DNA of 64,000 nt from Bilabrum cf. latius (taxonomy: Eukaryota): the NCBI GenBank assembly GCA_965178125.1, contig OZ237754.1, positions 744,001 to 808,000 on the forward strand, read 5' to 3'. Below are positions 1-64,000 of this stretch, in pieces; position 1 is the first letter of the stretch; every line of letters begins with the position of its first letter. Under the pieces are notes generated by a model that was given only the letters and a program-made list of their open reading frames with translations, had not been told where the DNA came from and did not search any database. The position numbers were made by a program, and so were the translations under genes.

Positions 1-3000
1 CGCCAGGGCAGCGTTCTGCAGGATCGCCTTCTCCACACGGGCCTCCCACGCAGCAGGCAGCCTGTGCTCCTCCACGAAGGCCCGCGCCAGCCGCCCCGCA
101 TCGTCCCCTGCCTCCACGCTCAGGGTCGCGGTCTTGCCGCGCGCATACTCTAGCTCGAGATCGAAGGCGACCCCGGCACCCAGCTGGCCGGTCCGGGTGG
201 TGCGGCCACCGTCGGTACGTCCTGCTGCCGCTCCACTCGTCACACCATCGTCGGCGGGATCCTGTACGAGGTGCTTGCGTGCCGCCTGCGCGACCTTGCC
301 TGCAAGGGCTTGCTCCATGGCCCGCAGCTGGGCCTCGGACATGGCTGATGCTCCGCGGCTCGCCGCCCCTTTGGCCAGTTTGTGTTCCCTGACGAACGCC
401 AGGCAGACCTCGTCCACGTCCTGCCCCTCTTTGACCACGAGTCTCTCCGTGCGACCCCTCGACACCTCCAGGTCGAGCTTGAGCACGGTGCGGGGAGGGG
501 CTGGGGCCGGGGCACCTCCCGAAGTGGGCGAGTCTTGCAGCAACCTGGGGCCCTCTTCACCCACAATGGACCCTCGACGACCGCGGGGCCGCGGCTGCTG
601 CTCATCGCCCGCGCCGCTGCTGCCATCACCAGCACCGGACCGTGCCTGCCTCTCGTTGAGGGCAGAGGCCGCCACGCTCTGTCTCGCCAGCTGCATGGCA
701 ACCACTACCTCAGAGGCCTGCGCGGGGTCCAGCCCGTGCCTCACGCAGAAATCTCGCGCCAGCATCAGGTCTCTTGCGTCGTCGTCTCCCCTCATCACCT
801 CCACAGGGGCTCGCTTGCCCTCTGCGTACTCAAGCTCAAGCTTCACCAGCAGCTCGTCCGAAGCACTCGAAGCATCGTCATCGTCATCGTCATCGTGCCC
901 ATCGGCATCGCCCCCCTCACCCACCTTCCCTGAGGCTCTCCCCACCAGAGCACCGACCCCATCGCCGGCCCCCGCCCCATCCTCGCCCTCGTCACCCACA
1001 ATCTCTCTCACCAGCGCCTCCCCGCCAGCCCGCGTGAGGCTAGCGCGGTACCTCCTGGACCGCATCCCCGCCCCCCGAATTGCCCTTAAGGTGCCATCCA
1101 CCCCGGCTTGCTGCTCACGGGCCTCTGCACGGTCGGCGTCAGTGGCTGGCCGGATCCCTCGCACGCTGACCGGGCTACGCGGGGGCCCGGGGCTGCCTCC
1201 AGCTGCCTGGCCCGCGGCGCCACCCTTCCTTTGTTCCCTGGCTCCAAGGTCCACTGCGGTAGACCGCGCACTCCAGGCGTTGCGGGCCGCTTTGTCCACC
1301 GCCCTCGCCACTCTGGCCACGTCGATCGCTGGCAGCCCATGACGCCTGGCAAACGAGGCAGCCAGCCTGACAGCCCACGCGCTCGAGGACCGGCCCGGCT
1401 CGGCATACCCCCTGCCCGCGTCGATCTTCCTCATCTCCGGCTCTGCAACCGCGAGCGGCACGCTGAGCGTGGCGGTGGACCCGCCCGGGAGCTTGAGTTC
1501 GATGGCGCACAGGCTAGGCCCCCCTGTACGCAGGCCGGCGTCGATCTCCGCCGCCGTGACCTCCACGGCTGCATCGGCGGCAGACACTGACCCGGCGGCC
1601 CGCCTCTGTGCCGGTTGCGGGGCCTGCGTCTGCTGCGGGTCTTGGTCCCTGACCGCTTGTTCCATGGCTTTCGCTGCGTCTGCTGCTGTGCCTGTGACGA
1701 TCGAGGTCCGCACCCTCCTGGCCCTGCCTCTTGATTTCTTGTTCTACTTGTTCTTCTTCTCCACCCCGCCCCTGGCCTCCCCGCTGCTGCTGCTTTCTTC
1801 TCCAGTTCCCTGGCCCGGCCCGTCGGCCCCACCGAACATGTCGTGCGCCTGCTGCACGAGCACCTGCACTTTAGGCGCCAGCTCATCGGACAGCCCCATG
1901 GATCGCACAAAGTCAAGCGCGGCCTCTTCGGGTGTCACGTCCGACTCGACCCGCAGCATCTCGATCCTGCCCTACTCCACCTCGATCTCGAGCACGGCCA
2001 GAGTCCGGCCCTCTGGCTCAACCTCGCCCTCACCTGCACCTCGCTCACCGCCATCATGGTCAGCACCATCCGGACCAAGGCCACCGGTGTCAATGGCAGG
2101 CACCTCGAACGGCAGCGGCTCCTGCGCTGCAGATGACGAGTGCTCCCCTGGCTTGCGGTCGGCGATGGTCTCCTGCTCTGCCGCCAGGGCCTCCTCCACC
2201 TCGTGGGGCGCTATGAGCTGGCCCCGGTGCGAGCTGGAGGCGGTCTTGCCCTTATCCTGCCCCCCTGGCCTTCGTAGCAGGCTCACTCGGCGAGTGCGTC
2301 GGTCTGGGCCGCCCCCAGCTGCACCTACCACTCCCAGCGGGCCGCTGTCGCCAGAGCCAGCACCAGCGACATCGCCAGACCGCCCTCGCTCCTGCTCTGC
2401 GGCTCGCATGCCCACCAAGGCCCCCTCTCTGGCCCTGTGCAGGGACATGGCAACCGCCGCAATCAGGTGCTCGGGCAGCTGCCGGCGGTTGGCAAAGGCA
2501 AGAGCCAGCGCATTGACGTCATCATGTTCCCTAACGTCCACCACACCGATCTGCCCCTGGGCGTACTCGATTTCCACCGATGCAACCACGGGCCCAGCCG
2601 GGGCCACCTGCCTCTGCCTCCCGGCGCCCTCTGTATTGCCATCCCCGACGGGGCGACTGCCCTATGGGTTGGCCTGCCTCTTCGCCTCCAGCCAGCCCGG
2701 CGCATGCACGTCAAGGGACCTCTTCTTCTAAAGCATAGAGGCCTCGTATCCCTGCTGGAAGGCGTCGCCGGGCATTTCCCCTGGTGCGCTGCCCTGCTGC
2801 TGCTGCCGCCGCCTCGCGACCTCGTCCCGCTGCTGGGCTGCTCTGCCTCTCGCCTTCTCGATCGCGCGGGCAATCTTCGCCACTGCCATGGGGCGCAGGC
2901 CCAGGTGCTGGGCAAACTCAGCGGCAAGGAGAGTGGCATCCGCGGTGCCCGGACAGGCCAGTTCCTCCTCCCAGCCCTCGTCTATCTCCAGCTCGATCAC

Positions 3001-6000
3001 AACATCAGGAGGGGGCAAGGGGAGCGGCGAAGCGCCGCCGCTACTTCTTCCAGGTCGCCTCGCGATGCTGACTCGCCGTCTTCGGTCGCGCGAGGCACCT
3101 GTTTCCCTCGGGTTTGCCTAGCCGTGCCTCGCCAAGCCGTCTCTGATCATGCCCGCCACGATGCCACGCTGCTCAGGCTTCACCCCATGCTCCCTGCAGA
3201 AGTCTGCGGCGAGCAGGTCGGGATCATCCGATCGCCGCACGTGCAGGTCCGCCTCCTCCCCCGCCCTGTGCTCCACTACGAGGGTAAATACCACGCTGTT
3301 GCTCCTGCTGCCCCTGCGCTGTTGCTCGCCTTCCCAAGCCCGCCTGCCCTTGTCCAGCTGCTCCGGACTCATCATCGAGGCGTGGGCACCGGAGCGATCC
3401 AGGGACATTGTTCCCTCGGTTTCGTCTTCCATAGATACCTCTGCCACCGTGGATGGTAGGATCACTTCTGCAGTGGCTCTGGGCGGGGTTCTGGGGCGTT
3501 GGGGCGACTCGATAGCGGGGCCTGGCACAGGTGCAGAGTCAGGCGCACCTCTGCCTTGGGCGGCACCTCTGCCATTCCCCTGCAGATCTGGCTGCTCCTC
3601 AACGGATCCAGAGCTGAGAGCTAGCTTGCCCCAGTCCACCAGCGCCTGGATCTCCGCGGGCGTCTGCCTGCCGTCCTGCTGTGCCTTTTCCTGATGCTGC
3701 CTGATCATGCCCGCCACGCGCTGCCTTTGCGGCCCCGTGAGCTTTGACGGGTCCAGTTTCCGCAACCTTCGGAGAAGCTCCAGGGCTGCTTCCAGAGCCG
3801 GCCTGCGGATGCCCAGTCGCTTGGCGGCCCGGCTAGCCTCTGTGGTGCCAGATGGGCTTGGTTCGCTGGTCGGAGGCACCTGCTTGTCTGTCGAGCCTGA
3901 GCGAGGTTGGACCGGCTCGACTGTATTTCCCGCTGCATCTCTGGATGTCGGCTGTATCTGAGTGGACGATCCATCGGGGTGAGGCCGCCTGCGAGGAGAA
4001 GCTCCAGCAGTGCGGGGCCTCTCATCGGCGGAGGGGCCTGCTTGATGGCTCGGAGAGGCCCTCGACCCAACGCCTCTGGCACCGGCGTGTGCATCTGTGT
4101 CCTGCCCGGGTCCAGCCTCTGTCCTCGCAGCGTCTGGCTCGGTGCCCAGCATTGGCTCCAAAGCGCCTCCCAGGTCCCTCTGAGGGGCCGTGGAGGGCCG
4201 GCCCCGGTCTTGTTGTCCCATCCCCGGCATCAGCTGTTCCTGGCTTGGGCTAGGGCCCACTTCGGGGCCATCTTCTGCGTCAATAGGCACGCGGCCCCGA
4301 GGCACAGGGACTGCTTGATCTGCAGCCGCGCCAGGCCCAGCAGTAGCACGACTGGACCTGTCCGAGCGGGCGACCTCGTTCGAAACGGATGCTTCACCGC
4401 TGTCCGAGTGGGCTTCGTCCTCGCCCTCGCTTACCCTTTCTAGCATGGAGTGGGCCTCGTTGACCACTGGCAGCTTTGCCGAGGCTGCGCTGGCACCGCG
4501 GCTCGCCATGTCTGTGGCTTCGCTGCCGGTATAGCTGCTGCCGGTATAGCTGCTGCCGGTTTGACTGCTCCCCGCAGCGGTGCTGCCAGTGTACCCGGAG
4601 CCGGTGCTTGAGGTACCCGTGCTGCCATTGCTTCCTGTGCTGCCAGTGCTTCCTGTGCTCGCGCTACCCTCGCTTTGAGCATCCGAATGGGCTGATGCGG
4701 ACTCGGGTTCGGGGGCGCTGCCGTCGGGGGGCGGGGCACGTTCCGCCGGCTGCCTGGCAGTAGCTTGAACTTTGCTGACCGGGTCTCTCGCAGCTGCGTT
4801 CGACACATTCTTGTCGCTGGCTGTGTCATTGACGCCGTCTTGCTCCTTGCTGTGGGAGGTACCGGGCACCGTCTGCACATCGGCAGGGGCCTTGTCATGC
4901 GTGGCCTGTTCACCGATGGCGTAGCTGCGGTCCGGCTCCCGAGGGGCAGCCTAATTGTGATTGCCTCTGGCAGCCGTTTCCTCTGCTGACTGCGCAGTAT
5001 CGTTACCTCGATCGCTGATGTCTTCACCGTGCTGATCGTGGTGCCCAAGCGCCGACACTGCATCCACCTCGGGACTGCTGCCCCTGGGAGCCGCCGCTGA
5101 CCGCTGCTATTCATCTCGACCTCCCGTGGGAAGGTGTTCCGCAGGTGCGTGCTCATTGTGATCGCCTCTGGATTGACCAGACAGCGCCTGGGCTGCCACA
5201 CGAGACCTGACCTGGCCCGTGCTCGGCTCATTCGGCTGTTGCAGCACCTTTGGAGCAGCGCCGTCCTTGCGAGCATCCTCTTTGCCTTCCTGATCCTCGT
5301 GCTGGACATGCCCGCCCTCCCTTCTTCCCTTTTCTGCGTCCTATTTGTCCTGCTGATCGTCGTCAGGACCAAACGAATACAGTCCGCCCACCACACCAGC
5401 CGGCGTGCCAGGTCCATGCGGGTCATCACCATCCGACCGCTTTGACTCCTCCTGCGGCCCGCCGTGCGCTGCGCTGGCAGTGGCACCGGTGCTGCTGCCT
5501 AGTCGAGGTCCGCCCTCGCCATCTAGATCCACGCTCGGCTCCATCACACTGCCTGCACCACCCTGCAGTGCAGCTGCCAGCACGGCTGCATCAGCATCCT
5601 CGTCGTCCCCACCTGTGCCGCTCTTACCATCCATGCTCGCCGAGGACCGCCTTGACCTTTGCCCCTACCTGCCTCCGTATAGATCGTGTGAAGCTCTTTG
5701 CAAATCATGCTCATGTCCTCTTCCTTCCTCCAGTGCCGCCTCCTGTGCTTTCCTCCTGCTCTCCTCCCCGAGTATGTCAGGGTGCAGCTGCTCCAGCGCC
5801 TGCATGAGGTGAGACACGCTGTCGATGCCTTCCAGCTGGCTATCCGTGGGACCAACGTCCTCGGGTGGACCACCGCTGGCTCCACTGGCGTCGATGGCTC
5901 GATCCACAGAGGACCTGCGCTTGTTCGTGCTCGCCCTCCGCTGGCCGTGCATAGACCCTCTGGTGGAGCCCTTCCTGGTCCCACCCCTGCCCCTGCCCCT

Positions 6001-7146
6001 GCCCCTGCCCCTGTCCCTGTCCCTGTCCTTGCCTGCCCCCTTGGCGGATACCCGGCGGGGAGACCTCTTGAGAGCCCCCTGTGAGACCCTGCGGACCCCG
6101 CCGCCCTTCTTGCGCGGCGCCGGTTCCGCAAGATAGGAGGGGCCCCCGGCCAAGTAAGGAGACATGGCCGCAGCTGCCAGTGACCTCCTCTGCCCCCCCG
6201 CCTGGGGGCCTGTCCCGCTGCCTCGCTTGTCGCCGCTGGCTCTGACCATCCTGGTATCTCCTCGTGGGTCGACTTGTGGGAGCGTGGGACCGCTTCCCAC
6301 CGCACCCAAATCATGTCTGGACGCAGGTACACTACTAGCAGCACCGCCAGCAGAACCTGGGGGCAGCAGGGGCTGCCCCGCCGCATCCACGGGAACGGTA
6401 GCACGCTGGTGAGAAGCCACGGTGGGGGTCATGTAACCCCTGGTCATCGATGCTCCTGGCGAGCCCCAGGCTTCCGGCGCCTCGCCATCGAGCGGAACCT
6501 GGCTGTCGCCGGTGTCCGGTTGGAGAGCTCCGTCCTTGGCTCCAGGTGTGCGTAGGAGGCGCCTGCGCGGCCCCACGGTGGGACGCATGGTGGCAGAGAG
6601 CGGCTTGCCGCTGGGTTCCTCGCTTGGTGGTGCTGGCCCGCCGGTGCCTCCACCTCGGGGTCCTTGGGATGCGGTTGCACCCAGCGCCCGTGATCTGGCC
6701 TGTGCCGTTTTGGACAAGCGATCGTCCCCGCGTGGTTTCCCGTCGCCACCCAGCAATGCATCATCTTCAACTTGCTCTAGATTACCGTCAGCTGCGACTC
6801 GTACCGTGACCGGCTCCATGTTTCCATTCTCGTGCATGACGTAAACCACCTTTAGCTCAGATCCGTCCGTCTTCGATTCGCGGCCCGCTGCTGACGACCT
6901 GCGAGCGCTAGACGCACGCTGCGAACCGAACGGACCTTGATCGTTACGAAAATGCGTAGGTCTATTGCGGTGAGCATCGGCATCGTTGGATTCCATCGCA
7001 TCTGCCAAAAGCCTTGCTTGCTCGCGGTGCTTGCGAGCGCTTGCAATAAGTCGACGCTGCTCGCGCCGCCGCTCTTGCTGCCTGTGCTCCTTCAACACTG
7101 GCTACAGTGGCATAGTGCCTCGCCCAGACGCCCGCATGGATGACAT
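1..7146 (-). CDS. Large uncharacterised protein (>2380 aa, 3' end outside window) with at least 8 copies of a ~40-aa module (PFU-like) separated by low-complexity linkers
   Basis: ORF-track pieces 5665-7098, 5341-5634, 3118-4878, 2728-3018, 1972-2607 and 1744-1959 share one frame and are separated only by TAG (7102, 5665, 5341, ~5107, 4951, 3118, 2728, ~2662, 1972, 1744). The frame stays open to base 1. Likely ATG at 7146 (MSSMRASGRGTMPL*PVLKEHRQ). Module examples: VAFDLELEYARGKTATLSVEAGDDAGRLARAFVEEHRL and VVFTLVVEHRAGEEADLHVRRSDDPDLLAADFCREHGV. Confidence 0.75.
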
Positions 7147-7595
7147 TACGACGAGGTAACTCCCGCAGACACACGGAAGGTGCAACTAGCGGGCAGTGGG
7201 ACCCTGTCTAGCAAGACTGTGCCCTTACTAAGCCGTGACCAGCTCTATCTGAATATTATAAATCAGTTTCTATTGATGACCGACTCTGGAAACCGTAAAC
7301 GGAGACAGTGTAGAGGAATTGTGTATCTATCCGATGAGTGCAGAAACTGGTCGCAAGCAGCGGTCGCGAGCAGGACTGCAAAACTGAACGTATCCATGGC
7401 TTCTCTGCTTACCTCAATTGAATACCAAACCAAACAAGACGTGCTAGCGCAAGGCTTCCGCACTGCGACCAAGCGGCTGCGAGAAGGCTGCCTTGGGTGA
7501 TGCTTTCTCCATCCCCGGCAGGCAGCCAAGCGCGCCGACACCGCACTGCAAAGACGCAAGGCGCCCCACAATCCCCGTCTTCCGTGCCCAATCGC

Positions 7596-8772
7596 TCACT
7601 TGCCACCGCCGCCGGCACCGCTTCCCGCCGCCGACTTGTCCGCGACTTCCTTTCTGATCTCCTTCCCGATCCTGGACACCTCCTTGCCCTCCTTGAGCTC
7701 CACGATGATGACGCTCATGTTGTCCCTCGACCCCAGGCCCAGGCACGTGTCGATCAGCTGCTCGCAGATGGACCCCAGGTCCACCGGGTCGTCCTCCTTC
7801 TTGCCCCCCTCCCCGCCCCCTGTTCCCTGGACCACCTTGTCCATCACAAAGGCAGCCACGTCCTCGTTGCTCATGACATCCCAGATCCCGTCGCAGGCCA
7901 GCACCACGAACTGGTCCCGAGAGACGTCCCTCTTGCGGTGCAAGATCTCGGGCAGCACGGTCACCATCTGCTGCCTGGGTCCCAGGGTCTGCGCCGTCTT
8001 GTACGAGAAATCGCCAAAGGCGCGGCTCACAGCCAGGTCTCCGTTCACGCGGCCCATGGCCACCGACCCGCCCGCGTCCAGGATGCGAGACTTCTCCGAC
8101 TCGTTCGTCGGCTTGTGGTCGAACGACAGGGGCACGGCCGCGTCTCCGCTGATGAGGATCGAGCGGGAATCGCCGCTGCGGTGTGACGAGTGGGCGAGAG
8201 GCAGGGTCAGTGTGGTTTGAGGCGCAGTCTACGGCGCTGTTGCCGGCGCAAACACGGGCGAGCAATAAGGGCAACTGCGGATGCATGCTTTCATGCCGCC
8301 ATATTCCTCACGTGTTGGCACAGATGATTTCATCGGTTGTGAGCAAGACAACCACGCCGGTGGAGCCGCTCATATCCTGCCCCGTCTCGAGCTCGGGGAT
8401 GCGGCGGAGATCGTCGTCTACCTGCAAGAAACTCTCGATCAGGGCGGTTTCAGCCGCCTTGGAATCTCCCTTCGCGGCCTCGGGCCAGCTCTTGTGCGCT
8501 CGCAGCGCGGGAATGAGCCGCTTGGCGACCTCGTTCGAAACCAGCTTTCCGCCATGTCCGTCGAATACTCCGTATAACTGTAACGCAGAATCGTCTGCTT
8601 TTGCTTTTGCACTAGAATCCTGGGGTGGCATGGGCAGTGCAAGCAAATGGGCGTCCTCCTGGCTCACGCGCCAGCCCTGCATGGAACTTAGGGCGGCGCG
8701 CGCATCGAGGGTATCGCACTCCTCCCTGTCAGTCTCCTTTTCCGTCCGCGGCTTGTCGAGAAATGATCCCAT
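7596..8772 (-). CDS. Protein phosphatase 2C (PPM1A/B-like), 2 exons, ~346 aa
   Basis: MGSFLDKP N-terminus; motifs SMQGWRVSQEDAH, GVFDGHGG, SGSTGVV, NTGDSR (restored by splicing intron 8176-8311, GTGAG...CTGAC...CCGCAG), DHKP, RVNGDLAVSRAFGDF, LACDGIWDV, GSRDNMS. TGA stop at 7596-7598. No internal TAG. Confidence 0.95.
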
Positions 8773-9985
8773 GACCTGTGGGTGGTGGACGGAAAGTGGC
8801 GGGCGGGCAGTATCATGGAGCAGTTGATTAACCGAAACTATCCAGTTGTGCCGCGATGAAGCACGACGTATTTGGCATGTGGCTGCATATTCCCGCTGCC
8901 AGGGCCCACATTCGGGCACATAAGCTCCAATTACAACACATCGTTCGCTTGTATTGCCGCTGAAGCCCAGGCAGGGCAGCTTCTGAACACCCGGAACCCT
9001 GTTGCGCCCCGCCGAGCTATCCAGCAACCGAGGCGCACTTATCCCGCAAGCAGTGCAGCAACTCCAAACAATCCGCCAAAAATGAGCTGATCAAAAGCTT
9101 CGTCCACTATGAACATCTTCTGGCGTCTAGATCGTGGAAGATCGTTGCTTTGATTCGTTCGGGAGTGACGGCGAGGCACCCTTTGCGCCTCATCCGTCGG
9201 GATAATCACGTGAGTTTGCCTCAGAATCAAAAGGAAACTCATCGATAGTGGGTTTGCGAATTTCAAATCTGCAATCAAAGCATTAGCTCACCTCTCCAAG
9301 GCTATGTTTCTGCTCGACGCTTGAGGCTGGGACCGGTTTAGGTGATCAAATTATAACGCTACAAAGACATTTTCGGCACCAGCACGTCAAGGACTCCCCA
9401 AGTGAATGGGCGGCGGTGTGTCCATGTCTTGACTGACACTAGTTCTACTGAGCTAGTTGCGGAGATGACTCAAATTCAGTGAGGCGCTACAGCGGTACCA
9501 GACCCGTGATCATAGTGCCGCGGGCGAAGACCACAGCCGCCTCACTCCACCAGGATCAGTTGCAGCCGAGCGCGGGTTACAATGAGACAGCAGACTCGGA
9601 CTATGATTGAGCCCATAGCTATGTGTGTGCTCTCTGTGACACCAGTCGAATGTGACGACTCTGTTCGGCAAGCAATCCTGCGTCAAGCTGCCAGCCCACG
9701 TTCGGTGGACGGGCTCTTCGCGACACTTGCTTCCTGTTATCAATGGCACCCACAAAGTTTGTTGGCCCGGTCATCGCTGAGCCACAGGGATGTAGCTTCT
9801 ATAAGTATTGCATGGGGCCAGCTGATAAGGGCCCAGTGTGCTCGCAGATGCACGCCGGGTCCCGCCTCGTGCCCGCCGCCGGGGGCTTGCAGTAGCGTGC
9901 AGCTATGCCTGGCAAGACGTAACTTTCGTGTTGCGACACTCACAAAAGCGTGCGCTCTCAATTAAAGCAACGAAGTTCTGTAATT

Positions 9986-12900
9986 ATGTCTAAGTCTATT
10001 CCACCAAAGCTTGCAGCGCAGCGGGAGGACCCCACGAGCAGTGCAGGGCTTGAAACTGTTGTGGTCGAAGATCTTGACGGAAGCTGGTCGCGGCTTGAGA
10101 AGCCGCTGCACAAGTTCACGCCCATAAAGTTTGGCATCGATGCCCCAGCTGCTCTCGTTGACGCCTGGAATGGTTCTGCCTCTGGGCATTCCAAGAAGCC
10201 AACGTTTGGGCAGGTCGGCGTAATTCCTGACGCACCTGCGAGTTCCAGCGAGGCTTTGTCAATGGGGTGGTACGAATCCGGGGCCGTCATTACTTCGGAG
10301 CGGCGAAGAAGAATAAGGAACGCCGCTCGAGAGAGGCGCCGTCTCGCTTCTCTAAGCTCTGGGGATCGCCAGCGACCTGGCTCGGGGCCTGCCTTGGCCC
10401 CTTAGGGCGTGGCTGGCCCCCTTGGAGCCGGTCAAGCCGCCGTTCTGCTGTCGTCTGCTGCTGCTGCAGCTGGCTTTGATTTCCCGGAGGAGCCAGTTGC
10501 CCTGCGGTCCCGGCGTGCTGGCGATGGCACGTCCCCGGGCGCGAGCCACGAGGCATCTGCCCCCGCCGGTCCGAGCACCGTGACGGGCGCAGTGTGGCAG
10601 CGCCTGCAGCCTCAAGACGCGAGCTGGGCTCGGGACCATGAGCGATCCACGGCCCTGGCCGCAGCAGCCGCTGCCCAGGCCCTGGCCAGCCAGGGCGCGG
10701 GTAGGCCATTCGAGCGAAGCGCAGGGGAGAGCCTGGGCAGCGTCTGGAGGGCTGCCACGGGCGGGTCAGGGAACAACGGGGGCGGCGTGACCGGCAGCAC
10801 GGGCGCTGGTAGCGCGGGTCACCAGTCGAGCAGCATAGGCATAGGCGGGGGTTAGCAGCAGCAGCCGGACTCGAGGGCACTGGCGGCCGCTGCCCACCAG
10901 CGGGACATCCAGCGGCACCTGTACTCAGCCGGCGTGGAGAACCTCAAGATGCTGGCCTTGCCTCCCTTGCAGCTGCAGTTCGTGGTGCAGGGGCAGGGGC
11001 AGCTGGAGCAGGGACTCAGAGTAGCGATCTAGAAGGCGAGGGCGTGTGTCGGGGGCAGTGGGCGAGGCCGACGGGAGGCACGGGGGGGGCGGGGAGCAGT
11101 GACCCAGGCAACAACAGGCCAGGGTGAGGCAGGGGCAGGCATCGGGCGAGTGGCTAGTCGCGGCGGTCATCATCCTGGCGGGACTGCCACAGTGACCCAG
11201 GCTGCGATCAGTGGCAGTGACAAGTCCTCCTTGCAGGCAGGCGCATTGACCTCTACAGCGGGTTAGGAGGAGGAGGAGGGCGAGGATGAACACAAATGCG
11301 GTGGAAGTAGAAGCCAAGAGCGGGATAAGGGAGACAACGGTGACGACGGCCAAGTAGAAGAAGAAGAAGAAGAAGAAGAAGATGGCGAGAATCCCTCGCC
11401 GGTCCTGCAGCCCGGTGCCAGGGCCCTGTGGATGGGTGATGCCATGCACCTGGCATGTCTCGCCCCCCCTGACGGCGCCTCCTACGCTATGGTACAGAGA
11501 ACAAGGCTGCGGCGGTGGCTCACAGAATGCAGGAAGCGCATGCACCCGCACGCAGTCGTGTACTTGCCCCAGCCCGCCCCCACCCGCCGCACCAGCGGCA
11601 GCACCGCATCCACCGGTGGAGAGGGTCCACGGGGGCACGTGCGGAAGAGCTCAGCCTCGTCCTCGGGCACAGCTGAGGAACACCAGCAGCAGCCCGCGTC
11701 GCCGCGCGCCGCACTCGAGAAGCAGCAGCACAAGGCGAGGCTGAGGGCCACAGCGGAGGCGTTCCGAAGGGCCGTGGAGGGGTACCACGCTATAGCGCAG
11801 GACGTGGGGAGGGCCGAGCAGGGCGACTACAGGAGGGTCCTAAGGAGACCATGCTTGCTGCTGGCGGCCGGGCCCGGGGGCCTGCAGGAGCGGCTGATGG
11901 GCGCTCTGGAGGGCGGTGGCGGACAGGCTGGGATGCACGGGCGGTCTGCCACTGGAGCTGACGTGCTTGGTGGCCCTGGGCTGGGTGCGCAACCCATGGG
12001 GGGCGCGGCAGACGGGGGCAATTCCGCTGCCGCGCCCCACGTACGATCGGCAAGCCAGCCGCGGCTGACGGACGATCGCGGTCGGGAGGGGCGGCAGGGC
12101 CTCGCCTAGTCGTCGCAGGCGCAGGTCCCCGGTTTCGTGACGCTGCCCAGCGTGGACGAGTCCAGGCTCGAGAGATCGGACGAGGCAGGCGTGCGGCTGA
12201 GCGGGCTGCTAGGGGTGGACAAAGAGGTGGCCACTGTTCCCTAGGCTGTGCCGGGGGCGCGCTGGTCCAGCCACGGGGACGGTCCCCTGCTGCTCGCCGC
12301 CCTCTCTGACAGGGGGGTGGTGGAGCTGCCCGGGTGGGGAGGGGGCTTCGTGGTGCTGCCCGGCGCGGGGGGTGGTCTGGGGGTTGCGTCGTCCGGTGTG
12401 ACGAGTGAGGGGGACCCGGAGTCGGTGCTTGAGCATGTCGTGAGGGCCCAGATGGAGAAGAGTGCCGGGCGATCCCTGCCCCCAACAAAAGGGGGGGATT
12501 CCCCCGGCGTTGCAGGGGCGGATGGGAAGCGCAGCCCGGCGCCGCTGACCGTGGCAGTGGCTCTGCAGGCTAGCAGCACCCGCAGCGCCGCCAATGCAAG
12601 CAGCAGCTCTGGCAGCCTGCAGTCTCTGAGGAAGGCGTTCCGCTTCGGCGGAGACAAGACCCCCAGCGGAACCGACCTAGGAAAGTTCGCCGACGGGTTC
12701 CCCAGCGGCGGGGTGCTCCTCTTGGCCGACGTGAGTGCGGTGGCATTCCCGGGCCCTGGGACCTTCCTCGGCGGCGCCCTGGCTCGGCAGATGCAGCGGG
12801 CCGCAGAGGCGTTCTCCCTCCGCAGGCACCGGCCCAGCGCATGCGTAGAGGTACCCGCCGTGTCCTGGTCCAGCCCCACCCGAGTGCACTACGCGATGTG

Positions 12901-15900
12901 GCAGCAGCTCCTCGGCGCGCTGGCATCCGGGCTCTCGCAGAGCGTCTTCCGGCGGCTGTGCTTCCACACCTGCATGCTGCACGCGATGGCGTCCAGGGCG
13001 GAGGTGAGGGTGGGCGACCTGGAGCTGGCCGTGACCAGGCAGGAGCGCGCTGAGGTGCCTGCCTCCGCGGCTGCGGCGCACCACTCCGTCCTGCGATTGT
13101 GTGGGGCCGTGGAGCGGGCCGCGCACGCCTTCTGCGCGGCGGGGCTGCACCGTCTGGCGGAGAGCGGGTACGAGCTGGTGGAGTCCTTTGCCAGCAGGGT
13201 GCATGGACTCGAGTGCACCGTTCCCGAGGTGGCTGCGGGACTTCCAGCCTGGCCGGGCCAGCCCAGCCAGCACAACGACGACGGTGAAAGCGGCGAGGGG
13301 GCCGGCGCCGGTGATGCGCAGGGGCCGCTGCCACCTTCGACTCAGTCCCCGCCTCTATCGGTAGAGTATGGGCCGCCCTCCCGCCAGGCCCCGTGGCTGG
13401 TGCAGAGGTGCTCGCAGTCGAGGAAGGCCTGCAGCCCAAGCTCTTTCGCTAGCGCCTGGCTGGCAGCAGCGGCGGCGGAGCGGAAGAGGAGGAGGGCAGC
13501 GGGCGTCCTGCCCCCAAGGAACAGCGTGACGAATGGGGAGGCCGGGGTTGCAGGAAGCAATCGCGAGCAGAGTGCCTAGCAGCAATTGCAACCGCAATCG
13601 CAGCAGGCGCAGCCCTCGCTCGCAAGTCCCATTGCGGTGCGCAGGCCGCCCGCACCCCGGTCTGCCACTGCCTCTAGACGCTCCATGCAGGGGCGCACCC
13701 CCATGATGGGGGCACAGTCCCCCGCTCCCTAGGGAAGCGCCCCTCCGCAAAGTCCCTGGAACCGCCCGTTCCTCAGCCGCACAGGCAGCCGACGAGGCAT
13801 GGGCATGGGCATGGGCATGGGCATGGGTGGCGCGGCGGGCGCGGCCTCCCCGTCGGCTGGGGCTTCTGCATCCTCTCCATCCATGGGCATGGGGTTCACC
13901 AGCCCCAAGTGGACGGGCACGAGCATCAGCTCGCAGGCCGCAGACCGGGCCAGTCCCAGTCCGACCGCGGGAGCCAGCCCAGCTGCTGACGGCGGGATGA
14001 CCAGGCATACCGGCCGCTCCTCGCCGCAGCAAATGCGACCAGCCAGCGGGACACCGCCGCTGAATCAAGCGCTTGGTGACCCGCCCTCCTTTGATCTTGG
14101 CCCGGCTGCGGGTCACGGTGCTGCGAGCGCGGGTCACGATGCCACGTTGCGGCCAGGCCCTCTTGGGCCAGACGGAAGACATGAGGGTACTGGCGACGAT
14201 GCCGGCGCAGTGGCCCGTCGCATCCCAGCACCGCTGCCCCTCATGTGGGTCCCCAGCTGCGTGCAGGCGCCCAACGCCCCCGTCGCGCGCCGGCTGACCA
14301 TGGACCCAGCGATCGACGAAGTGCCCGGCGTGCTGCCGGCTGGCCTGGGGGTCCCCTCTGTGCCCCCTCTGTCGCCCTTTGAGGTGCTTCACCTGGCCTT
14401 CGCGAGGCGGGCCCAGCTGTTGCTGTACACCTCAGCAGATGCAAGGCAGAAGCAGGCCAAGGAGGCCGCTGAGGAGGCAGCCATGGAGGCACAGGCATCG
14501 ATGCTTGTGCCGGGGTCCAAGCACCAGCAGCTGCTGCGGCCCGAGGACGTCTCTTCCATCCGGAGCCGACGGCGCACGCGATCCGCGGTGGAGCTGGCAC
14601 CCGAGAGCCTGCCCCAGGCAGCCGCACGATTCGCGCTGGCTGCACAGGCATTCGTGCTTCGCGACGTGGCAAGCCAGGCGAGGCGAGTGGCACTGGCTGG
14701 GCAGCTGCCGGGGTGGCACGGGGAGGCTCTGCTGGCGGCAGCCGCCATCGACTCAGCCGTGCATCTGGCTGCGGTGGCAGGTGCGCAGCCCCCACGTCCA
14801 GGGCCCATGCTGTTCCGTCCCAGTAGACACAAAGGTGGCAGTGCTGCCAGGACACGAGGGCAAGATGCCGCTTCGGCTGCGGAACCATCGTCGCCAACGG
14901 GCGCCGCATTTGCTAGCGGCAACGGGCAGCACGCGATGCACGTGCTCGCAGGCCTGGAGGACGCAGAGGCCGCTCGCGCGCAGTTCTGGTGCGGAGCCAG
15001 GGCCGCCTCGAAGGGCCAGCGCGAGGTGCTGCACAGCCGAGTGCGTTGGGAGGAGGGGCGCGTCGCTCCCGTGGACTCCACCGGTGGAGCCGATGGATCC
15101 GGCGCACCGGGAGGGGGCAAGCAGCCTGGCTTGGACAAGCTGCTGGCACTCCCTGCCTTGGTGGAGAAGAAGCACCGCCCGAGGAGGAGACAGCCGGACG
15201 GCAGTTGGGCGGGGGAGCCCCCTTCCATTCGGGTGTGCGACGCGGGGCCCAGGCCGGGGTGGTTCCTGGCGCAGCTGGCCCCGCCCTCTCTGCTGCCGCT
15301 AGGCGACGGTGGTGATCCAGGGCTGGGACTGGAGGCGGAGCCAGGCGCTGGGAGCCCTGGGGCGCGTGACGGGCCGCGTGCCCACAGCGAAGTGGCTGCG
15401 GCGGCCGTGCGTTCCCTCTGGCAGCGACTCGCGGGCGGCGGCGTGCTCCGATCGCGGCAGGTCAGGGGGCAATCGGTGCCTCAGCAGGGTGACGAGTGGG
15501 GCATCGGGGACGCGCAGTGGCTGGGCCGGGCACTCGCAGACGGCGGGGCGCGAGAGCTTGCGGCGTCGATCCAGGGAACAAGCGCCCCTTTGGCTGGCGT
15601 GCCGCTGCCCCGGGGACCAGAGTCCGCACAGGCGCATGTGGTCCGCGCACAGGCTGTTCTCTTCGAGAGAGCGCTGCGGGCGGTCGTCAGCACGCTGCAG
15701 AACGCCGGCCAACGGGCAGGTGGGGCGGATGGTGCGACGAGCGAGCAAGAGCAGCAGCACGCCAGAACGGGCGAGGATGGTGGCGCTGACGATTCAGCTG
15801 CTCAGGGCAGTCTGCCCGCGGCAGCGGCCCAGCCCGCCTCCGGATCCACCGATTGCGCACAGTAGGGAATAGCACCCCAGCCGTGGCCCGGTACGAAACT

Positions 15901-18900
15901 ACCGAAGAGCGACTCTGCCATCGCGGTCGCTGCAGCTGTTGCATGCGCCGCAGGCTGCCGCGCATTGCCTGGCGGCCTCGGGAGGGGCGCGTGGGGCTGC
16001 GGGCCCCAGGTCGGCAAGACTGAAGGATGTTCCCTGGAGCAGGACCCGGTGCTTTGCCGCGTGCTCCGGCAAGTTGGTCTCAGTCCGCGGTCCGCACTCG
16101 GGGACGCCGGCGCGCTGGTGGCGTGGGTGCTTGCTGCTGCGGGATGGACCGCTGCCCAGGATGAGGCAATGCTGCGGGTCAGACGGGACGCCGCGAAGGA
16201 GCGGGGCGGGCCGCGAGGGGGCCTGGCGCAGCACGCCAATCCACGGGCCAGCGATGAGGCGCTGAGCGCGCAGCCCATGGGGCTTAAGGTGCAGCGCATG
16301 GCGGTGCAAGAGGCAGCGGTGCGGCTGGCCCGGGGCCAGCCCTGCGCCGCCGCGTCGCTGTGCGTGCTGGTGCTGGCAGGCCGCAACGAGCTGGAGGAGG
16401 TGGACGACGCGGGGCACGAGGCGGAGGAGCTGCGGGAGGTGGAGAAGCAAGGCTCTGACCAGGCGGGGCACAGGCAGCGGGCTGGGAGCAGCAAGGGACC
16501 GGACGATGATGGTGCGTCGTCTAGCGGCGGCAGTCGCAGGGGCAGCGTGCTGGGCAGGCGCGAGAGCAGAGCAGTGCAGCGGCAGGCCGCCATGCACAGA
16601 ACCAGGGCAGCGGTGGGGGCTGTGGTGCCCTTGGCCGATGGAGAGAAGCAGCGTCGCGGCGGAGGTGCCAGGCGAGTCGGGGCCGGTGTGCGCCGCAGTG
16701 CGCTGCATCTACTGGCCCTCGCTACCGTTGCAAGGGCCGCAGAACTCGGACGCCTCGCGTCAGCGGCTGAAGCACTCGCCAGCGAGAAGCCCGGGTCTCG
16801 AGAGTTGGTGCAGGGCGCGGGGATTCGGGCGGCGCACGCTGCTGCTGCGGCCGAGACGTGCATTCGGGCTTGTCTCGCGAGCCAGTCAGAGGCCAAGGGG
16901 GGTGCAGCTGCCCTCCATGCCGCGCTTGCAATGAGCCACGCTGCCATGCACAGGCTCCTGCGTCTCGGTGCGCCGGGTGGGCTGGCCCCGGGCAGGCCGC
17001 AAGCTGATGGTATGGGGATGGCTGGCGCAGTTCCCACGGTTGGCCGACCGCTGCTGCCCCCGCCGCTGGCGACAGCTCCTGCTCGGCCGCTGCTGCGGTG
17101 CTGCTCCGTGGCTGTCATGCACTTGAGTGCGCTGGGGCAGGGTCAACTCCTGCGCAGTCCCACGGTGCTGCCACCTGAAACGCTGGCAAGGCTCCGATGG
17201 TACTGCCCGCGAGAAGGCGAGCCTGCCGTGCTTCTGGTGCGCATCGATCGAGAGGCGAAGACAGAGGGAGACAGGGCAGTCAGCGGGGCCGAAGGTGCCC
17301 AGGGGTTAGCTCTGGAAGGCATTGAGGTCGCATTTAGGACGAGGAGGAGGAAGGGAGGCGCTTGGATCCCTGCAGCCGCAGCCGTGCTGGCACAACAAGT
17401 CGCGGATGCGAACGAAAGCAGCGTTGCGCAGCGAGGTCCCGGCAGCCAGGCGCCCCCGGCTGTCCCCCCCCCGGGCGCACCGCCGTCGGCTTCATCAACC
17501 GACTCTGGCTCTGTGCAAGGCACCCACTGGTCTGGCGACTCGGCTGGGCGGGTCTCTCTGGGCGACAGAACAATGGCACTGCAGAAGATGCTGCTGTCTG
17601 GGTCTGCGCGCTCTGTGGCGAGACGTGAGAAGATCGCCGCGGATGACCGGCATGCCAGCGGCTCCCGCGTCGGGCAGATCGACAGCTTCCCATCAGCATC
17701 ATCAGCGCACCCCAGCAATGCGACCGGCTGGGCCCCCCGTCTGCTGGAGACCCTTGTTCCTCAGGAGCTAGCCAAGGAAGCTGCAGGGTGCAGGGTGTTG
17801 CGGCGCCTGTCCAGGCGGGCCGCACAGTCGGCTGCCATGCTGCACGACGGTCCCAGGTCCGTGAAGCTGGCAGGGTAGGAGGGGTTATCTGCTGAAGGGC
17901 TGCCGCAGAAACGAGAAGACTCGCTTCCGTCGACTTGCGCCGGGCTGGCGTCAGGTGCCGACGAGACTGATCCGCTGGGGGTGCTGCGCGCGCCCGATTC
18001 CGCCTAGTTTGACTCCCTCTGGCAGGGCATGTGGGGCGGGTATCCGGCTGCAGAGGCGCTGTCACGGAAGGGCGAAGTGGCGCTGCGGAGGGGGTACATT
18101 ACTGCGAGGCATGCTGCCATGAGCCTCGGGACACCAACGGTGCATGGCACTGCGCATCGTGACAGCGAGGCGGTGGGGTTTCCTCCAAGCAAACCAGAGG
18201 CATGCATCGAAGGTGGTGCTACATCAGCAGTGGCAACAGCTGTCGCACTGTCCCATGGGTCCGATCCTCGCCATCATCCGCGCCGCTCGAGCGAGCCCCC
18301 AATCCGTCACTCGTCGTCCTCCTCCCCGCATGGACACTCGGAAGGTGACGGGTCGTCCCCGCGCAGCCGTGGGGCCAGCCAGCCCCCGCCCGTGGCCAAG
18401 CGAGCGAAGCAAATGAGCGGGTCTGGGTTGGTCGCCTCTGGTGGCGCAGCAGCCGATGCAGCCCACCAGTCCGCGCTGGAGGCTCTGCGCCAGGCGCAGA
18501 AAACGCAGCCCGTCGCATTCGCTGCCCGAGCTGCGGGCTGGCTGGATGCTGCTGACCTTCTCCCAGACGACAGGTCGAGGTCCGGCCCACAGAAGCAGCA
18601 GCAGCAGTAGCAGCAGCAGCAACCGTGGGACTCGCCACCACTGGTCGGTAGCATGGTCGCGGACTCGCCGCCAAGCGGCAGCCCCGAGCTGGGCGCGGCT
18701 GCGCTGCCGGTCCAGGCCAGCGGCGCGGCATCGCCTCTGATGGTGGACGGCATGTTCCCAGATACTAAAGGTGCACTACAAGGCGGCGTCTCTCCGGCGG
18801 ATCGCATATCCCGCCGTAGCTCCAAGCAGTCGGCTGCAGACGGCGGCACCAGCAGCAGCATCAGCAGCAGCAGGGCAATCTCCAGGCTGGTCAGCCAGGC

Positions 18901-21568
18901 CAGCGACCGCGGGGGGGCAGGTGGTGCAGGCAGGCGCAGGAGCGGGCTAAGAGAACCCTTCTCGGTGGTAGTGAACCTCAGGGAACAACAGGAAGACGGG
19001 CCCTGCCCAGACGGTAGCACCGGTGCCAAATACACCGCACCGCTTCCCGCTGCCGCTGGCGGCATCAGCCTCGGTCCTGGGTGCAGCGTGATCGCCATTC
19101 CTCTGCCCCAAGGGCCATCGGAAGGGCCGTACGTCTGCGAGCAGGTGCGTCTCTACGCGCGGGGAGGCCTCGCCCTCGTGGACGAGCGGCCCGAGGGTCT
19201 CATGCTGGGCGAGGCACTCAGGTCGCACGCCGCCAGGGTGCTGGGGACTGACCCGGCCACGGTGCCGTGGGGCGCAGACTCGCGACCCGGCATGGGGCCC
19301 CGTGGACCACTCGTCACACCGTCCCGCTCGCACACGGTGCGCTCCGCCGCCTGTCTCAGGGCATCTTCCCGCCGGGACCTGGACGCCTACAGGGCGCTTC
19401 TGGTGGAGGCGCAGGCAGCCAGGCTGATGAAGGAGGACCCGGAGGCCTTGCGGGAGCTTAGCAGGGCGGTGGAGCGAGCAGCCGTGGACGGTGAGGTGGA
19501 GGACGTCTCTCAGCTCTCCCTGGAAGAGGCAGCTGGGCGGCTGGCTGACCTGGGGATCGAGAGGCTTCTGTCGCGGTGCAGGCGGAGGGGGCAGCTGGGC
19601 GGCCTGTCGGGGCAGGGTTGGCCCTCCTGGGCCAGAGCAGCGATCGTGGGGGACGGGGCCAGCGGCGGGGCGGGCGGGGCACTGCGGGAGAGGTCGCAGT
19701 TCCCCGTACTGGTTGCGCCTGACGCGCTGGCGGGGTCTACTGTCCTGCCTGTCGCGGCCGTGTCAAGCACCGCGGGAGATGGCTCGGCAGGAGCTGTCGG
19801 TGGTGACGTTGATGGTGACGGCATCGGTGACGGTGTTGGCTCTGGCTCGAATCCGGGAGTTGCGCCCATCGGTGGCAGCGCCCCCGGAATGGTCAGCCTG
19901 GTTTTCGGCCCTGCGCTGCCGCCGTCACCACCTCTCTTCTTCGGAGGCCGACTGGTAGCCGCTGGCGAGGCGAGCAGCCCCTCTGTCGGTGGCCCTGCTG
20001 CTGGCAGCGCGTTGGACCCGCTGGACCCCTCCTACACTGACGCATTCGCGTTCCTCGCGGAGCCCTTGGAGCCCAGCCCCGGCCAGTCCAGGGAACAAGA
20101 GGACCAGGTCCTGAGGCAGGTGCTGGAGAGCTCCCTGCTGTGCGACCGCGAGGCGGAGGAGGTATGGCGGAGTGAGGTCGCCGCTGAGCAGGCGGGCAGC
20201 AGGTGGATGGATACGATGAAAATTGCCGGTGGTAGTAGCTGCGGCAGCTACGGAGCCGGTGCCGGTGCGAAGGGTGCTGAACACAGTGAGCCGAGGCAGG
20301 AGGACTTGCTGGCTTCGCTGCGTCGAGCCGCGGCAAGGGCCGCTGTCCGTGCGGTGAGTGCCTCTGGCGCCGCTTCGCAGTCTCCAAACAGCCTGCTTCT
20401 GTCCTCGTTCGGTCGGGAGGCAGTGGCACTGTCCCTCCACAGGGTGCTGCAAGGCCCGCTGGGGACCTGGAGCCCAGGGCAGGCAGCCCCTCCCGAGGTG
20501 GTGGTGCTGCCACGGCGAGCCCCAGTGCGAGTCACCATACATGCATTGGCTCCGCCTTCAGAAATCAGCGAACAGACTAGAGGTGATGGTGAGTGTGAGG
20601 GCGAGGGCAAAGGAAAGGACGGGCCCAGCATGGTATGCCTGCTGGTGTTGCGGCTGGACCGACTGGATGGAAGTGGTGACCCGCGAGGAAGTGGTGACCC
20701 GCGAGGAAGTGGTGACCCGCGAGGAAGTGGTGACCCGCGAGGAAGCGACCCGAATCCATTGGAGTGGGGGCGCACGACGATCCGCCTGGAGCTCCCCGCC
20801 CCGATGGAGCTGCGGCCACTCGGGCCTGGGAGCAATGTGGGTGAAGGGGCTGCCAGTGCCACGATTGCATCGAGTGCACCGCAGGAAGTGCACGTGGATG
20901 GCATCAGTGGTGCTGGCAAAAGCGACTGGCGCAACGTTGCGATGGATTTGGCCGGGCTGGGGCCCACTGCACCCGACCCGAGTGCAGCTGCTGCTGCTGC
21001 TGGTGCTGCTGCTAGTGGTGCAGGTGGGACGGCTCGAGACGCAGCGGAGGACGCGTTTGGTTTTGCCAGCGACGAGGACGAGGAGGGCAATGTCCACGTG
21101 GCGAGAGAGGAGAAGCAACTGGCTGCGAGCGGGGCCAGCAGTGGGGCGGCACCTTGGGACAACTCTGGCCGGCAGATAGATGGCTTGTGGACAGTGCGGG
21201 ACGTCTCCTCTGCGGGCGGATAGCGCCACTGGATCGTGGAGCTGGCGGGGGAGAGGGCGCCTGAAGGGTGCACTGCATGGCTGTGCATGGGGGTCCACGT
21301 GGATTGGGGCTCTGACCTTGGGCAGGCAGCGCTGCGGCTAGTCCAGTCGGATCAACCAGGCAGCCCTGTTAGTTCCCTGCGGGGTACGGAGGCTGCGTTG
21401 CCTCGGGTGCTCGGAGTCGGCTTGCGGGTGGATTGGAGGAGCGGCGGGGCGGGGGCTGCTGGGGGTGCGCCCGGGGATGACGTCGTGGGGGGTGATGACG
21501 TCTGTGAGGAGCCCGTATTCGTGGCGGTGGACGGGTGTGTTAGGGTCCCAGTGATGACGTAGCCCTGA
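9986..21568 (+). CDS. Giant uncharacterised protein (~3860 aa if TAG is sense), apparently intronless, Ala/Gly/Ser/Pro-rich with interspersed hydrophobic segments
   Basis: ORF-track pieces 9950-10405, 10409-10855, 11432-12109, 12248-13579, 13799-15865, 15965-17878, 18029-18610, 18653-21223 and 21236-21562 share one frame and are joined by 14 TAGs with no TAA/TGA. ATG at 9986, first TGA at 21566-21568. Family not recognised. Confidence 0.75.
13799..13828 (+). repeat. (ATGGGC)n hexamer microsatellite encoding an MG repeat
   Basis: atgggcatgggcatgggcatgggcatgggt. Confidence 0.85.
20669..20745 (+). repeat. 18-bp tandem repeat x4 (GGAAGTGGTGACCCGCGA) encoding (GSGDPR)4
   Basis: Four exact copies plus a partial copy, in frame within the giant ORF. 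Confidence 0.95.
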
Positions 21569-21701
21569 TTGCAGGTACCTTTGGGGAACGCAAGAGAGCG
21601 ATTTGCTAGCTTATCGTTTGCCAGTGGGAGACGAACGTTCGCCAAGACGGTGTGTGCCTCGAAACTGCAACTGCAACAGTCCCACTTACAGAGCTCCAAA
21701 C

Positions 21702-23348
21702 ATGCAGAGATCCGACGAACTTGATGGTAACTTTGCCTTGGAAGAGATTGATGCCGCGGCGAGCGGTGACCACGATGCTACCTCGGCCGAGGACGCAGCG
21801 AAGGAAGAAGCAATCGCTGGCAAGAAGCGTCCTAGGGAGCCAGAGGGCGAAACTGAGCCCAAGGATGAAGCCAGCGAATCAAAGTAGAAGCGAAAGAAGA
21901 AAAAGAGAAAGACGGGCAAGCGTGAGGCCAAGATAGCGCCGGAAACACTATCCCCGGCTGAGCAGGCTGCCTGGCTCTGGGAGCGAGTGCAAGAGTCACT
22001 GAAACTTGCAGCAGACCCCACAATTGCGGATGCAAATAAACCAGTTAAGCCAGCACCCCGGCCGGAGACGCCGGAATCCAGGGAAGCGAAGCATCGCGCG
22101 AGCATGGCACTGGCGGCGATCGGCGTCGATCTTGCGAGCGCCAAGGCATCAGCGTCGTCGGGCGCAGCCACGGGCGCTTCCTCCCTCGAAGCCGCCTCAG
22201 GCACATCAGTTGCAATCCCGGCTCAGGCCATGGTTCAGCTGCCGCGCCCCACGGCGGACGCGTACAAGGGCCTCCCCGCCCGGCTGCGGCCCGAGGGGCT
22301 GCCTGCAGCGAGGTACGCCACGAGCGGTGCCACCGGTGGCCTCGTGGTGGAGGGCATCAGCGGAGGCGCGGGCGGAGATGCCAAGAGCCACGATAAGGAC
22401 GAAGAGGGCGACAAGGACGGGGGTGCAGACGGCGCCGCTGCAGGTGATGATGGTGCGGGGAAGACTGACAAGGAGGAAGAGACGCTGCAGCTGTTCTCCT
22501 CGTCTGGGGCCTCGTCAGGGGCCGGGGCTAGCAGCAGCAGCAGCAGCAGTGGTGCAGCAGCCGCGAGCGGCACAGGATCGGAAGCGGAGGACGGTCCCGA
22601 GCTGCCCCGTTCCGATGACCAGTTTCCTGTGGCGCTGCGCCTGTCAGTGAGCTGGAGGAAGCTGCTGAGCCCCGAGTTCGAGTCTAGGGGATGGGAGAAG
22701 CAGATGAGCGGGGGCAGGGGTGGGGGCGGGAGGGGAGGCAGGGGTAGGGGCAGGGGCGGCTATAGGGGAGGAGGGCGCGGAGGAGGCGGGTTCTACGGGA
22801 ACAGGGGCAGCGGGTTTGGGGATGGCGGCGGCTCCGTGAAATCGTGCCCCATGCCCGCAGGGTCCCCCGCCATCGTGGTGGTGTGCGCCGGAGCGAACCG
22901 TGCGTGCGAGCTGCTGAAGCACATTTCTGTGCTGCGCGTGCGGGCAGGGAAGCTGTTCTCTCGCCACCTCAAGATCGAGGACCAGCAGCGGCTGCTGCGG
23001 AACCAGGCATACTCCGTAGTGGTCGGCACGCCCGCCCGCATGCTCAAGCTGGCCAAGCAAGGCCACCTCAAGATGAGCCACTGCAGGCTGCTGGTGCTGG
23101 ACATGCACAGAGGGGGCAAGGGCATGAACGTGATGGAGCTGCCCGACGTGGCCGCCGACGCTGCTGAGCTGTATGCACTATACGTGCACGAGAAGGCGAC
23201 AAAACTAGCCGTTGAGTCGGGGGAGGGGGCGGGTGACGAGGCCGGTGGGGAGGACGTTGAGGAGGAGGACGACGCCCCGCAGAAGTGGAGGCACGGGAGG
23301 AGGCCCAAGCTGCCGCCCTCAACCACGTGCAAGGTGCTGCTGTGGTAA
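21702..23348 (+). CDS. CMSS1: CMS1/CMSS1-like 90S pre-ribosome factor (degenerate DEAD-box-like domain), ~548 aa
   Basis: N-terminus MQRSDELDGNFALEE followed by a Lys-rich tract with an in-frame TAG at 21885 (ESK*KRKKKKRK). Core GSPAIVVVCAGANRACELLK...KLFSRHLKIEDQ...VVVGTPARMLKL...LLVLDM; ends CKVLLW-TAA (23346-23348). Contains an RGG-rich insert. Confidence 0.8.
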
Positions 23349-23582
23349 GGTACGGGCAGGCGAAACTGATTGGTTGCCAGGCCTTCAAGAAATTCTGCCA
23401 GTTGCTTGAGGCGAAACATCAAAGTCAAGAGTGGTCAGCAGGAATCACAATTTCTAATGATATTGAAGTGCTGCAGCCGAATAGGGCACACACGCGCAGC
23501 CCCTCGGTAGCACTTGTATGTCAAAGGTTTCGTTTCCTATTCGATCCTCATGACAGCCTCCCTCTTCTCACCCCTGCTTACA

Positions 23583-26348
23583 TCAGCCGAGGTGCGCGGG
23601 GTGCGTGGGTCGCCGCAGAGCTCCCCCCGCGCCAGGCTCCAAATCATCTTGCTTCTGCACAGGGCCAAGCCCGTCCTGCATCTCCCGTCTCGCTCTCGCA
23701 AGCAGCGACTGCCAATCCAGCTGCTCGTCGTCATCCGACCCCGCAGCGGCAGTCGGGGGCGGGGGCACGTCCACAGCCAGCTCAACCAGGTGAGGAGGAC
23801 TCCACCACTCGAGGACGACCCACATGATGTGCAGGATGAGCGCAAGCAGGACGGCCAGGGGTCCGAACACCTTGCCGTTGGTCATGTACCGCCGCAGCCG
23901 ATCCCCGAGCGAGAGGGGGGGAGCTGCCGATACCTGGTCGTACACCTCCACTGTCCGTCTCGCCACGCCCTGCCACGAGTACATCTGCCGGATGGCCTGG
24001 TGCACCCACACCGGGTTCACGTTGCGTGCATACGCCACGGCTTTGCACAGCTGAGTGGTCAGTGCCTCTGCAGTGGGCTCGGCCAGGTGGATCATGCTTT
24101 TGGGCAGCACCTCGGGCACGCCTCCCACCGCGGTGGAGACAACCACCAGCCCACAGGACGCCGCCTCGAGCAGCGCGATGCAGAAGCTCTCCGTCAGGGA
24201 ACAGTTAAAGAACACGTGCCCCTTCACGAGGGTGTTTCTCACGTCTCTGTGCGGCACCATCCCAAGGATCCTGACCTGCTGGTGGAGCTGATGCCTCTCC
24301 CTCATTTCCTCCAGCAGGATGCGCTTGTCCCCGTCTCCGCCAATGATGAATCGAACGTGCTTGAATCTGCGGCACACCCTGGGGATCACCTTCACGGCCA
24401 GATCGATGCCCTTCCTGTACACGAGTCGGCTGAGCATCACGATGTTGACCACGGGCTGCTAGTCCTGCTGCTCCCTGCGACGACGGGCACGCCTGCGGCT
24501 GCGCCTACGCGGCCCAGTGGGCTAGGACAACGACAAAGATTTGGCTGCGTCACCTCCAGATCCTGACTCTGCTGCGCCAGCGCGCGACGCGCCCGTGTCT
24601 CGTTGCAGCCGAGATCCGTCCTGCTGCTCCACATCGGTCGAGTCCGAATCCGAGTCTGCATCGGCGTATGCGTAGTGGTCAGCGTCTGCATCGGTGGTGC
24701 TGGCGCTCCCGCTGGATCCAAAGCTACTCAAGTTGCGCTGCCTGACGCGGGCCGGACTACCACGCCCTTGCCAGTCACCCACCCGAGCATGCTTTCCAGA
24801 CTCGCGCTGGTCCGTGCGCAGTCCACCCGCAGCTGCACTCGTGCTGTCCCCCGCACCCTGTGCCACCACTTCATGAGCATCCTAGCCGCCTAGTGGCGCC
24901 CGCTGCGGGCTTGTAGTCACGGCGCCGAGCGTCGCGTCCACTCGGCGATCCGTGCTGCCTTCAGCAGCAGCACCGGCGCTGCCGCCACCGATATCCTCGG
25001 TGACACCGGCTGCCCCACCATCCCCTCCCGCGTGCGTCTGCTTGGAGGAGGCCTCGTCTGCAGGTGGCTGCAGCCCGCGTCGGGTGGGATCCGGCGTGAA
25101 ACGCGTGGGATCCACGGCATTGGGGATGGCAGACACGGCCCCAGGGGCCACGGACGTCCTCATGACCAGGTTCTCCTTGCACGTGTGCGAGACCGCGATG
25201 GCGTGGTCCACGTCGGACAGGGTGAACTTGAGGATCTTGTTCACGTTGATGGAGGCCGCATCCCTGAACCCCCATAGGGAATGGTCCGTGTAGACGGTCC
25301 GGTACCCCATGGTCCTGGCGTAGAGCATGAACACGTGCATGAGGTTGCTGGTGGCCTGGTGCCCGTGCACGATGGTCACGCGCTCCCGCAGCACGATGTT
25401 GCGGAAGAGACACATATTCTGGAAGAAATCGGGGAAGGTGTCGCCGTCGTGCACTGCAGCCACCGGAAGGTAGTACACTTTCACGCCGTTGGTCATCACC
25501 CTGATCCCGACCCGCTTGCCATACGCGTGCGTGATGACGATTACTTTGTGCCCCAGCGCCTGCAGGCACTGCGACAGGGACCATATGTGCATCTCACCGC
25601 CCCCCAGCCTCGGGAAGAAGAAATCAGACACCATCGCGATCACGTGCCGCCGGTGAGGAGCCGCCGACGACTCTTCTGGATGGCCGAGCAGCGGCGGTGG
25701 CAGGTCGCTTCGTGCTGTAGCTGATGCGTCCGAGCCCGAGCGGGATCTCAAGTTCCCGTGAGGACTATCGCTCCCTTTTGGTTGGCTGGCCTTTCCATCG
25801 TTTGTCCCTGTGGCGTGCCCGCCCACCTCTGCTGCGCCATGTGCTGGAGACGCACCGGAGCTGCCCGCGGCACCGCGTGGAGCGGCGTCGTTCCACAGCG
25901 GCTTCTGCCTCCCTTCTCCGGGCCGACGCCTATCGTATCCGGTCCTGCGTTCCCCAATGAACTCTGGCTACAGCTTGTCTGGAACCCACGGTACGCGAGG
26001 CAAACCGTCTAAGCCGATCACTGCTTCTTCGCGAAGAGTAGGTCGGTTTGTAGCTGCTGTGGAGGGACCTGGCGACAATGCTGTAGCCCTATATTGCAAA
26101 GCGATACAAGAATCCGCGTCTGGTCGTTCATCCTAATTGCTGGGCTGCAAACCGTCGCTGGGACCTGAAGCTGCGGGTACCGCCGAGGGTAACCTGGGCG
26201 GCTGTTGCTTCAATTCAACACCACTTAACGCCTGACTGGCACCGTCTAGTCTAATACTACTGAAATTCGCAGTCGTGCGGAAATTTGAGGATAATTCTGG
26301 TGAGTTGGGCAGGGACGAGGCGAAAAGCATGTCGCCCGGGTCGGCCAT
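23583..26348 (-). CDS. PIGA: Phosphatidylinositol N-acetylglucosaminyltransferase subunit A (GPI anchor synthesis), ~921 aa with a long N-terminal extension and internal insert
   Basis: IAMVSDFFFPRLGGGEMHIWSLSQCL, IVHGHQATS, VYTDHSLWGF, IPNAVD, IVMLSRLVYRKGIDL, NCSLTESFCIALLEAASCGL, VGGVPEVLP, C-terminal TM segment. One frame across TAGs at 26133, 25968, 24882, 24522 and 24459; TGA stop at 23583. Start uncertain (ATG 26348 or 26330). Confidence 0.92.
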
Positions 26349-26560
26349 CCCTTGCAGACGCGGCGAAGGCCACTGTGCTCGAGGTGATGCATCTCGCCGC
26401 CCCTTGGAACCGGAACCTCGGCTACTGTTTGTCTTACTAGACGCTTGGGAGCGCCTGGAGCTCATGCAGAACGACTGTGCAGCCGGCATCTTCATGCAGT
26501 TATTTGTTGCTCCGGATAGATAGTAGTAGGCGCAGCATTTCCACTCATACTGAGAGAAAT

Positions 26561-29434
26561 ATGGCATCCTCTGGTGCTGGAATGGACGACAAGATATCTG
26601 AATAGTCCAGTCAGACGAGCCTTCTCCCTCGATCGCATTCAGAGTTTCGCAGCGAGGCATATTGGTCTCGATTCTTCGAGCAACGAGGATCCAAGGCATT
26701 CGAGTGGTACAGTCGATACGAAGAGCTGGCACCATTGTTGAGCGGAGAATTATCGTCGAAGGATGAAGTTCTTCATGTCGGATGCGGGAATTCTGATTTG
26801 GGCCCCAGGCTGTACGACGGCGGAATCAAGAACATTACCAACGCGGATATTGTACCTCAAGTGATCAGCGACATGGCAAAGCTGCACGCACCTCGCACAG
26901 GCATGAAATGGGTAGAAATGGACATGACAAGCATGGGCGTGGAGGCAGAATCCTTTGACGTGGTTCTGGACAAGGGCGCGCTGGACGCCATCGCGAGCGA
27001 GGACACGATGGAAGCCGCGGGCCCCGTTGGACAGTACCTGTCAGAGGTAGGGAGAGTGCTCAAACTGGGCGGCAGGTTTCTCTGCGTGTCTTTGCTGCAG
27101 GACCACGTCATGCGCTGGGCCATTTCCAGTGTTTCGGGCGCCTGGGATATCCGGGTCCGGCCCATCCCGGTGCCCGACCCCAGGGTGGGGTCCCCCCTCA
27201 AGGCATTCCTCCTCGTGTTCACCAAGCTGTCCAAGACGGAGGAGGGGGCGGCAGTGGACGCGCTGGCCCCGTCCCGAACCGCAGCCGATGCGAGCGACGG
27301 CAAGCCGGAACCGCCCGCCATTCGCGTCGCTCGGCTGCGGTTCGACGGGCACGCAAGCACTGCCGAGGGTGATGCGGGGAGGGAGGGCAGAGGGTCGGAA
27401 GGGGAAGAGGAGGTGGTGCGATCATGGGAGGAGCTGGTGGGGGCGGTCAGGGAACAACAGAGGGTGCACTCGATGCTGCACGGCCTCAAGGAACAGGGAA
27501 AGGGGGAGCGTGCGGAACTCGACCTTCACGATGATCGGATCAGGGATCGGATCAGGCGAGCGGAGGAGCGGGGCAACGAGAGGGCGGCGGCCCGGCTCCG
27601 GCTGGCCCTGGGGAGCCCCCGATTCCGCCTCCTCGTGCTTGACGTGGACCCGCTGAGGCCGGGGATGGGTGCCCTGATCGTGCCCAAGGGGCGGGAGCAC
27701 GAGCCCGAGTTCGGGAGCGAGGAGGGGCGGGCGAGCCTGGCGAGCAGCACCCCATTCGGGCGCTTCGTGTTCGTGTACCTCGGCGCCAACCACAGGTTCG
27801 CGGGGATGGAAGAGGCCAAGACGGAGCTGGCGGGAGCCGTGAGTCGGTTGGCGCCCGCGCCTGCAGGGGGTGTCTCGCCCAAGATCACTTTCTTGGCGGT
27901 GAGCGGGGACGACCTGGGTCGGTGTGAGCTGGTGGGCTCCGCCACGTCTGCGCGCTCCAGCAGGATCCTGGTCGAGGACGTGGAGGACCCGGAGTCGAAA
28001 TCCAGCGGGGGCAAGGGTGGAGGGGGCGGATCAGGGAGCAAGTCGAAGAAGTCGACCACGGCCAGCGGCAAAGTAGGGGAGGAGGAGGAGGACGAGGAGG
28101 AGGAGCCCCAGATCGGCTGGCCCAGGCTGCGACGGATGGTCTTTGAGGGGCAGCGGTCCAGCGTGCAATCGATGGTGAGAGTGCTCAGAGATCCTGTTCT
28201 CCAGGGAACAACGGGGGCTGGCGGCAGGGGGAGGAGACGGCGGGGGAAGCGAAGGGGCGGCGGCGGAAGCGGCGGCTCTGCTGACGGTGCCTCGTCCTCT
28301 TCCACATCCGGTACATCTGCTGCACCTGCACCTGCCTCCGCACCTGCATCTTCCTCCTCCTCCTGGCCCTCGTCTCTCGGTGCTCCCACCAGGGCACCCC
28401 CGACGGTGGACCGGTCTTTCCTGTCCCTGCGGCTGCACCAGGCCATGGCGGCGGTTGCAGGAGCTGTCCTTGTGCCCGTCCTGGAGGCAGCCGGCAAGGC
28501 GAGGTCGAAACGGGGCAAGGTCGCGGGGGCGGGGGCAGGGACGGGGCGGTCGGCAGACGTTCTCATGCTCGGGCTAGGGGCAGGGTCGCTGGCCACGTGG
28601 CTGACGTCACGGCTGCAGGACGCGCGGGTCACCTGCGTGGACCTGGATCCTGCCGTGGCCTCTGCGGCCCGCGATTTCTTCGGGTTCCAGACCGGGCCTC
28701 GGTGTTCCCTGGTCATCGAGGACGCTCTGGAGGTCGCGAGGCGAGCGGCGGGCAGCGACGACCCGGAGTCGAAATCCGACGTCATCGTGGTGGACGTGGA
28801 CGCGGGCGACTCGGCCGCCGACCTGTCCTTCCCCCCTCCCGCCTTCGTGACGCAGGAGAGCCTCGAGACGTTCGCGAAGGCGCTTCGGCCGGGCGGGGCG
28901 CTGCTGATCAACCTCGCGTGCAGAGAAGACGCCACCAGGAAGCAAGTGCTCGAGCGAACCCGGCGAACGTTCGCTAGCGCGTGCGTAGTGCCCGTCGCGG
29001 ACGACGTGGAGAACGTGGTGGTGCTGGCGCAGAGACCCAGGGCCACTGCAGCAGCGGCTGCTGCTGGCAGCAGCGACGCATCCACCGGCGGCGTCGCGGA
29101 TCTGAAGCCGGACGGGGACGGGGGCGGCTGGACCGCGATCCCGCTCACGAGCGCGGGCAGGCGGCAGCTGGCACAGAGGCTGGGCAAACTAGCGGTGAGT
29201 GGTGGAATGGGGTCGGTGGACGCGGCTGCCTGGATGGCCAAAGTAGAGGTGGATCCAAGACTGGTGAAAGTGGCGGAGGAGCTCGAGGTGGCGGCCAAAG
29301 AGGCAGAGGAGGAGAAGGCGGCGGGGCAGCTAGCCGCTCAGTTGGCGGCCCTGGGTGCCATGGGCGGCAGTGGCAGCGGGGGCGCACGGGGTGGGGCTGG
29401 GGCCGGCGGGAAGAAGAAGAAGAGGAGAAAATGA
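26561..29434 (+). CDS. METTL13: eEF1A lysine and N-terminal methyltransferase (dual methyltransferase), ~957 aa
   Basis: The conserved N-terminus LLPRSHSEFRSEAYWSRFFEQRGSKAFEWY lies upstream of the ORF-track TTG start and is reached from ATG 26561 only through TAG 26603. Also VLHVGCGNS, FDVVLDKGALDA, IVPKGREHEPEFGSEEG, RLRRMVF, second MTase LMLGLGAGSL, DVIVVDVD, PPPAFV; TGA stop. Confidence 0.93.
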
Positions 29435-29637
29435 ATCGGTTGGCGCCGCTGGACACATCAGCAATCTATTCTTCTCAGGCAGTGCACGAGTGGCGCAGCC
29501 CTACCACACATTGACCTGGGCGCATGGACTATCGCACATGCTCCTAGTCCCTGGTCTTGTGGCCGCAGGGCTGGGCGCCTCCTTGTGTCACAAACAGGGA
29601 AACCCGAAATCAACACATCGATGGGGGCCCCTTCGGA

Positions 29638-30282
29638 TCAGATGACCATCTTTTTGATCTCATGCTCCGTGTCGGCGCAGCAGCCCCCTAAGTGCTCGAG
29701 TGTGTTCTTGTCTCCTACCACGTGAGGCTCTTGCTCGAAGCGAGCAGCCTCGGCTGGTGTGAGCGTGAACACGAGGATTGGATGGTGGATCACTGTAACC
29801 GTCTACTTCTCGCCGCTTCCTTTGACCTCTACTGTGAGAATGATTTGGGTGTACGCCTTGACATCTTTCGGCACCTGCTCGCGCACGCGCTCCAGCCAGT
29901 CGCGTGCAGCGTCATTAAATGAGTACCTCAGTCCTTCGCAGCATGGGCAGCAGATGCTTTTGCAGCAAACAGCGGTGCATCCGAGCCAGAAGCAGCCGAA
30001 AAAAGGCAGCATGAGGCAACCAATAACGTAGAAGAACTCGTTCCACTGCGCTTTCTTGTAAGGATTAAAGTTGTCATCCCAGTCTTGTACCCAGCTCTTC
30101 CACGTACTCTCAGTCACACCGTGCTCCGCTAGCTTGGGAGGCACAGTACTCTTCAGCTGATGGTATATCCCCGTGGTGTGATATCCACAAAATCCACATG
30201 GGCACACTTGGCACCCACAGCTCTGCGACAAACAACCAGGCACTGCCAGTTGGCAACTTGTCGTTACGGCGGGTTTCATCAC
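29638..30282 (-). CDS. Small cysteine-rich membrane-associated protein (possibly Golgin-A7/ERF4/CHIC-like); 5' exon structure unresolved
   Basis: VPPKLAEHGVTESTWKSWVQDW, then a hydrophobic Cys-rich segment (FFYVIGCLMLPFFGCFWLGCTAVCCKSICCPCC). Reading through TAG 29803 adds TVTVIHHPILVFTL...KKMVI up to TGA 29638. Candidate splice acceptors (TGTCGCAG) near 30222 and 30300. Confidence 0.55.
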
Positions 30283-30695
30283 TCATTCGCAACTGGCACT
30301 GCGACACAAGGCGCTGGCTTCCGTGCCTGTCTCACATCCAAACCTTTCGGGTCCATTGGAATCTCATACGTTCGTTGGGGTTAGGTCGAATTTCCGGGCG
30401 TCGCGGATAGCTTGCCGGCAGCATCCCGTACTAGTACGAGTACTTTGCGGAGTCGCCTGGCTGCATAGCTGCCATAGTGCTATATGTGCACCGTTTCCTA
30501 TAGCAGATTTTGGATGCCCTTATCACCGTGGCGTTATACAAGGGCCAACTCTTGTCTTGTTTGGTCGCTTGAAGTTGGAGCTTGCGCCTCTCATTGGTCG
30601 CAACAACAGCTTTGGACAAGGTACTGTGTCTTGGTTGCTCATGTTCTGTCCGACAAAGCCAAAGCAAACACAAACATTTATCCTGTCATTGCATT

Positions 30696-32184
30696 TCATT
30701 CATCACTGGCCCCGGCACCGCTCGCCGGTCCTGCCGCTAGACGAGCGCTTCCCGCACGCTATGCTCCTTTGCCTGGTGTGCCCGCTGAGGTCGAGGATGA
30801 CACGGCGGCATCCTCGGCCCCGTCCTCAAGGGCCTCCAGAGCCTCCAATGCCCTGCGCAGCTCCACGTGCAGCGCCCGGAACTTCTCCGGCGCCATCGTC
30901 AGTGACAGCACCCTGCCGTCCCCGCCCAGCCTCCCGCCCTCAAACTCGACCGCGGGAGCTCCCGCACCCGCAGCCGCTGTCGCCCCCGCCTCCCGGAGGC
31001 AGCCTCCATCTGCGCCCGAGTCCGAGCCCGACAGCACCCCAGCGGCCAGTGCCCGCAAACCGGAACTAGCCACGCTAGCGGCCTCCCTGGCCTCTGCCTC
31101 CAGGGCGGCGGGCGTGGCGGCCGTAGAAGCCGAGGCCCTCGATTTCGCCGCCAGGACCGCCCTGTCTGCGGGGGGCGGGGGCGGGATGTCGGCGACCCCG
31201 TGGGTGGTTGCAACCCGCAGGTGCACCAGCGGAACCGGCGCCGCGGCGCCCGGGATGCTCTGGTGCGCGGGCGATCCCTGCTTGGGTGTGCAGCTGGAAG
31301 CGAGCACGGCGTCGACGCGCCAGTCGACCCCACGCACCCGGGGCAGCTGCGGTGCGTCGTGGGGGAGGACGGGTGTGCTTGGAGGAAGTGCATGCGCTGA
31401 AACGAGCGGTCGTGATTCATACGTGGCAGCTAGACGCGCTCCAATACAGACAGGTAGCAGCAGGACGGGGCACCGGCGCGACGGGGCAGGCCCAACCACT
31501 AGCTAGCAGGCACATGGGCAGCTGACGAGCTTGTCTTTTTTTGATCGCCAGCGCGTCACAAGACATGAAAGGAGCAGCATGATCATATAATTATTTCATC
31601 CTACTTACGGATAGCGAAGTGGCCCTGAGCCTGCGCACCAGCAGGTCGCGATTGTTTCGATACGGCCTGGAGACACCGTCGCCGTTCTCCTTCGGCAAGC
31701 CCAGCTGCTGCAGTTCCTGGCTCAGGGTAGAAAACTCAACGTTATGCTTGGCTGCTCCCTCCAGGATGTAGCGGACGGCGGCGACAGCCGCCTTGATGTC
31801 CTTCAACGAGAAGCCACGGTCGCGAGGCAGCAAGCGCTGGATTTTTGGGAAGTCGATCTGTCCCCCGAGGAGCTAGCTGATGACTTGCTTGCATATCAAC
31901 TTCATTCGGACACAAGACTGCAGGAGTAACACGAAAAATCTCGATGCAAAGGGTCTAGATTGATACTCTTCGGGCGATAGGATCCTAAGCATCCGAACCA
32001 AATACTCACAATCTTTGATAGCGTGGCTACTTCGCCAGCAACCCACTCTGGCACATCATTGTTCCCACAAAACTTGAATTTCTGCGATTGGAGGTGTCGT
32101 GGAAGCGGACAATAGCTATTGTGTGAGCGAATTATGCCGACGAGGGTTGTAGATGCTCTCGCCCGATTGCGCCCAACTCACCAT
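30696..32184 (-). CDS. COMMD4: COMM domain-containing protein 4, 4 exons, ~344 aa
   Basis: Exons 32182-32184 (ATG only), 32010-32081 (KFKFCGNNDVPEWVAGEVATLSKI), 31609-31917 (SCVRMKLICKQVIS*LLGGQIDF...LSQELQQLGLPKE) and 30696-31346 (LPRVRGVDWRVD...KFRALHVELRRA). GT-AG introns 32082-32181, 31918-32009, 31347-31608. In-frame TAGs at 31873 and 30759; TGA at 30696. Confidence 0.92.
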
Positions 32185-32418
32185 CACTGCAGTTGCAAAC
32201 GGAAACCAGCAAACCAAATAACCTGGGACCCAGAACGACTACCAGCACGGTGCAAGACAGTGTGGAGCGGTGAAAAGATTAGTGCGACTGCAGCTTTCAG
32301 CAGCGAACTCAGGAGACGGCCACGAAGGAACGTTCGAAATCTTGCAAGTTGAAAAAAGGAAAACACAGGCTGTGTTGACCTACAAGACTCTATTTCAACG
32401 CATTTGAATTGCATTCTA

Positions 32419-35400
32419 ATGGCAAATAGTGCTCTTGCCAGCGAACGGGACAGTGAAGAAGATGATTTAGCCCCGTTGGACCCTTCGCTCGGACTCTTTG
32501 CGACTGAATCCTCCGCAGCTGTTGATGATATCTTTGGGGACTTCAACGAAGAGGGTGGGCTCTTCGGGTCATATGCTGAAGCCTTAGTGGATTCTACCGG
32601 AAGACTGGATGCGCAAGACGAAGTAGCGGCTGAACTTGAGCCGGTTGATGACACATAGGCAGACTTGAAACCTGGTCGCCAAGCCGACTTGTAGCCAGCT
32701 CGCGACGAGCAAATCAGTCGCTGGACCAAAGACACCGGAAGCACAATTGACATTGGTGTCCGCTCCGTCGCCACGATTCGATCGAGCATAAGCCTGGACT
32801 GGGTGCTGCACCCGGACGCCGCTGCCGACGTCGACGGCCAGTTGGGCCCATCCGTGCCTCCAAGCCTGCCCCACGGCCTGCCCCACGGTCGCGTCCCCCA
32901 CTCGCAGCCCCCAGATAGCAGCATGCCGGCGCACCCGGCGGCTCGCCTTGCATCTGCCCTGCGGTACTACGCGTTCCCTGCAGACCCCCTGCCGCCCGGC
33001 CTCTCGGTCAGGAGGGTCGTCAGGCAGCGGGCTGCAGCTGCGGCCGCACTGGGCAGGGGGTCTGGATCTGCCTCTCGAGCGGGAGGGGAGGGCGCGGGCG
33101 CCTTCGGGTCCATATCTTCATCTTCATAGTCTGCTGCCTCCTCCTCTGCGGCAGCCGCTGCATCCAGCACCGGCAGCAGCAGCAGGGGCATCTTCGGGCT
33201 AAGCCTGGAGGGGATGGGGGGTGGTGGTGCAGGTGGAAGCTCTGGCGGTGCAGCGGGCAGCAGCAGCAGCACTAGCGCCGGCAGCGGCAGCAGCAGCAGG
33301 AAGGGGGTTGGGGCTGAACAACAGTCTCGCGGATCCGGATCCGGAATCGGTTTCGAGCTGCCACGAGTGGCCAGCGTACCCTCGGTTAGGCTACGGCTGG
33401 CGCGCTGGGGCAGGGCACTGCGGTGGCTGGCGAGGGCGACGGTGCTGGGCAAGGTGGAGGGCTTTTTGGTGGACCTGGGAGGGGGCACGCAGGCGTGGTT
33501 CGGTCAGGCCGCTGGGTAGGGCGGTGGTTAGGCTGAGGGTGGCAGACGGCAAGAGGCAGGTGGGAAAGGTGAAGAGGACCAGAGGGGGCGGATAGGGGCG
33601 CCCTCCCAGCGTAAGAAGCGCAGGCGAGTCACCTTCGAATCGGAGGGGGCTCTTGGGTGGACCGGCGGGCAGTCTGATTTCGATTCCGAATCGAGTTACG
33701 GCTCCGGGTCGAGGGAGAGGGAGCCGATCGTGCTGCTTCGCAAGACTTCGCCCGCTGCTCGCGGCTTTTTGAGGCGTGAGGGTGTGCCGTTCGTGCGCCC
33801 AGGTCTGCTGGCAGGGGGCGGGGGGGAGGGGCGGGATGGCGGGGCGGCGGATCTTGGCGATGGCGGTGTCGATGGTACTAGCATGGGCGGAGAAGGGGGC
33901 AGGGGCGGCGCTAAGAATGGGGGATTGGGCGATATTGGTATCGAAGGCCGTGGCAGTGGTGTGGCAAGCAAAGGCAAAGGGTCCGATACCGCCGTTGCCT
34001 TCGACGGGCCTGGGAACCTTGCCAGCAACAAGTCGGGCAGTCGAGGCGCGCACATCGATCTCCGAGGGAACACAGGGCCAGGGAACAGCGGCGCGAAGCA
34101 TCAGCAGCAGCAGCAGCAGGAGCACCGTCCCGGAGCTGCTCCTCGGTCTGCTCCCCAGTCCGACGAGGAGGACTCCGACACGATCCTGGAGGACCTCGCG
34201 ATGGTAAGATCCATGGGGATGGGCCCCGCTGGCATCAACGCCAGGCGGCAGAGGAGGGTGCTGCTCTCGAGGCAGGCGGGCAGGGAGGCGTCGGCGGCAC
34301 TCGTCATCGCGGGCGAGGTGGGAGTGACTGCCCTGGCCGATGCCATCATTCGGGACGTCGAGAGCTCCAGGCCGCTCCTCTCCCAGACTCGTCACGATGT
34401 GCCCAGGCTCCTGAGTCGGACGGCCTTCCCTGAGGCGGCCGCCCTCCGCGTGTCCGTGAGGCTGCTGGCCCCCCGCCGCACCCGCCAGGCCCTCGAGGAG
34501 GACAGGGCGGCGGCGGTGGCGATGGGCGTCCGGGGCAGGTCTTCCTCCTCCAGCACCACCACCCGCCAAACGGGCGAGACCTTGCACTCATCACACCAGC
34601 AGCCCCGCCGCAAGCGCCCCGTTGGGATGCCCAAGGTCCCCGCGGTGTCGCTCCCGAGGTCCGCGCTCGAGTCGCTGGAGATCGACGCACTGTTCCCTGG
34701 GAGCGGGGCCGGTGCTTCCACGGGTGGATGGGAGCACGGCGTGCAGCTGCGGGGGCCAGTGCTGCCCGGTGCCATGGAAGAGATCGTGGGCGCCCTGTCC
34801 GCGGGTCAGGCGTGGGGCCTCATGGGCTTCGTGGGCAGGGCGAGGGAGGTGCTGGGGAGCAAGGGTGCAGCGCACGGTGGTTCTGGCAAGCATGGATCTG
34901 GATCGGGCCATTCCGGCTCCGAGTCGGAGCTGGAGCTGCTCCGGTGGGAGTCGCCGGTGCGGCCGCTGCTGCCCCCCGACGCCCTTCGGTCCTCCCAGCA
35001 GATGCTGAGCCAGGGCCGCGTGCTGTGCGTGCACGCCGGCGCCGCGCAATGGATCGGTTCCGCAGTGCTCCACGCGGAGCAGCAGGTGCTCCTGCACGAG
35101 CTGCGCGGCGCCGCGGACCGGTATGCGACCTCTCAGGGGCTCAGGCAGCTCGAGGCGAGGGCGAGGGAGGAGGAGGCCGAGGCTGCGCGGCGCCGCGGGT
35201 CCGGTTCCGCAGTGGGGCGGGCCTCGTCGGCGCTGCGGCGAAGCGCCTCGGTGCAGGCCACCGGGGTTGGTCAGGGAACTGGGGCGGTGGGCAGGGGCAA
35301 GAGCAACGGCAAGGACACGAAAGCCAAATCCAAGGGCAGGGGCAAAGGCGGGGTCAGGGGCAGGGGAAGGGGGGAAGACCAGGTGGCCGGGAGCTTGCCT

Positions 35401-36087
35401 GCGAGCCAGGAGTCCGAGGGAAGGATCGAAGATGAAGATTAGGGAGGCGGGGCACAGCCGCTGCCGCTGGACGCAGCCGAGGTGCGAGCCGGCCGCAAGC
35501 GCACTCGGCGCGCCATGCGACTGGCAGCCTCAGTCGCCGACCGCATGGCAACAGAGTGCGTTGAGTCGTACCTCACGGGTCGATCGGAGCCGTTGGGGAA
35601 CAAGGGGGAGGCGGGTCGGGCAGACATCTCCGACGGTTGGCGGGAGAAGCGGGACGTGCTTCGAGGGCTCCTGGCGGGCCTGCTGCGGGGGAGGGCGGGT
35701 GCTATCGAGGCGGTGTGCCGTGGTGCTGGGGTTCTCGGGCTGGAGGAACAAGAGGTGTTGCGGGACTGCGGGCTGGAGGGGGCAAGTGACGGTGGCAGTG
35801 ATGGTGTGACGAGTGATGCGGTGCGACAGTGGATGGCAGGGCGCATCCTGGGGGCCCCTCATGCCGTCCGCTGCGTGGCCAGGCCCAAGGACATCTTGTC
35901 TGGGTCGATGGGGCTTCAGGGAAAGGGGGCCGTGTCCGGGTGGTCGGACAAGTCGCGCGGCACGGTTGAGGGGACGGCTGAGGGGGGCAGTGCACCCGAG
36001 AGGCTCATGCTGCTGCAGCATGCCGCTGCGGTGTGCGCTGCGGGGCTAGAGGTGCAGGACGATGTCGCGCGCGAGATTTTGTCGTGA
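32419..36087 (+). CDS. DONSON: DONSON-like replisome factor, ~1222 aa with low-complexity inserts
   Basis: Recalled DONSON-like blocks in the expected order: LRYYAFPADP, RWGRALRWL...GFLV, IVLLRKTSPAARGFLRREGVPF, SAALVIAG, DVPRLLSRTAFPEAA, VQLRGPVLP. One frame from ATG 32419 across 6 TAGs (32656, 32692, 33127, 33517, ~33529, 35440) to TGA 36085. Confidence 0.7.
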
Positions 36088-36236
36088 TTGAGGTGCTGTC
36101 ACGATATGTGTATGCCAGTGGTACGCATGAGTGTTTAGGGCCCCTGTGTGCCTTCTAGCATTTATAGCGTGCCAAATGGATTCGGCGGAATTTTGGATCA
36201 TATTGATCGTAGATCTACTCCAACAAGGAAGGCAGT

Positions 36237-38309
36237 ATGTGGTCACAGATGGCTGCTGTCATGCTCACTGCGAGTATGTATGGGTACTCGTTGGCAAGCC
36301 CAGCTGGGCCTACTTTTAAGGCAACAGTGTCACAGGTGGGGAAATTTTCCGAGCCTCTGTCTCGCGCGGTACTGCAACTGTCTTGCTTATCGCGCGTGCT
36401 TGCTTATCGCGCGTTCAGTGAATTATGAGGCGCAACTGCGGAGTCATACCCTGTAAACAATCCGCATAAGCTCATATTTGGGGAACTTGCTGCGATGTTT
36501 TGCGCAGAATGGCGTATTTCCCAACATTGCATTCACCGCCGAATCAGGACCGAAGCGATCAGAGGCCGGGATCGGGGCCATGATGGCTTGGGCCGACAAG
36601 CTGTACGTCATATCATATCTGTCAGTGCCTTCTGGTGAGTTAAATTTGATGGCAGACGAAGCTGCGTGATTTCACAGTTGGCGCGTCATTCTATGTAGAT
36701 CAACCAAGTCTCTATGCACTCTTTTTGCAGCCGGCAACGGTACGTACCTTGCTAGCATTGACAAAGGCATGGACATGACCATAGAAAGGTACCACTCCGT
36801 AAGTTGTGGGCTCCTGTTCCTGAGTTTGCCCGTTTCATGCGCAGTTGCAGTTTGAGCGCATCTCGGCTCGGCATTGCATTATATCAAAGCGTACACCGCA
36901 GTCCTGCTACGCAAACCGAATGATCCACCCGGGAACGAACCAGATGGTCATCGGCCCGTTCGTCGTGTCGGACACCGGCGCCATCCGCACCATCGAGCCT
37001 CTTTTTAACAAGGTCCGCCTGGGAGCCATGGCCCTCGACATCAAGGACCCGGACGAGAGCGTCCTCATGGTTTCCATGGACGGCCCCTTGTTCCGCGTCA
37101 ACATGCAAACCCTGGAGACCGTGCAGCTGTTCGACCTCGCGACCACTCTGGGCATGAAGGAGCAGCCCCACTTCAAGGCGGCCTGGACCGTCAACGGGGT
37201 CTTCTACGTCGGGGCGAACACGTGGGACGAGGCGGATTTCGTCGAGCAGGTGAGGTTCTTCCATTTTATGTGCGAGCAGATCGTAACGTATCATCAGCAG
37301 CCGCAGCCACTGCCATGACAGCGATGCTTTGGCACCTCCACAACCCCCTCCCTACTCACAACCAACCCACACTTTCAACTTGCTCCCGCTACCAGTGTCG
37401 CAAGTCTTCATCTATCCATCGCAGCCCAACATGCACCACGGGGGGCGATTCGCCTCGTGGGACGGCGGCTCGGGCAACGACAGCTGGACCATCATCAGCA
37501 CCGACAGCACCGTCGAGATCGCGTCGAGGTTCAACTTCGGCAAGGTCCTGTTCGTCCTGCAGCTGGACGACGCGTCCGTGATCCTGCGTGTGAAGGACCT
37601 AGGTGACGGAGCCGACGTCTCCTACGACAAGGACTGGCAGATCTACAGGCTGCCCCGAGCCACCTCGACTCAGAACCACCTGTGGTCATGCGAGTGGCCC
37701 AGGATCAGGGAGGTCATCACGGAGAGATACCTCATGAACGGATACGGTCTCATCTACGAGCTATCCGCGCTGGGGTATGACGGGGCCGTGTGGGGCGTCA
37801 AGCCGATCTCTCAGACGCTGCGCATCATCCCAGACTGGACCCAGTTCGCTGGCTTCCTGGTCCTCGGCTCCAACCAGAACAGCCCCATCTTCGACAACAA
37901 CCTGGTGACGGGCCAGGCCCAGAGTGGGCTCCTGTTCACGTACGAAGACGCGCTGTGGGACTTCGGGAAGCCCCAGGGCTGGGGCGGGCCGTGGAGGTAT
38001 GACGTGGTGAGCGCGGGGGAGGCCTCTGACCCGTACCTCATGACCGGCTTCGACAAGAAGATGGCGCACTTCCGGTGCGACGCACTGAGGGGCTCCGAGG
38101 CTGCGGCCGGCGGGTCCAATTTCACCATCCAGGTGGATTTCCTGGGCCAGTCTGGCCACCTCGAGACGCCCTGGAACGACTACCTCACGCTGCCCGTGCC
38201 TGCTGGAGGGTACGCCTACCACACGTTCCCCGCCGGATTCAGCGCGCACTGGGTGCGTGTCGTGAGCAGTGCTCCGTGCAATGCCACGGCGTGGTTCACG
38301 TACACCTGA
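36237..38309 (+). CDS. Putative secreted protein resembling a conserved bacterial hypothetical family, 5 exons, ~508 aa
   Basis: Exons ~36237-36335, 36508-36634, 36731-36798, 36902-37249 and 37425-38309 joined by GT-AG introns. Signal-peptide-like start; NGVFPNIAFTAESGPKRSEAGIGAMMAWADKLYVISY, YANRMIH, QPHFK, EWPRIREV, LWDFGKPQGWGGPW, SDPYLMTGFDKK, FPAGFSAHWVR; TGA stop; no TAG. First exon less certain. Confidence 0.8.
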
Positions 38310-38400
38310 TCGAGTGGATTGGCTGGCGAAAGTTCGTCTAGGTTCGAATGTCGTTGCTTAGGATATATTCGTCAGGTTTAGAGTCGTGGTGGCAATAAAG

Positions 38401-41400
38401 TCACCATCTTTGCACAATCGCCTGCCTCGCCCTTTGCAGTCCTTCCCGTTTGCCCCCTCGCTTGGGCTCCTCCACCTTGTTCAGGTCGGTGAGGCACCCG
38501 CCCTCGCACAACACCCGCAACCAGGCCCTCTGCTTGTCGGCAAGCACGTCCCGCGGCCCCTTAACCTCCACAAATCTGCACTCGTAGCATGCGCCCGGCA
38601 CCAGCCTCAGCCAGCCAGCCCGACCATCGCACTGCAAGCGATTCGATAGATCGTGCACCGCAGCGCCTTGGCATTGCTCCCTGGATCCCCTGCTGGGGAA
38701 CAGCACCCTCCACAGCGTCAGGTCGGGCAAACCGCTCCTGTAGTGCCTGTAGTCCCAGCACAGCGCATCCAGGACGTGGGCCAGCACCGGGCCGCCCATG
38801 CACACAGCGAGGAGCTGCAGCAGGGCAACCGGGAGCCTCCTCCGCGACCCAGCCACCTGGGCCCTCTTGTTCCCCCGGCGACAGGTCCTCATCTCTGCAT
38901 CGCAGGCCAGGCCCACTTCCACCACGAGCTCCTCCGCGCCCATCCGCGCGATCGAGAGCACACGCCCGCGGATCGACTCCTGCCGCTTGGAGTAGAACTC
39001 GGGGCAGTGGGGCAGGTCCAGCGGACCAGTCTGGTACGGGCATGCAAAGGCGCCGGGCACCGTCCCGTCCCACAGCACGTCGCTCATCAGCAGCCTGAAC
39101 AGGGCCAGCACTGGTGCGCCCTCGCAGTGCAGGCCACGCCAGCCACCCTGCGAGCAGTAGTGCTGGAGGGCCAGCTCTTCCACGCTCACCCGTAGGCGGC
39201 CAGCGCTCGCGTTCCCGCCCCGTCCTCTCCCCCACGCGCTCCTGTACGCATCGTCCTCGAGTGAAGCGAAGGGGTTCTCGGGATCGATACCCGATCGAGG
39301 GCCCGTCCGCCTGGGCATCGCAGCTGGCCGGGGAGGACGACCTTTAGCAGGACGACCAACAGGGGGAGGAGGGGCCGGTTGAGCGGAACTCGCGCCGGGG
39401 TCATGGCACTTCATCTTGTTCTAGGCGTTTGGGCCTGGTGTAGCTGCTGTGTGGGTGCTGGGGTGCGCCTTGTCTCCTGGAGTGCTGGCGGTGGATGCAG
39501 CTCTTGAGGTTGTCACGTCTGCTTCAGGGGCGCGTGCCATTTCTGTCGCTGGCAGGCGGTCTCCAGCCTAGGTACCGGTGCCATATGCGCGGTTTCCCCC
39601 CGGCAAGGGCGCGACTGTGCGGGCTTTTTCTTTTCCCGACATCGCCTCTTCTTCCTCTTCGCACCAGCAACCGAGCGACTCCTGGAATGCGTCAGAGGCA
39701 TCTGTCTGCAAGCCGATGCAGTGGCACACCCAGTCCGTGATGTTGATCCACCTTCCTTGGGAGGCGCCAGTCTTCTAGTCGCCCTGCCCATCGGTGCTAC
39801 TAGCCTGCGATATGGCCAGATCCACGACGTCTGAGCTCGAGCCACGCCCTTCAGTGGCTAGCGGCTGCTGCCGAGTTCCCACCCTACCATCAGCACCAAT
39901 TTGACCCTCTGCATTGCCACTGATAACATCTTCAGCATCCACTCTGTCGCGCTAAATCGTCTAGTCCGGTCGCCCTGAGGCTGGCTGGCTGAGCCAGCCC
40001 AGCGGTGCGCCCTCCCTCTCTACCTAGTGCACCTGAGCGATCCGATCCACCGGTGGATTGGCAAGGCGCACGGCGTACAGGTTTGGTCTGGGCCTGCGTG
40101 GCCCAGTCCTGCAGCCACCATGCGCTTCCTTGTCTCTCACGTCCTGCCCAAGGGCTGCATCGGCCGCGCACTCGACCGTAGGCATGCCTTGGCTTGTAGC
40201 CACTTTCACCACTGCGATGCCTGCATCGGTCCCTTCGGCCATGGTCACTGCTAGTCGTTGCGATGCACCATCATATGGACCCCCTGTATTCTCGCCCGGT
40301 GCTGCACCCTGCAGCTCGAGCAGCATGCCGCGCCCGTCGTTCTCCGTGTCGATCCCCACGAACCTGGACTGTTCCCCAACCTTCCTGTTGAGCGGCCGCC
40401 CAACGATCGTCGTCACACGTAGGGGGCGCGCGTGCCACTGCTCCTTGTGCACCACCGTGTCAGTCTTACCATGCCATTCCACCTTGGTTCTTCCGGGCAA
40501 ACTACCAGCCTGTGCCGCCCCACTGGCACCCCTACCCATGTGAGGTGCACAATGGCCAGCACTAGCACCAGCACCAGCACCAGCACTAGCACCAGCGCCA
40601 GCACCAGCACCAGCACTAGATCTAGCAGAGAGAATGTCGTACAGCTCTGCTCCCGCCGGGGTGGCGAAGCCCCCTGCAAATGAACCCCAGGCAAGGCTTG
40701 CCGTTTGCATCTCGCGAGCAGCATCCGAGCCAATGGGACTTCCAGCCGGGGATGGATTGCCCTACCTGAAGCCCTCACGGGCTGACTCCTCGGTAGCGGG
40801 AGCGGCCAGCGCCAGGTTCAGCTGGAACCCATGACCAAGCGCGGCTGCTGCTGCTTTCTTCAGGCCACCTGCCGCCTTGCGAGCAAGTTGTCTTGCCGCG
40901 CTTTCGTCCTGCGAGCCCATGGTCGAGTCATCGGTATCGCCCGGTGCCACTGCTCTACCATGCTCTGCTGCATCATCACCCTTGTGCCGCTCATGGTCCA
41001 GGTGGTGGCTGGCTGCTGCTGATTCTTTTTCTTGCAATACTGCGGGGGCAGCGATTCGAGTAATGGTGGACACCTGCTGCAGGTGATCCGGTAGACGAGA
41101 CGCCAGCCCGGGGTATGACTACCTGAGTCGGGCCACCCTCCGCACGAGATAAAGCCTGTCACCACCCCTCACTGCAGGGTCCATGGCGCCCTCCACGCTT
41201 GCTGCCAGCCCCTGCGCGATCCTGCCGCAGTGGTGCAGGTCCACGCACAGGCGCTGCCACCACCGGCCACGCCTGTGCGGCTGGTACGGCGAGGCGAGCA
41301 GCTGCCGCAGCAGAGGGACAGCGAACGCGTGCATCCCCAGCCTCTCCAGAGGATCAATGGCGTCCCATACCACCGAAGCGAAGTGTGCTCCCGGCTCGAA

Positions 41401-43257
41401 GGAGCGCAACGAGGGCAGCCCGGCGAGCTCCTGCGCGATGAACGGCGAGTCCGTGCTATGTTGTATCGGCTCCGAATCCAGGGTGCTGGCTTGAATGGCA
41501 GCACACCCGGGGGCTGTCATGCGCGGGTTGCTCATGCACAGCTGCATGCAGCAGGCGGCTCGCAGTGCCACTGGCAGGACCTGGGGGCTACGTTGTAGCA
41601 CTGCAGCAAGAGTGTCTGCATCCACGCGTTGGTCGCAAGGCGCATCTTTCCCCGATTTTAGTGCGTCAAAATTGCCCTTGCTCGTGCTTTCACAGCCAGA
41701 CCCGCGTTGGTGTGCAGCGCCAGTCATGCTGCTGCCCACCGCCGTCTCGCTACCACCCCCTTCGATCGAGTAGCCACACAGGGCGGACAACGCGACCAGC
41801 GGCGCGCGCCCCGCCACTGTCCGCCCGCACTGAAGGAGAGCTCGCACGGCACCGTCCGATCGGAGCAGTGAGGCACCGTGCAGCAGGCTGGCGAACCTCA
41901 CCTGCTCACTGGGCGGCACCCCCAGGTGCTCGATGCCGGCCTCCTGGCTCGCTGGGGTCTCGCTCGGGATCTCGTCATCGTCATTGTCATCGTTATTGTC
42001 TTGCTGCTCAAAGCCGTCTGCAGAGTTCCCTCCAGGTTCTATGTGTGCACCAGGAGAGACAGAAGAGCGTGAGGAAGAACTACTAGCCCCAGCCCCAGTC
42101 ATCGACCTAGGAGATTTGCGCCTCCTGCCGCCGGTGACATTGTATTCCCGCACCTCGGCTGGCCGTGCTCGCTTGCTGCCCACTGGGACCACCGATTTCG
42201 GTTTGTTGCGCCTGCTGCTGAGTATACCACCTATTCCTGTGCTCGGTGTTGCAGCGGACGACTGGGTTTTCGATCGCGACTACGCAGGCCGAGGCGCACT
42301 CGCAGCGCCCCCACGCTTCTCGCCAGACATCTAAGAAGTACTCCAGGAGGAAGACACTGATTCTAACTGTGATGAGTGCGCTCTCTCCTCCCCATCCACG
42401 AGCGGGAGCCTGCCCTATCTCGCTAGCACGGTGGCGGGGAGTGCAGGCAACCCGTCCAGCTGTTGCATCTCGTATGCCATCGCGCCTGACGCACGCACCT
42501 GCCTGTCGAATGCGTCAGCCCACTCTAGAGCACTGACCCAGGGAAGGGATCGGATCACCGGGTGCATTCGTGGGAGGGCTATAGGGGGGTCAGCAGGTGC
42601 AGAGCCAGCTGGTGCGTGCCCGACGGGTGGTGGTGGGGACAATGCCGCACCGTTCAAACCGCCCTGTCTTGAACAGCCTGGACTCCCTTCGGGCATCGTG
42701 GGCTCCCTGGCGTACATGGTTCCAAACACATCCAAGAGGGCAGGGTGCGTGTTGCTCAAGGCACGGCTGTCACCATGGCACGCGCCGCACATGGCGGCAC
42801 TGATAGGGTTGCTTGCGCACGCTCCCACGTCATCGGCAGCAGCACCGGTCCGATGCGCGCCCCACGCCACTCGAACCAGCGCATCTCCATCTCCACCTCC
42901 ACCATCTTCAGAGGGACCCGTCAGGTCGACTTCACCGGCTGCTCCCGCAGCATCGCCGCTGCTATCGTCACCAGTGTGCTTGCCCCAGGCACCAGCACCC
43001 AGCCGCACGGCAGCAGCCATGGACGCCAGCGGCTACAGCTTGTGTTCCCCAGCATCTTCGTCCATCGGAGTCCAGTTGAGCCCGCTCTAGGCCCCCTCAG
43101 CCCCGTAAGGGCTCCCAGGTGCGGTCGCGTAGAATAGTCTGAGCATGCGATTGATGTGCGCAAGCGGCTCCTCGGCCAGTCGAACAAGGAGCGGGGGATC
43201 TCCGCCGCCGTTCTTGGGCCTTGCAGAGCTACCAATACTACCGATGGGCCTTGCAGA

Positions 43258-43292
<35 letters not shown>

Positions 43293-46200
43293 CCACCTTC
43301 CCACTGGTCGTACAGGTCGGTGCTCCAGTGGAGGCGGGCTGCCGGTTTCCTGCACGGTCAAGGACGGCGCCTTCAGAGTCGCTGCTTGAGTCCGAGTCGG
43401 ACAGCAAGTCAACCACACTGCTGCTATCACTATTGCCACTACCACGGTCCGCAGCACCTGTTTTTGCAGTGGCTGTACAGCCCTTCTCTAGCTTGTCACC
43501 GTCCCGCTACACGGCCCATGACAGGATGCTTGCCTTCGCGTCCTTGCCCGCGAGAGCCCTCTGCTGCGCCTGCTCTCTGGCCCTTGTGCGCCGCTCCCGG
43601 TTGCGGACGGCTCGGATCGCCGCGAAGTCCACCCTCCCGCTGGATTGGTTCTCCCAAACCGCTGGCCCCGAGCGACTTGACCCGGCTGAGACTGTTTGTG
43701 CTTCGCCGGCCTGGGGAATATTCGCATCGGTGTTTGTGCTTCGCATCGGTGTGCTCGGATTAGTGACGACCGTATCAATTGGCTCAGCCTTTGCCACATG
43801 CCGCTATCTATTCGCCAGCTTCAATGCATGCTGGGTCTCATCCACTGCCATGCCTCGCTTGCAGGCCGCCAGTACCGCCCGTTCCAGAGGTGGGTACCCT
43901 CCCAGCACTGTCTTCTGGGTCAGGCATCGCCATCGCAACCAAGCCAGGAGCAGTGGCCTCTCCGTGAGCGGGCGCACATCGGCGACTGGTGAGTCGTCCC
44001 CGTCCCCGTCCCCGTTCTCGTCGTCGTCGTCGTCGTCCTCGTCCTCGTCATCATCGGTTGGACTTGAAGTGCCGGAATCTACATCTAGATCCACATCGTC
44101 GCCTTCTTCGTCTGCAGCTGCGACGGTGCTGCCAACTTTGTCATCGTCATTGGTACAACCGACATCATCGGCAACATGAGATCGGTCACTCCCTTCGGCT
44201 GACTGCACGACATTGGTGGCACGGCCTGTTTCAATGGTGCGCACTGGCGCTCCGCCATCACCCGATGCTGAGCGCACAAAAGCACCTGTCGCTGCCACAT
44301 TCGTAGTGCCATCGTCTCGTTTCCCCGCAAGCGGCGATTCTGCAAGCTACTCGCTGCCTGTCGCTGTCGCCTCGTCTCCGCTAGACGCTTCGAAATCGGA
44401 GTCGTCGGACAGCAGGTCTACCATCGCTGGCTGCTGCTGCTTCTACTTTTGCCGCTTCTGTAGGTTTACCATCGCTGGCTGCTGCTGCTGCTGCCCGCAG
44501 TCCTCGCTAGCTCCAGCGAGTTGCGTCATGGAGCCTGGCTGGCAAGTGCTAGCGTGAAACGTGGATCTTTGCCCGGACACCCCACCGGTGGATCGAGGCG
44601 GTGCTTGCTGTTGGGCTATAGCCGGTGGCATGGGGTCTGGCTCATCCCCGCGGCGCTGCCTTGGTGTGCTAGCTGGGCTAGGGGTGACGTCACCTGTTGT
44701 TCTAGTACCGGAGGTCGCATGGGCTCGTTGCATCGTAATGCGGTGCGACAGACTGGGCAGAATGGGCATCAGCAGTGCGTCAACGTCAGCCTATCGCCCC
44801 CGTGTACTTGCAGCGGGCACTTGTCCGCCACTTGGTGGTGGATCCGGCGAGCCCCGTGTGCGGCTGGAGCTGCTTGCTGCCGCATCCATGGAGGCTATGA
44901 AGCTTCCTGTGGTAGAACTGTCCGTCAGTAGCGGCTGTTGCATCCCAACAATGGATGATTTGTCACTGACAGCACCCAGCGAGCTCAATCGGCGCTCCGC
45001 CCCAGGACTCAAGGCCCCTCTTGCCTACAGCTAAGCGCTGGCATGCAGGAACCGGCTGCGCTTCACTGCAGCTGCCTGCCTCGCGCTCATGCCCGTACCC
45101 GCGGTGACTGCGACCGCTTGCCCCATCCCTTGGAATCTGCCCAGCTTGGGCTCTTTCCTTCCGCTGCTTGCCGCAGTATGCGCCCCCTGCAGGCCCGTCA
45201 GGAAATGGCGCCGGGGTGGTGCCTGTGTGGCGGCCTCGAGGGGTGCGCCCTCAGCAAGCGCTTTAGGGGTGGCCAAAGTCGCGGTTAGGATCGGATCATT
45301 GGTACCATCATGCGGTGCACCTTCCGTTCCGTTTCTCGTGACTGCCGCGGCGGCCAGTGCCTTCTTTCCCCCCATCCACCCCAGCTGCCTGCACACCTGC
45401 CGCAGCTCCGGCACCCTGAGGACGCGCTCGCACGCCTCCAGTGCGAGCAGCAGAGTAGGGGGTGGGGGCGGGCGGCCGGGCGCTCTGCGATCCGGTGCGT
45501 GGGAATCCACAGACCCTACTCGTCTATGTGATGAAGCCCCGGCCTCGGCCCCGGCCCCGGCCCCGGCCCCGGATGTGGATCCTGCCACATTGTCCACCGC
45601 AGTGGCGGCTCGCAGGCTCGGCAGGCCCCAGGGCTGGTGCCCCCCACGCAGCCTGCCCGTCAGTAAATGCGCGGCGCCGGTTCCGCCAAGGGGTCCACTG
45701 GCTTTGCGCGGTATGACGGGCAGCAGAAACCCCTCGTCCACGAGCTTCTGCAAGACGAGCATGACCCGCCGAGCAGGTGCTCGGATGGCGGGGGCATGGC
45801 CGTCCAGCTCGCCGCACTTGAAGCACCACACGGCCCCGCACCGGAAGGAGCGCCTCGCGGTCGCGAATGCAGCGTCCACGTCAGATTTATCGAACGCGTC
45901 GAAAGGAGACGAAGGGGGCTAATCGACAGCAGAAGAGCTAAGCGAGTCTGCCGCGACCTCTTCAAGTTTTTCGTGCTCTGCCTCGCCGGAAGCAGTTGCT
46001 CGAGGAGAACCTCCGGGCGCGCTCGAGCTGCCCGATCGACCGGACGGTTGAATACCGAGGTGCTCCATGGCAGCGGCAATGATGAGTTGTCTAGCTTCCT
46101 ATCCCATAAATTCGTCGTACTTTGCGAGCGCGTGAGCGCGAAACCACGGGCCTTTTCTACCAATCAGGCGAGCCAACACGCCGAGCTCACAGTCTCCCAA

Positions 46201-46512
46201 CCTAGCCAAGCGCAGCAGCGTGCGGCGCCCGCGTCCGTCAAGTAGATGGGTCAGGTTTTGTTCGTGCAGAAAGGCGGAACAAATCATTCGCAGGTGCAGA
46301 GCATACACTGATAGATCTGAACCGCTGGCCCAGGCTCGAAACTCCTTGGCACTCAAATGCACCGGTCGTGGTACCTGATCTAGCATAGTTCCTGCCATGT
46401 AAGCACTGGACTATCCAATTTCTATCCCATCGGGTAACTGAGGTGTGTTTTTCTGTGTGTAGGAGGTCCACTTGCTCTGCAATTCCCACGGAGCTACTTC
46501 GTCTGAGCTCAT
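38401..46512 (-). CDS. FAN1: Fanconi-associated nuclease 1 (VRR-NUC), ~2703 aa, apparently intronless
   Basis: N-terminal LARLIGRKGPWFR block; TPR-region LLASPYQPHRRGRWWQRLCVDLHH; SVEELALQHY...GWRGLHCEG; AFACPYQTGPLDL; PD-(D/E)xK nuclease SGLPDLTLWR...FVEVKGPRDVLADKQRAW. Single frame from ATG 46512 to TGA 38401 with more than 20 TAGs and no internal TAA/TGA. Confidence 0.9.
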
Positions 46513-46787
46513 GCCCCGAGGTTGCCTAGGTCCGAAAGCGCCTTAACTAGCATATTCTTGCGATAGTATTCGATATATATATTCGGTCGTCTACTCACCG
46601 CGTTGTGCATGCAAGTCTGTGCTGGGGAGGTGCACTGCACTCATCCTCTGCACACCCCGGATCGTCGGGTTCTGCAATTGAGCTGAGCACAAGAGCTTTG
46701 CATGGTCATGCATATGACTGTAATGAGTATTGTGGATAGGCGTAACGCAAAGTACTGATCCTTGAGTAGTATTGAGAAGCGCCAGGA

Positions 46788-48650
46788 ATGTCGTCGAGCC
46801 CAAAATCGTTAGTTGAGGACAAAGAGCGCACAGCAGAAGACCAATCTGCCGGAGGTATTATGAAGCATACTTCAAACGAGGCAGGCTAGGACGATGCTAC
46901 CGACGCAGCTACCCTGGCCAGGCAAGAGGCTGCCGCTGTGCACCTGCAACGGCTGTATCGGGGAGTGCGAGCTCGAAAACACGCAGTTGACGTTGTAATG
47001 TAGGTTTACGAGAAAGGCTACAGCAGTGAATACAAGTGTTTTTATTATTTCAACGTTCGTACCCAGGAATCATCGTGTAAGAGCCGCCCAAAGTACCAAC
47101 GCCAATGCCTGCCGTCGAGAAGTACGCCCCCCTTTCTTTGCCTCAACTGAATCCGCTGAAATGCAGGGTTTAAACCAAAGCTACTGGGCGAAGAACAAGA
47201 TCTGCCGCTGACGCCGCGGAGCAAGGCACAGGCCGAAGCCGACGAGAACGTAGATGAAGCAGCAGCAGATCGCTCCAGTGCGGCCGCCCATGTCGACCTC
47301 TCGACGTCGGAGCACGCCCCGCAGATGCGCGCCTTCCGAAGCAGCTTTGATTTGGACGCATTTCTAGGCGAGCACGGCCTGGGCCGTCTCGCGGAGAACC
47401 TACGGGAGGAGGGATTCGCCGACCCTGAGGCGCTCGCGCTGGCGCAGGAGGGCGATTTGGAGCTGCTGGGCCTCCGCAGAGGGGAGCAGCGGGTGCTGCA
47501 GAGAGCAATCGTCGGGCTTAGAGCTAGGATGAGGGAGGCTGGAATACCTGTCCGGGGGGAGGGGTCGTTGGACGGGCACGGCGAGGGGGGCAGCAGCTCA
47601 AAGGCTCATGGGGCCTCCCGCCATAGCCCGGGGAACAGCCCAGGGAACAACAGCAGTAGCAGCAGGGTCGGATATGATCTCTCGGAAGGCCTGGGAGCCA
47701 CCTCGCCGTCCTCACCTGGCTCGGGCACGGGATACGGCGGTTTCCCGGGGGCACCTGCTGCTGCCGTGGGGCCACGACCGGGCACTGGGCTGCTCGGCAT
47801 GTCCAGCCCGGGGGGGAGGGGGCGGAGCGCGGGAGGAGGGGGCTACGTGGCTGGCAGTAGGGGTCAGTCGGCTGGAAGTAAGGTGCGGTTTGGGGGCGCC
47901 TCCGACGAGGAGGGTGACGAGTACGACCCCCGTGGTGGGGTCTCTCGGCGGCAGCAGGGCGCGGGGCTCGGTGCCTCCAGGGGTGGCTCGCGGGGGTCTC
48001 TCAGGACACCCCTGGGCCCCCAGTCCAGGCGCGCGCGGGCGGCCGAGGCGCAGCGACTGCGGGCGGAGACTCTCGATCGGGCCACCCGTCTCGGTGTGAC
48101 GATCCCAGACGAGGTGAGGGAGGCACTGACCATGGCAGGGTCAGGGTCAGGGTTAGACTCGGCATCGGCGGGGGGTGCGAGGGCGGTGACCCCGATGGAG
48201 CGAGGGGTGGCCCAGGGAACAGCCGGCGGGGTGACCCTGGGGCAGGCGGGGGCAAGCGCCGCGCGGGACGCCGCATTTGCCAAGGAGGTTGTGCTCGAGA
48301 CGCTGCACCCTGGGGATGACGCGGATCAGGCGCAGGACGGGGACATTGTAAGGTGCCATTACGACGCGTACCTGCCCGACGGGAGCCTTTTCGAGAGCTC
48401 CAAGCAGAGGGGGCGGGCGTTCTAGTTCCGGCTTGGGGCGGGGCAGGTGCTCCGAGGGTTCGAGATGGCCATCAAAAGGATGGGGCGTGGCAGCCGGGCG
48501 CGGTTCGTTGTTCCCTCGGAACTGGCCTACGGCAGGGCCGGTCGGCTGCCCAAGGTGCCCCCGGATACCCCGCTGGAGTTCGACGTGCAGCTGATCGATT
48601 TCTACGAGCCAGAGCTGCAGCTGACGCCGAGGGACGATGGAGGCGAGTGA
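46788..48650 (+). CDS. Multidomain FKBP-type peptidyl-prolyl isomerase (IQ + WW + SAM + FKBP), 2 exons, ~590 aa
   Basis: IQ motif AAVHLQRLYRGVRARK; WW-like VYEKGYSSEYKCFYYFNVRTQESSWFKP (Trp codon split by intron 47077-47166); SAM-like LDAFLGEHGLGRLAENLREEGF...DLELLGLRRGEQRVL; FKBP GDIVRCHYDAYLPDGSLFESSKQRGRAF*FRLGAGQVLRGFE...PSELAYG...VPPDTPLEFDVQLI. TAGs at 46887, 47001 and 48423; TGA stop. Confidence 0.88.
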
Positions 48651-48699
48651 CTGCTCGCCAGGCTTGATGCAACGGTGTTGACGGTAACTTTTGGCTATG

Positions 48700-50900
48700 A
48701 TATAGGAGCGGTTTTACAAATTCAGAGCTGGTTTGTAGGGTTACCTAGCAATTGAGACTCCGTGACCCGCAACGCGCACTGTTGACGGCCCTTCGGGACG
48801 AGGGGTTCTTATTTGTTCTTCTTGCTTTCTGTTGAGGCTTTGGCCTTTTCTCGAGTCTTTTGATCGCATTGTTCTCTGGTCATCTTTGATAGCCCCACCT
48901 GGGGGGTGTGACAGTAATTCGTCATCCGGGCCTCATCACCACCGCTCGGTTGTGGTTGTGTTGCCTGTTGGGTAACCAAGCCAAGCTTCTTGATTGATAA
49001 CTTCAGCTCGTGAGATCGCTCTTTTCTTGGCAGGCGGGAATTTCTACCGAGGAATACGTAGATCATCTACGGAATAGCAGAATTGAGTTTGATGGTGCAC
49101 ACACTACTAGTCATTTCGCGCTTACTTTCTGCAGGCGGACAGCCTGGCACGAACTTAGTCGGAAGATCTTGTGCGCCTACTAGTAATCCGTATTGTAGTT
49201 GGGGACCTTGTTCCCAGCAAATGGAGTCTGGAGACCTCTTGCAGCAGAATCGCGAGTTTGAACGAGACAGAAAGCTCGGTCGACCTATATGGCATCTGCG
49301 TATGCCTGAACCAAGTAGGGCACGTCGGATGTGTGTTGAATACTAGTATATGTGACGCAAAGTCTGCGGTATAGTCGCAGGATGAGGCGCTAGTAGGAGA
49401 CTGCTGATTGCACCAAGTCTTCGTTCGCAGGCAATGGAGAGACCTCACGGACAAGTTCATTGGGCACTTGAAGAGTGAAGAAGACATGGAAGCTATCCGA
49501 ATGTACGAGCAGCATCCATTCATTTTAGGCCAGAGTGTATTTGATGCTGCCATGCGGCTCAGCTACTGCAATCCGTCGGTTGTAACTTACCCCGACACAT
49601 TCATCACACCAATTCTTGACCGCAACGATCCCCGACACAATACAACTCGTCGATTATCACGCGACATCAATAGCGTATCTTCCATGTAATGAGGTTTTTT
49701 CATTGTGTAATTAGTGAATTACCATACAACCACCGTAAGGCTAACGAGAGGAGCAGCACGCTGATTCAAATGCCACTGAAACCACAGTCCACGCTGCATC
49801 CCTATTGTGCAATCATTTCGACGAATAGAATGCGCTATTGGTCGACTTCATTACAGATCAAATAGGTATTTAAAACAAATCACCGCTCCAGTATGTCACA
49901 GAGAGTCCATTAGAACCGAGGATGGTCTCATTTGACGTCAGATCTCGATTCATTTTGGGCAGAATCCAATTCACCACTGTCCTGATACACTTATAGTTTA
50001 TTTATACATACGATTTGTTTGTGTATGGTACTGTATTTGTACAGGTCCTACAATTTCGCAAGTTGTGGCTGTTTCCAGTGGTTTGGTACCATTCAGAACA
50101 CAATTGTGTCAAATCTATGAGGCCAGTACTAGTTTGAGACTAATCATGGTATTAATATACCTAATAAAAGGCAGTGTACGGATTTTCAGTCCCAATGGTG
50201 TAGAATAGCATGGCGTACTTCAGGTCTTCTGGATCTGGCCACCCGCACAGCTGCTGGTGCTGCTCGGGTCCTAATGATGGCCATAGTAGCCTCCTGTTCG
50301 ATTTTCTGAATACGATCAATACAAAAAATGTAGTGGTTGGTCTCAATTCGCGGTAAGCTGCAGATTGGTGAGGTAAATGTGCAATAGCTAACTCTGCGGC
50401 CTGGTTCAGTCATCCTCACGGGAAACACCCTACTCATGAACCGCACAGCAGAATATGAGCGCGTTATTTGAATAAAGTCATCAATTTGCTCAGAATTATG
50501 AGGAGTGTAATCAAATTCAGTATCTCAGAGGGCCAATCGAAGCAAGTTTGTTGCGGCTGCCAGAGGGATGACCGTGGACCCTGTCGTGTCCAAATGAATC
50601 TTATTCAGACATTCGTCTGCACAGCAGCGTATAATTTAGCATCATTATCATACAGGTATATTTTTAGGTCTATTTTGTAGACTAGAAAGGGGTATCCGGG
50701 CAGTGTCGGGGTGTCGTGCGACACTAATCACACAGTTTTGGCGCCGCGCAAAGCTGCAGCTCCCTGCTAGAGGCCAATTCTTTGAATGGCATGTTAACAG
50801 ACTTAATCTCATCGTATTGAGTTGAAAGGCGCACCAGCAGACTCGCAAGAGCGCGCTGAATCGAATTGCATCATGATTTCTTCTCCGAATTATCTGGGCG
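48700..50900. other. AT-rich island without a resolvable gene (possibly a decayed element or pseudogene)
   Basis: Visibly lower GC than the flanking genes. ORFs stay short and broken by TAA/TGA even when TAG is read through. Confidence 0.45.
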
Positions 50901-51070
50901 CCGCGCAAATTGCTGATCCGGAACCGGCAAAAACCAGTAAATTGTGTATTGTTCCGTTACATTCGACGGATGTATGGACGCGAGCTGACAGTTGATAGAG
51001 TAGGTTGCCAGGCTGACATGGTAGTGAGCTCTTGCAGCATCCACCTTACGTAACTTGCTCCTCCTTGCAG

Positions 51071-51988
51071 AATATGGTATGCGGTATCGCAAGAGCGCCG
51101 ATATGCCATGACCGGCCGGTGGTCTTCGAGCACATGCGGCGGCATCCTAGCCGACCGTACGAGGTGAGTGCAGGGTTGCCATCACGAATGCGGCGAATAA
51201 ATTGAATGCTTTGTTATCCGGTTGCAAGCATGTCATTGATGTTATCCTACTCTGACCTCTCGCAGTCACTTGAAACTCAGCTGTCATCGTGCTGCCGCCA
51301 CCGAGCCTTAGGCTGTCTCGAGCATTTGCTCCGACTGGGTGCGATGGAGCAGGAGTGGGAGCCCCTCCCGAGTGACTAGAATAAATGGTTTTACATGCGT
51401 TGGCACCATCCTGCCACCATTGCCGCTGAGTTTTGCATGCGGCGATGGCAGTTTGCCAGTTTCGCCCTGTTGCTTCACTTCGGCGGCACACTCCACCGCA
51501 AGGGGACCGCGACCGAGAGCGGATGCTCCTGGATCCACGCGGCTTGGAGATGGGCCGAAGTGAATTGTCGCATGAGGCAGGGCCATCCGATATGGGCTGT
51601 GATGGAGGCATGCGGACAGAGATCTAGGGCCGGGATGCCGGGACATGTGAGCGCGCGTGAGGTGCTGGGCAAGCTGTTCGAGCACATGCCTTCGAGGATG
51701 CTGTCGGGCGCGGAGTGGGTGGATCCGCGGCGGGGGGATCAGCTGGTGCGGTGGAGGCGAGCTGGGGAGGCGTGGCGGGACCGGGGCCTAGTGTTTCGGG
51801 CGGCCAGAGAAGGCCGTCCGATGGAGCTGTCGAAGCGGCTGCGATTGGGTGCGTTGGCGGGGGGCGCTTGGGTGCGTGGCGATGTGGATGGTGTGCAGAT
51901 GGACGTGTTGGAGGCTGCGCGGGTGGGTGGTCACTTGGACTGTGTGTCGGTGGTGGAGCAGGCACGTGGTAGTATGGAGGGCGTGTGA
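51071..51988 (+). CDS. Ankyrin-repeat-like protein, 3' exons only (5' end unresolved)
   Basis: Exon 51071-51163, intron 51164-51265 (GTGAGT...CTGAC...CGCAG), exon 51266-51988 with in-frame TAG at 51377. Ankyrin-like segments SCCRHRALGCLEHLLRLGA, LVFRAAREGR and LEAARVGGHLDCVSVVEQA; TGA stop. Confidence 0.5.
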
Positions 51989-52361
51989 CGGGATGGCGGG
52001 GTGGTGGAGCAGGCACGTGGTAGCATGGAGGGCGTGTGACGGGATGGCGGGGTGGTGGAGCAGGCACGTGGTAGTATGGAGGGCGTGTGACGGGATGGCG
52101 GGGTGGTGGAGCAGGCACGTGGTAGTATGGGAGGCGTGTGACGGGATGGCGGGGTGGTGGAGCAGGCACGTGGTAGCATGGAGGGCGTGTGACGGGGATG
52201 GCGGGGTGGTGGAGCAGGCACGTGGTAGCATGGAGGGCGTGTGACGGGATGGCGGGGTGGTGGAGCAGGCACGTGGTAGTATGGAGGGCGTGTGACGGGA
52301 TGGCGGGGTGGTGGAGCAGGCACGTGGTAGTATGGGAGGCGTGTGACGGGATGGCGGGGTG
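51950..52361 (+). repeat. 51-bp minisatellite, 8 copies (GTGGTGGAGCAGGCACGTGGTAGYATGGAGGGCGTGTGACGGGATGGCGGG)
   Basis: Units start at 51950, 52001, 52052, 52103, 52154, 52206, 52257 and 52308. Head-to-tail with no spacers; copy 5 has one extra G. Confidence 0.97.
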
Positions 52362-52812
52362 TAGTGTGTAGATCTAGTGTTAGCGCCGGTAGAGTCGGCA
52401 CCTGGAGGAGACCGGAGTGTGGACACGGAAGGGGTTATAGGAGGGAGGAAGGAGGTTGGGTCGCCACCAGAGAACTCGGGAGTGTGTTTTAAGCCGGCGA
52501 TGGCCAGCATTTAAATCATCATCTGTGCCAGCGCCTTCACAGTCAAGGGGCGCGGCCACCTATGGCAGGTAGGTGGTACCCGAAGGGGGGCGGGGAGTGG
52601 TGTCAGCCTCTGCGACCCGAATCCATAGGCGCTGCGACGGGAGGGACGCGCGCGTATGGACGGAGCGTATAGCCAGGAGGCATTCCAGTGTCGCTGCCCC
52701 GGCGGCCGGGCCAGGTGGCCTTGGTTCAGGTGTATGTTCCGCTGATCCCGATCTAGGTGCGCGGCGCCCCTTAAGATTCGGCGGCAATGTGGCCAGAACC
52801 GCCAGCGAATCA

Positions 52813-55255
52813 ATGCGGTCAGCCGCGCTTGTGGGCGTGATATGTGCAACCTATTGTTTGGGGTAGCGGCTTGAAATTTCGGAGAAGCCGGGGCGGCACA
52901 CATACTCGACAATGAATGTGTCCGTGGCATGGTCGGGCATGACTGGAGTGTCGAGCGAAGACTGGGTCGGACTGTTCGAAGCTGGAGCGGCTGCAAATGA
53001 TTACATATCATTTGTGCATGTTGATGTCGACGGTACCTGGCCATCAGGCAACGGTTCATACGACTTTCAAGTCCCGAACTACCGGACGACGCTTGAGGTG
53101 CGAGGATGCCGTTGCTTGCTATTCTTGGGTCTCTATTCGCACTATTGCCTGCCCGTATTGCTTGTGGTGTATCTTAACAGTGTGCATTTCGTGCTTATAC
53201 CCTACGCAGTTCCGCTATTACCTTGGGGATGGCTACGACAAACTCACCGCAACGAGTCGCACCTTCAACTTCACGTCACCACCGGGCAGCGACTCCACCG
53301 CGCAGCCGCAGTCCATCCACATCGCGCCAACCGGCACGAGTGGCGAGCTATTTGTGCAATGGATCTCCGCGTCCAAGACGCCCGCCCCAGTGGTGTACGT
53401 CTGGAAAGGCTCGAGCAGCACGGACGAGCGCCCGGACGTTGTCTTTCACGCGGCGAACAGCACCACGTATCTCGCGAGCGACCTCTGCAATGCGCCCGCA
53501 ACCACCGAATCATGGGCCTACTGGAAGCACCCGGGATTTACCCACACCGCGGTCGCCGCATAGCTCACACCGGGCGCCCTGTACTTGTACGCTGTCGGCC
53601 AGCCCAAGTCCCCTGCTGTGACGAGTGAATATGGGCGCGGCGACGGCGCCAGTGCCAAGCAGTGGCAAGGGATGAGCGAAATCTTCCAGTTCCACGCCCC
53701 CGGCGCGGCGCCCAAGACAGCGGAACCTGCCGGCGCTGTGGCCATGCGTCCAGCAAGCGGCGAATCGACGACAGTCCGCGACAACGGCAGGTCCGATTTC
53801 ACCTACATGATCGTGTACGCAGACATGGGCGTGGCTGCTTTCCCCGCGGCGGGGGGCACTGCCCTCCGTGTGACCGCCGAGATCGACCTGGCGCAATCCA
53901 CCGGTGGACTCGGCTGGCCGATGCCCGAGGCCGTGTGGCACGTGGGTGACATTTCTTACGCCGAGGGCCGGGTCAAGGTGTGGGACCAGTTCCAGGCTTT
54001 GATCGAGCCCATTGCGGCGCGGGTGCCATACCTGGTGACGGTCGGGTGAGTCGGTCTCGCACGCATGGGTTTTTCTTTTTTTTTCTTTTTTTCTTCCCCT
54101 GTCTTCCTAGCTTGCTTTGGGTTGTGGCGTGCCGCGGGGTACTAAGGGTCAAGCCCGTAGATCTAGATTCTAGGCTGTTTCTGGTGCATCGCACTGCAGC
54201 GCACTTTAGACGCCATCCCGTGTGGCTTTCTTGTCGACCATCGCTTCGTTATTGACCACCCCTACGTCTTTGACCACCTCCGCAGCAACCACGAGCAGTG
54301 CACGAGTGCCGACCCCAACGGCAACGACCCCTCGGGCGCCCCTGGACCCGCGGGGTATCACCCCGCATGGGGGGACATGGGCAACGACAGCGGGGGGGAG
54401 TGCGGGCTGCCGACCTCCCTCCGCTTCGCGGCCCCGACCCGGAGCCAGACCCCAGGGAACAACGGTGTGTGGTGGAACGCCGTGAACGTGGGCATGGCCC
54501 ACCTGGTGACCCTGGCGGGGGAACTTGACCTGTCCCCGGGCTCTCCCCAGTACAATTGGCTGGCCCGGCACCTGGCCACAGGGGTGGACAGAGCGGCCAC
54601 CCCCTGGCTCTTCATCGGGATCCACCGGCCCCTGTACAACAACGAGGCGTACGAGGGCGATTACAAGGTCTCGCAGCACCTGGCCGAGTTCCTCGAGCCG
54701 CTGCTCAGGGAACACGCGGTGGATGCGGTGCTCGCGGGGCACTACCACAGCGTGCTCGTCACATGCCCCATCGCGTTCGGACAGTGCGCCGACGGGGTGG
54801 CCAAAGGCACGCGGGAGCCAGGATCCGCCCGGACGCTGCTGGCAAAAGGCAGCGAGGCGGCGGTGCGAGAGGTCGACGCGAGGCTGAGGGAACAACAAGA
54901 ACTCAACGGACACGGGGCGGTGGAGGTGCTCGAGACCGCTGTGGAAGAAACCCGCTAGGGCCCCCACTCGTCACGGGGCCTCCTCCGCCACACCCGCTTC
55001 AGCCAGGGCAAGCTCAGGCAGCTCTACGAGCAGGGGCTGGCCTCCTCGCCAAACGCTACAGTGCACTACACCATCGGGTCCGCGGGCGCAGCCCTGGACG
55101 ACGTGACGCTGTACAGCGAGCCGTGGCGGGTGGATTTCTTCGACCTGGACTTCGGGTACCTTCGCGTGAATGCTACCCGAGAGACGGCCGTGCTGGACTA
55201 CGTGAGGAACGACCACGGCGACGTGCGGTACCGCCTCGAAATGACCAAGAACTGA
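52813..55255 (+). CDS. Secreted purple acid phosphatase (Fn3-like + metallophosphoesterase), 3 exons, ~696 aa
   Basis: Signal peptide MRSAALVGVICATYCLG*RLEIS; DWVGLF; PQSIHIA; PGFTHTAVAA*LTPGALYLYAVG; metal-ligand motifs YADMG, GDISYA, GNHE (split by intron 54046-54285), HRPLY, GHYH; HYTIGSAG; FGYLRV. Intron 1 at 53098-53209. TAGs at 52864, 53561 and 54956; TGA stop. Confidence 0.92.
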
Positions 55256-55423
55256 GTCTCAAATTGACTCAGCTGGCCATCCATCAGTCTTTGATAACCT
55301 TTTCTGCTTAACTGTTGGGACAAGATCGAGAGAGTGGTGGTGGATTGGTGTGCAGCTGCAGCTGCACTCTAGTGCGCAGTCCCGCTTCACGTATCACCGA
55401 CTAAGTTGCTCATATTTTAGAAT

Positions 55424-58400
55424 TTACAATGCAATGAGGCGCAACGCAGCACCGAGTCCAGCGAGAGCCATCGAGACTCCGGCATCCTCCCTCGAATCGC
55501 TGGCGCTGACCTTGACCGCCGCAAGCTCTTCCTCAAAGTCGTCCACGGCTTTCTCATCTGCATCCTGCATGCCAGCCAGCAGCCGCAGTCCGAGATGCTG
55601 CCTGTCGCCGCCAGAGGCACCGGCCCCGCCGCTCGGTCCGGCCTCCCAGCTGTGGCCCATCGTGAAGAGGAGCTCGGCGCAGTCCGCGCGGCTGGGCAGC
55701 GCCGCAGGTACTGCGGAACCGGCGCCGCGCGATTCGGAGAGGCCCTCCAGCGCCCACCCGCGGACCTGCTCCGTGGCCCCGGGGCCCAGCGCGGGCAGCA
55801 CAGCGGCCGCTGCCGATGCCACGTCAGGGGCCGCAGGTGCCCGCGGCATCCCCGCGCACAGCCGAGCCGCGGCGGGGTGCAGGAGAGCGCAGGCACCATC
55901 AGTCCAGCCGATCGGCGAGGAGGGGTCGTCGCCCTCGTCTTTTCCGACGCTGCTGTGCCCTGGGGAACACAGCCGCCGCCCGAGGCGGGCGGCCTCCCGC
56001 ACCACCTCGGCGGGGCTCTGCGCGCCACAGTGCGCTGCACCCCAGGCATCGCCCGAGCCGCGTCGACCGGTAGAGGCGGGGGCTGCCATCGAATAAGATC
56101 CGGAATCGTAACCGGGCCCGGACCCGGGACCGTCCTGGATCTGTCGCTGCCTCGCTTCCAGCACCGCCACTGGAGCCCCCGCTGCCTCGAGCATCAGCTG
56201 GCCCGAGGGAACAAAGGAGGCAGCCGCGCGGCGCCATGCCTGTTCCGCAGCAAGAGCCCCCGACACAGCACCCAACCCCGCGTCATCATCGCCATTCCCA
56301 CCGCCGTACGTCGAAGCCAGGGACCCCGCGCCATACCCACCCATGATGCCCCCGCTGGTGCCTGCATCGCCCCCCCCGTAACCGAAAGCGTACATGTCAC
56401 CCCCGGACCCACGGTGCGTCTGCAGTGCAGCTCCAAGCAGGCCAGCTCCCGCGCCCAGCACAACATCCCCGCCCGCGGCCATCTCGCCCCCCTCACACCT
56501 GTGCCCCGACTAGACCCCCCCCCCTGCTCCTCCTCCTGCGGTCCCACCATCACCCGACCCACTCGTTGCACCTTGTTCCCCGGGCATCTCAAGCACCCCC
56601 GCATAGGCCCCCCCGAGGCCCGGCCTGGAGGCCACCCCCACGCCCGCCGTGGCGCCCTCCCTCCTATCACCGCCTGCAAGGCACGCGCACCGGAATGCCT
56701 CGTCGGGGGCGTCAGCGGCCGCGCACAGACCCGTGGCAGCGGCCAGCAGGACCCTGCGGACCACCACGGAGGAGTTTCTCGCCGCGGAGGAACGTTCGCT
56801 GGTGGGACCCGGCGCGGCCGTGCCGCCAACCCTAGCCCCCTGCTGTTGTTCCCTCAACAGCCCCCCGCAGGCCAGTAGAAGGTCCACGGATTCGCGGATC
56901 CCCGCGACACCCCCCTCCAGCACCCGCACCAGCTCGGTCCTCGCGCCGGGCCCGGGCACCTCCCGGCCCCTGGCCCAGCCCGCCCGGGCCTTGGCCAGCA
57001 GCCCGGCGCAGCGGGCATCAGCGGCGGCCAGCGCGCCCTCGGCCGCCATGGCCGCCCCGGTTGCAACCAGCGGGAGCAGCTCACCCTCCGCGGCCCCCAC
57101 CGCCTGGACCGTGCTCGGGTCCAGCCGACCCGGGCCGGAGGAAGACCCGGAATCGGAAATGGAGGTGATAGCGCGCCAGGCGTCCGCCACCAGCTCCGCC
57201 GGGGGTGTCCTAGCCAAGCCGGCCAACAGCTCCCTGTTCCCCAGGTGTCCGTTGAGCTCTCCATGCTCCTCCTTGCCCTCCTCCCTCTGGCCCTACTCGT
57301 CTGTGGAGAGGTCCTGCAGGGACAGCGCCCCGCCCTCGGCTTGTTCCCTGGTTCCGACAGGATCGGACCCCGCGCCCTTCCCCCTGCCCTCATCCCCAGC
57401 CCCACGGGCCTCCCCCTAATACCCCCCCATGATTCGCGATTTCTCACTGGCCTCTAGCTCTGCCGCTTGTACCCTGGCCCTGGCGAGAGCCGTGACGGCC
57501 CGGCTGCAGGCACGTGCGGCCCTCCAAACCGCCGACGCACCCCCTCGGCCACTCTAGCCACCACTGCTGCTTTGGCCACCCTCCTGCAGCAGGCCGGCAG
57601 GGCCCGCCCCCCTCAGACGGAAGGCGGACTCCCCGGCCACAAAGGGCAGCGGCGCGGTCGCATCCACCTCCCACTGCACAGCCGCTTCCCGCGCCGATCG
57701 GGCCCCGGCAAGCAGTGCGCCCCGCTGGGAGCTCGAGCCGCTCTGACCACCGTACGTACCTCCAGGCCCCAGGTCGGATTCATCGAACGACCCAACCGAG
57801 TGCCCCCAGCCGCCCGTGTCGATACCGTACGACGCACCGTGCCTGGCGCGAAACGCGCGGCCCGCCGCCGCCAGCTGCAGGCAGCCGCGCGCAGCCGCGC
57901 ACACGCGCCGCACGTCTCCCGCCGCCCCGGCCCTCTCGGCCTCCCCCGCCAGCGTGTTCCCCAGAGTGACACCAAGCTCGTGCGCGTGCCCCACCGCCAG
58001 CTCGTCCGGAGCCACCCCGGCCCTCGCTGCACCGGCCGGGTCATACCCCCACCCCACCGCGGCATCGTACAGCGCCCCCCGCAGCAGCCCGACGGTCCCG
58101 CGCGAGGAGGAGGACGACGACGAGGAGATGGACGCTCCTGCAGGCATCGACGGTGCCCCGAAGGCTCCCACACCACCGTCCCCTGCACCCTGCATCATGA
58201 TACCCAGGGAACACCGCGCGAGGGCCAGCGCCTCTCCCTGCGCGCACAGCGCCTCCCGACCTCTCTGCGATAGCAAGGGCAAGAGGCCCAGCGCCCTGAG
58301 GCACAGCAGCACCCTGGCGTGCTGGGCGCTTTTGGCCTCGAGCAGCTGCAGAGCGCCGGATCGAACCCCGCTGGCGCGGACGAACTGCTTCCGGTCGCAG

Positions 58401-61400
58401 CCAGGGCCCGCGTCGGCCACGGTCCCGCGGGCCGCGGCGCCGTCAGCGGAACCTCTAGGCGGCCGGAAGGGCGCCGCGAGGACCATCTCGGAGACGTCCA
58501 TGACGGCGGCCGTCAGCCCCGGGACGCCCTCCTCCTCGGCGCTGTTCCCCAGGGAACAAGAGCTCCCGTCCGCGGCAGCGGCAGAGGCAGCAGGAGGCAT
58601 TGCCTGCCTCAGGGCCTAGAGACCAGAGGACACCGCGCCGGTGCTGCGCAGGAGCCCCCGCCCGCCGTCCCGGGCTACGGAACCGGCGGCGCCGCGCAGA
58701 CCCAGTGCCTGCAGCACGGCGGCCGCCTCCGGGCCTCCAGCAGTGCCTCCGTCCTCCCCTTCCTCCTCCTCCATGCCTCCAGCACCGCCCTGTCCCGCGT
58801 CCATGCCCGTGCCTATGTCCATGTCCATGCCCATGCCCTGCCCCATGCCAGTGCCCCTGGCCCTGGCCGCCGATACCCTGGCCCTGCCCTCCGCGAGGTC
58901 CTTCTGCAGCCCGCCCACGAAGGCGCGCAGGACCCTCTGGAGAGCGTCGGTCGTCATCGAGCGGCTGCGGCCGCCCGGGGCGGATGCGGCCGGCACCTGC
59001 AAGGGCTCGAGCTTCAGAGCCGCGGGCAGGCTACAGAGCGTGCCGGTGTCAGAGTCGGACCGAGCAGGGGCCACCGCTGCCAGGAGGAGAGCGGCGGGGA
59101 GCGGCAGCCGCTGGGGAACAGCGCCCGCCACCAGAACCAGGGAGTGGCGGTCCTCTTGTTCCCTAGATGGTAGGGCCCTTGCCACGTCACCGGTCCCGAA
59201 CACCAGACCTAGGAAAGGGAGGGCCGCCGCTGGGGAACACACGAGGGGTCCGGTGGCTCTCGGCAGGCGAGCGTGTTCCATGACCTGGTGGGACTGGGAG
59301 GATGCCGCGCGGATCACACCGACCCCGCCGCTGATTTGCCCAAGAGCGGCGACTCCTCCAGAGGCACTGCCCCCTTCCATTGCGAAGGCTGTGGGCATAG
59401 CGGAACTGCGGCGCCGCATGAGCACCAGCGGGTTGAGCTGGGGGGCCGCTCGGCCACTGCCCGCGCCACTCGCGGGGCCCATCTCCGCCGAGTCAGCCGC
59501 GGCCGCGCTCGTCACACCGATGCCGACGGCCTGCACGCCACGAACCGACGGCAGTAGCAGCACCCCACTGAGGATCCGGCCCCTGGCCAGCTCCTTCCCA
59601 CTCGTCACACCAACGTCGAGTCCCGCGATCCCGACCACGGGGCCCACCCTGCCCGCCGCCCCGCGAGCCGGCAGCAGCGGCAGCACCTCGCGGGCGGCCG
59701 GGCCGGTCAACCTGAGCGCCGCCACGTCCGGGATAGAGCGCAGGCCGTCCTGTCGTGGAGAGTGTAGGTCGATTTGTGTTCCGTTTCTCTTCCACCCGGC
59801 CGCGGCCACCCACGCCTCCTCGACCCACCCGCTCCTGACCCTGTCCAGCGGGGGCGCCTGCCCCCCCACGGCGCTATTGGCGTCCTGCGCCCCAAAGGCC
59901 AGCACCCCGACCGACGCCTCCTGGGTGCATCGCACTGCAAGAAGGGGCCAGTGCCGCGTGAGGGAGTGATCCCCCAGCATCGGCGGGGGACTCTGGGACG
60001 CCATCTCGGTGGCTGGGAGCGACGCGGGGCGGGGCAAGGCCCAGGGGCCGTCGTCGTGCGCGTCTTCGCCTCCGCTCGGCTGGTGCTGCTGGTGCGCGCT
60101 GGAATGCGACGCCTGGGTTCGTGTTCCCTGGCCTTCTCGGAGGATGGCAGGGGCCCCGGCGGTCCGCAGTGTGACGAGTGGGGAGCACCCGATGAGGGCT
60201 AGAAGGGGCACTGCGGGGGAGTAGGAGGACGAGGACGAGGCTGTACCTTGTTCCCTGGGCCCTTGTTCCCTACGTGATGAGGAGGACGAGGACGAGGAGG
60301 AGGAGGTGGGTGCCTCCTCGCCAATGCCCGTGCCCGAGCTGCTACCGCCAGCACTGTCACGCCCGGCCCTCAGGGGCGGCTGCCTGCTGGGTGCGGCGGG
60401 GGAGAACAGGTTCACCGCCGATCCGATCAGCGAGCCCAGGAAACCGGAACTTTCGGTGGGCTGGTCGTCGCGGGGCGGCGTGCCTGGCTCTTCTGGCGAG
60501 TCACCACCGCCCGCTGTGACGTCATCACCCGCTGTGACGTCATCGCCAGGCTCCTACGACTCTCCACCAGATGTCCCGTCCGATATCTAGGCCCTCGCAT
60601 GCCGCTCAAGCCAGTCCGCTGGAGATGCCCCGGGCAGCACCAAAGAAGCCGCGGCGTGCAGCGCCCCCGGCCCGGGCAGCCTGAATCGAGTGAGCGAATA
60701 CACGGGGGACTCGGAATCGGGCGCAGCACCATGCAGTGCACCGTCCAGTGAGCTGCCAGCGTGGTACGCCGCGACGCACAGCTCCATGCCGAGCCCAGCT
60801 GCCGACGAACCGTCCGAGCCGGAGCCCGAGCCACTTGTGGTGGACTCCACGTCCGACAGGACGAGGACACCTCCAGCAGCGGCGCCGCGCATCTTGCGAA
60901 ACCGCATGCGCGGCATGTGACTACCCGACTGCATCGATCCGATCCCCAGGAGCGGCACCGTCTCGGCGTTGTTCCCCGGCCCTGCCGCCGCGGCTGCCGC
61001 CACCACCACCAGGGGAGAGTGCGCCACCTCCGCAGCGCTTCCGCTGCTTCCGCTGGTGGTGACCCGGGGCCGAGGCAGGCCACCGCGCGCAGTCCGCAGC
61101 GCCGCTCTCAGTGCCGGCTCAAGGGGGGCGACCCACGCCAGGCACGGGGGTACAGCGTCTGCCTGTGCCGAGGTGTCGTCGTCCTGGACCAGTGGCATGG
61201 GCGTCAGCACGTAGCAGCAGGACACGGAGTCAGTTATGACCACCACTTGGGCGCACACCATGGTCACCGACCCACTCGTCACATCGTGGTCTCCAAGGGC
61301 CTTCCCATTGCCAGAATCATCAGCGGCAGCAGCATCAGCTACCCCAGCCCCCGCACCCGCCCCAGCCCCAGCCCCCACCGCTGAGGTCAGTGGCACGCAG

Positions 61401-63405
61401 GCGGCAGGGACCTAGACTCTCGCGAGGCCGATCCTGGTCGCATCCACCACCCCCCCAAGACCCCCCCGGCCCCCGTCTCTTCTGCCGGGCTGCCCGGCCC
61501 CCGCCAGGCAAGCAGCAGCAAGGGCGCCCATGGGGTCGCTGCCCGCATCGAGCACGGCGGAATCAGATCCAAAGCCAGAACCAGAAATGCCTGCACCAAA
61601 ACCGGCACCGGCGCCGGCGCCTGAACCTGTTGCATCTACTGCGCTGCTGTTACCTCCGCTGCTGCCTCCGCTGCTGTTGCCTCCGCTGCTGCCGATAGGA
61701 GACTCAACCAGGGAAGCCTCAGGCCACTGCCGGGCAGACACGTGCACCGCCGCGCCCCTGCCTTTGCCCGCCCACTCGATCTCTTTCTCCAGCAGCGCCT
61801 CGCCCAGTCGGCTTGCGCCCCCGCTTGTTCCCTCGAGTGACACCGCTCGGGACGCCTCCATGGCGCCCTCATTCCATGCCGCCCGAGCCGCGGCATCGAG
61901 CACCTCGGCCTAGCTGCCCATACCAGTTGTTCCCTGGGATCCAGCGCTGGAGCTGCGGAGGGCCGCGAGACAGGTCCCCGCGTCTGCCTTGGAGGCAAGC
62001 AGGGGTGGCAAAAGGCGCACCGCCGTCCTGGCCCTGGCCAAACTGGCGGGGCCCGCCAGCCCCGCGATCCCCGGAGCGGACACACGGCCCGATAGACGGA
62101 CCGTCTGGCTGTGCGCCGGCCTGCGCATTACCCTGGTGTTGACCTGGAGGACTGTTCCCCGGGTGCCCGCGAGGAGCCACGCGTCCACGCACCCGGACCC
62201 GGCCACGGCCTGGGCGGCGGCGCGCGCCGGGCTCGGCTGCTGCTGCGGGGACCGTGTGACGAGTGCGAGCTGGTCCGGAGGCGGCTGGGGGCACTTGCCC
62301 GCCTGCAGGGCGGTCACAGCTTCCCACGGCAGCAGCGGAGCCTCCCCCGGGCTCGCAACCCAGTGGGGAGCCCTGCAGGTTGCAACCGGCACGTCCACGG
62401 TGCGGCCCGGCCGCGCGACCGAAGGGATGGTCAGTGTGGTCGCGATCCGATCCGCGGTGCACCACGCCGCGAGCCGGCCCTCCACAGAGGCGGCCATGAC
62501 CACGAGGCACGGCTGCAGCTGGGCGGGGCCCCTTGTTCCCTAGGGGAGCACCTGCGGAACTACCGCTGCACTAACGGCCACTGTGCGCGGCGCCAATCGG
62601 AACCCGTCGTTGTCTGCTGGATCGACTTCGGGGGCAAGCTGGCAGCCCTTGGCAGTGGCCGAGGCAGGCCCCAGCCCCAGCATGAGCACCTTCGGCTGGG
62701 GGGCGGACTGCTGCGCCTCGGGTCCTGCAGAAGGCGGCGGCATGTCTGTGTCTCGGTGGTGTGACGAGTGCGGCGGCTGCCACAGCATGAGGAGCGTGCC
62801 GGCCGAGGCCCACCGCCAGCGGGCGGGGGGGCACGGGGTGTGAGCGATGCCGGGAGTGTCCGCCCGGCCGACGCACACATCAACATCTGCGACGAGGACG
62901 ATGCGGCGCGATTAAAGTGCGTGAAAAATGTCGGTCAGTGCGAGGAGGTGGCACTGCCAGTGTCGTCGCGGGGAATCGCGTAAAAAAGTAGGTGCGCAGC
63001 AGCAATCTACGCCGAATCGCTGGGGCGGAGCTCGTTCATGGTCATCTGCACCTAAACCAAGTTCAACACGAGTTAGTGCATAGGTGCTTGTATTGCTCTC
63101 TTACGTTCTCTGGTTGCCACACGCAGCATGTGCTCCACGAGCAAGGGGTATCCGCGGTCCGTGCCATCCTCTAGTTGCAAAATAGTATCAGGGCCGGCTT
63201 CAGCCAAGCTCGACCCATTTTCAAGTCCCACCCTCTGCACCGAGCGGATAAACCCAGTTCCGCCTTGTGTCTTGTTTCGCTTAGCGGCACGTTCGTCCCC
63301 GCCTGGGGTACCGGCGGCCCGCTTACTCCCAATTACTGCGACTCCACCGCCGGGAGTCTTGGGCAGTTTATGAATACTTCCACCTGGAGCGGATATTTCA
63401 TCCAT
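55424..63405 (-). CDS. NUP133: Nucleoporin Nup133-like protein, 2 exons, ~2587 aa
   Basis: Exon 1 63105-63405, phase-1 intron 62887-63104 (GTAAGA...CGCAG), then one frame across 10 TAGs (62540, 61910, 61412, 60587, 60554, 58616, 57554, 57416, 57293, 56510) to TAA 55424. Recalled Nup133-like blocks: WRWASAGTLLMLW, VMAASVEGRLAAW, and LQLLEAKSAQHARVLLCLRALGLL...REALCAQGEALALA. Confidence 0.6.
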
Positions 63406-63686
63406 GTCACAGTCCTCTTAGTGGGCTTGGCTGGCAATGTCTTCAAAGATAGCTCGCGTTGCGTGAAAACTCCAAAGCAATACTCAGAAGAGCGGTAGCG
63501 ACAACCGAGCAAACAATTGTATGCACGGGATTAAGATGTGCTGCGAGGGTCAATCCAGCCCTAGTTGCCGTTTACGCCGCACTCTGCTTTTTTACTAGGG
63601 TGAAGGTTCGTCAATCCGGATGGCTCGTCAAGTCGGAATGGGCATTCAAACTGCAATTCGCGTGTAGCTCGCCGAATTTTCGCTAA

Positions 63687-64000
63687 GTGAGAACAGTAAT
63701 CACTCAGCAAAAAGTTCTTGAAACATTTAAACAAAAGGCTCGATGTGAGTGTATTGCAGATATCGTAAACGCGCGTGCGAGGTGGCGATGGAACCCCAAG
63801 TGGTTCCCAAGCGACGCCCAAAAAAGCGCCAAATTCGAGCTTTTTATCCTGGTTTTGAGCCAGATGAATAGTCAATAGGATGCTCTATCCCATCTGAAAG
63901 CACGGGGTCTGGACATTCCATCTTCGACTGCCTCTGACTGGGTGAAGAAGGCAGCATCCGGACAAACGGTCGGTGCGAGAGGCGGTTCAAATCCGACATT
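63687..64000 (+). CDS. Possible 5' part of an HTH-containing gene (transposase-like), running off the window
   Basis: The frame stays open through TAG 63876 to the window end: MNSQ*DALSHLKARGLDIPSSTASDWVKKAASG resembles an HTH (IPxST..DW.K) of pogo/CENP-B-type proteins. AT-rich context. Confidence 0.25.

What the first reader, a model, noticed from the sequence alone, without database searches (positions are those of the whole stretch)
1..64000. Non-standard nuclear genetic code: UAG is a sense codon while UAA and UGA remain stops
Seen: about 80 in-frame TAGs (manual count) in 13 genes join ORF fragments without any frameshift, for example 14 in an 11.6-kb frame (9986-21568) and more than 20 in FAN1. 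I found no internal TAA or TGA in these frames, and their ends are TGA (12 genes) or TAA (CMSS1 23346, Nup133-like 55424). TAGs fall inside conserved domains with no room for an intron: FKBP RGRAF*FRLGAG (48423), COMMD4 KQVIS*LLGG (31873), PAP HTAVAA*LTPG (53561). Knowledge: in most eukaryotic variants UAA and UAG are reassigned together, and UAG-only reassignment is known from very few lineages (from memory, the fornicate Iotanema spirale, one rhizarian and some ciliates). Inference: this GC-rich protist may be an independent, possibly undescribed case.
Basis: partly seen in the sequence, partly recalled or inferred. Interest (0 to 1): 0.95.

Follow-up and report, generated by a model that had tools for sequence, protein, structure and literature searches.

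The report
UAG read as glutamine, nuclear genes
This GC-rich protist reads the stop codon UAG as an amino acid, most likely glutamine, while keeping UAA and UGA as stops: a rare kind of genetic-code change, here apparently in a lineage where it has not been described.

Summary
In 11 gene models (16,970 internal codons) there are 76 in-frame TAG, 0 TAA and 0 TGA. COMMD4 adds two more TAG, giving 78 in 12 genes. Reading TAG through raises the longest frame from 942 aa to 3881, 2713, 2495 and 2408 aa; reading TAA through changes nothing.

If TAA meant the same as TAG, about 20 internal TAA would be expected from CAA:CAG = 142:550. None is seen.

RNA contigs from two other studies carry GT..AG-spliced transcripts that keep the TAGs unchanged.

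A sister species from metagenomes (L001/L002) has its own in-frame TAGs at other positions in the same genes. A more distant relative (L004) has a 2037-codon frame with no TAG that ends in TAG, so it uses the standard code.

TAG pairs with CAG in 4 of 7 comparisons with close relatives. Glutamine is about 1000-fold likelier than any other residue. The code therefore matches NCBI table 15.

A PIGA tree puts the organism among stramenopiles, outside every lineage reported to have a UAG-only change.

The tRNA(CUA) and eRF1 could not be examined because no genome is held. Verdict: real, a new member of a known kind.

The parts
1..7146 (-). Large repeat-rich ORF (2382 aa within the window; its C-terminus runs off the edge) with about 9 copies of a short PFU-like unit. 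10 in-frame TAG.
9986..21568 (+). 3860-aa ORF with no family match. 14 in-frame TAG, no TAA or TGA, ends in TGA. The last TAG lies two codons before the TGA.
21702..23348 (+). CMS1 (U3 90S pre-ribosome subunit) homologue. 1 TAG (21885). Ends in TAA.
23583..26735 (-). PIGA (GPI GlcNAc transferase) with a long N-terminal extension and an insert. 5 TAG, all upstream of the second glycosyltransferase domain. Ends in TGA.
26561..29434 (+). Two-domain methyltransferase. TAG at 26603 aligns with CAG (Gln) in relative L004. Ends in TGA.
30696..32055 (-). COMMD4, at least two exons. TAG at 31873-31875 aligns with CAG (Gln) in the sister species. A second TAG lies at 30759-30761. Ends in TGA at 30696.
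32419..36087 (+). 1222-aa ORF with no family match. 6 TAG. Ends in TGA.
36224..38381 (+). Well-covered five-exon gene (509 aa, no family match for its last exon). No TAG. Its four GT..AG introns are seen in RNA contigs, which shows that runs X5-X7 hold RNA.
38401..46512 (-). FAN1 nuclease homologue (2703 aa; HTH, TPR and VRR-NUC domains). 23 TAG, all upstream of the nuclease domain. Ends in TGA.
46688..48650 (+). FKBP-domain gene, two exons joined across 47077-47166. 3 TAG (46887, 47001, 48423); the last lies inside the FKBP fold. Ends in TGA.
52256..55401 (+). Purple acid phosphatase mRNA with three exons (52256-53095, 53208-54044, 54285-55401). 3 TAG in the CDS (52864, 53561, 54956), all kept in a spliced RNA contig. 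Ends in TGA.
55424..62788 (-). 10 TAG. Ends in TAA.

Best explanation
This is nuclear DNA of a GC-rich, intron-poor protist, probably a stramenopile. Its translation system has reassigned UAG from stop to glutamine. UGA (the main stop) and UAA still terminate. This is the code listed as NCBI table 15.

Shown here:
- TAG lies in frame inside conserved genes.
- It is kept in spliced mRNA.
- It is as frequent in frame as out of frame.
- It is interchangeable with CAG between close relatives.
- TAA and TGA are absent from coding frames.
- A sister species shares the trait and a more distant relative does not.

Inferred, not shown:
- UAG is decoded by a tRNA-Gln with anticodon CUA, one base change away from tRNA-Gln(CUG). 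Such a tRNA pairs with UAG but not UAA.
- eRF1 has lost or weakened its recognition of UAG while keeping UAA and UGA.
For: 1. Frames. Reading TAG through gives ORFs of 3881, 2713, 2495 and 2408 aa against a maximum of 942 aa. Reading TAA through gives no gain.

2. Codon counts. 76 TAG, 0 TAA and 0 TGA in 16,970 internal codons of 11 models. CAG:CAA is 550:142, so 19.6 TAA would be expected if TAA shared TAG's meaning.

3. Domains needed for function lie downstream of TAGs. Examples are FAN1 VRR-NUC after 23 TAG, the PIGA GT1 domain after 5, FKBP with a TAG inside the fold, and the phosphatase domains.

4. RNA. Runs X5, X6 and X7 (two studies other than the DNA run) give contigs with GT..AG joints. 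Spliced contigs with 0 other letters carry TAGs 52864, 53561 and 54956 (X7 record 22) and 46887 and 47001 (X5 record 13, X6 record 16). No differing letter was reported at any of the 29 TAG in 36001-56000. X5 contigs also run unbroken through 18 of the 23 FAN1 TAG.

5. Relatives. L001/L002 (COMMD4 87% identical, with the same methyltransferase-COMMD4 neighbourhood) has a 663-aa frame with 3 TAG against 273 aa under the standard code, and its genes end in TGA. L004 (54-62% identical in COMMD4) has a 2037-codon frame with no TAG that ends in TAG.

6. Amino acid.
- The window TAG in COMMD4 aligns with the sister's CAG.
- Two sister TAG align with window CAG. At one of them Q is also kept in L003, L004, L005 and P0126-P0128.
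- Window TAG 26603 aligns with L004 CAG.
- Substitution frequencies were taken from 871 aligned window-sister residue pairs. The six window-sister sites (partners Q, Q, Q, P, T, A) give lnL -13.95 for Gln, -20.89 for the next best (Thr) and -22.22 for Glu.
Against: - No tRNA gene is in the window or in L001-L004, and no genome is held. The decoding tRNA and eRF1 are therefore unseen.
- There is no peptide evidence.
- The amino-acid call rests on 7 sites. In distant solved homologues the residue opposite three window TAG is Glu (human COMMD4, lupin PPD1, human FAN1), and it is Lys/Ser/Glu in FKBPs. At the COMMD4 site the next relatives also have Glu, so that one site fits Glu as well as Gln by parsimony.
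- Both TAA 'stops' are followed by an in-frame TGA within 7 and 10 codons. The case for TAA as a stop therefore rests mainly on its absence inside genes.
- ORF logic cannot show whether UAG also terminates in some contexts.
- X5 is flagged 'probably DNA' by the tool, so its unspliced FAN1 contigs may not be mRNA.
- The taxonomic placement rests on one gene with a long branch.
Confidence: 0.85

Rival explanations
1. UAG is a sense codon but stands for another amino acid. Glutamate is the first candidate (as UAG does in one uncultured ciliate), then Lys, Ser or Leu.
For: Distant solved homologues have Glu opposite three window TAG. P0126-P0128, L003, L004 and L005 have Glu at the COMMD4 site. 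TAG also sits next to E, K and S runs, and the neighbour-composition test did not single out Gln.
Against: None of the 7 nearest-relative partners is Glu; 4 are Gln, each encoded by CAG. The likelihood from window-sister substitutions favours Gln over Glu by 8.3 ln units and over every other residue by at least 6.9. The sister's COMMD4 TAG lies in a column where the window and all six nearer relatives have Gln. One TAG interrupts a QQQQ_QQQQ run.
Confidence: 0.08
2. The code is ambiguous. UAG is translated inside genes but also ends translation near some 3' ends, as in Condylostoma or karyorelict ciliates.
For: An ORF search cannot detect a UAG stop once UAG is read through. The 3860-aa ORF has a TAG two codons before its TGA.
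Against: All 11 complete models reach a TGA or TAA. Sequence beyond those stops looks non-coding. In-frame TAG is spread along genes, including 23 in one gene. The known ambiguous codes affect several stop codons at once, whereas here UGA and UAA are never internal.
Confidence: 0.05
3. This is the ordinary UAR=Gln code (NCBI table 6 type). UAA is also sense but rare because the genome is GC-rich.
For: TAA is rare in every frame (309 occurrences on both strands against 768 TAG). Both terminal TAA are followed closely by TGA.
Against: CAA is a fifth of Gln codons, so 19.6 internal TAA are expected and 0 are seen. Reading TAA through lengthens no gene. Segments upstream of the TAA that bound four ORFs have GC 0.50-0.60 and non-coding composition.
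Confidence: 0.01
4. The in-frame TAGs are not translated. They could be assembly or sequencing errors, RNA editing back to CAG, removal by splicing, or decaying pseudogenes.
For: Nothing positive. Only contigs, not raw reads, could be laid, and contigs drop rare variants.
Against: The same letters stand in contigs of runs from three studies, with no differing letter at any TAG in 36001-56000. Spliced contigs keep five TAG. All 8 introns lie away from the TAG. Random damage would also create TAA and TGA, but none is internal. A second species has TAG at other sites in the same genes.
Confidence: 0.01

Closest known systems
Iotanema spirale (Fornicata) nuclear code: UAG = Gln, UAA and UGA stop. 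Source: Panek et al. 2017, PMC5304391, passages read.
   Same: The same reassignment of UAG alone to glutamine with UAA kept as a stop. The same predicted mechanism, a tRNA-Gln(CUA) plus altered eRF1.
   Different: It belongs to an unrelated supergroup (Metamonada), whereas the window groups with stramenopiles in a PIGA tree. Iotanema is known from a transcriptome. Here there is genomic DNA, RNA contigs, a sister species with the trait and a standard-code relative.
Ciliates with UAG-only changes: Protocruzia tuzeti and some phyllopharyngeans (UAG = Gln), and NCBI table 15. Source: McGowan et al. 2024, PMC11687900, discussion passages read; table checked.
   Same: The same code table (TAG = Q). 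UAG and UAA are uncoupled.
   Different: The window is not a ciliate: GC is about 0.65, genes of 8-12 kb lie close together, and PIGA falls apart from labelled alveolates.
Rhizarian exLh (UAG = Leu) and Scotinosphaera (UAG = Ser). Sources: PMC5304391 passages; PMC11687900 discussion passage.
   Same: UAG alone is reassigned, and UAA remains a stop.
   Different: The amino acid differs. Leu, Ser and the other residues fit the relatives' data at least 6.9 ln units worse than Gln. PIGA does not group with the labelled rhizarians.
UAR = Gln codes (table 6: many ciliates, hexamitin diplomonads, some green algae). The taxon list is recalled; the coupling of UAA and UAG is stated in the abstracts listed.
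   Same: UAG is read as glutamine.
   Different: UAA is not a sense codon here: 0 seen against 19.6 expected.
Phages using code 15 (TAG = Gln). Source: PMC9523058, abstract seen in the listing.
   Same: The same codon table.
   Different: Those are bacterial viruses. This is a eukaryotic nuclear locus with spliceosomal introns.

Membership tests
UAG-only reassignment to Gln (NCBI table 15 type) | UAG occurs in frame inside conserved protein-coding genes | tested here: met
   78 in-frame TAG in 12 genes. Examples lie in the FKBP fold, the COMMD4 N-terminal domain and the purple acid phosphatase N domain.
UAG-only reassignment to Gln (NCBI table 15 type) | The UAG codons persist unedited in mature (spliced) mRNA | tested here: met
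   Five TAG lie in GT..AG-spliced RNA contigs with 0 other letters. No differing letter was reported at any of the 29 TAG in 36001-56000. Contigs only, no raw reads.
UAG-only reassignment to Gln (NCBI table 15 type) | UAG stands for glutamine | tested here: met
   4 of 7 nearest-relative partners are Gln (CAG). lnL is -13.95 for Gln against -20.89 for the next best over six window-sister sites. The sample is small, and distant homologues show Glu at three sites.
UAG-only reassignment to Gln (NCBI table 15 type) | UAA is not used as a sense codon | tested here: met
   0 internal TAA in 16,970 codons against 19.6 expected from CAA:CAG. Reading TAA through gives no ORF gain.
UAG-only reassignment to Gln (NCBI table 15 type) | UGA is not used as a sense codon | tested here: met
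   0 internal TGA against 1.55% of off-frame triplets. 10 genes end in TGA.
UAG-only reassignment to Gln (NCBI table 15 type) | A tRNA with anticodon CUA and Gln identity | not testable with these tools
   No tRNA in the window or in L001-L004. No Rfam hit. No genome is held.
UAG-only reassignment to Gln (NCBI table 15 type) | eRF1 altered in its stop-codon recognition motifs | not testable with these tools
   eRF1 is not in the window and there is no genome to search.
UAR = Gln code (NCBI table 6 type) | Both UAA and UAG occur in frame as sense codons | tested here: not met
   TAG 76, TAA 0.
Ambiguous stop/sense codes (Condylostoma, karyorelicts, Blastocrithidia) | The reassigned codon also terminates near the 3' end of transcripts | tested here: inconclusive
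   All complete models end in TGA or TAA. One TAG lies two codons before a TGA. 3' ends cannot be read from contigs.
Stramenopiles (taxonomic placement) | Marker genes branch within labelled stramenopiles | tested here: met
   One gene only. PIGA falls inside a 27-row clade (100/99) that holds all labelled brown algae, chrysophytes and oomycetes. It is apart from labelled alveolates, rhizarians, a malawimonad and amoebozoans. The branch is long (1.06) and the nearest rows are unnamed. Only top hits were sampled.

The most novel reading that the evidence does not exclude
This would be the first nuclear genetic-code change in stramenopiles, and an independent origin of the rare UAG-only (UAG = Gln) code. 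It occurs in a clade with at least two deeply diverged members, whose orthologues are 48-87% identical. A standard-code relative lives in the same metagenomes. Together these offer a natural before-and-after system, with genome and transcriptome data, for asking how UAG is uncoupled from UAA: which tRNA-Gln(CUA) arose and which eRF1 change discriminates G from A at the third position.
Probability: 0.5. Interest if true: 0.8.

Novelty: new member of a known kind. Interest (0 to 1): 0.7.

Why it matters
Nuclear code changes are rare. Cases where UAG and UAA have different meanings are the rarest class, so each independent origin is a test of how eRF1 and tRNAs can tell the two codons apart.

Here the change appears in a lineage not reported to have one. 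There are DNA assemblies, transcriptomes, a sister species that shares the trait and a relative that lacks it, so the tRNA and eRF1 changes could be pinned to one branch.

There is also a practical point. Any standard-code annotation of this genome will shatter its genes. The public protein collection already holds only the piece of its PIGA that lies after the last TAG (P0003, 289 aa). Gene callers and metagenome pipelines should use table 15 for this clade.

Tried and rejected
- **Neighbour composition around TAG** (±2 residues, 301 neighbours): no amino acid stood out, and Gln ranked 17th of 20. Uninformative.
- **PIGA homologues** (120): all three TAG in the aligned part fall in lineage-specific inserts or gapped columns.
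- **FAN1 whole-length word search** among shorter proteins: 1 hit out of 8000 scored candidates. Low-complexity words swamped the search.
- **FAN1 C-terminal 1200 aa against 1.84 billion representatives:** 1539 hits, 150 listed. Only 1 of its 8 TAG sites is covered, and that column is variable (W 11, K 10, D 6, E 5... Q 1), partly through misalignment.
- **FAN1 N-terminus against PDB:** no hit.
- **Methyltransferase scans** of viral contigs and genome contigs: no relative found.
- **ESM Atlas on the PIGA C-terminus:** the family was recognised but the taxon information was of no use.
- **Earlier findings of this scan:** none for this genome, its look-alikes or the key words.
- **RNA holders:** The look-up of sequencing runs listed none on record as RNA. 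That three runs hold RNA was shown only by their spliced contigs.
- **Coverage gaps:** parts of the laid stretch without RNA cover (48.7-50.7 kb) are not used as evidence.
- **Label of the EukProt row GECG01...:** it could not be resolved from papers.
- **AU test** of the window grouping with alveolates: it did not finish in time.
- **Supplementary tables** of the code papers could not be seen. They may list further taxa.
Full report
**What the window is.** It is 64 kb with GC 0.54-0.72 (mean about 0.65) and no N. It is closely packed with eukaryotic nuclear genes. Pfam recognises:
- CMS1, PIGA and a two-domain methyltransferase;
- FAN1 (HTH, TPR, VRR-NUC) and an FKBP;
- PP2C, a COMM domain and a purple acid phosphatase.

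PDB searches add COMMD4. Several very large ORFs have no family match. The proteins are rich in Ala/Gly/Ser/Gln low-complexity stretches.

**The observation.** Under the standard code the longest stop-to-stop frame is 942 aa. If TAG alone is read through, frames of 3881, 2713, 2495 and 2408 aa appear. If TAA alone is read through, the top of the list does not change. Reading the much commoner TGA through gives a maximum of 1424 aa, spread over many frames.

I built 11 gene models, three of them spliced according to RNA joints. They hold 16,970 internal codons with 76 TAG, 0 TAA and 0 TGA. In the two other frames of the same genes, TAG is 0.55%, TAA 0.15% and TGA 1.55% of 33,938 triplets. In-frame TAG (0.45%) is therefore barely avoided, while TAA and TGA are excluded entirely. 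COMMD4, which is not in that count, has two more TAG, for 78 in 12 genes.

**Is TAG translated rather than removed?** I could lay contigs of four public runs on 36001-56000.
- Three runs from two studies other than the DNA run (X5, X6, X7) carry joints with GT..AG ends at eight places: 36333-36504, 36634-36729, 36799-36901, 37246-37420, 47077-47166, 51162-51263, 53096-53207 and 54045-54284. They therefore contain spliced RNA, and the organism has short introns.
- None of the 29 counted TAG in this stretch lies in an intron.
- The spliced phosphatase contig (X7 record 22: 52256-53095 / 53208-54044 / 54285-55401, 0 other letters) carries TAG 52864, 53561 and 54956.
- The spliced FKBP contigs (X5 record 13, X6 record 16) carry TAG 46887 and 47001.
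- X5 contigs run unbroken and identical through 18 of the 23 FAN1 TAG. The tool flags X5 as possibly DNA, so those may not be mRNA.
- The only differing letters reported lie at 48821-50818, outside genes.

These are contigs, not raw reads, so rare variants would be missed.

The conserved domains that make these proteins functional lie downstream of TAGs (the FAN1 nuclease after 23, PIGA GT1 after 5). Near-complete read-through at every TAG would be needed, which amounts to reassignment.

**Are TAA and TGA still stops?** Ten genes end in TGA and two in TAA (CMS1 and the 55.4-62.8 kb ORF). One gene runs off the window.

Both TAA are followed by an in-frame TGA within 7 and 10 codons, so on their own they prove little. 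The stronger argument is quantitative. CAG:CAA is 550:142, so if TAA shared TAG's meaning about 19.6 internal TAA would go with 76 TAG, and none is seen. Four ORFs are bounded upstream by TAA. The segments beyond those TAA have GC 0.50-0.60 and non-coding composition.

The TAA that closes the N-terminal COMMD4 frame at 31591 is most likely an intron donor (G|GTAA). Human COMMD4 continues past that point, and the COMM domain is found in the next frame downstream.

**Relatives.** A scan of metagenome contigs with a COMMD4 alignment returned 79 loci.
- *L001 and L002* (GC 0.58-0.59) encode COMMD4 at 87% identity. L001 also holds the same convergent methyltransferase neighbour (48% identity over 650 aa), so these are orthologous loci of a sister species. 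In L001 the methyltransferase frame is 663 aa with three in-frame TAG, against 273 aa under the standard code. The L001 methyltransferase and COMMD4 both end in TGA.
- *L003 and L004* (GC 0.68-0.70; COMMD4 54% identical by tblastn, 62% in the best segment) have a 2037-codon frame with coding-type composition, no TAG, and TAG as its terminator. Further frames of 1394 and 771 codons also lack TAG. At the window's rate about 9 TAG would be expected in the first frame alone.

The trait is thus shared by two well-diverged species and absent from a more distant relative. This rules out an assembly artefact and places the change on one branch.

**Which amino acid?** Solved homologues were a first look, and they pointed to Glu. 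Human COMMD4, lupin PPD1 and human FAN1 each have E opposite a window TAG, while FKBPs have K, S or E. Three Logan/JGI COMMD4 relatives also have E at that site.

The closest relatives say otherwise.
- The sister species has CAG (Gln) where the window has TAG in COMMD4.
- The sister's own COMMD4 TAG faces CAG in the window. It also faces Gln in L003, L004, L005 and P0126-P0128.
- One of the sister's three methyltransferase TAG faces window CAG. The other two face Pro and Thr in variable stretches.
- The window's methyltransferase TAG (26603) faces CAG in L004.

I took substitution frequencies from the 871 residue pairs aligned between the window and L001. The six window-sister sites (partners Q, Q, Q, P, T, A) then give lnL -13.95 for Gln, -20.89 for the next best (Thr) and -22.22 for Glu. 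Over 65 COMMD4 loci the column of the window TAG is variable, with Q and D the commonest residues at 13 each.

Gln is therefore well supported but on few sites. Glu in distant homologues is what one expects at a Gln site. Under this reading TAG makes up about 10% of Gln codons. The resulting code is NCBI table 15.

**Searches that added nothing to the amino-acid question.**
- Neighbour composition around TAG.
- PIGA alignments.
- A word search with the whole FAN1.
- A full HMMER search with the FAN1 C-terminal half: 1 of 8 sites covered, in a variable column.

**Who is it?** The window's PIGA finds only a 289-aa fragment of itself in public proteins: P0003, the part after its last TAG. The next hits are 55-60% identical over the conserved core.

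I built a careful ML tree of 41 rows, made of the window, 30 labelled rows and 10 of the best unnamed hits, out of the 120 listed. The window falls inside a 27-row clade (100/99) that holds all labelled brown algae, chrysophytes and oomycetes. It is separate from labelled alveolates (Chromera, Colponema), rhizarians (Nonionella, Lapot), Gefionella and amoebozoans. Its nearest rows form a 6-row clade (99/96) and are all unnamed.

The caveats are one gene, a long branch (1.06), and sampling limited to top hits. My reading is a stramenopile outside oomycetes and the sampled ochrophytes, held with moderate confidence.

**Comparison with what is known.** According to the discussion of PMC11687900 (passages) and PMC5304391 (passages), UAG and UAA nearly always change together. 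The exceptions named there are:
- an insect-associated rhizarian (UAG = Leu);
- the fornicate Iotanema spirale (UAG = Gln);
- Scotinosphaera (UAG = Ser);
- several phyllopharyngean ciliates;
- Protocruzia tuzeti (UAG = Gln);
- one ciliate with UAA = Lys and UAG = Glu.

The window shows the Iotanema/Protocruzia code in what appears to be a different supergroup-level lineage. Four full-text searches found no report of a nuclear UAG change in stramenopiles. That covers open-access papers and bioRxiv only, and supplements could not be read.

**Mechanism.** Reassignment itself is shown. The mechanism is inferred from the cited papers and general knowledge. A tRNA-Gln with anticodon CUA, one mutation away from CUG, reads UAG and cannot read UAA. 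In addition, eRF1 no longer competes at UAG. Neither component is in the window: there is no tRNA, no Rfam hit and no genome.

**Verdict.** This is a real, well-supported UAG-to-sense reassignment, most likely to Gln, with UAA and UGA kept as stops. The kind of code is known. The lineage appears to be new.

Noticed in passing
window 49341-51341: The DNA run X1 shows 102-189x word depth here against about 7-16x in most other bins. GC is low (0.54), there is one 1401-base contig with 4 differing letters, and RNA cover is almost nil. This is probably a multi-copy element.
   Followed up: no
window 51949-52361: A tandem array of a 51-base unit, 8.1 copies, 96% matches. It overlaps the start (52256) of the phosphatase RNA contig.
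   Followed up: partly
window 44005-44671: An acidic low-complexity stretch of FAN1 (runs of Asp/Glu codons) draws contigs from many loci. Depth is 258-1595 and there are many non-GT..AG pseudo-joints. These joints are repeat artefacts, not introns.
   Followed up: partly
window 21560-21568: The 3860-aa ORF ends ...Met-Thr-TAG-Pro-TGA. A TAG two codons before the stop is the one place where dual use of UAG could be hidden.
   Followed up: no
window 31591-31593: The TAA that closes the COMMD4 N-terminal frame is most likely part of a GTAA intron donor. The COMM domain continues in frame 30699-31595 (-).
   Followed up: partly
window 55298-60277 (+): A 1659-aa antisense frame (10 TAG) overlaps the 2454-aa ORF on the - strand. 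Such long shadow frames are common in this GC-rich DNA and should not be called genes.
   Followed up: no
window 8311-9090 (-): The N-terminal part of a PP2C phosphatase (Pfam 3.9e-13). The gene is evidently spliced and was not modelled or counted.
   Followed up: no
window 1-7146 (-): A protein with about nine copies of a unit of roughly 50 residues (LELEYA.GK ... F...H.L) that weakly matches the PFU domain. One copy has TAG where the others have E, Q, R, A or G.
   Followed up: no
L004 2798-8911 (-), 9575-10618 (+), 12641-14956 (+): The standard-code relative has COMMD4 and the methyltransferase in tandem, not convergent as in the window and L001. A 2037-codon gene ending in TAG lies divergent from COMMD4, where the window has its 1222-aa ORF. 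No sequence similarity was found between the two.
   Followed up: partly
window 36224-38381 (+): The gene among those with the highest RNA contig depth in the laid stretch (509 aa, four introns) has no TAG at all, where about 2 would be expected. This is in line with avoidance of the new codon in highly expressed genes, but it is not significant on its own.
   Followed up: no
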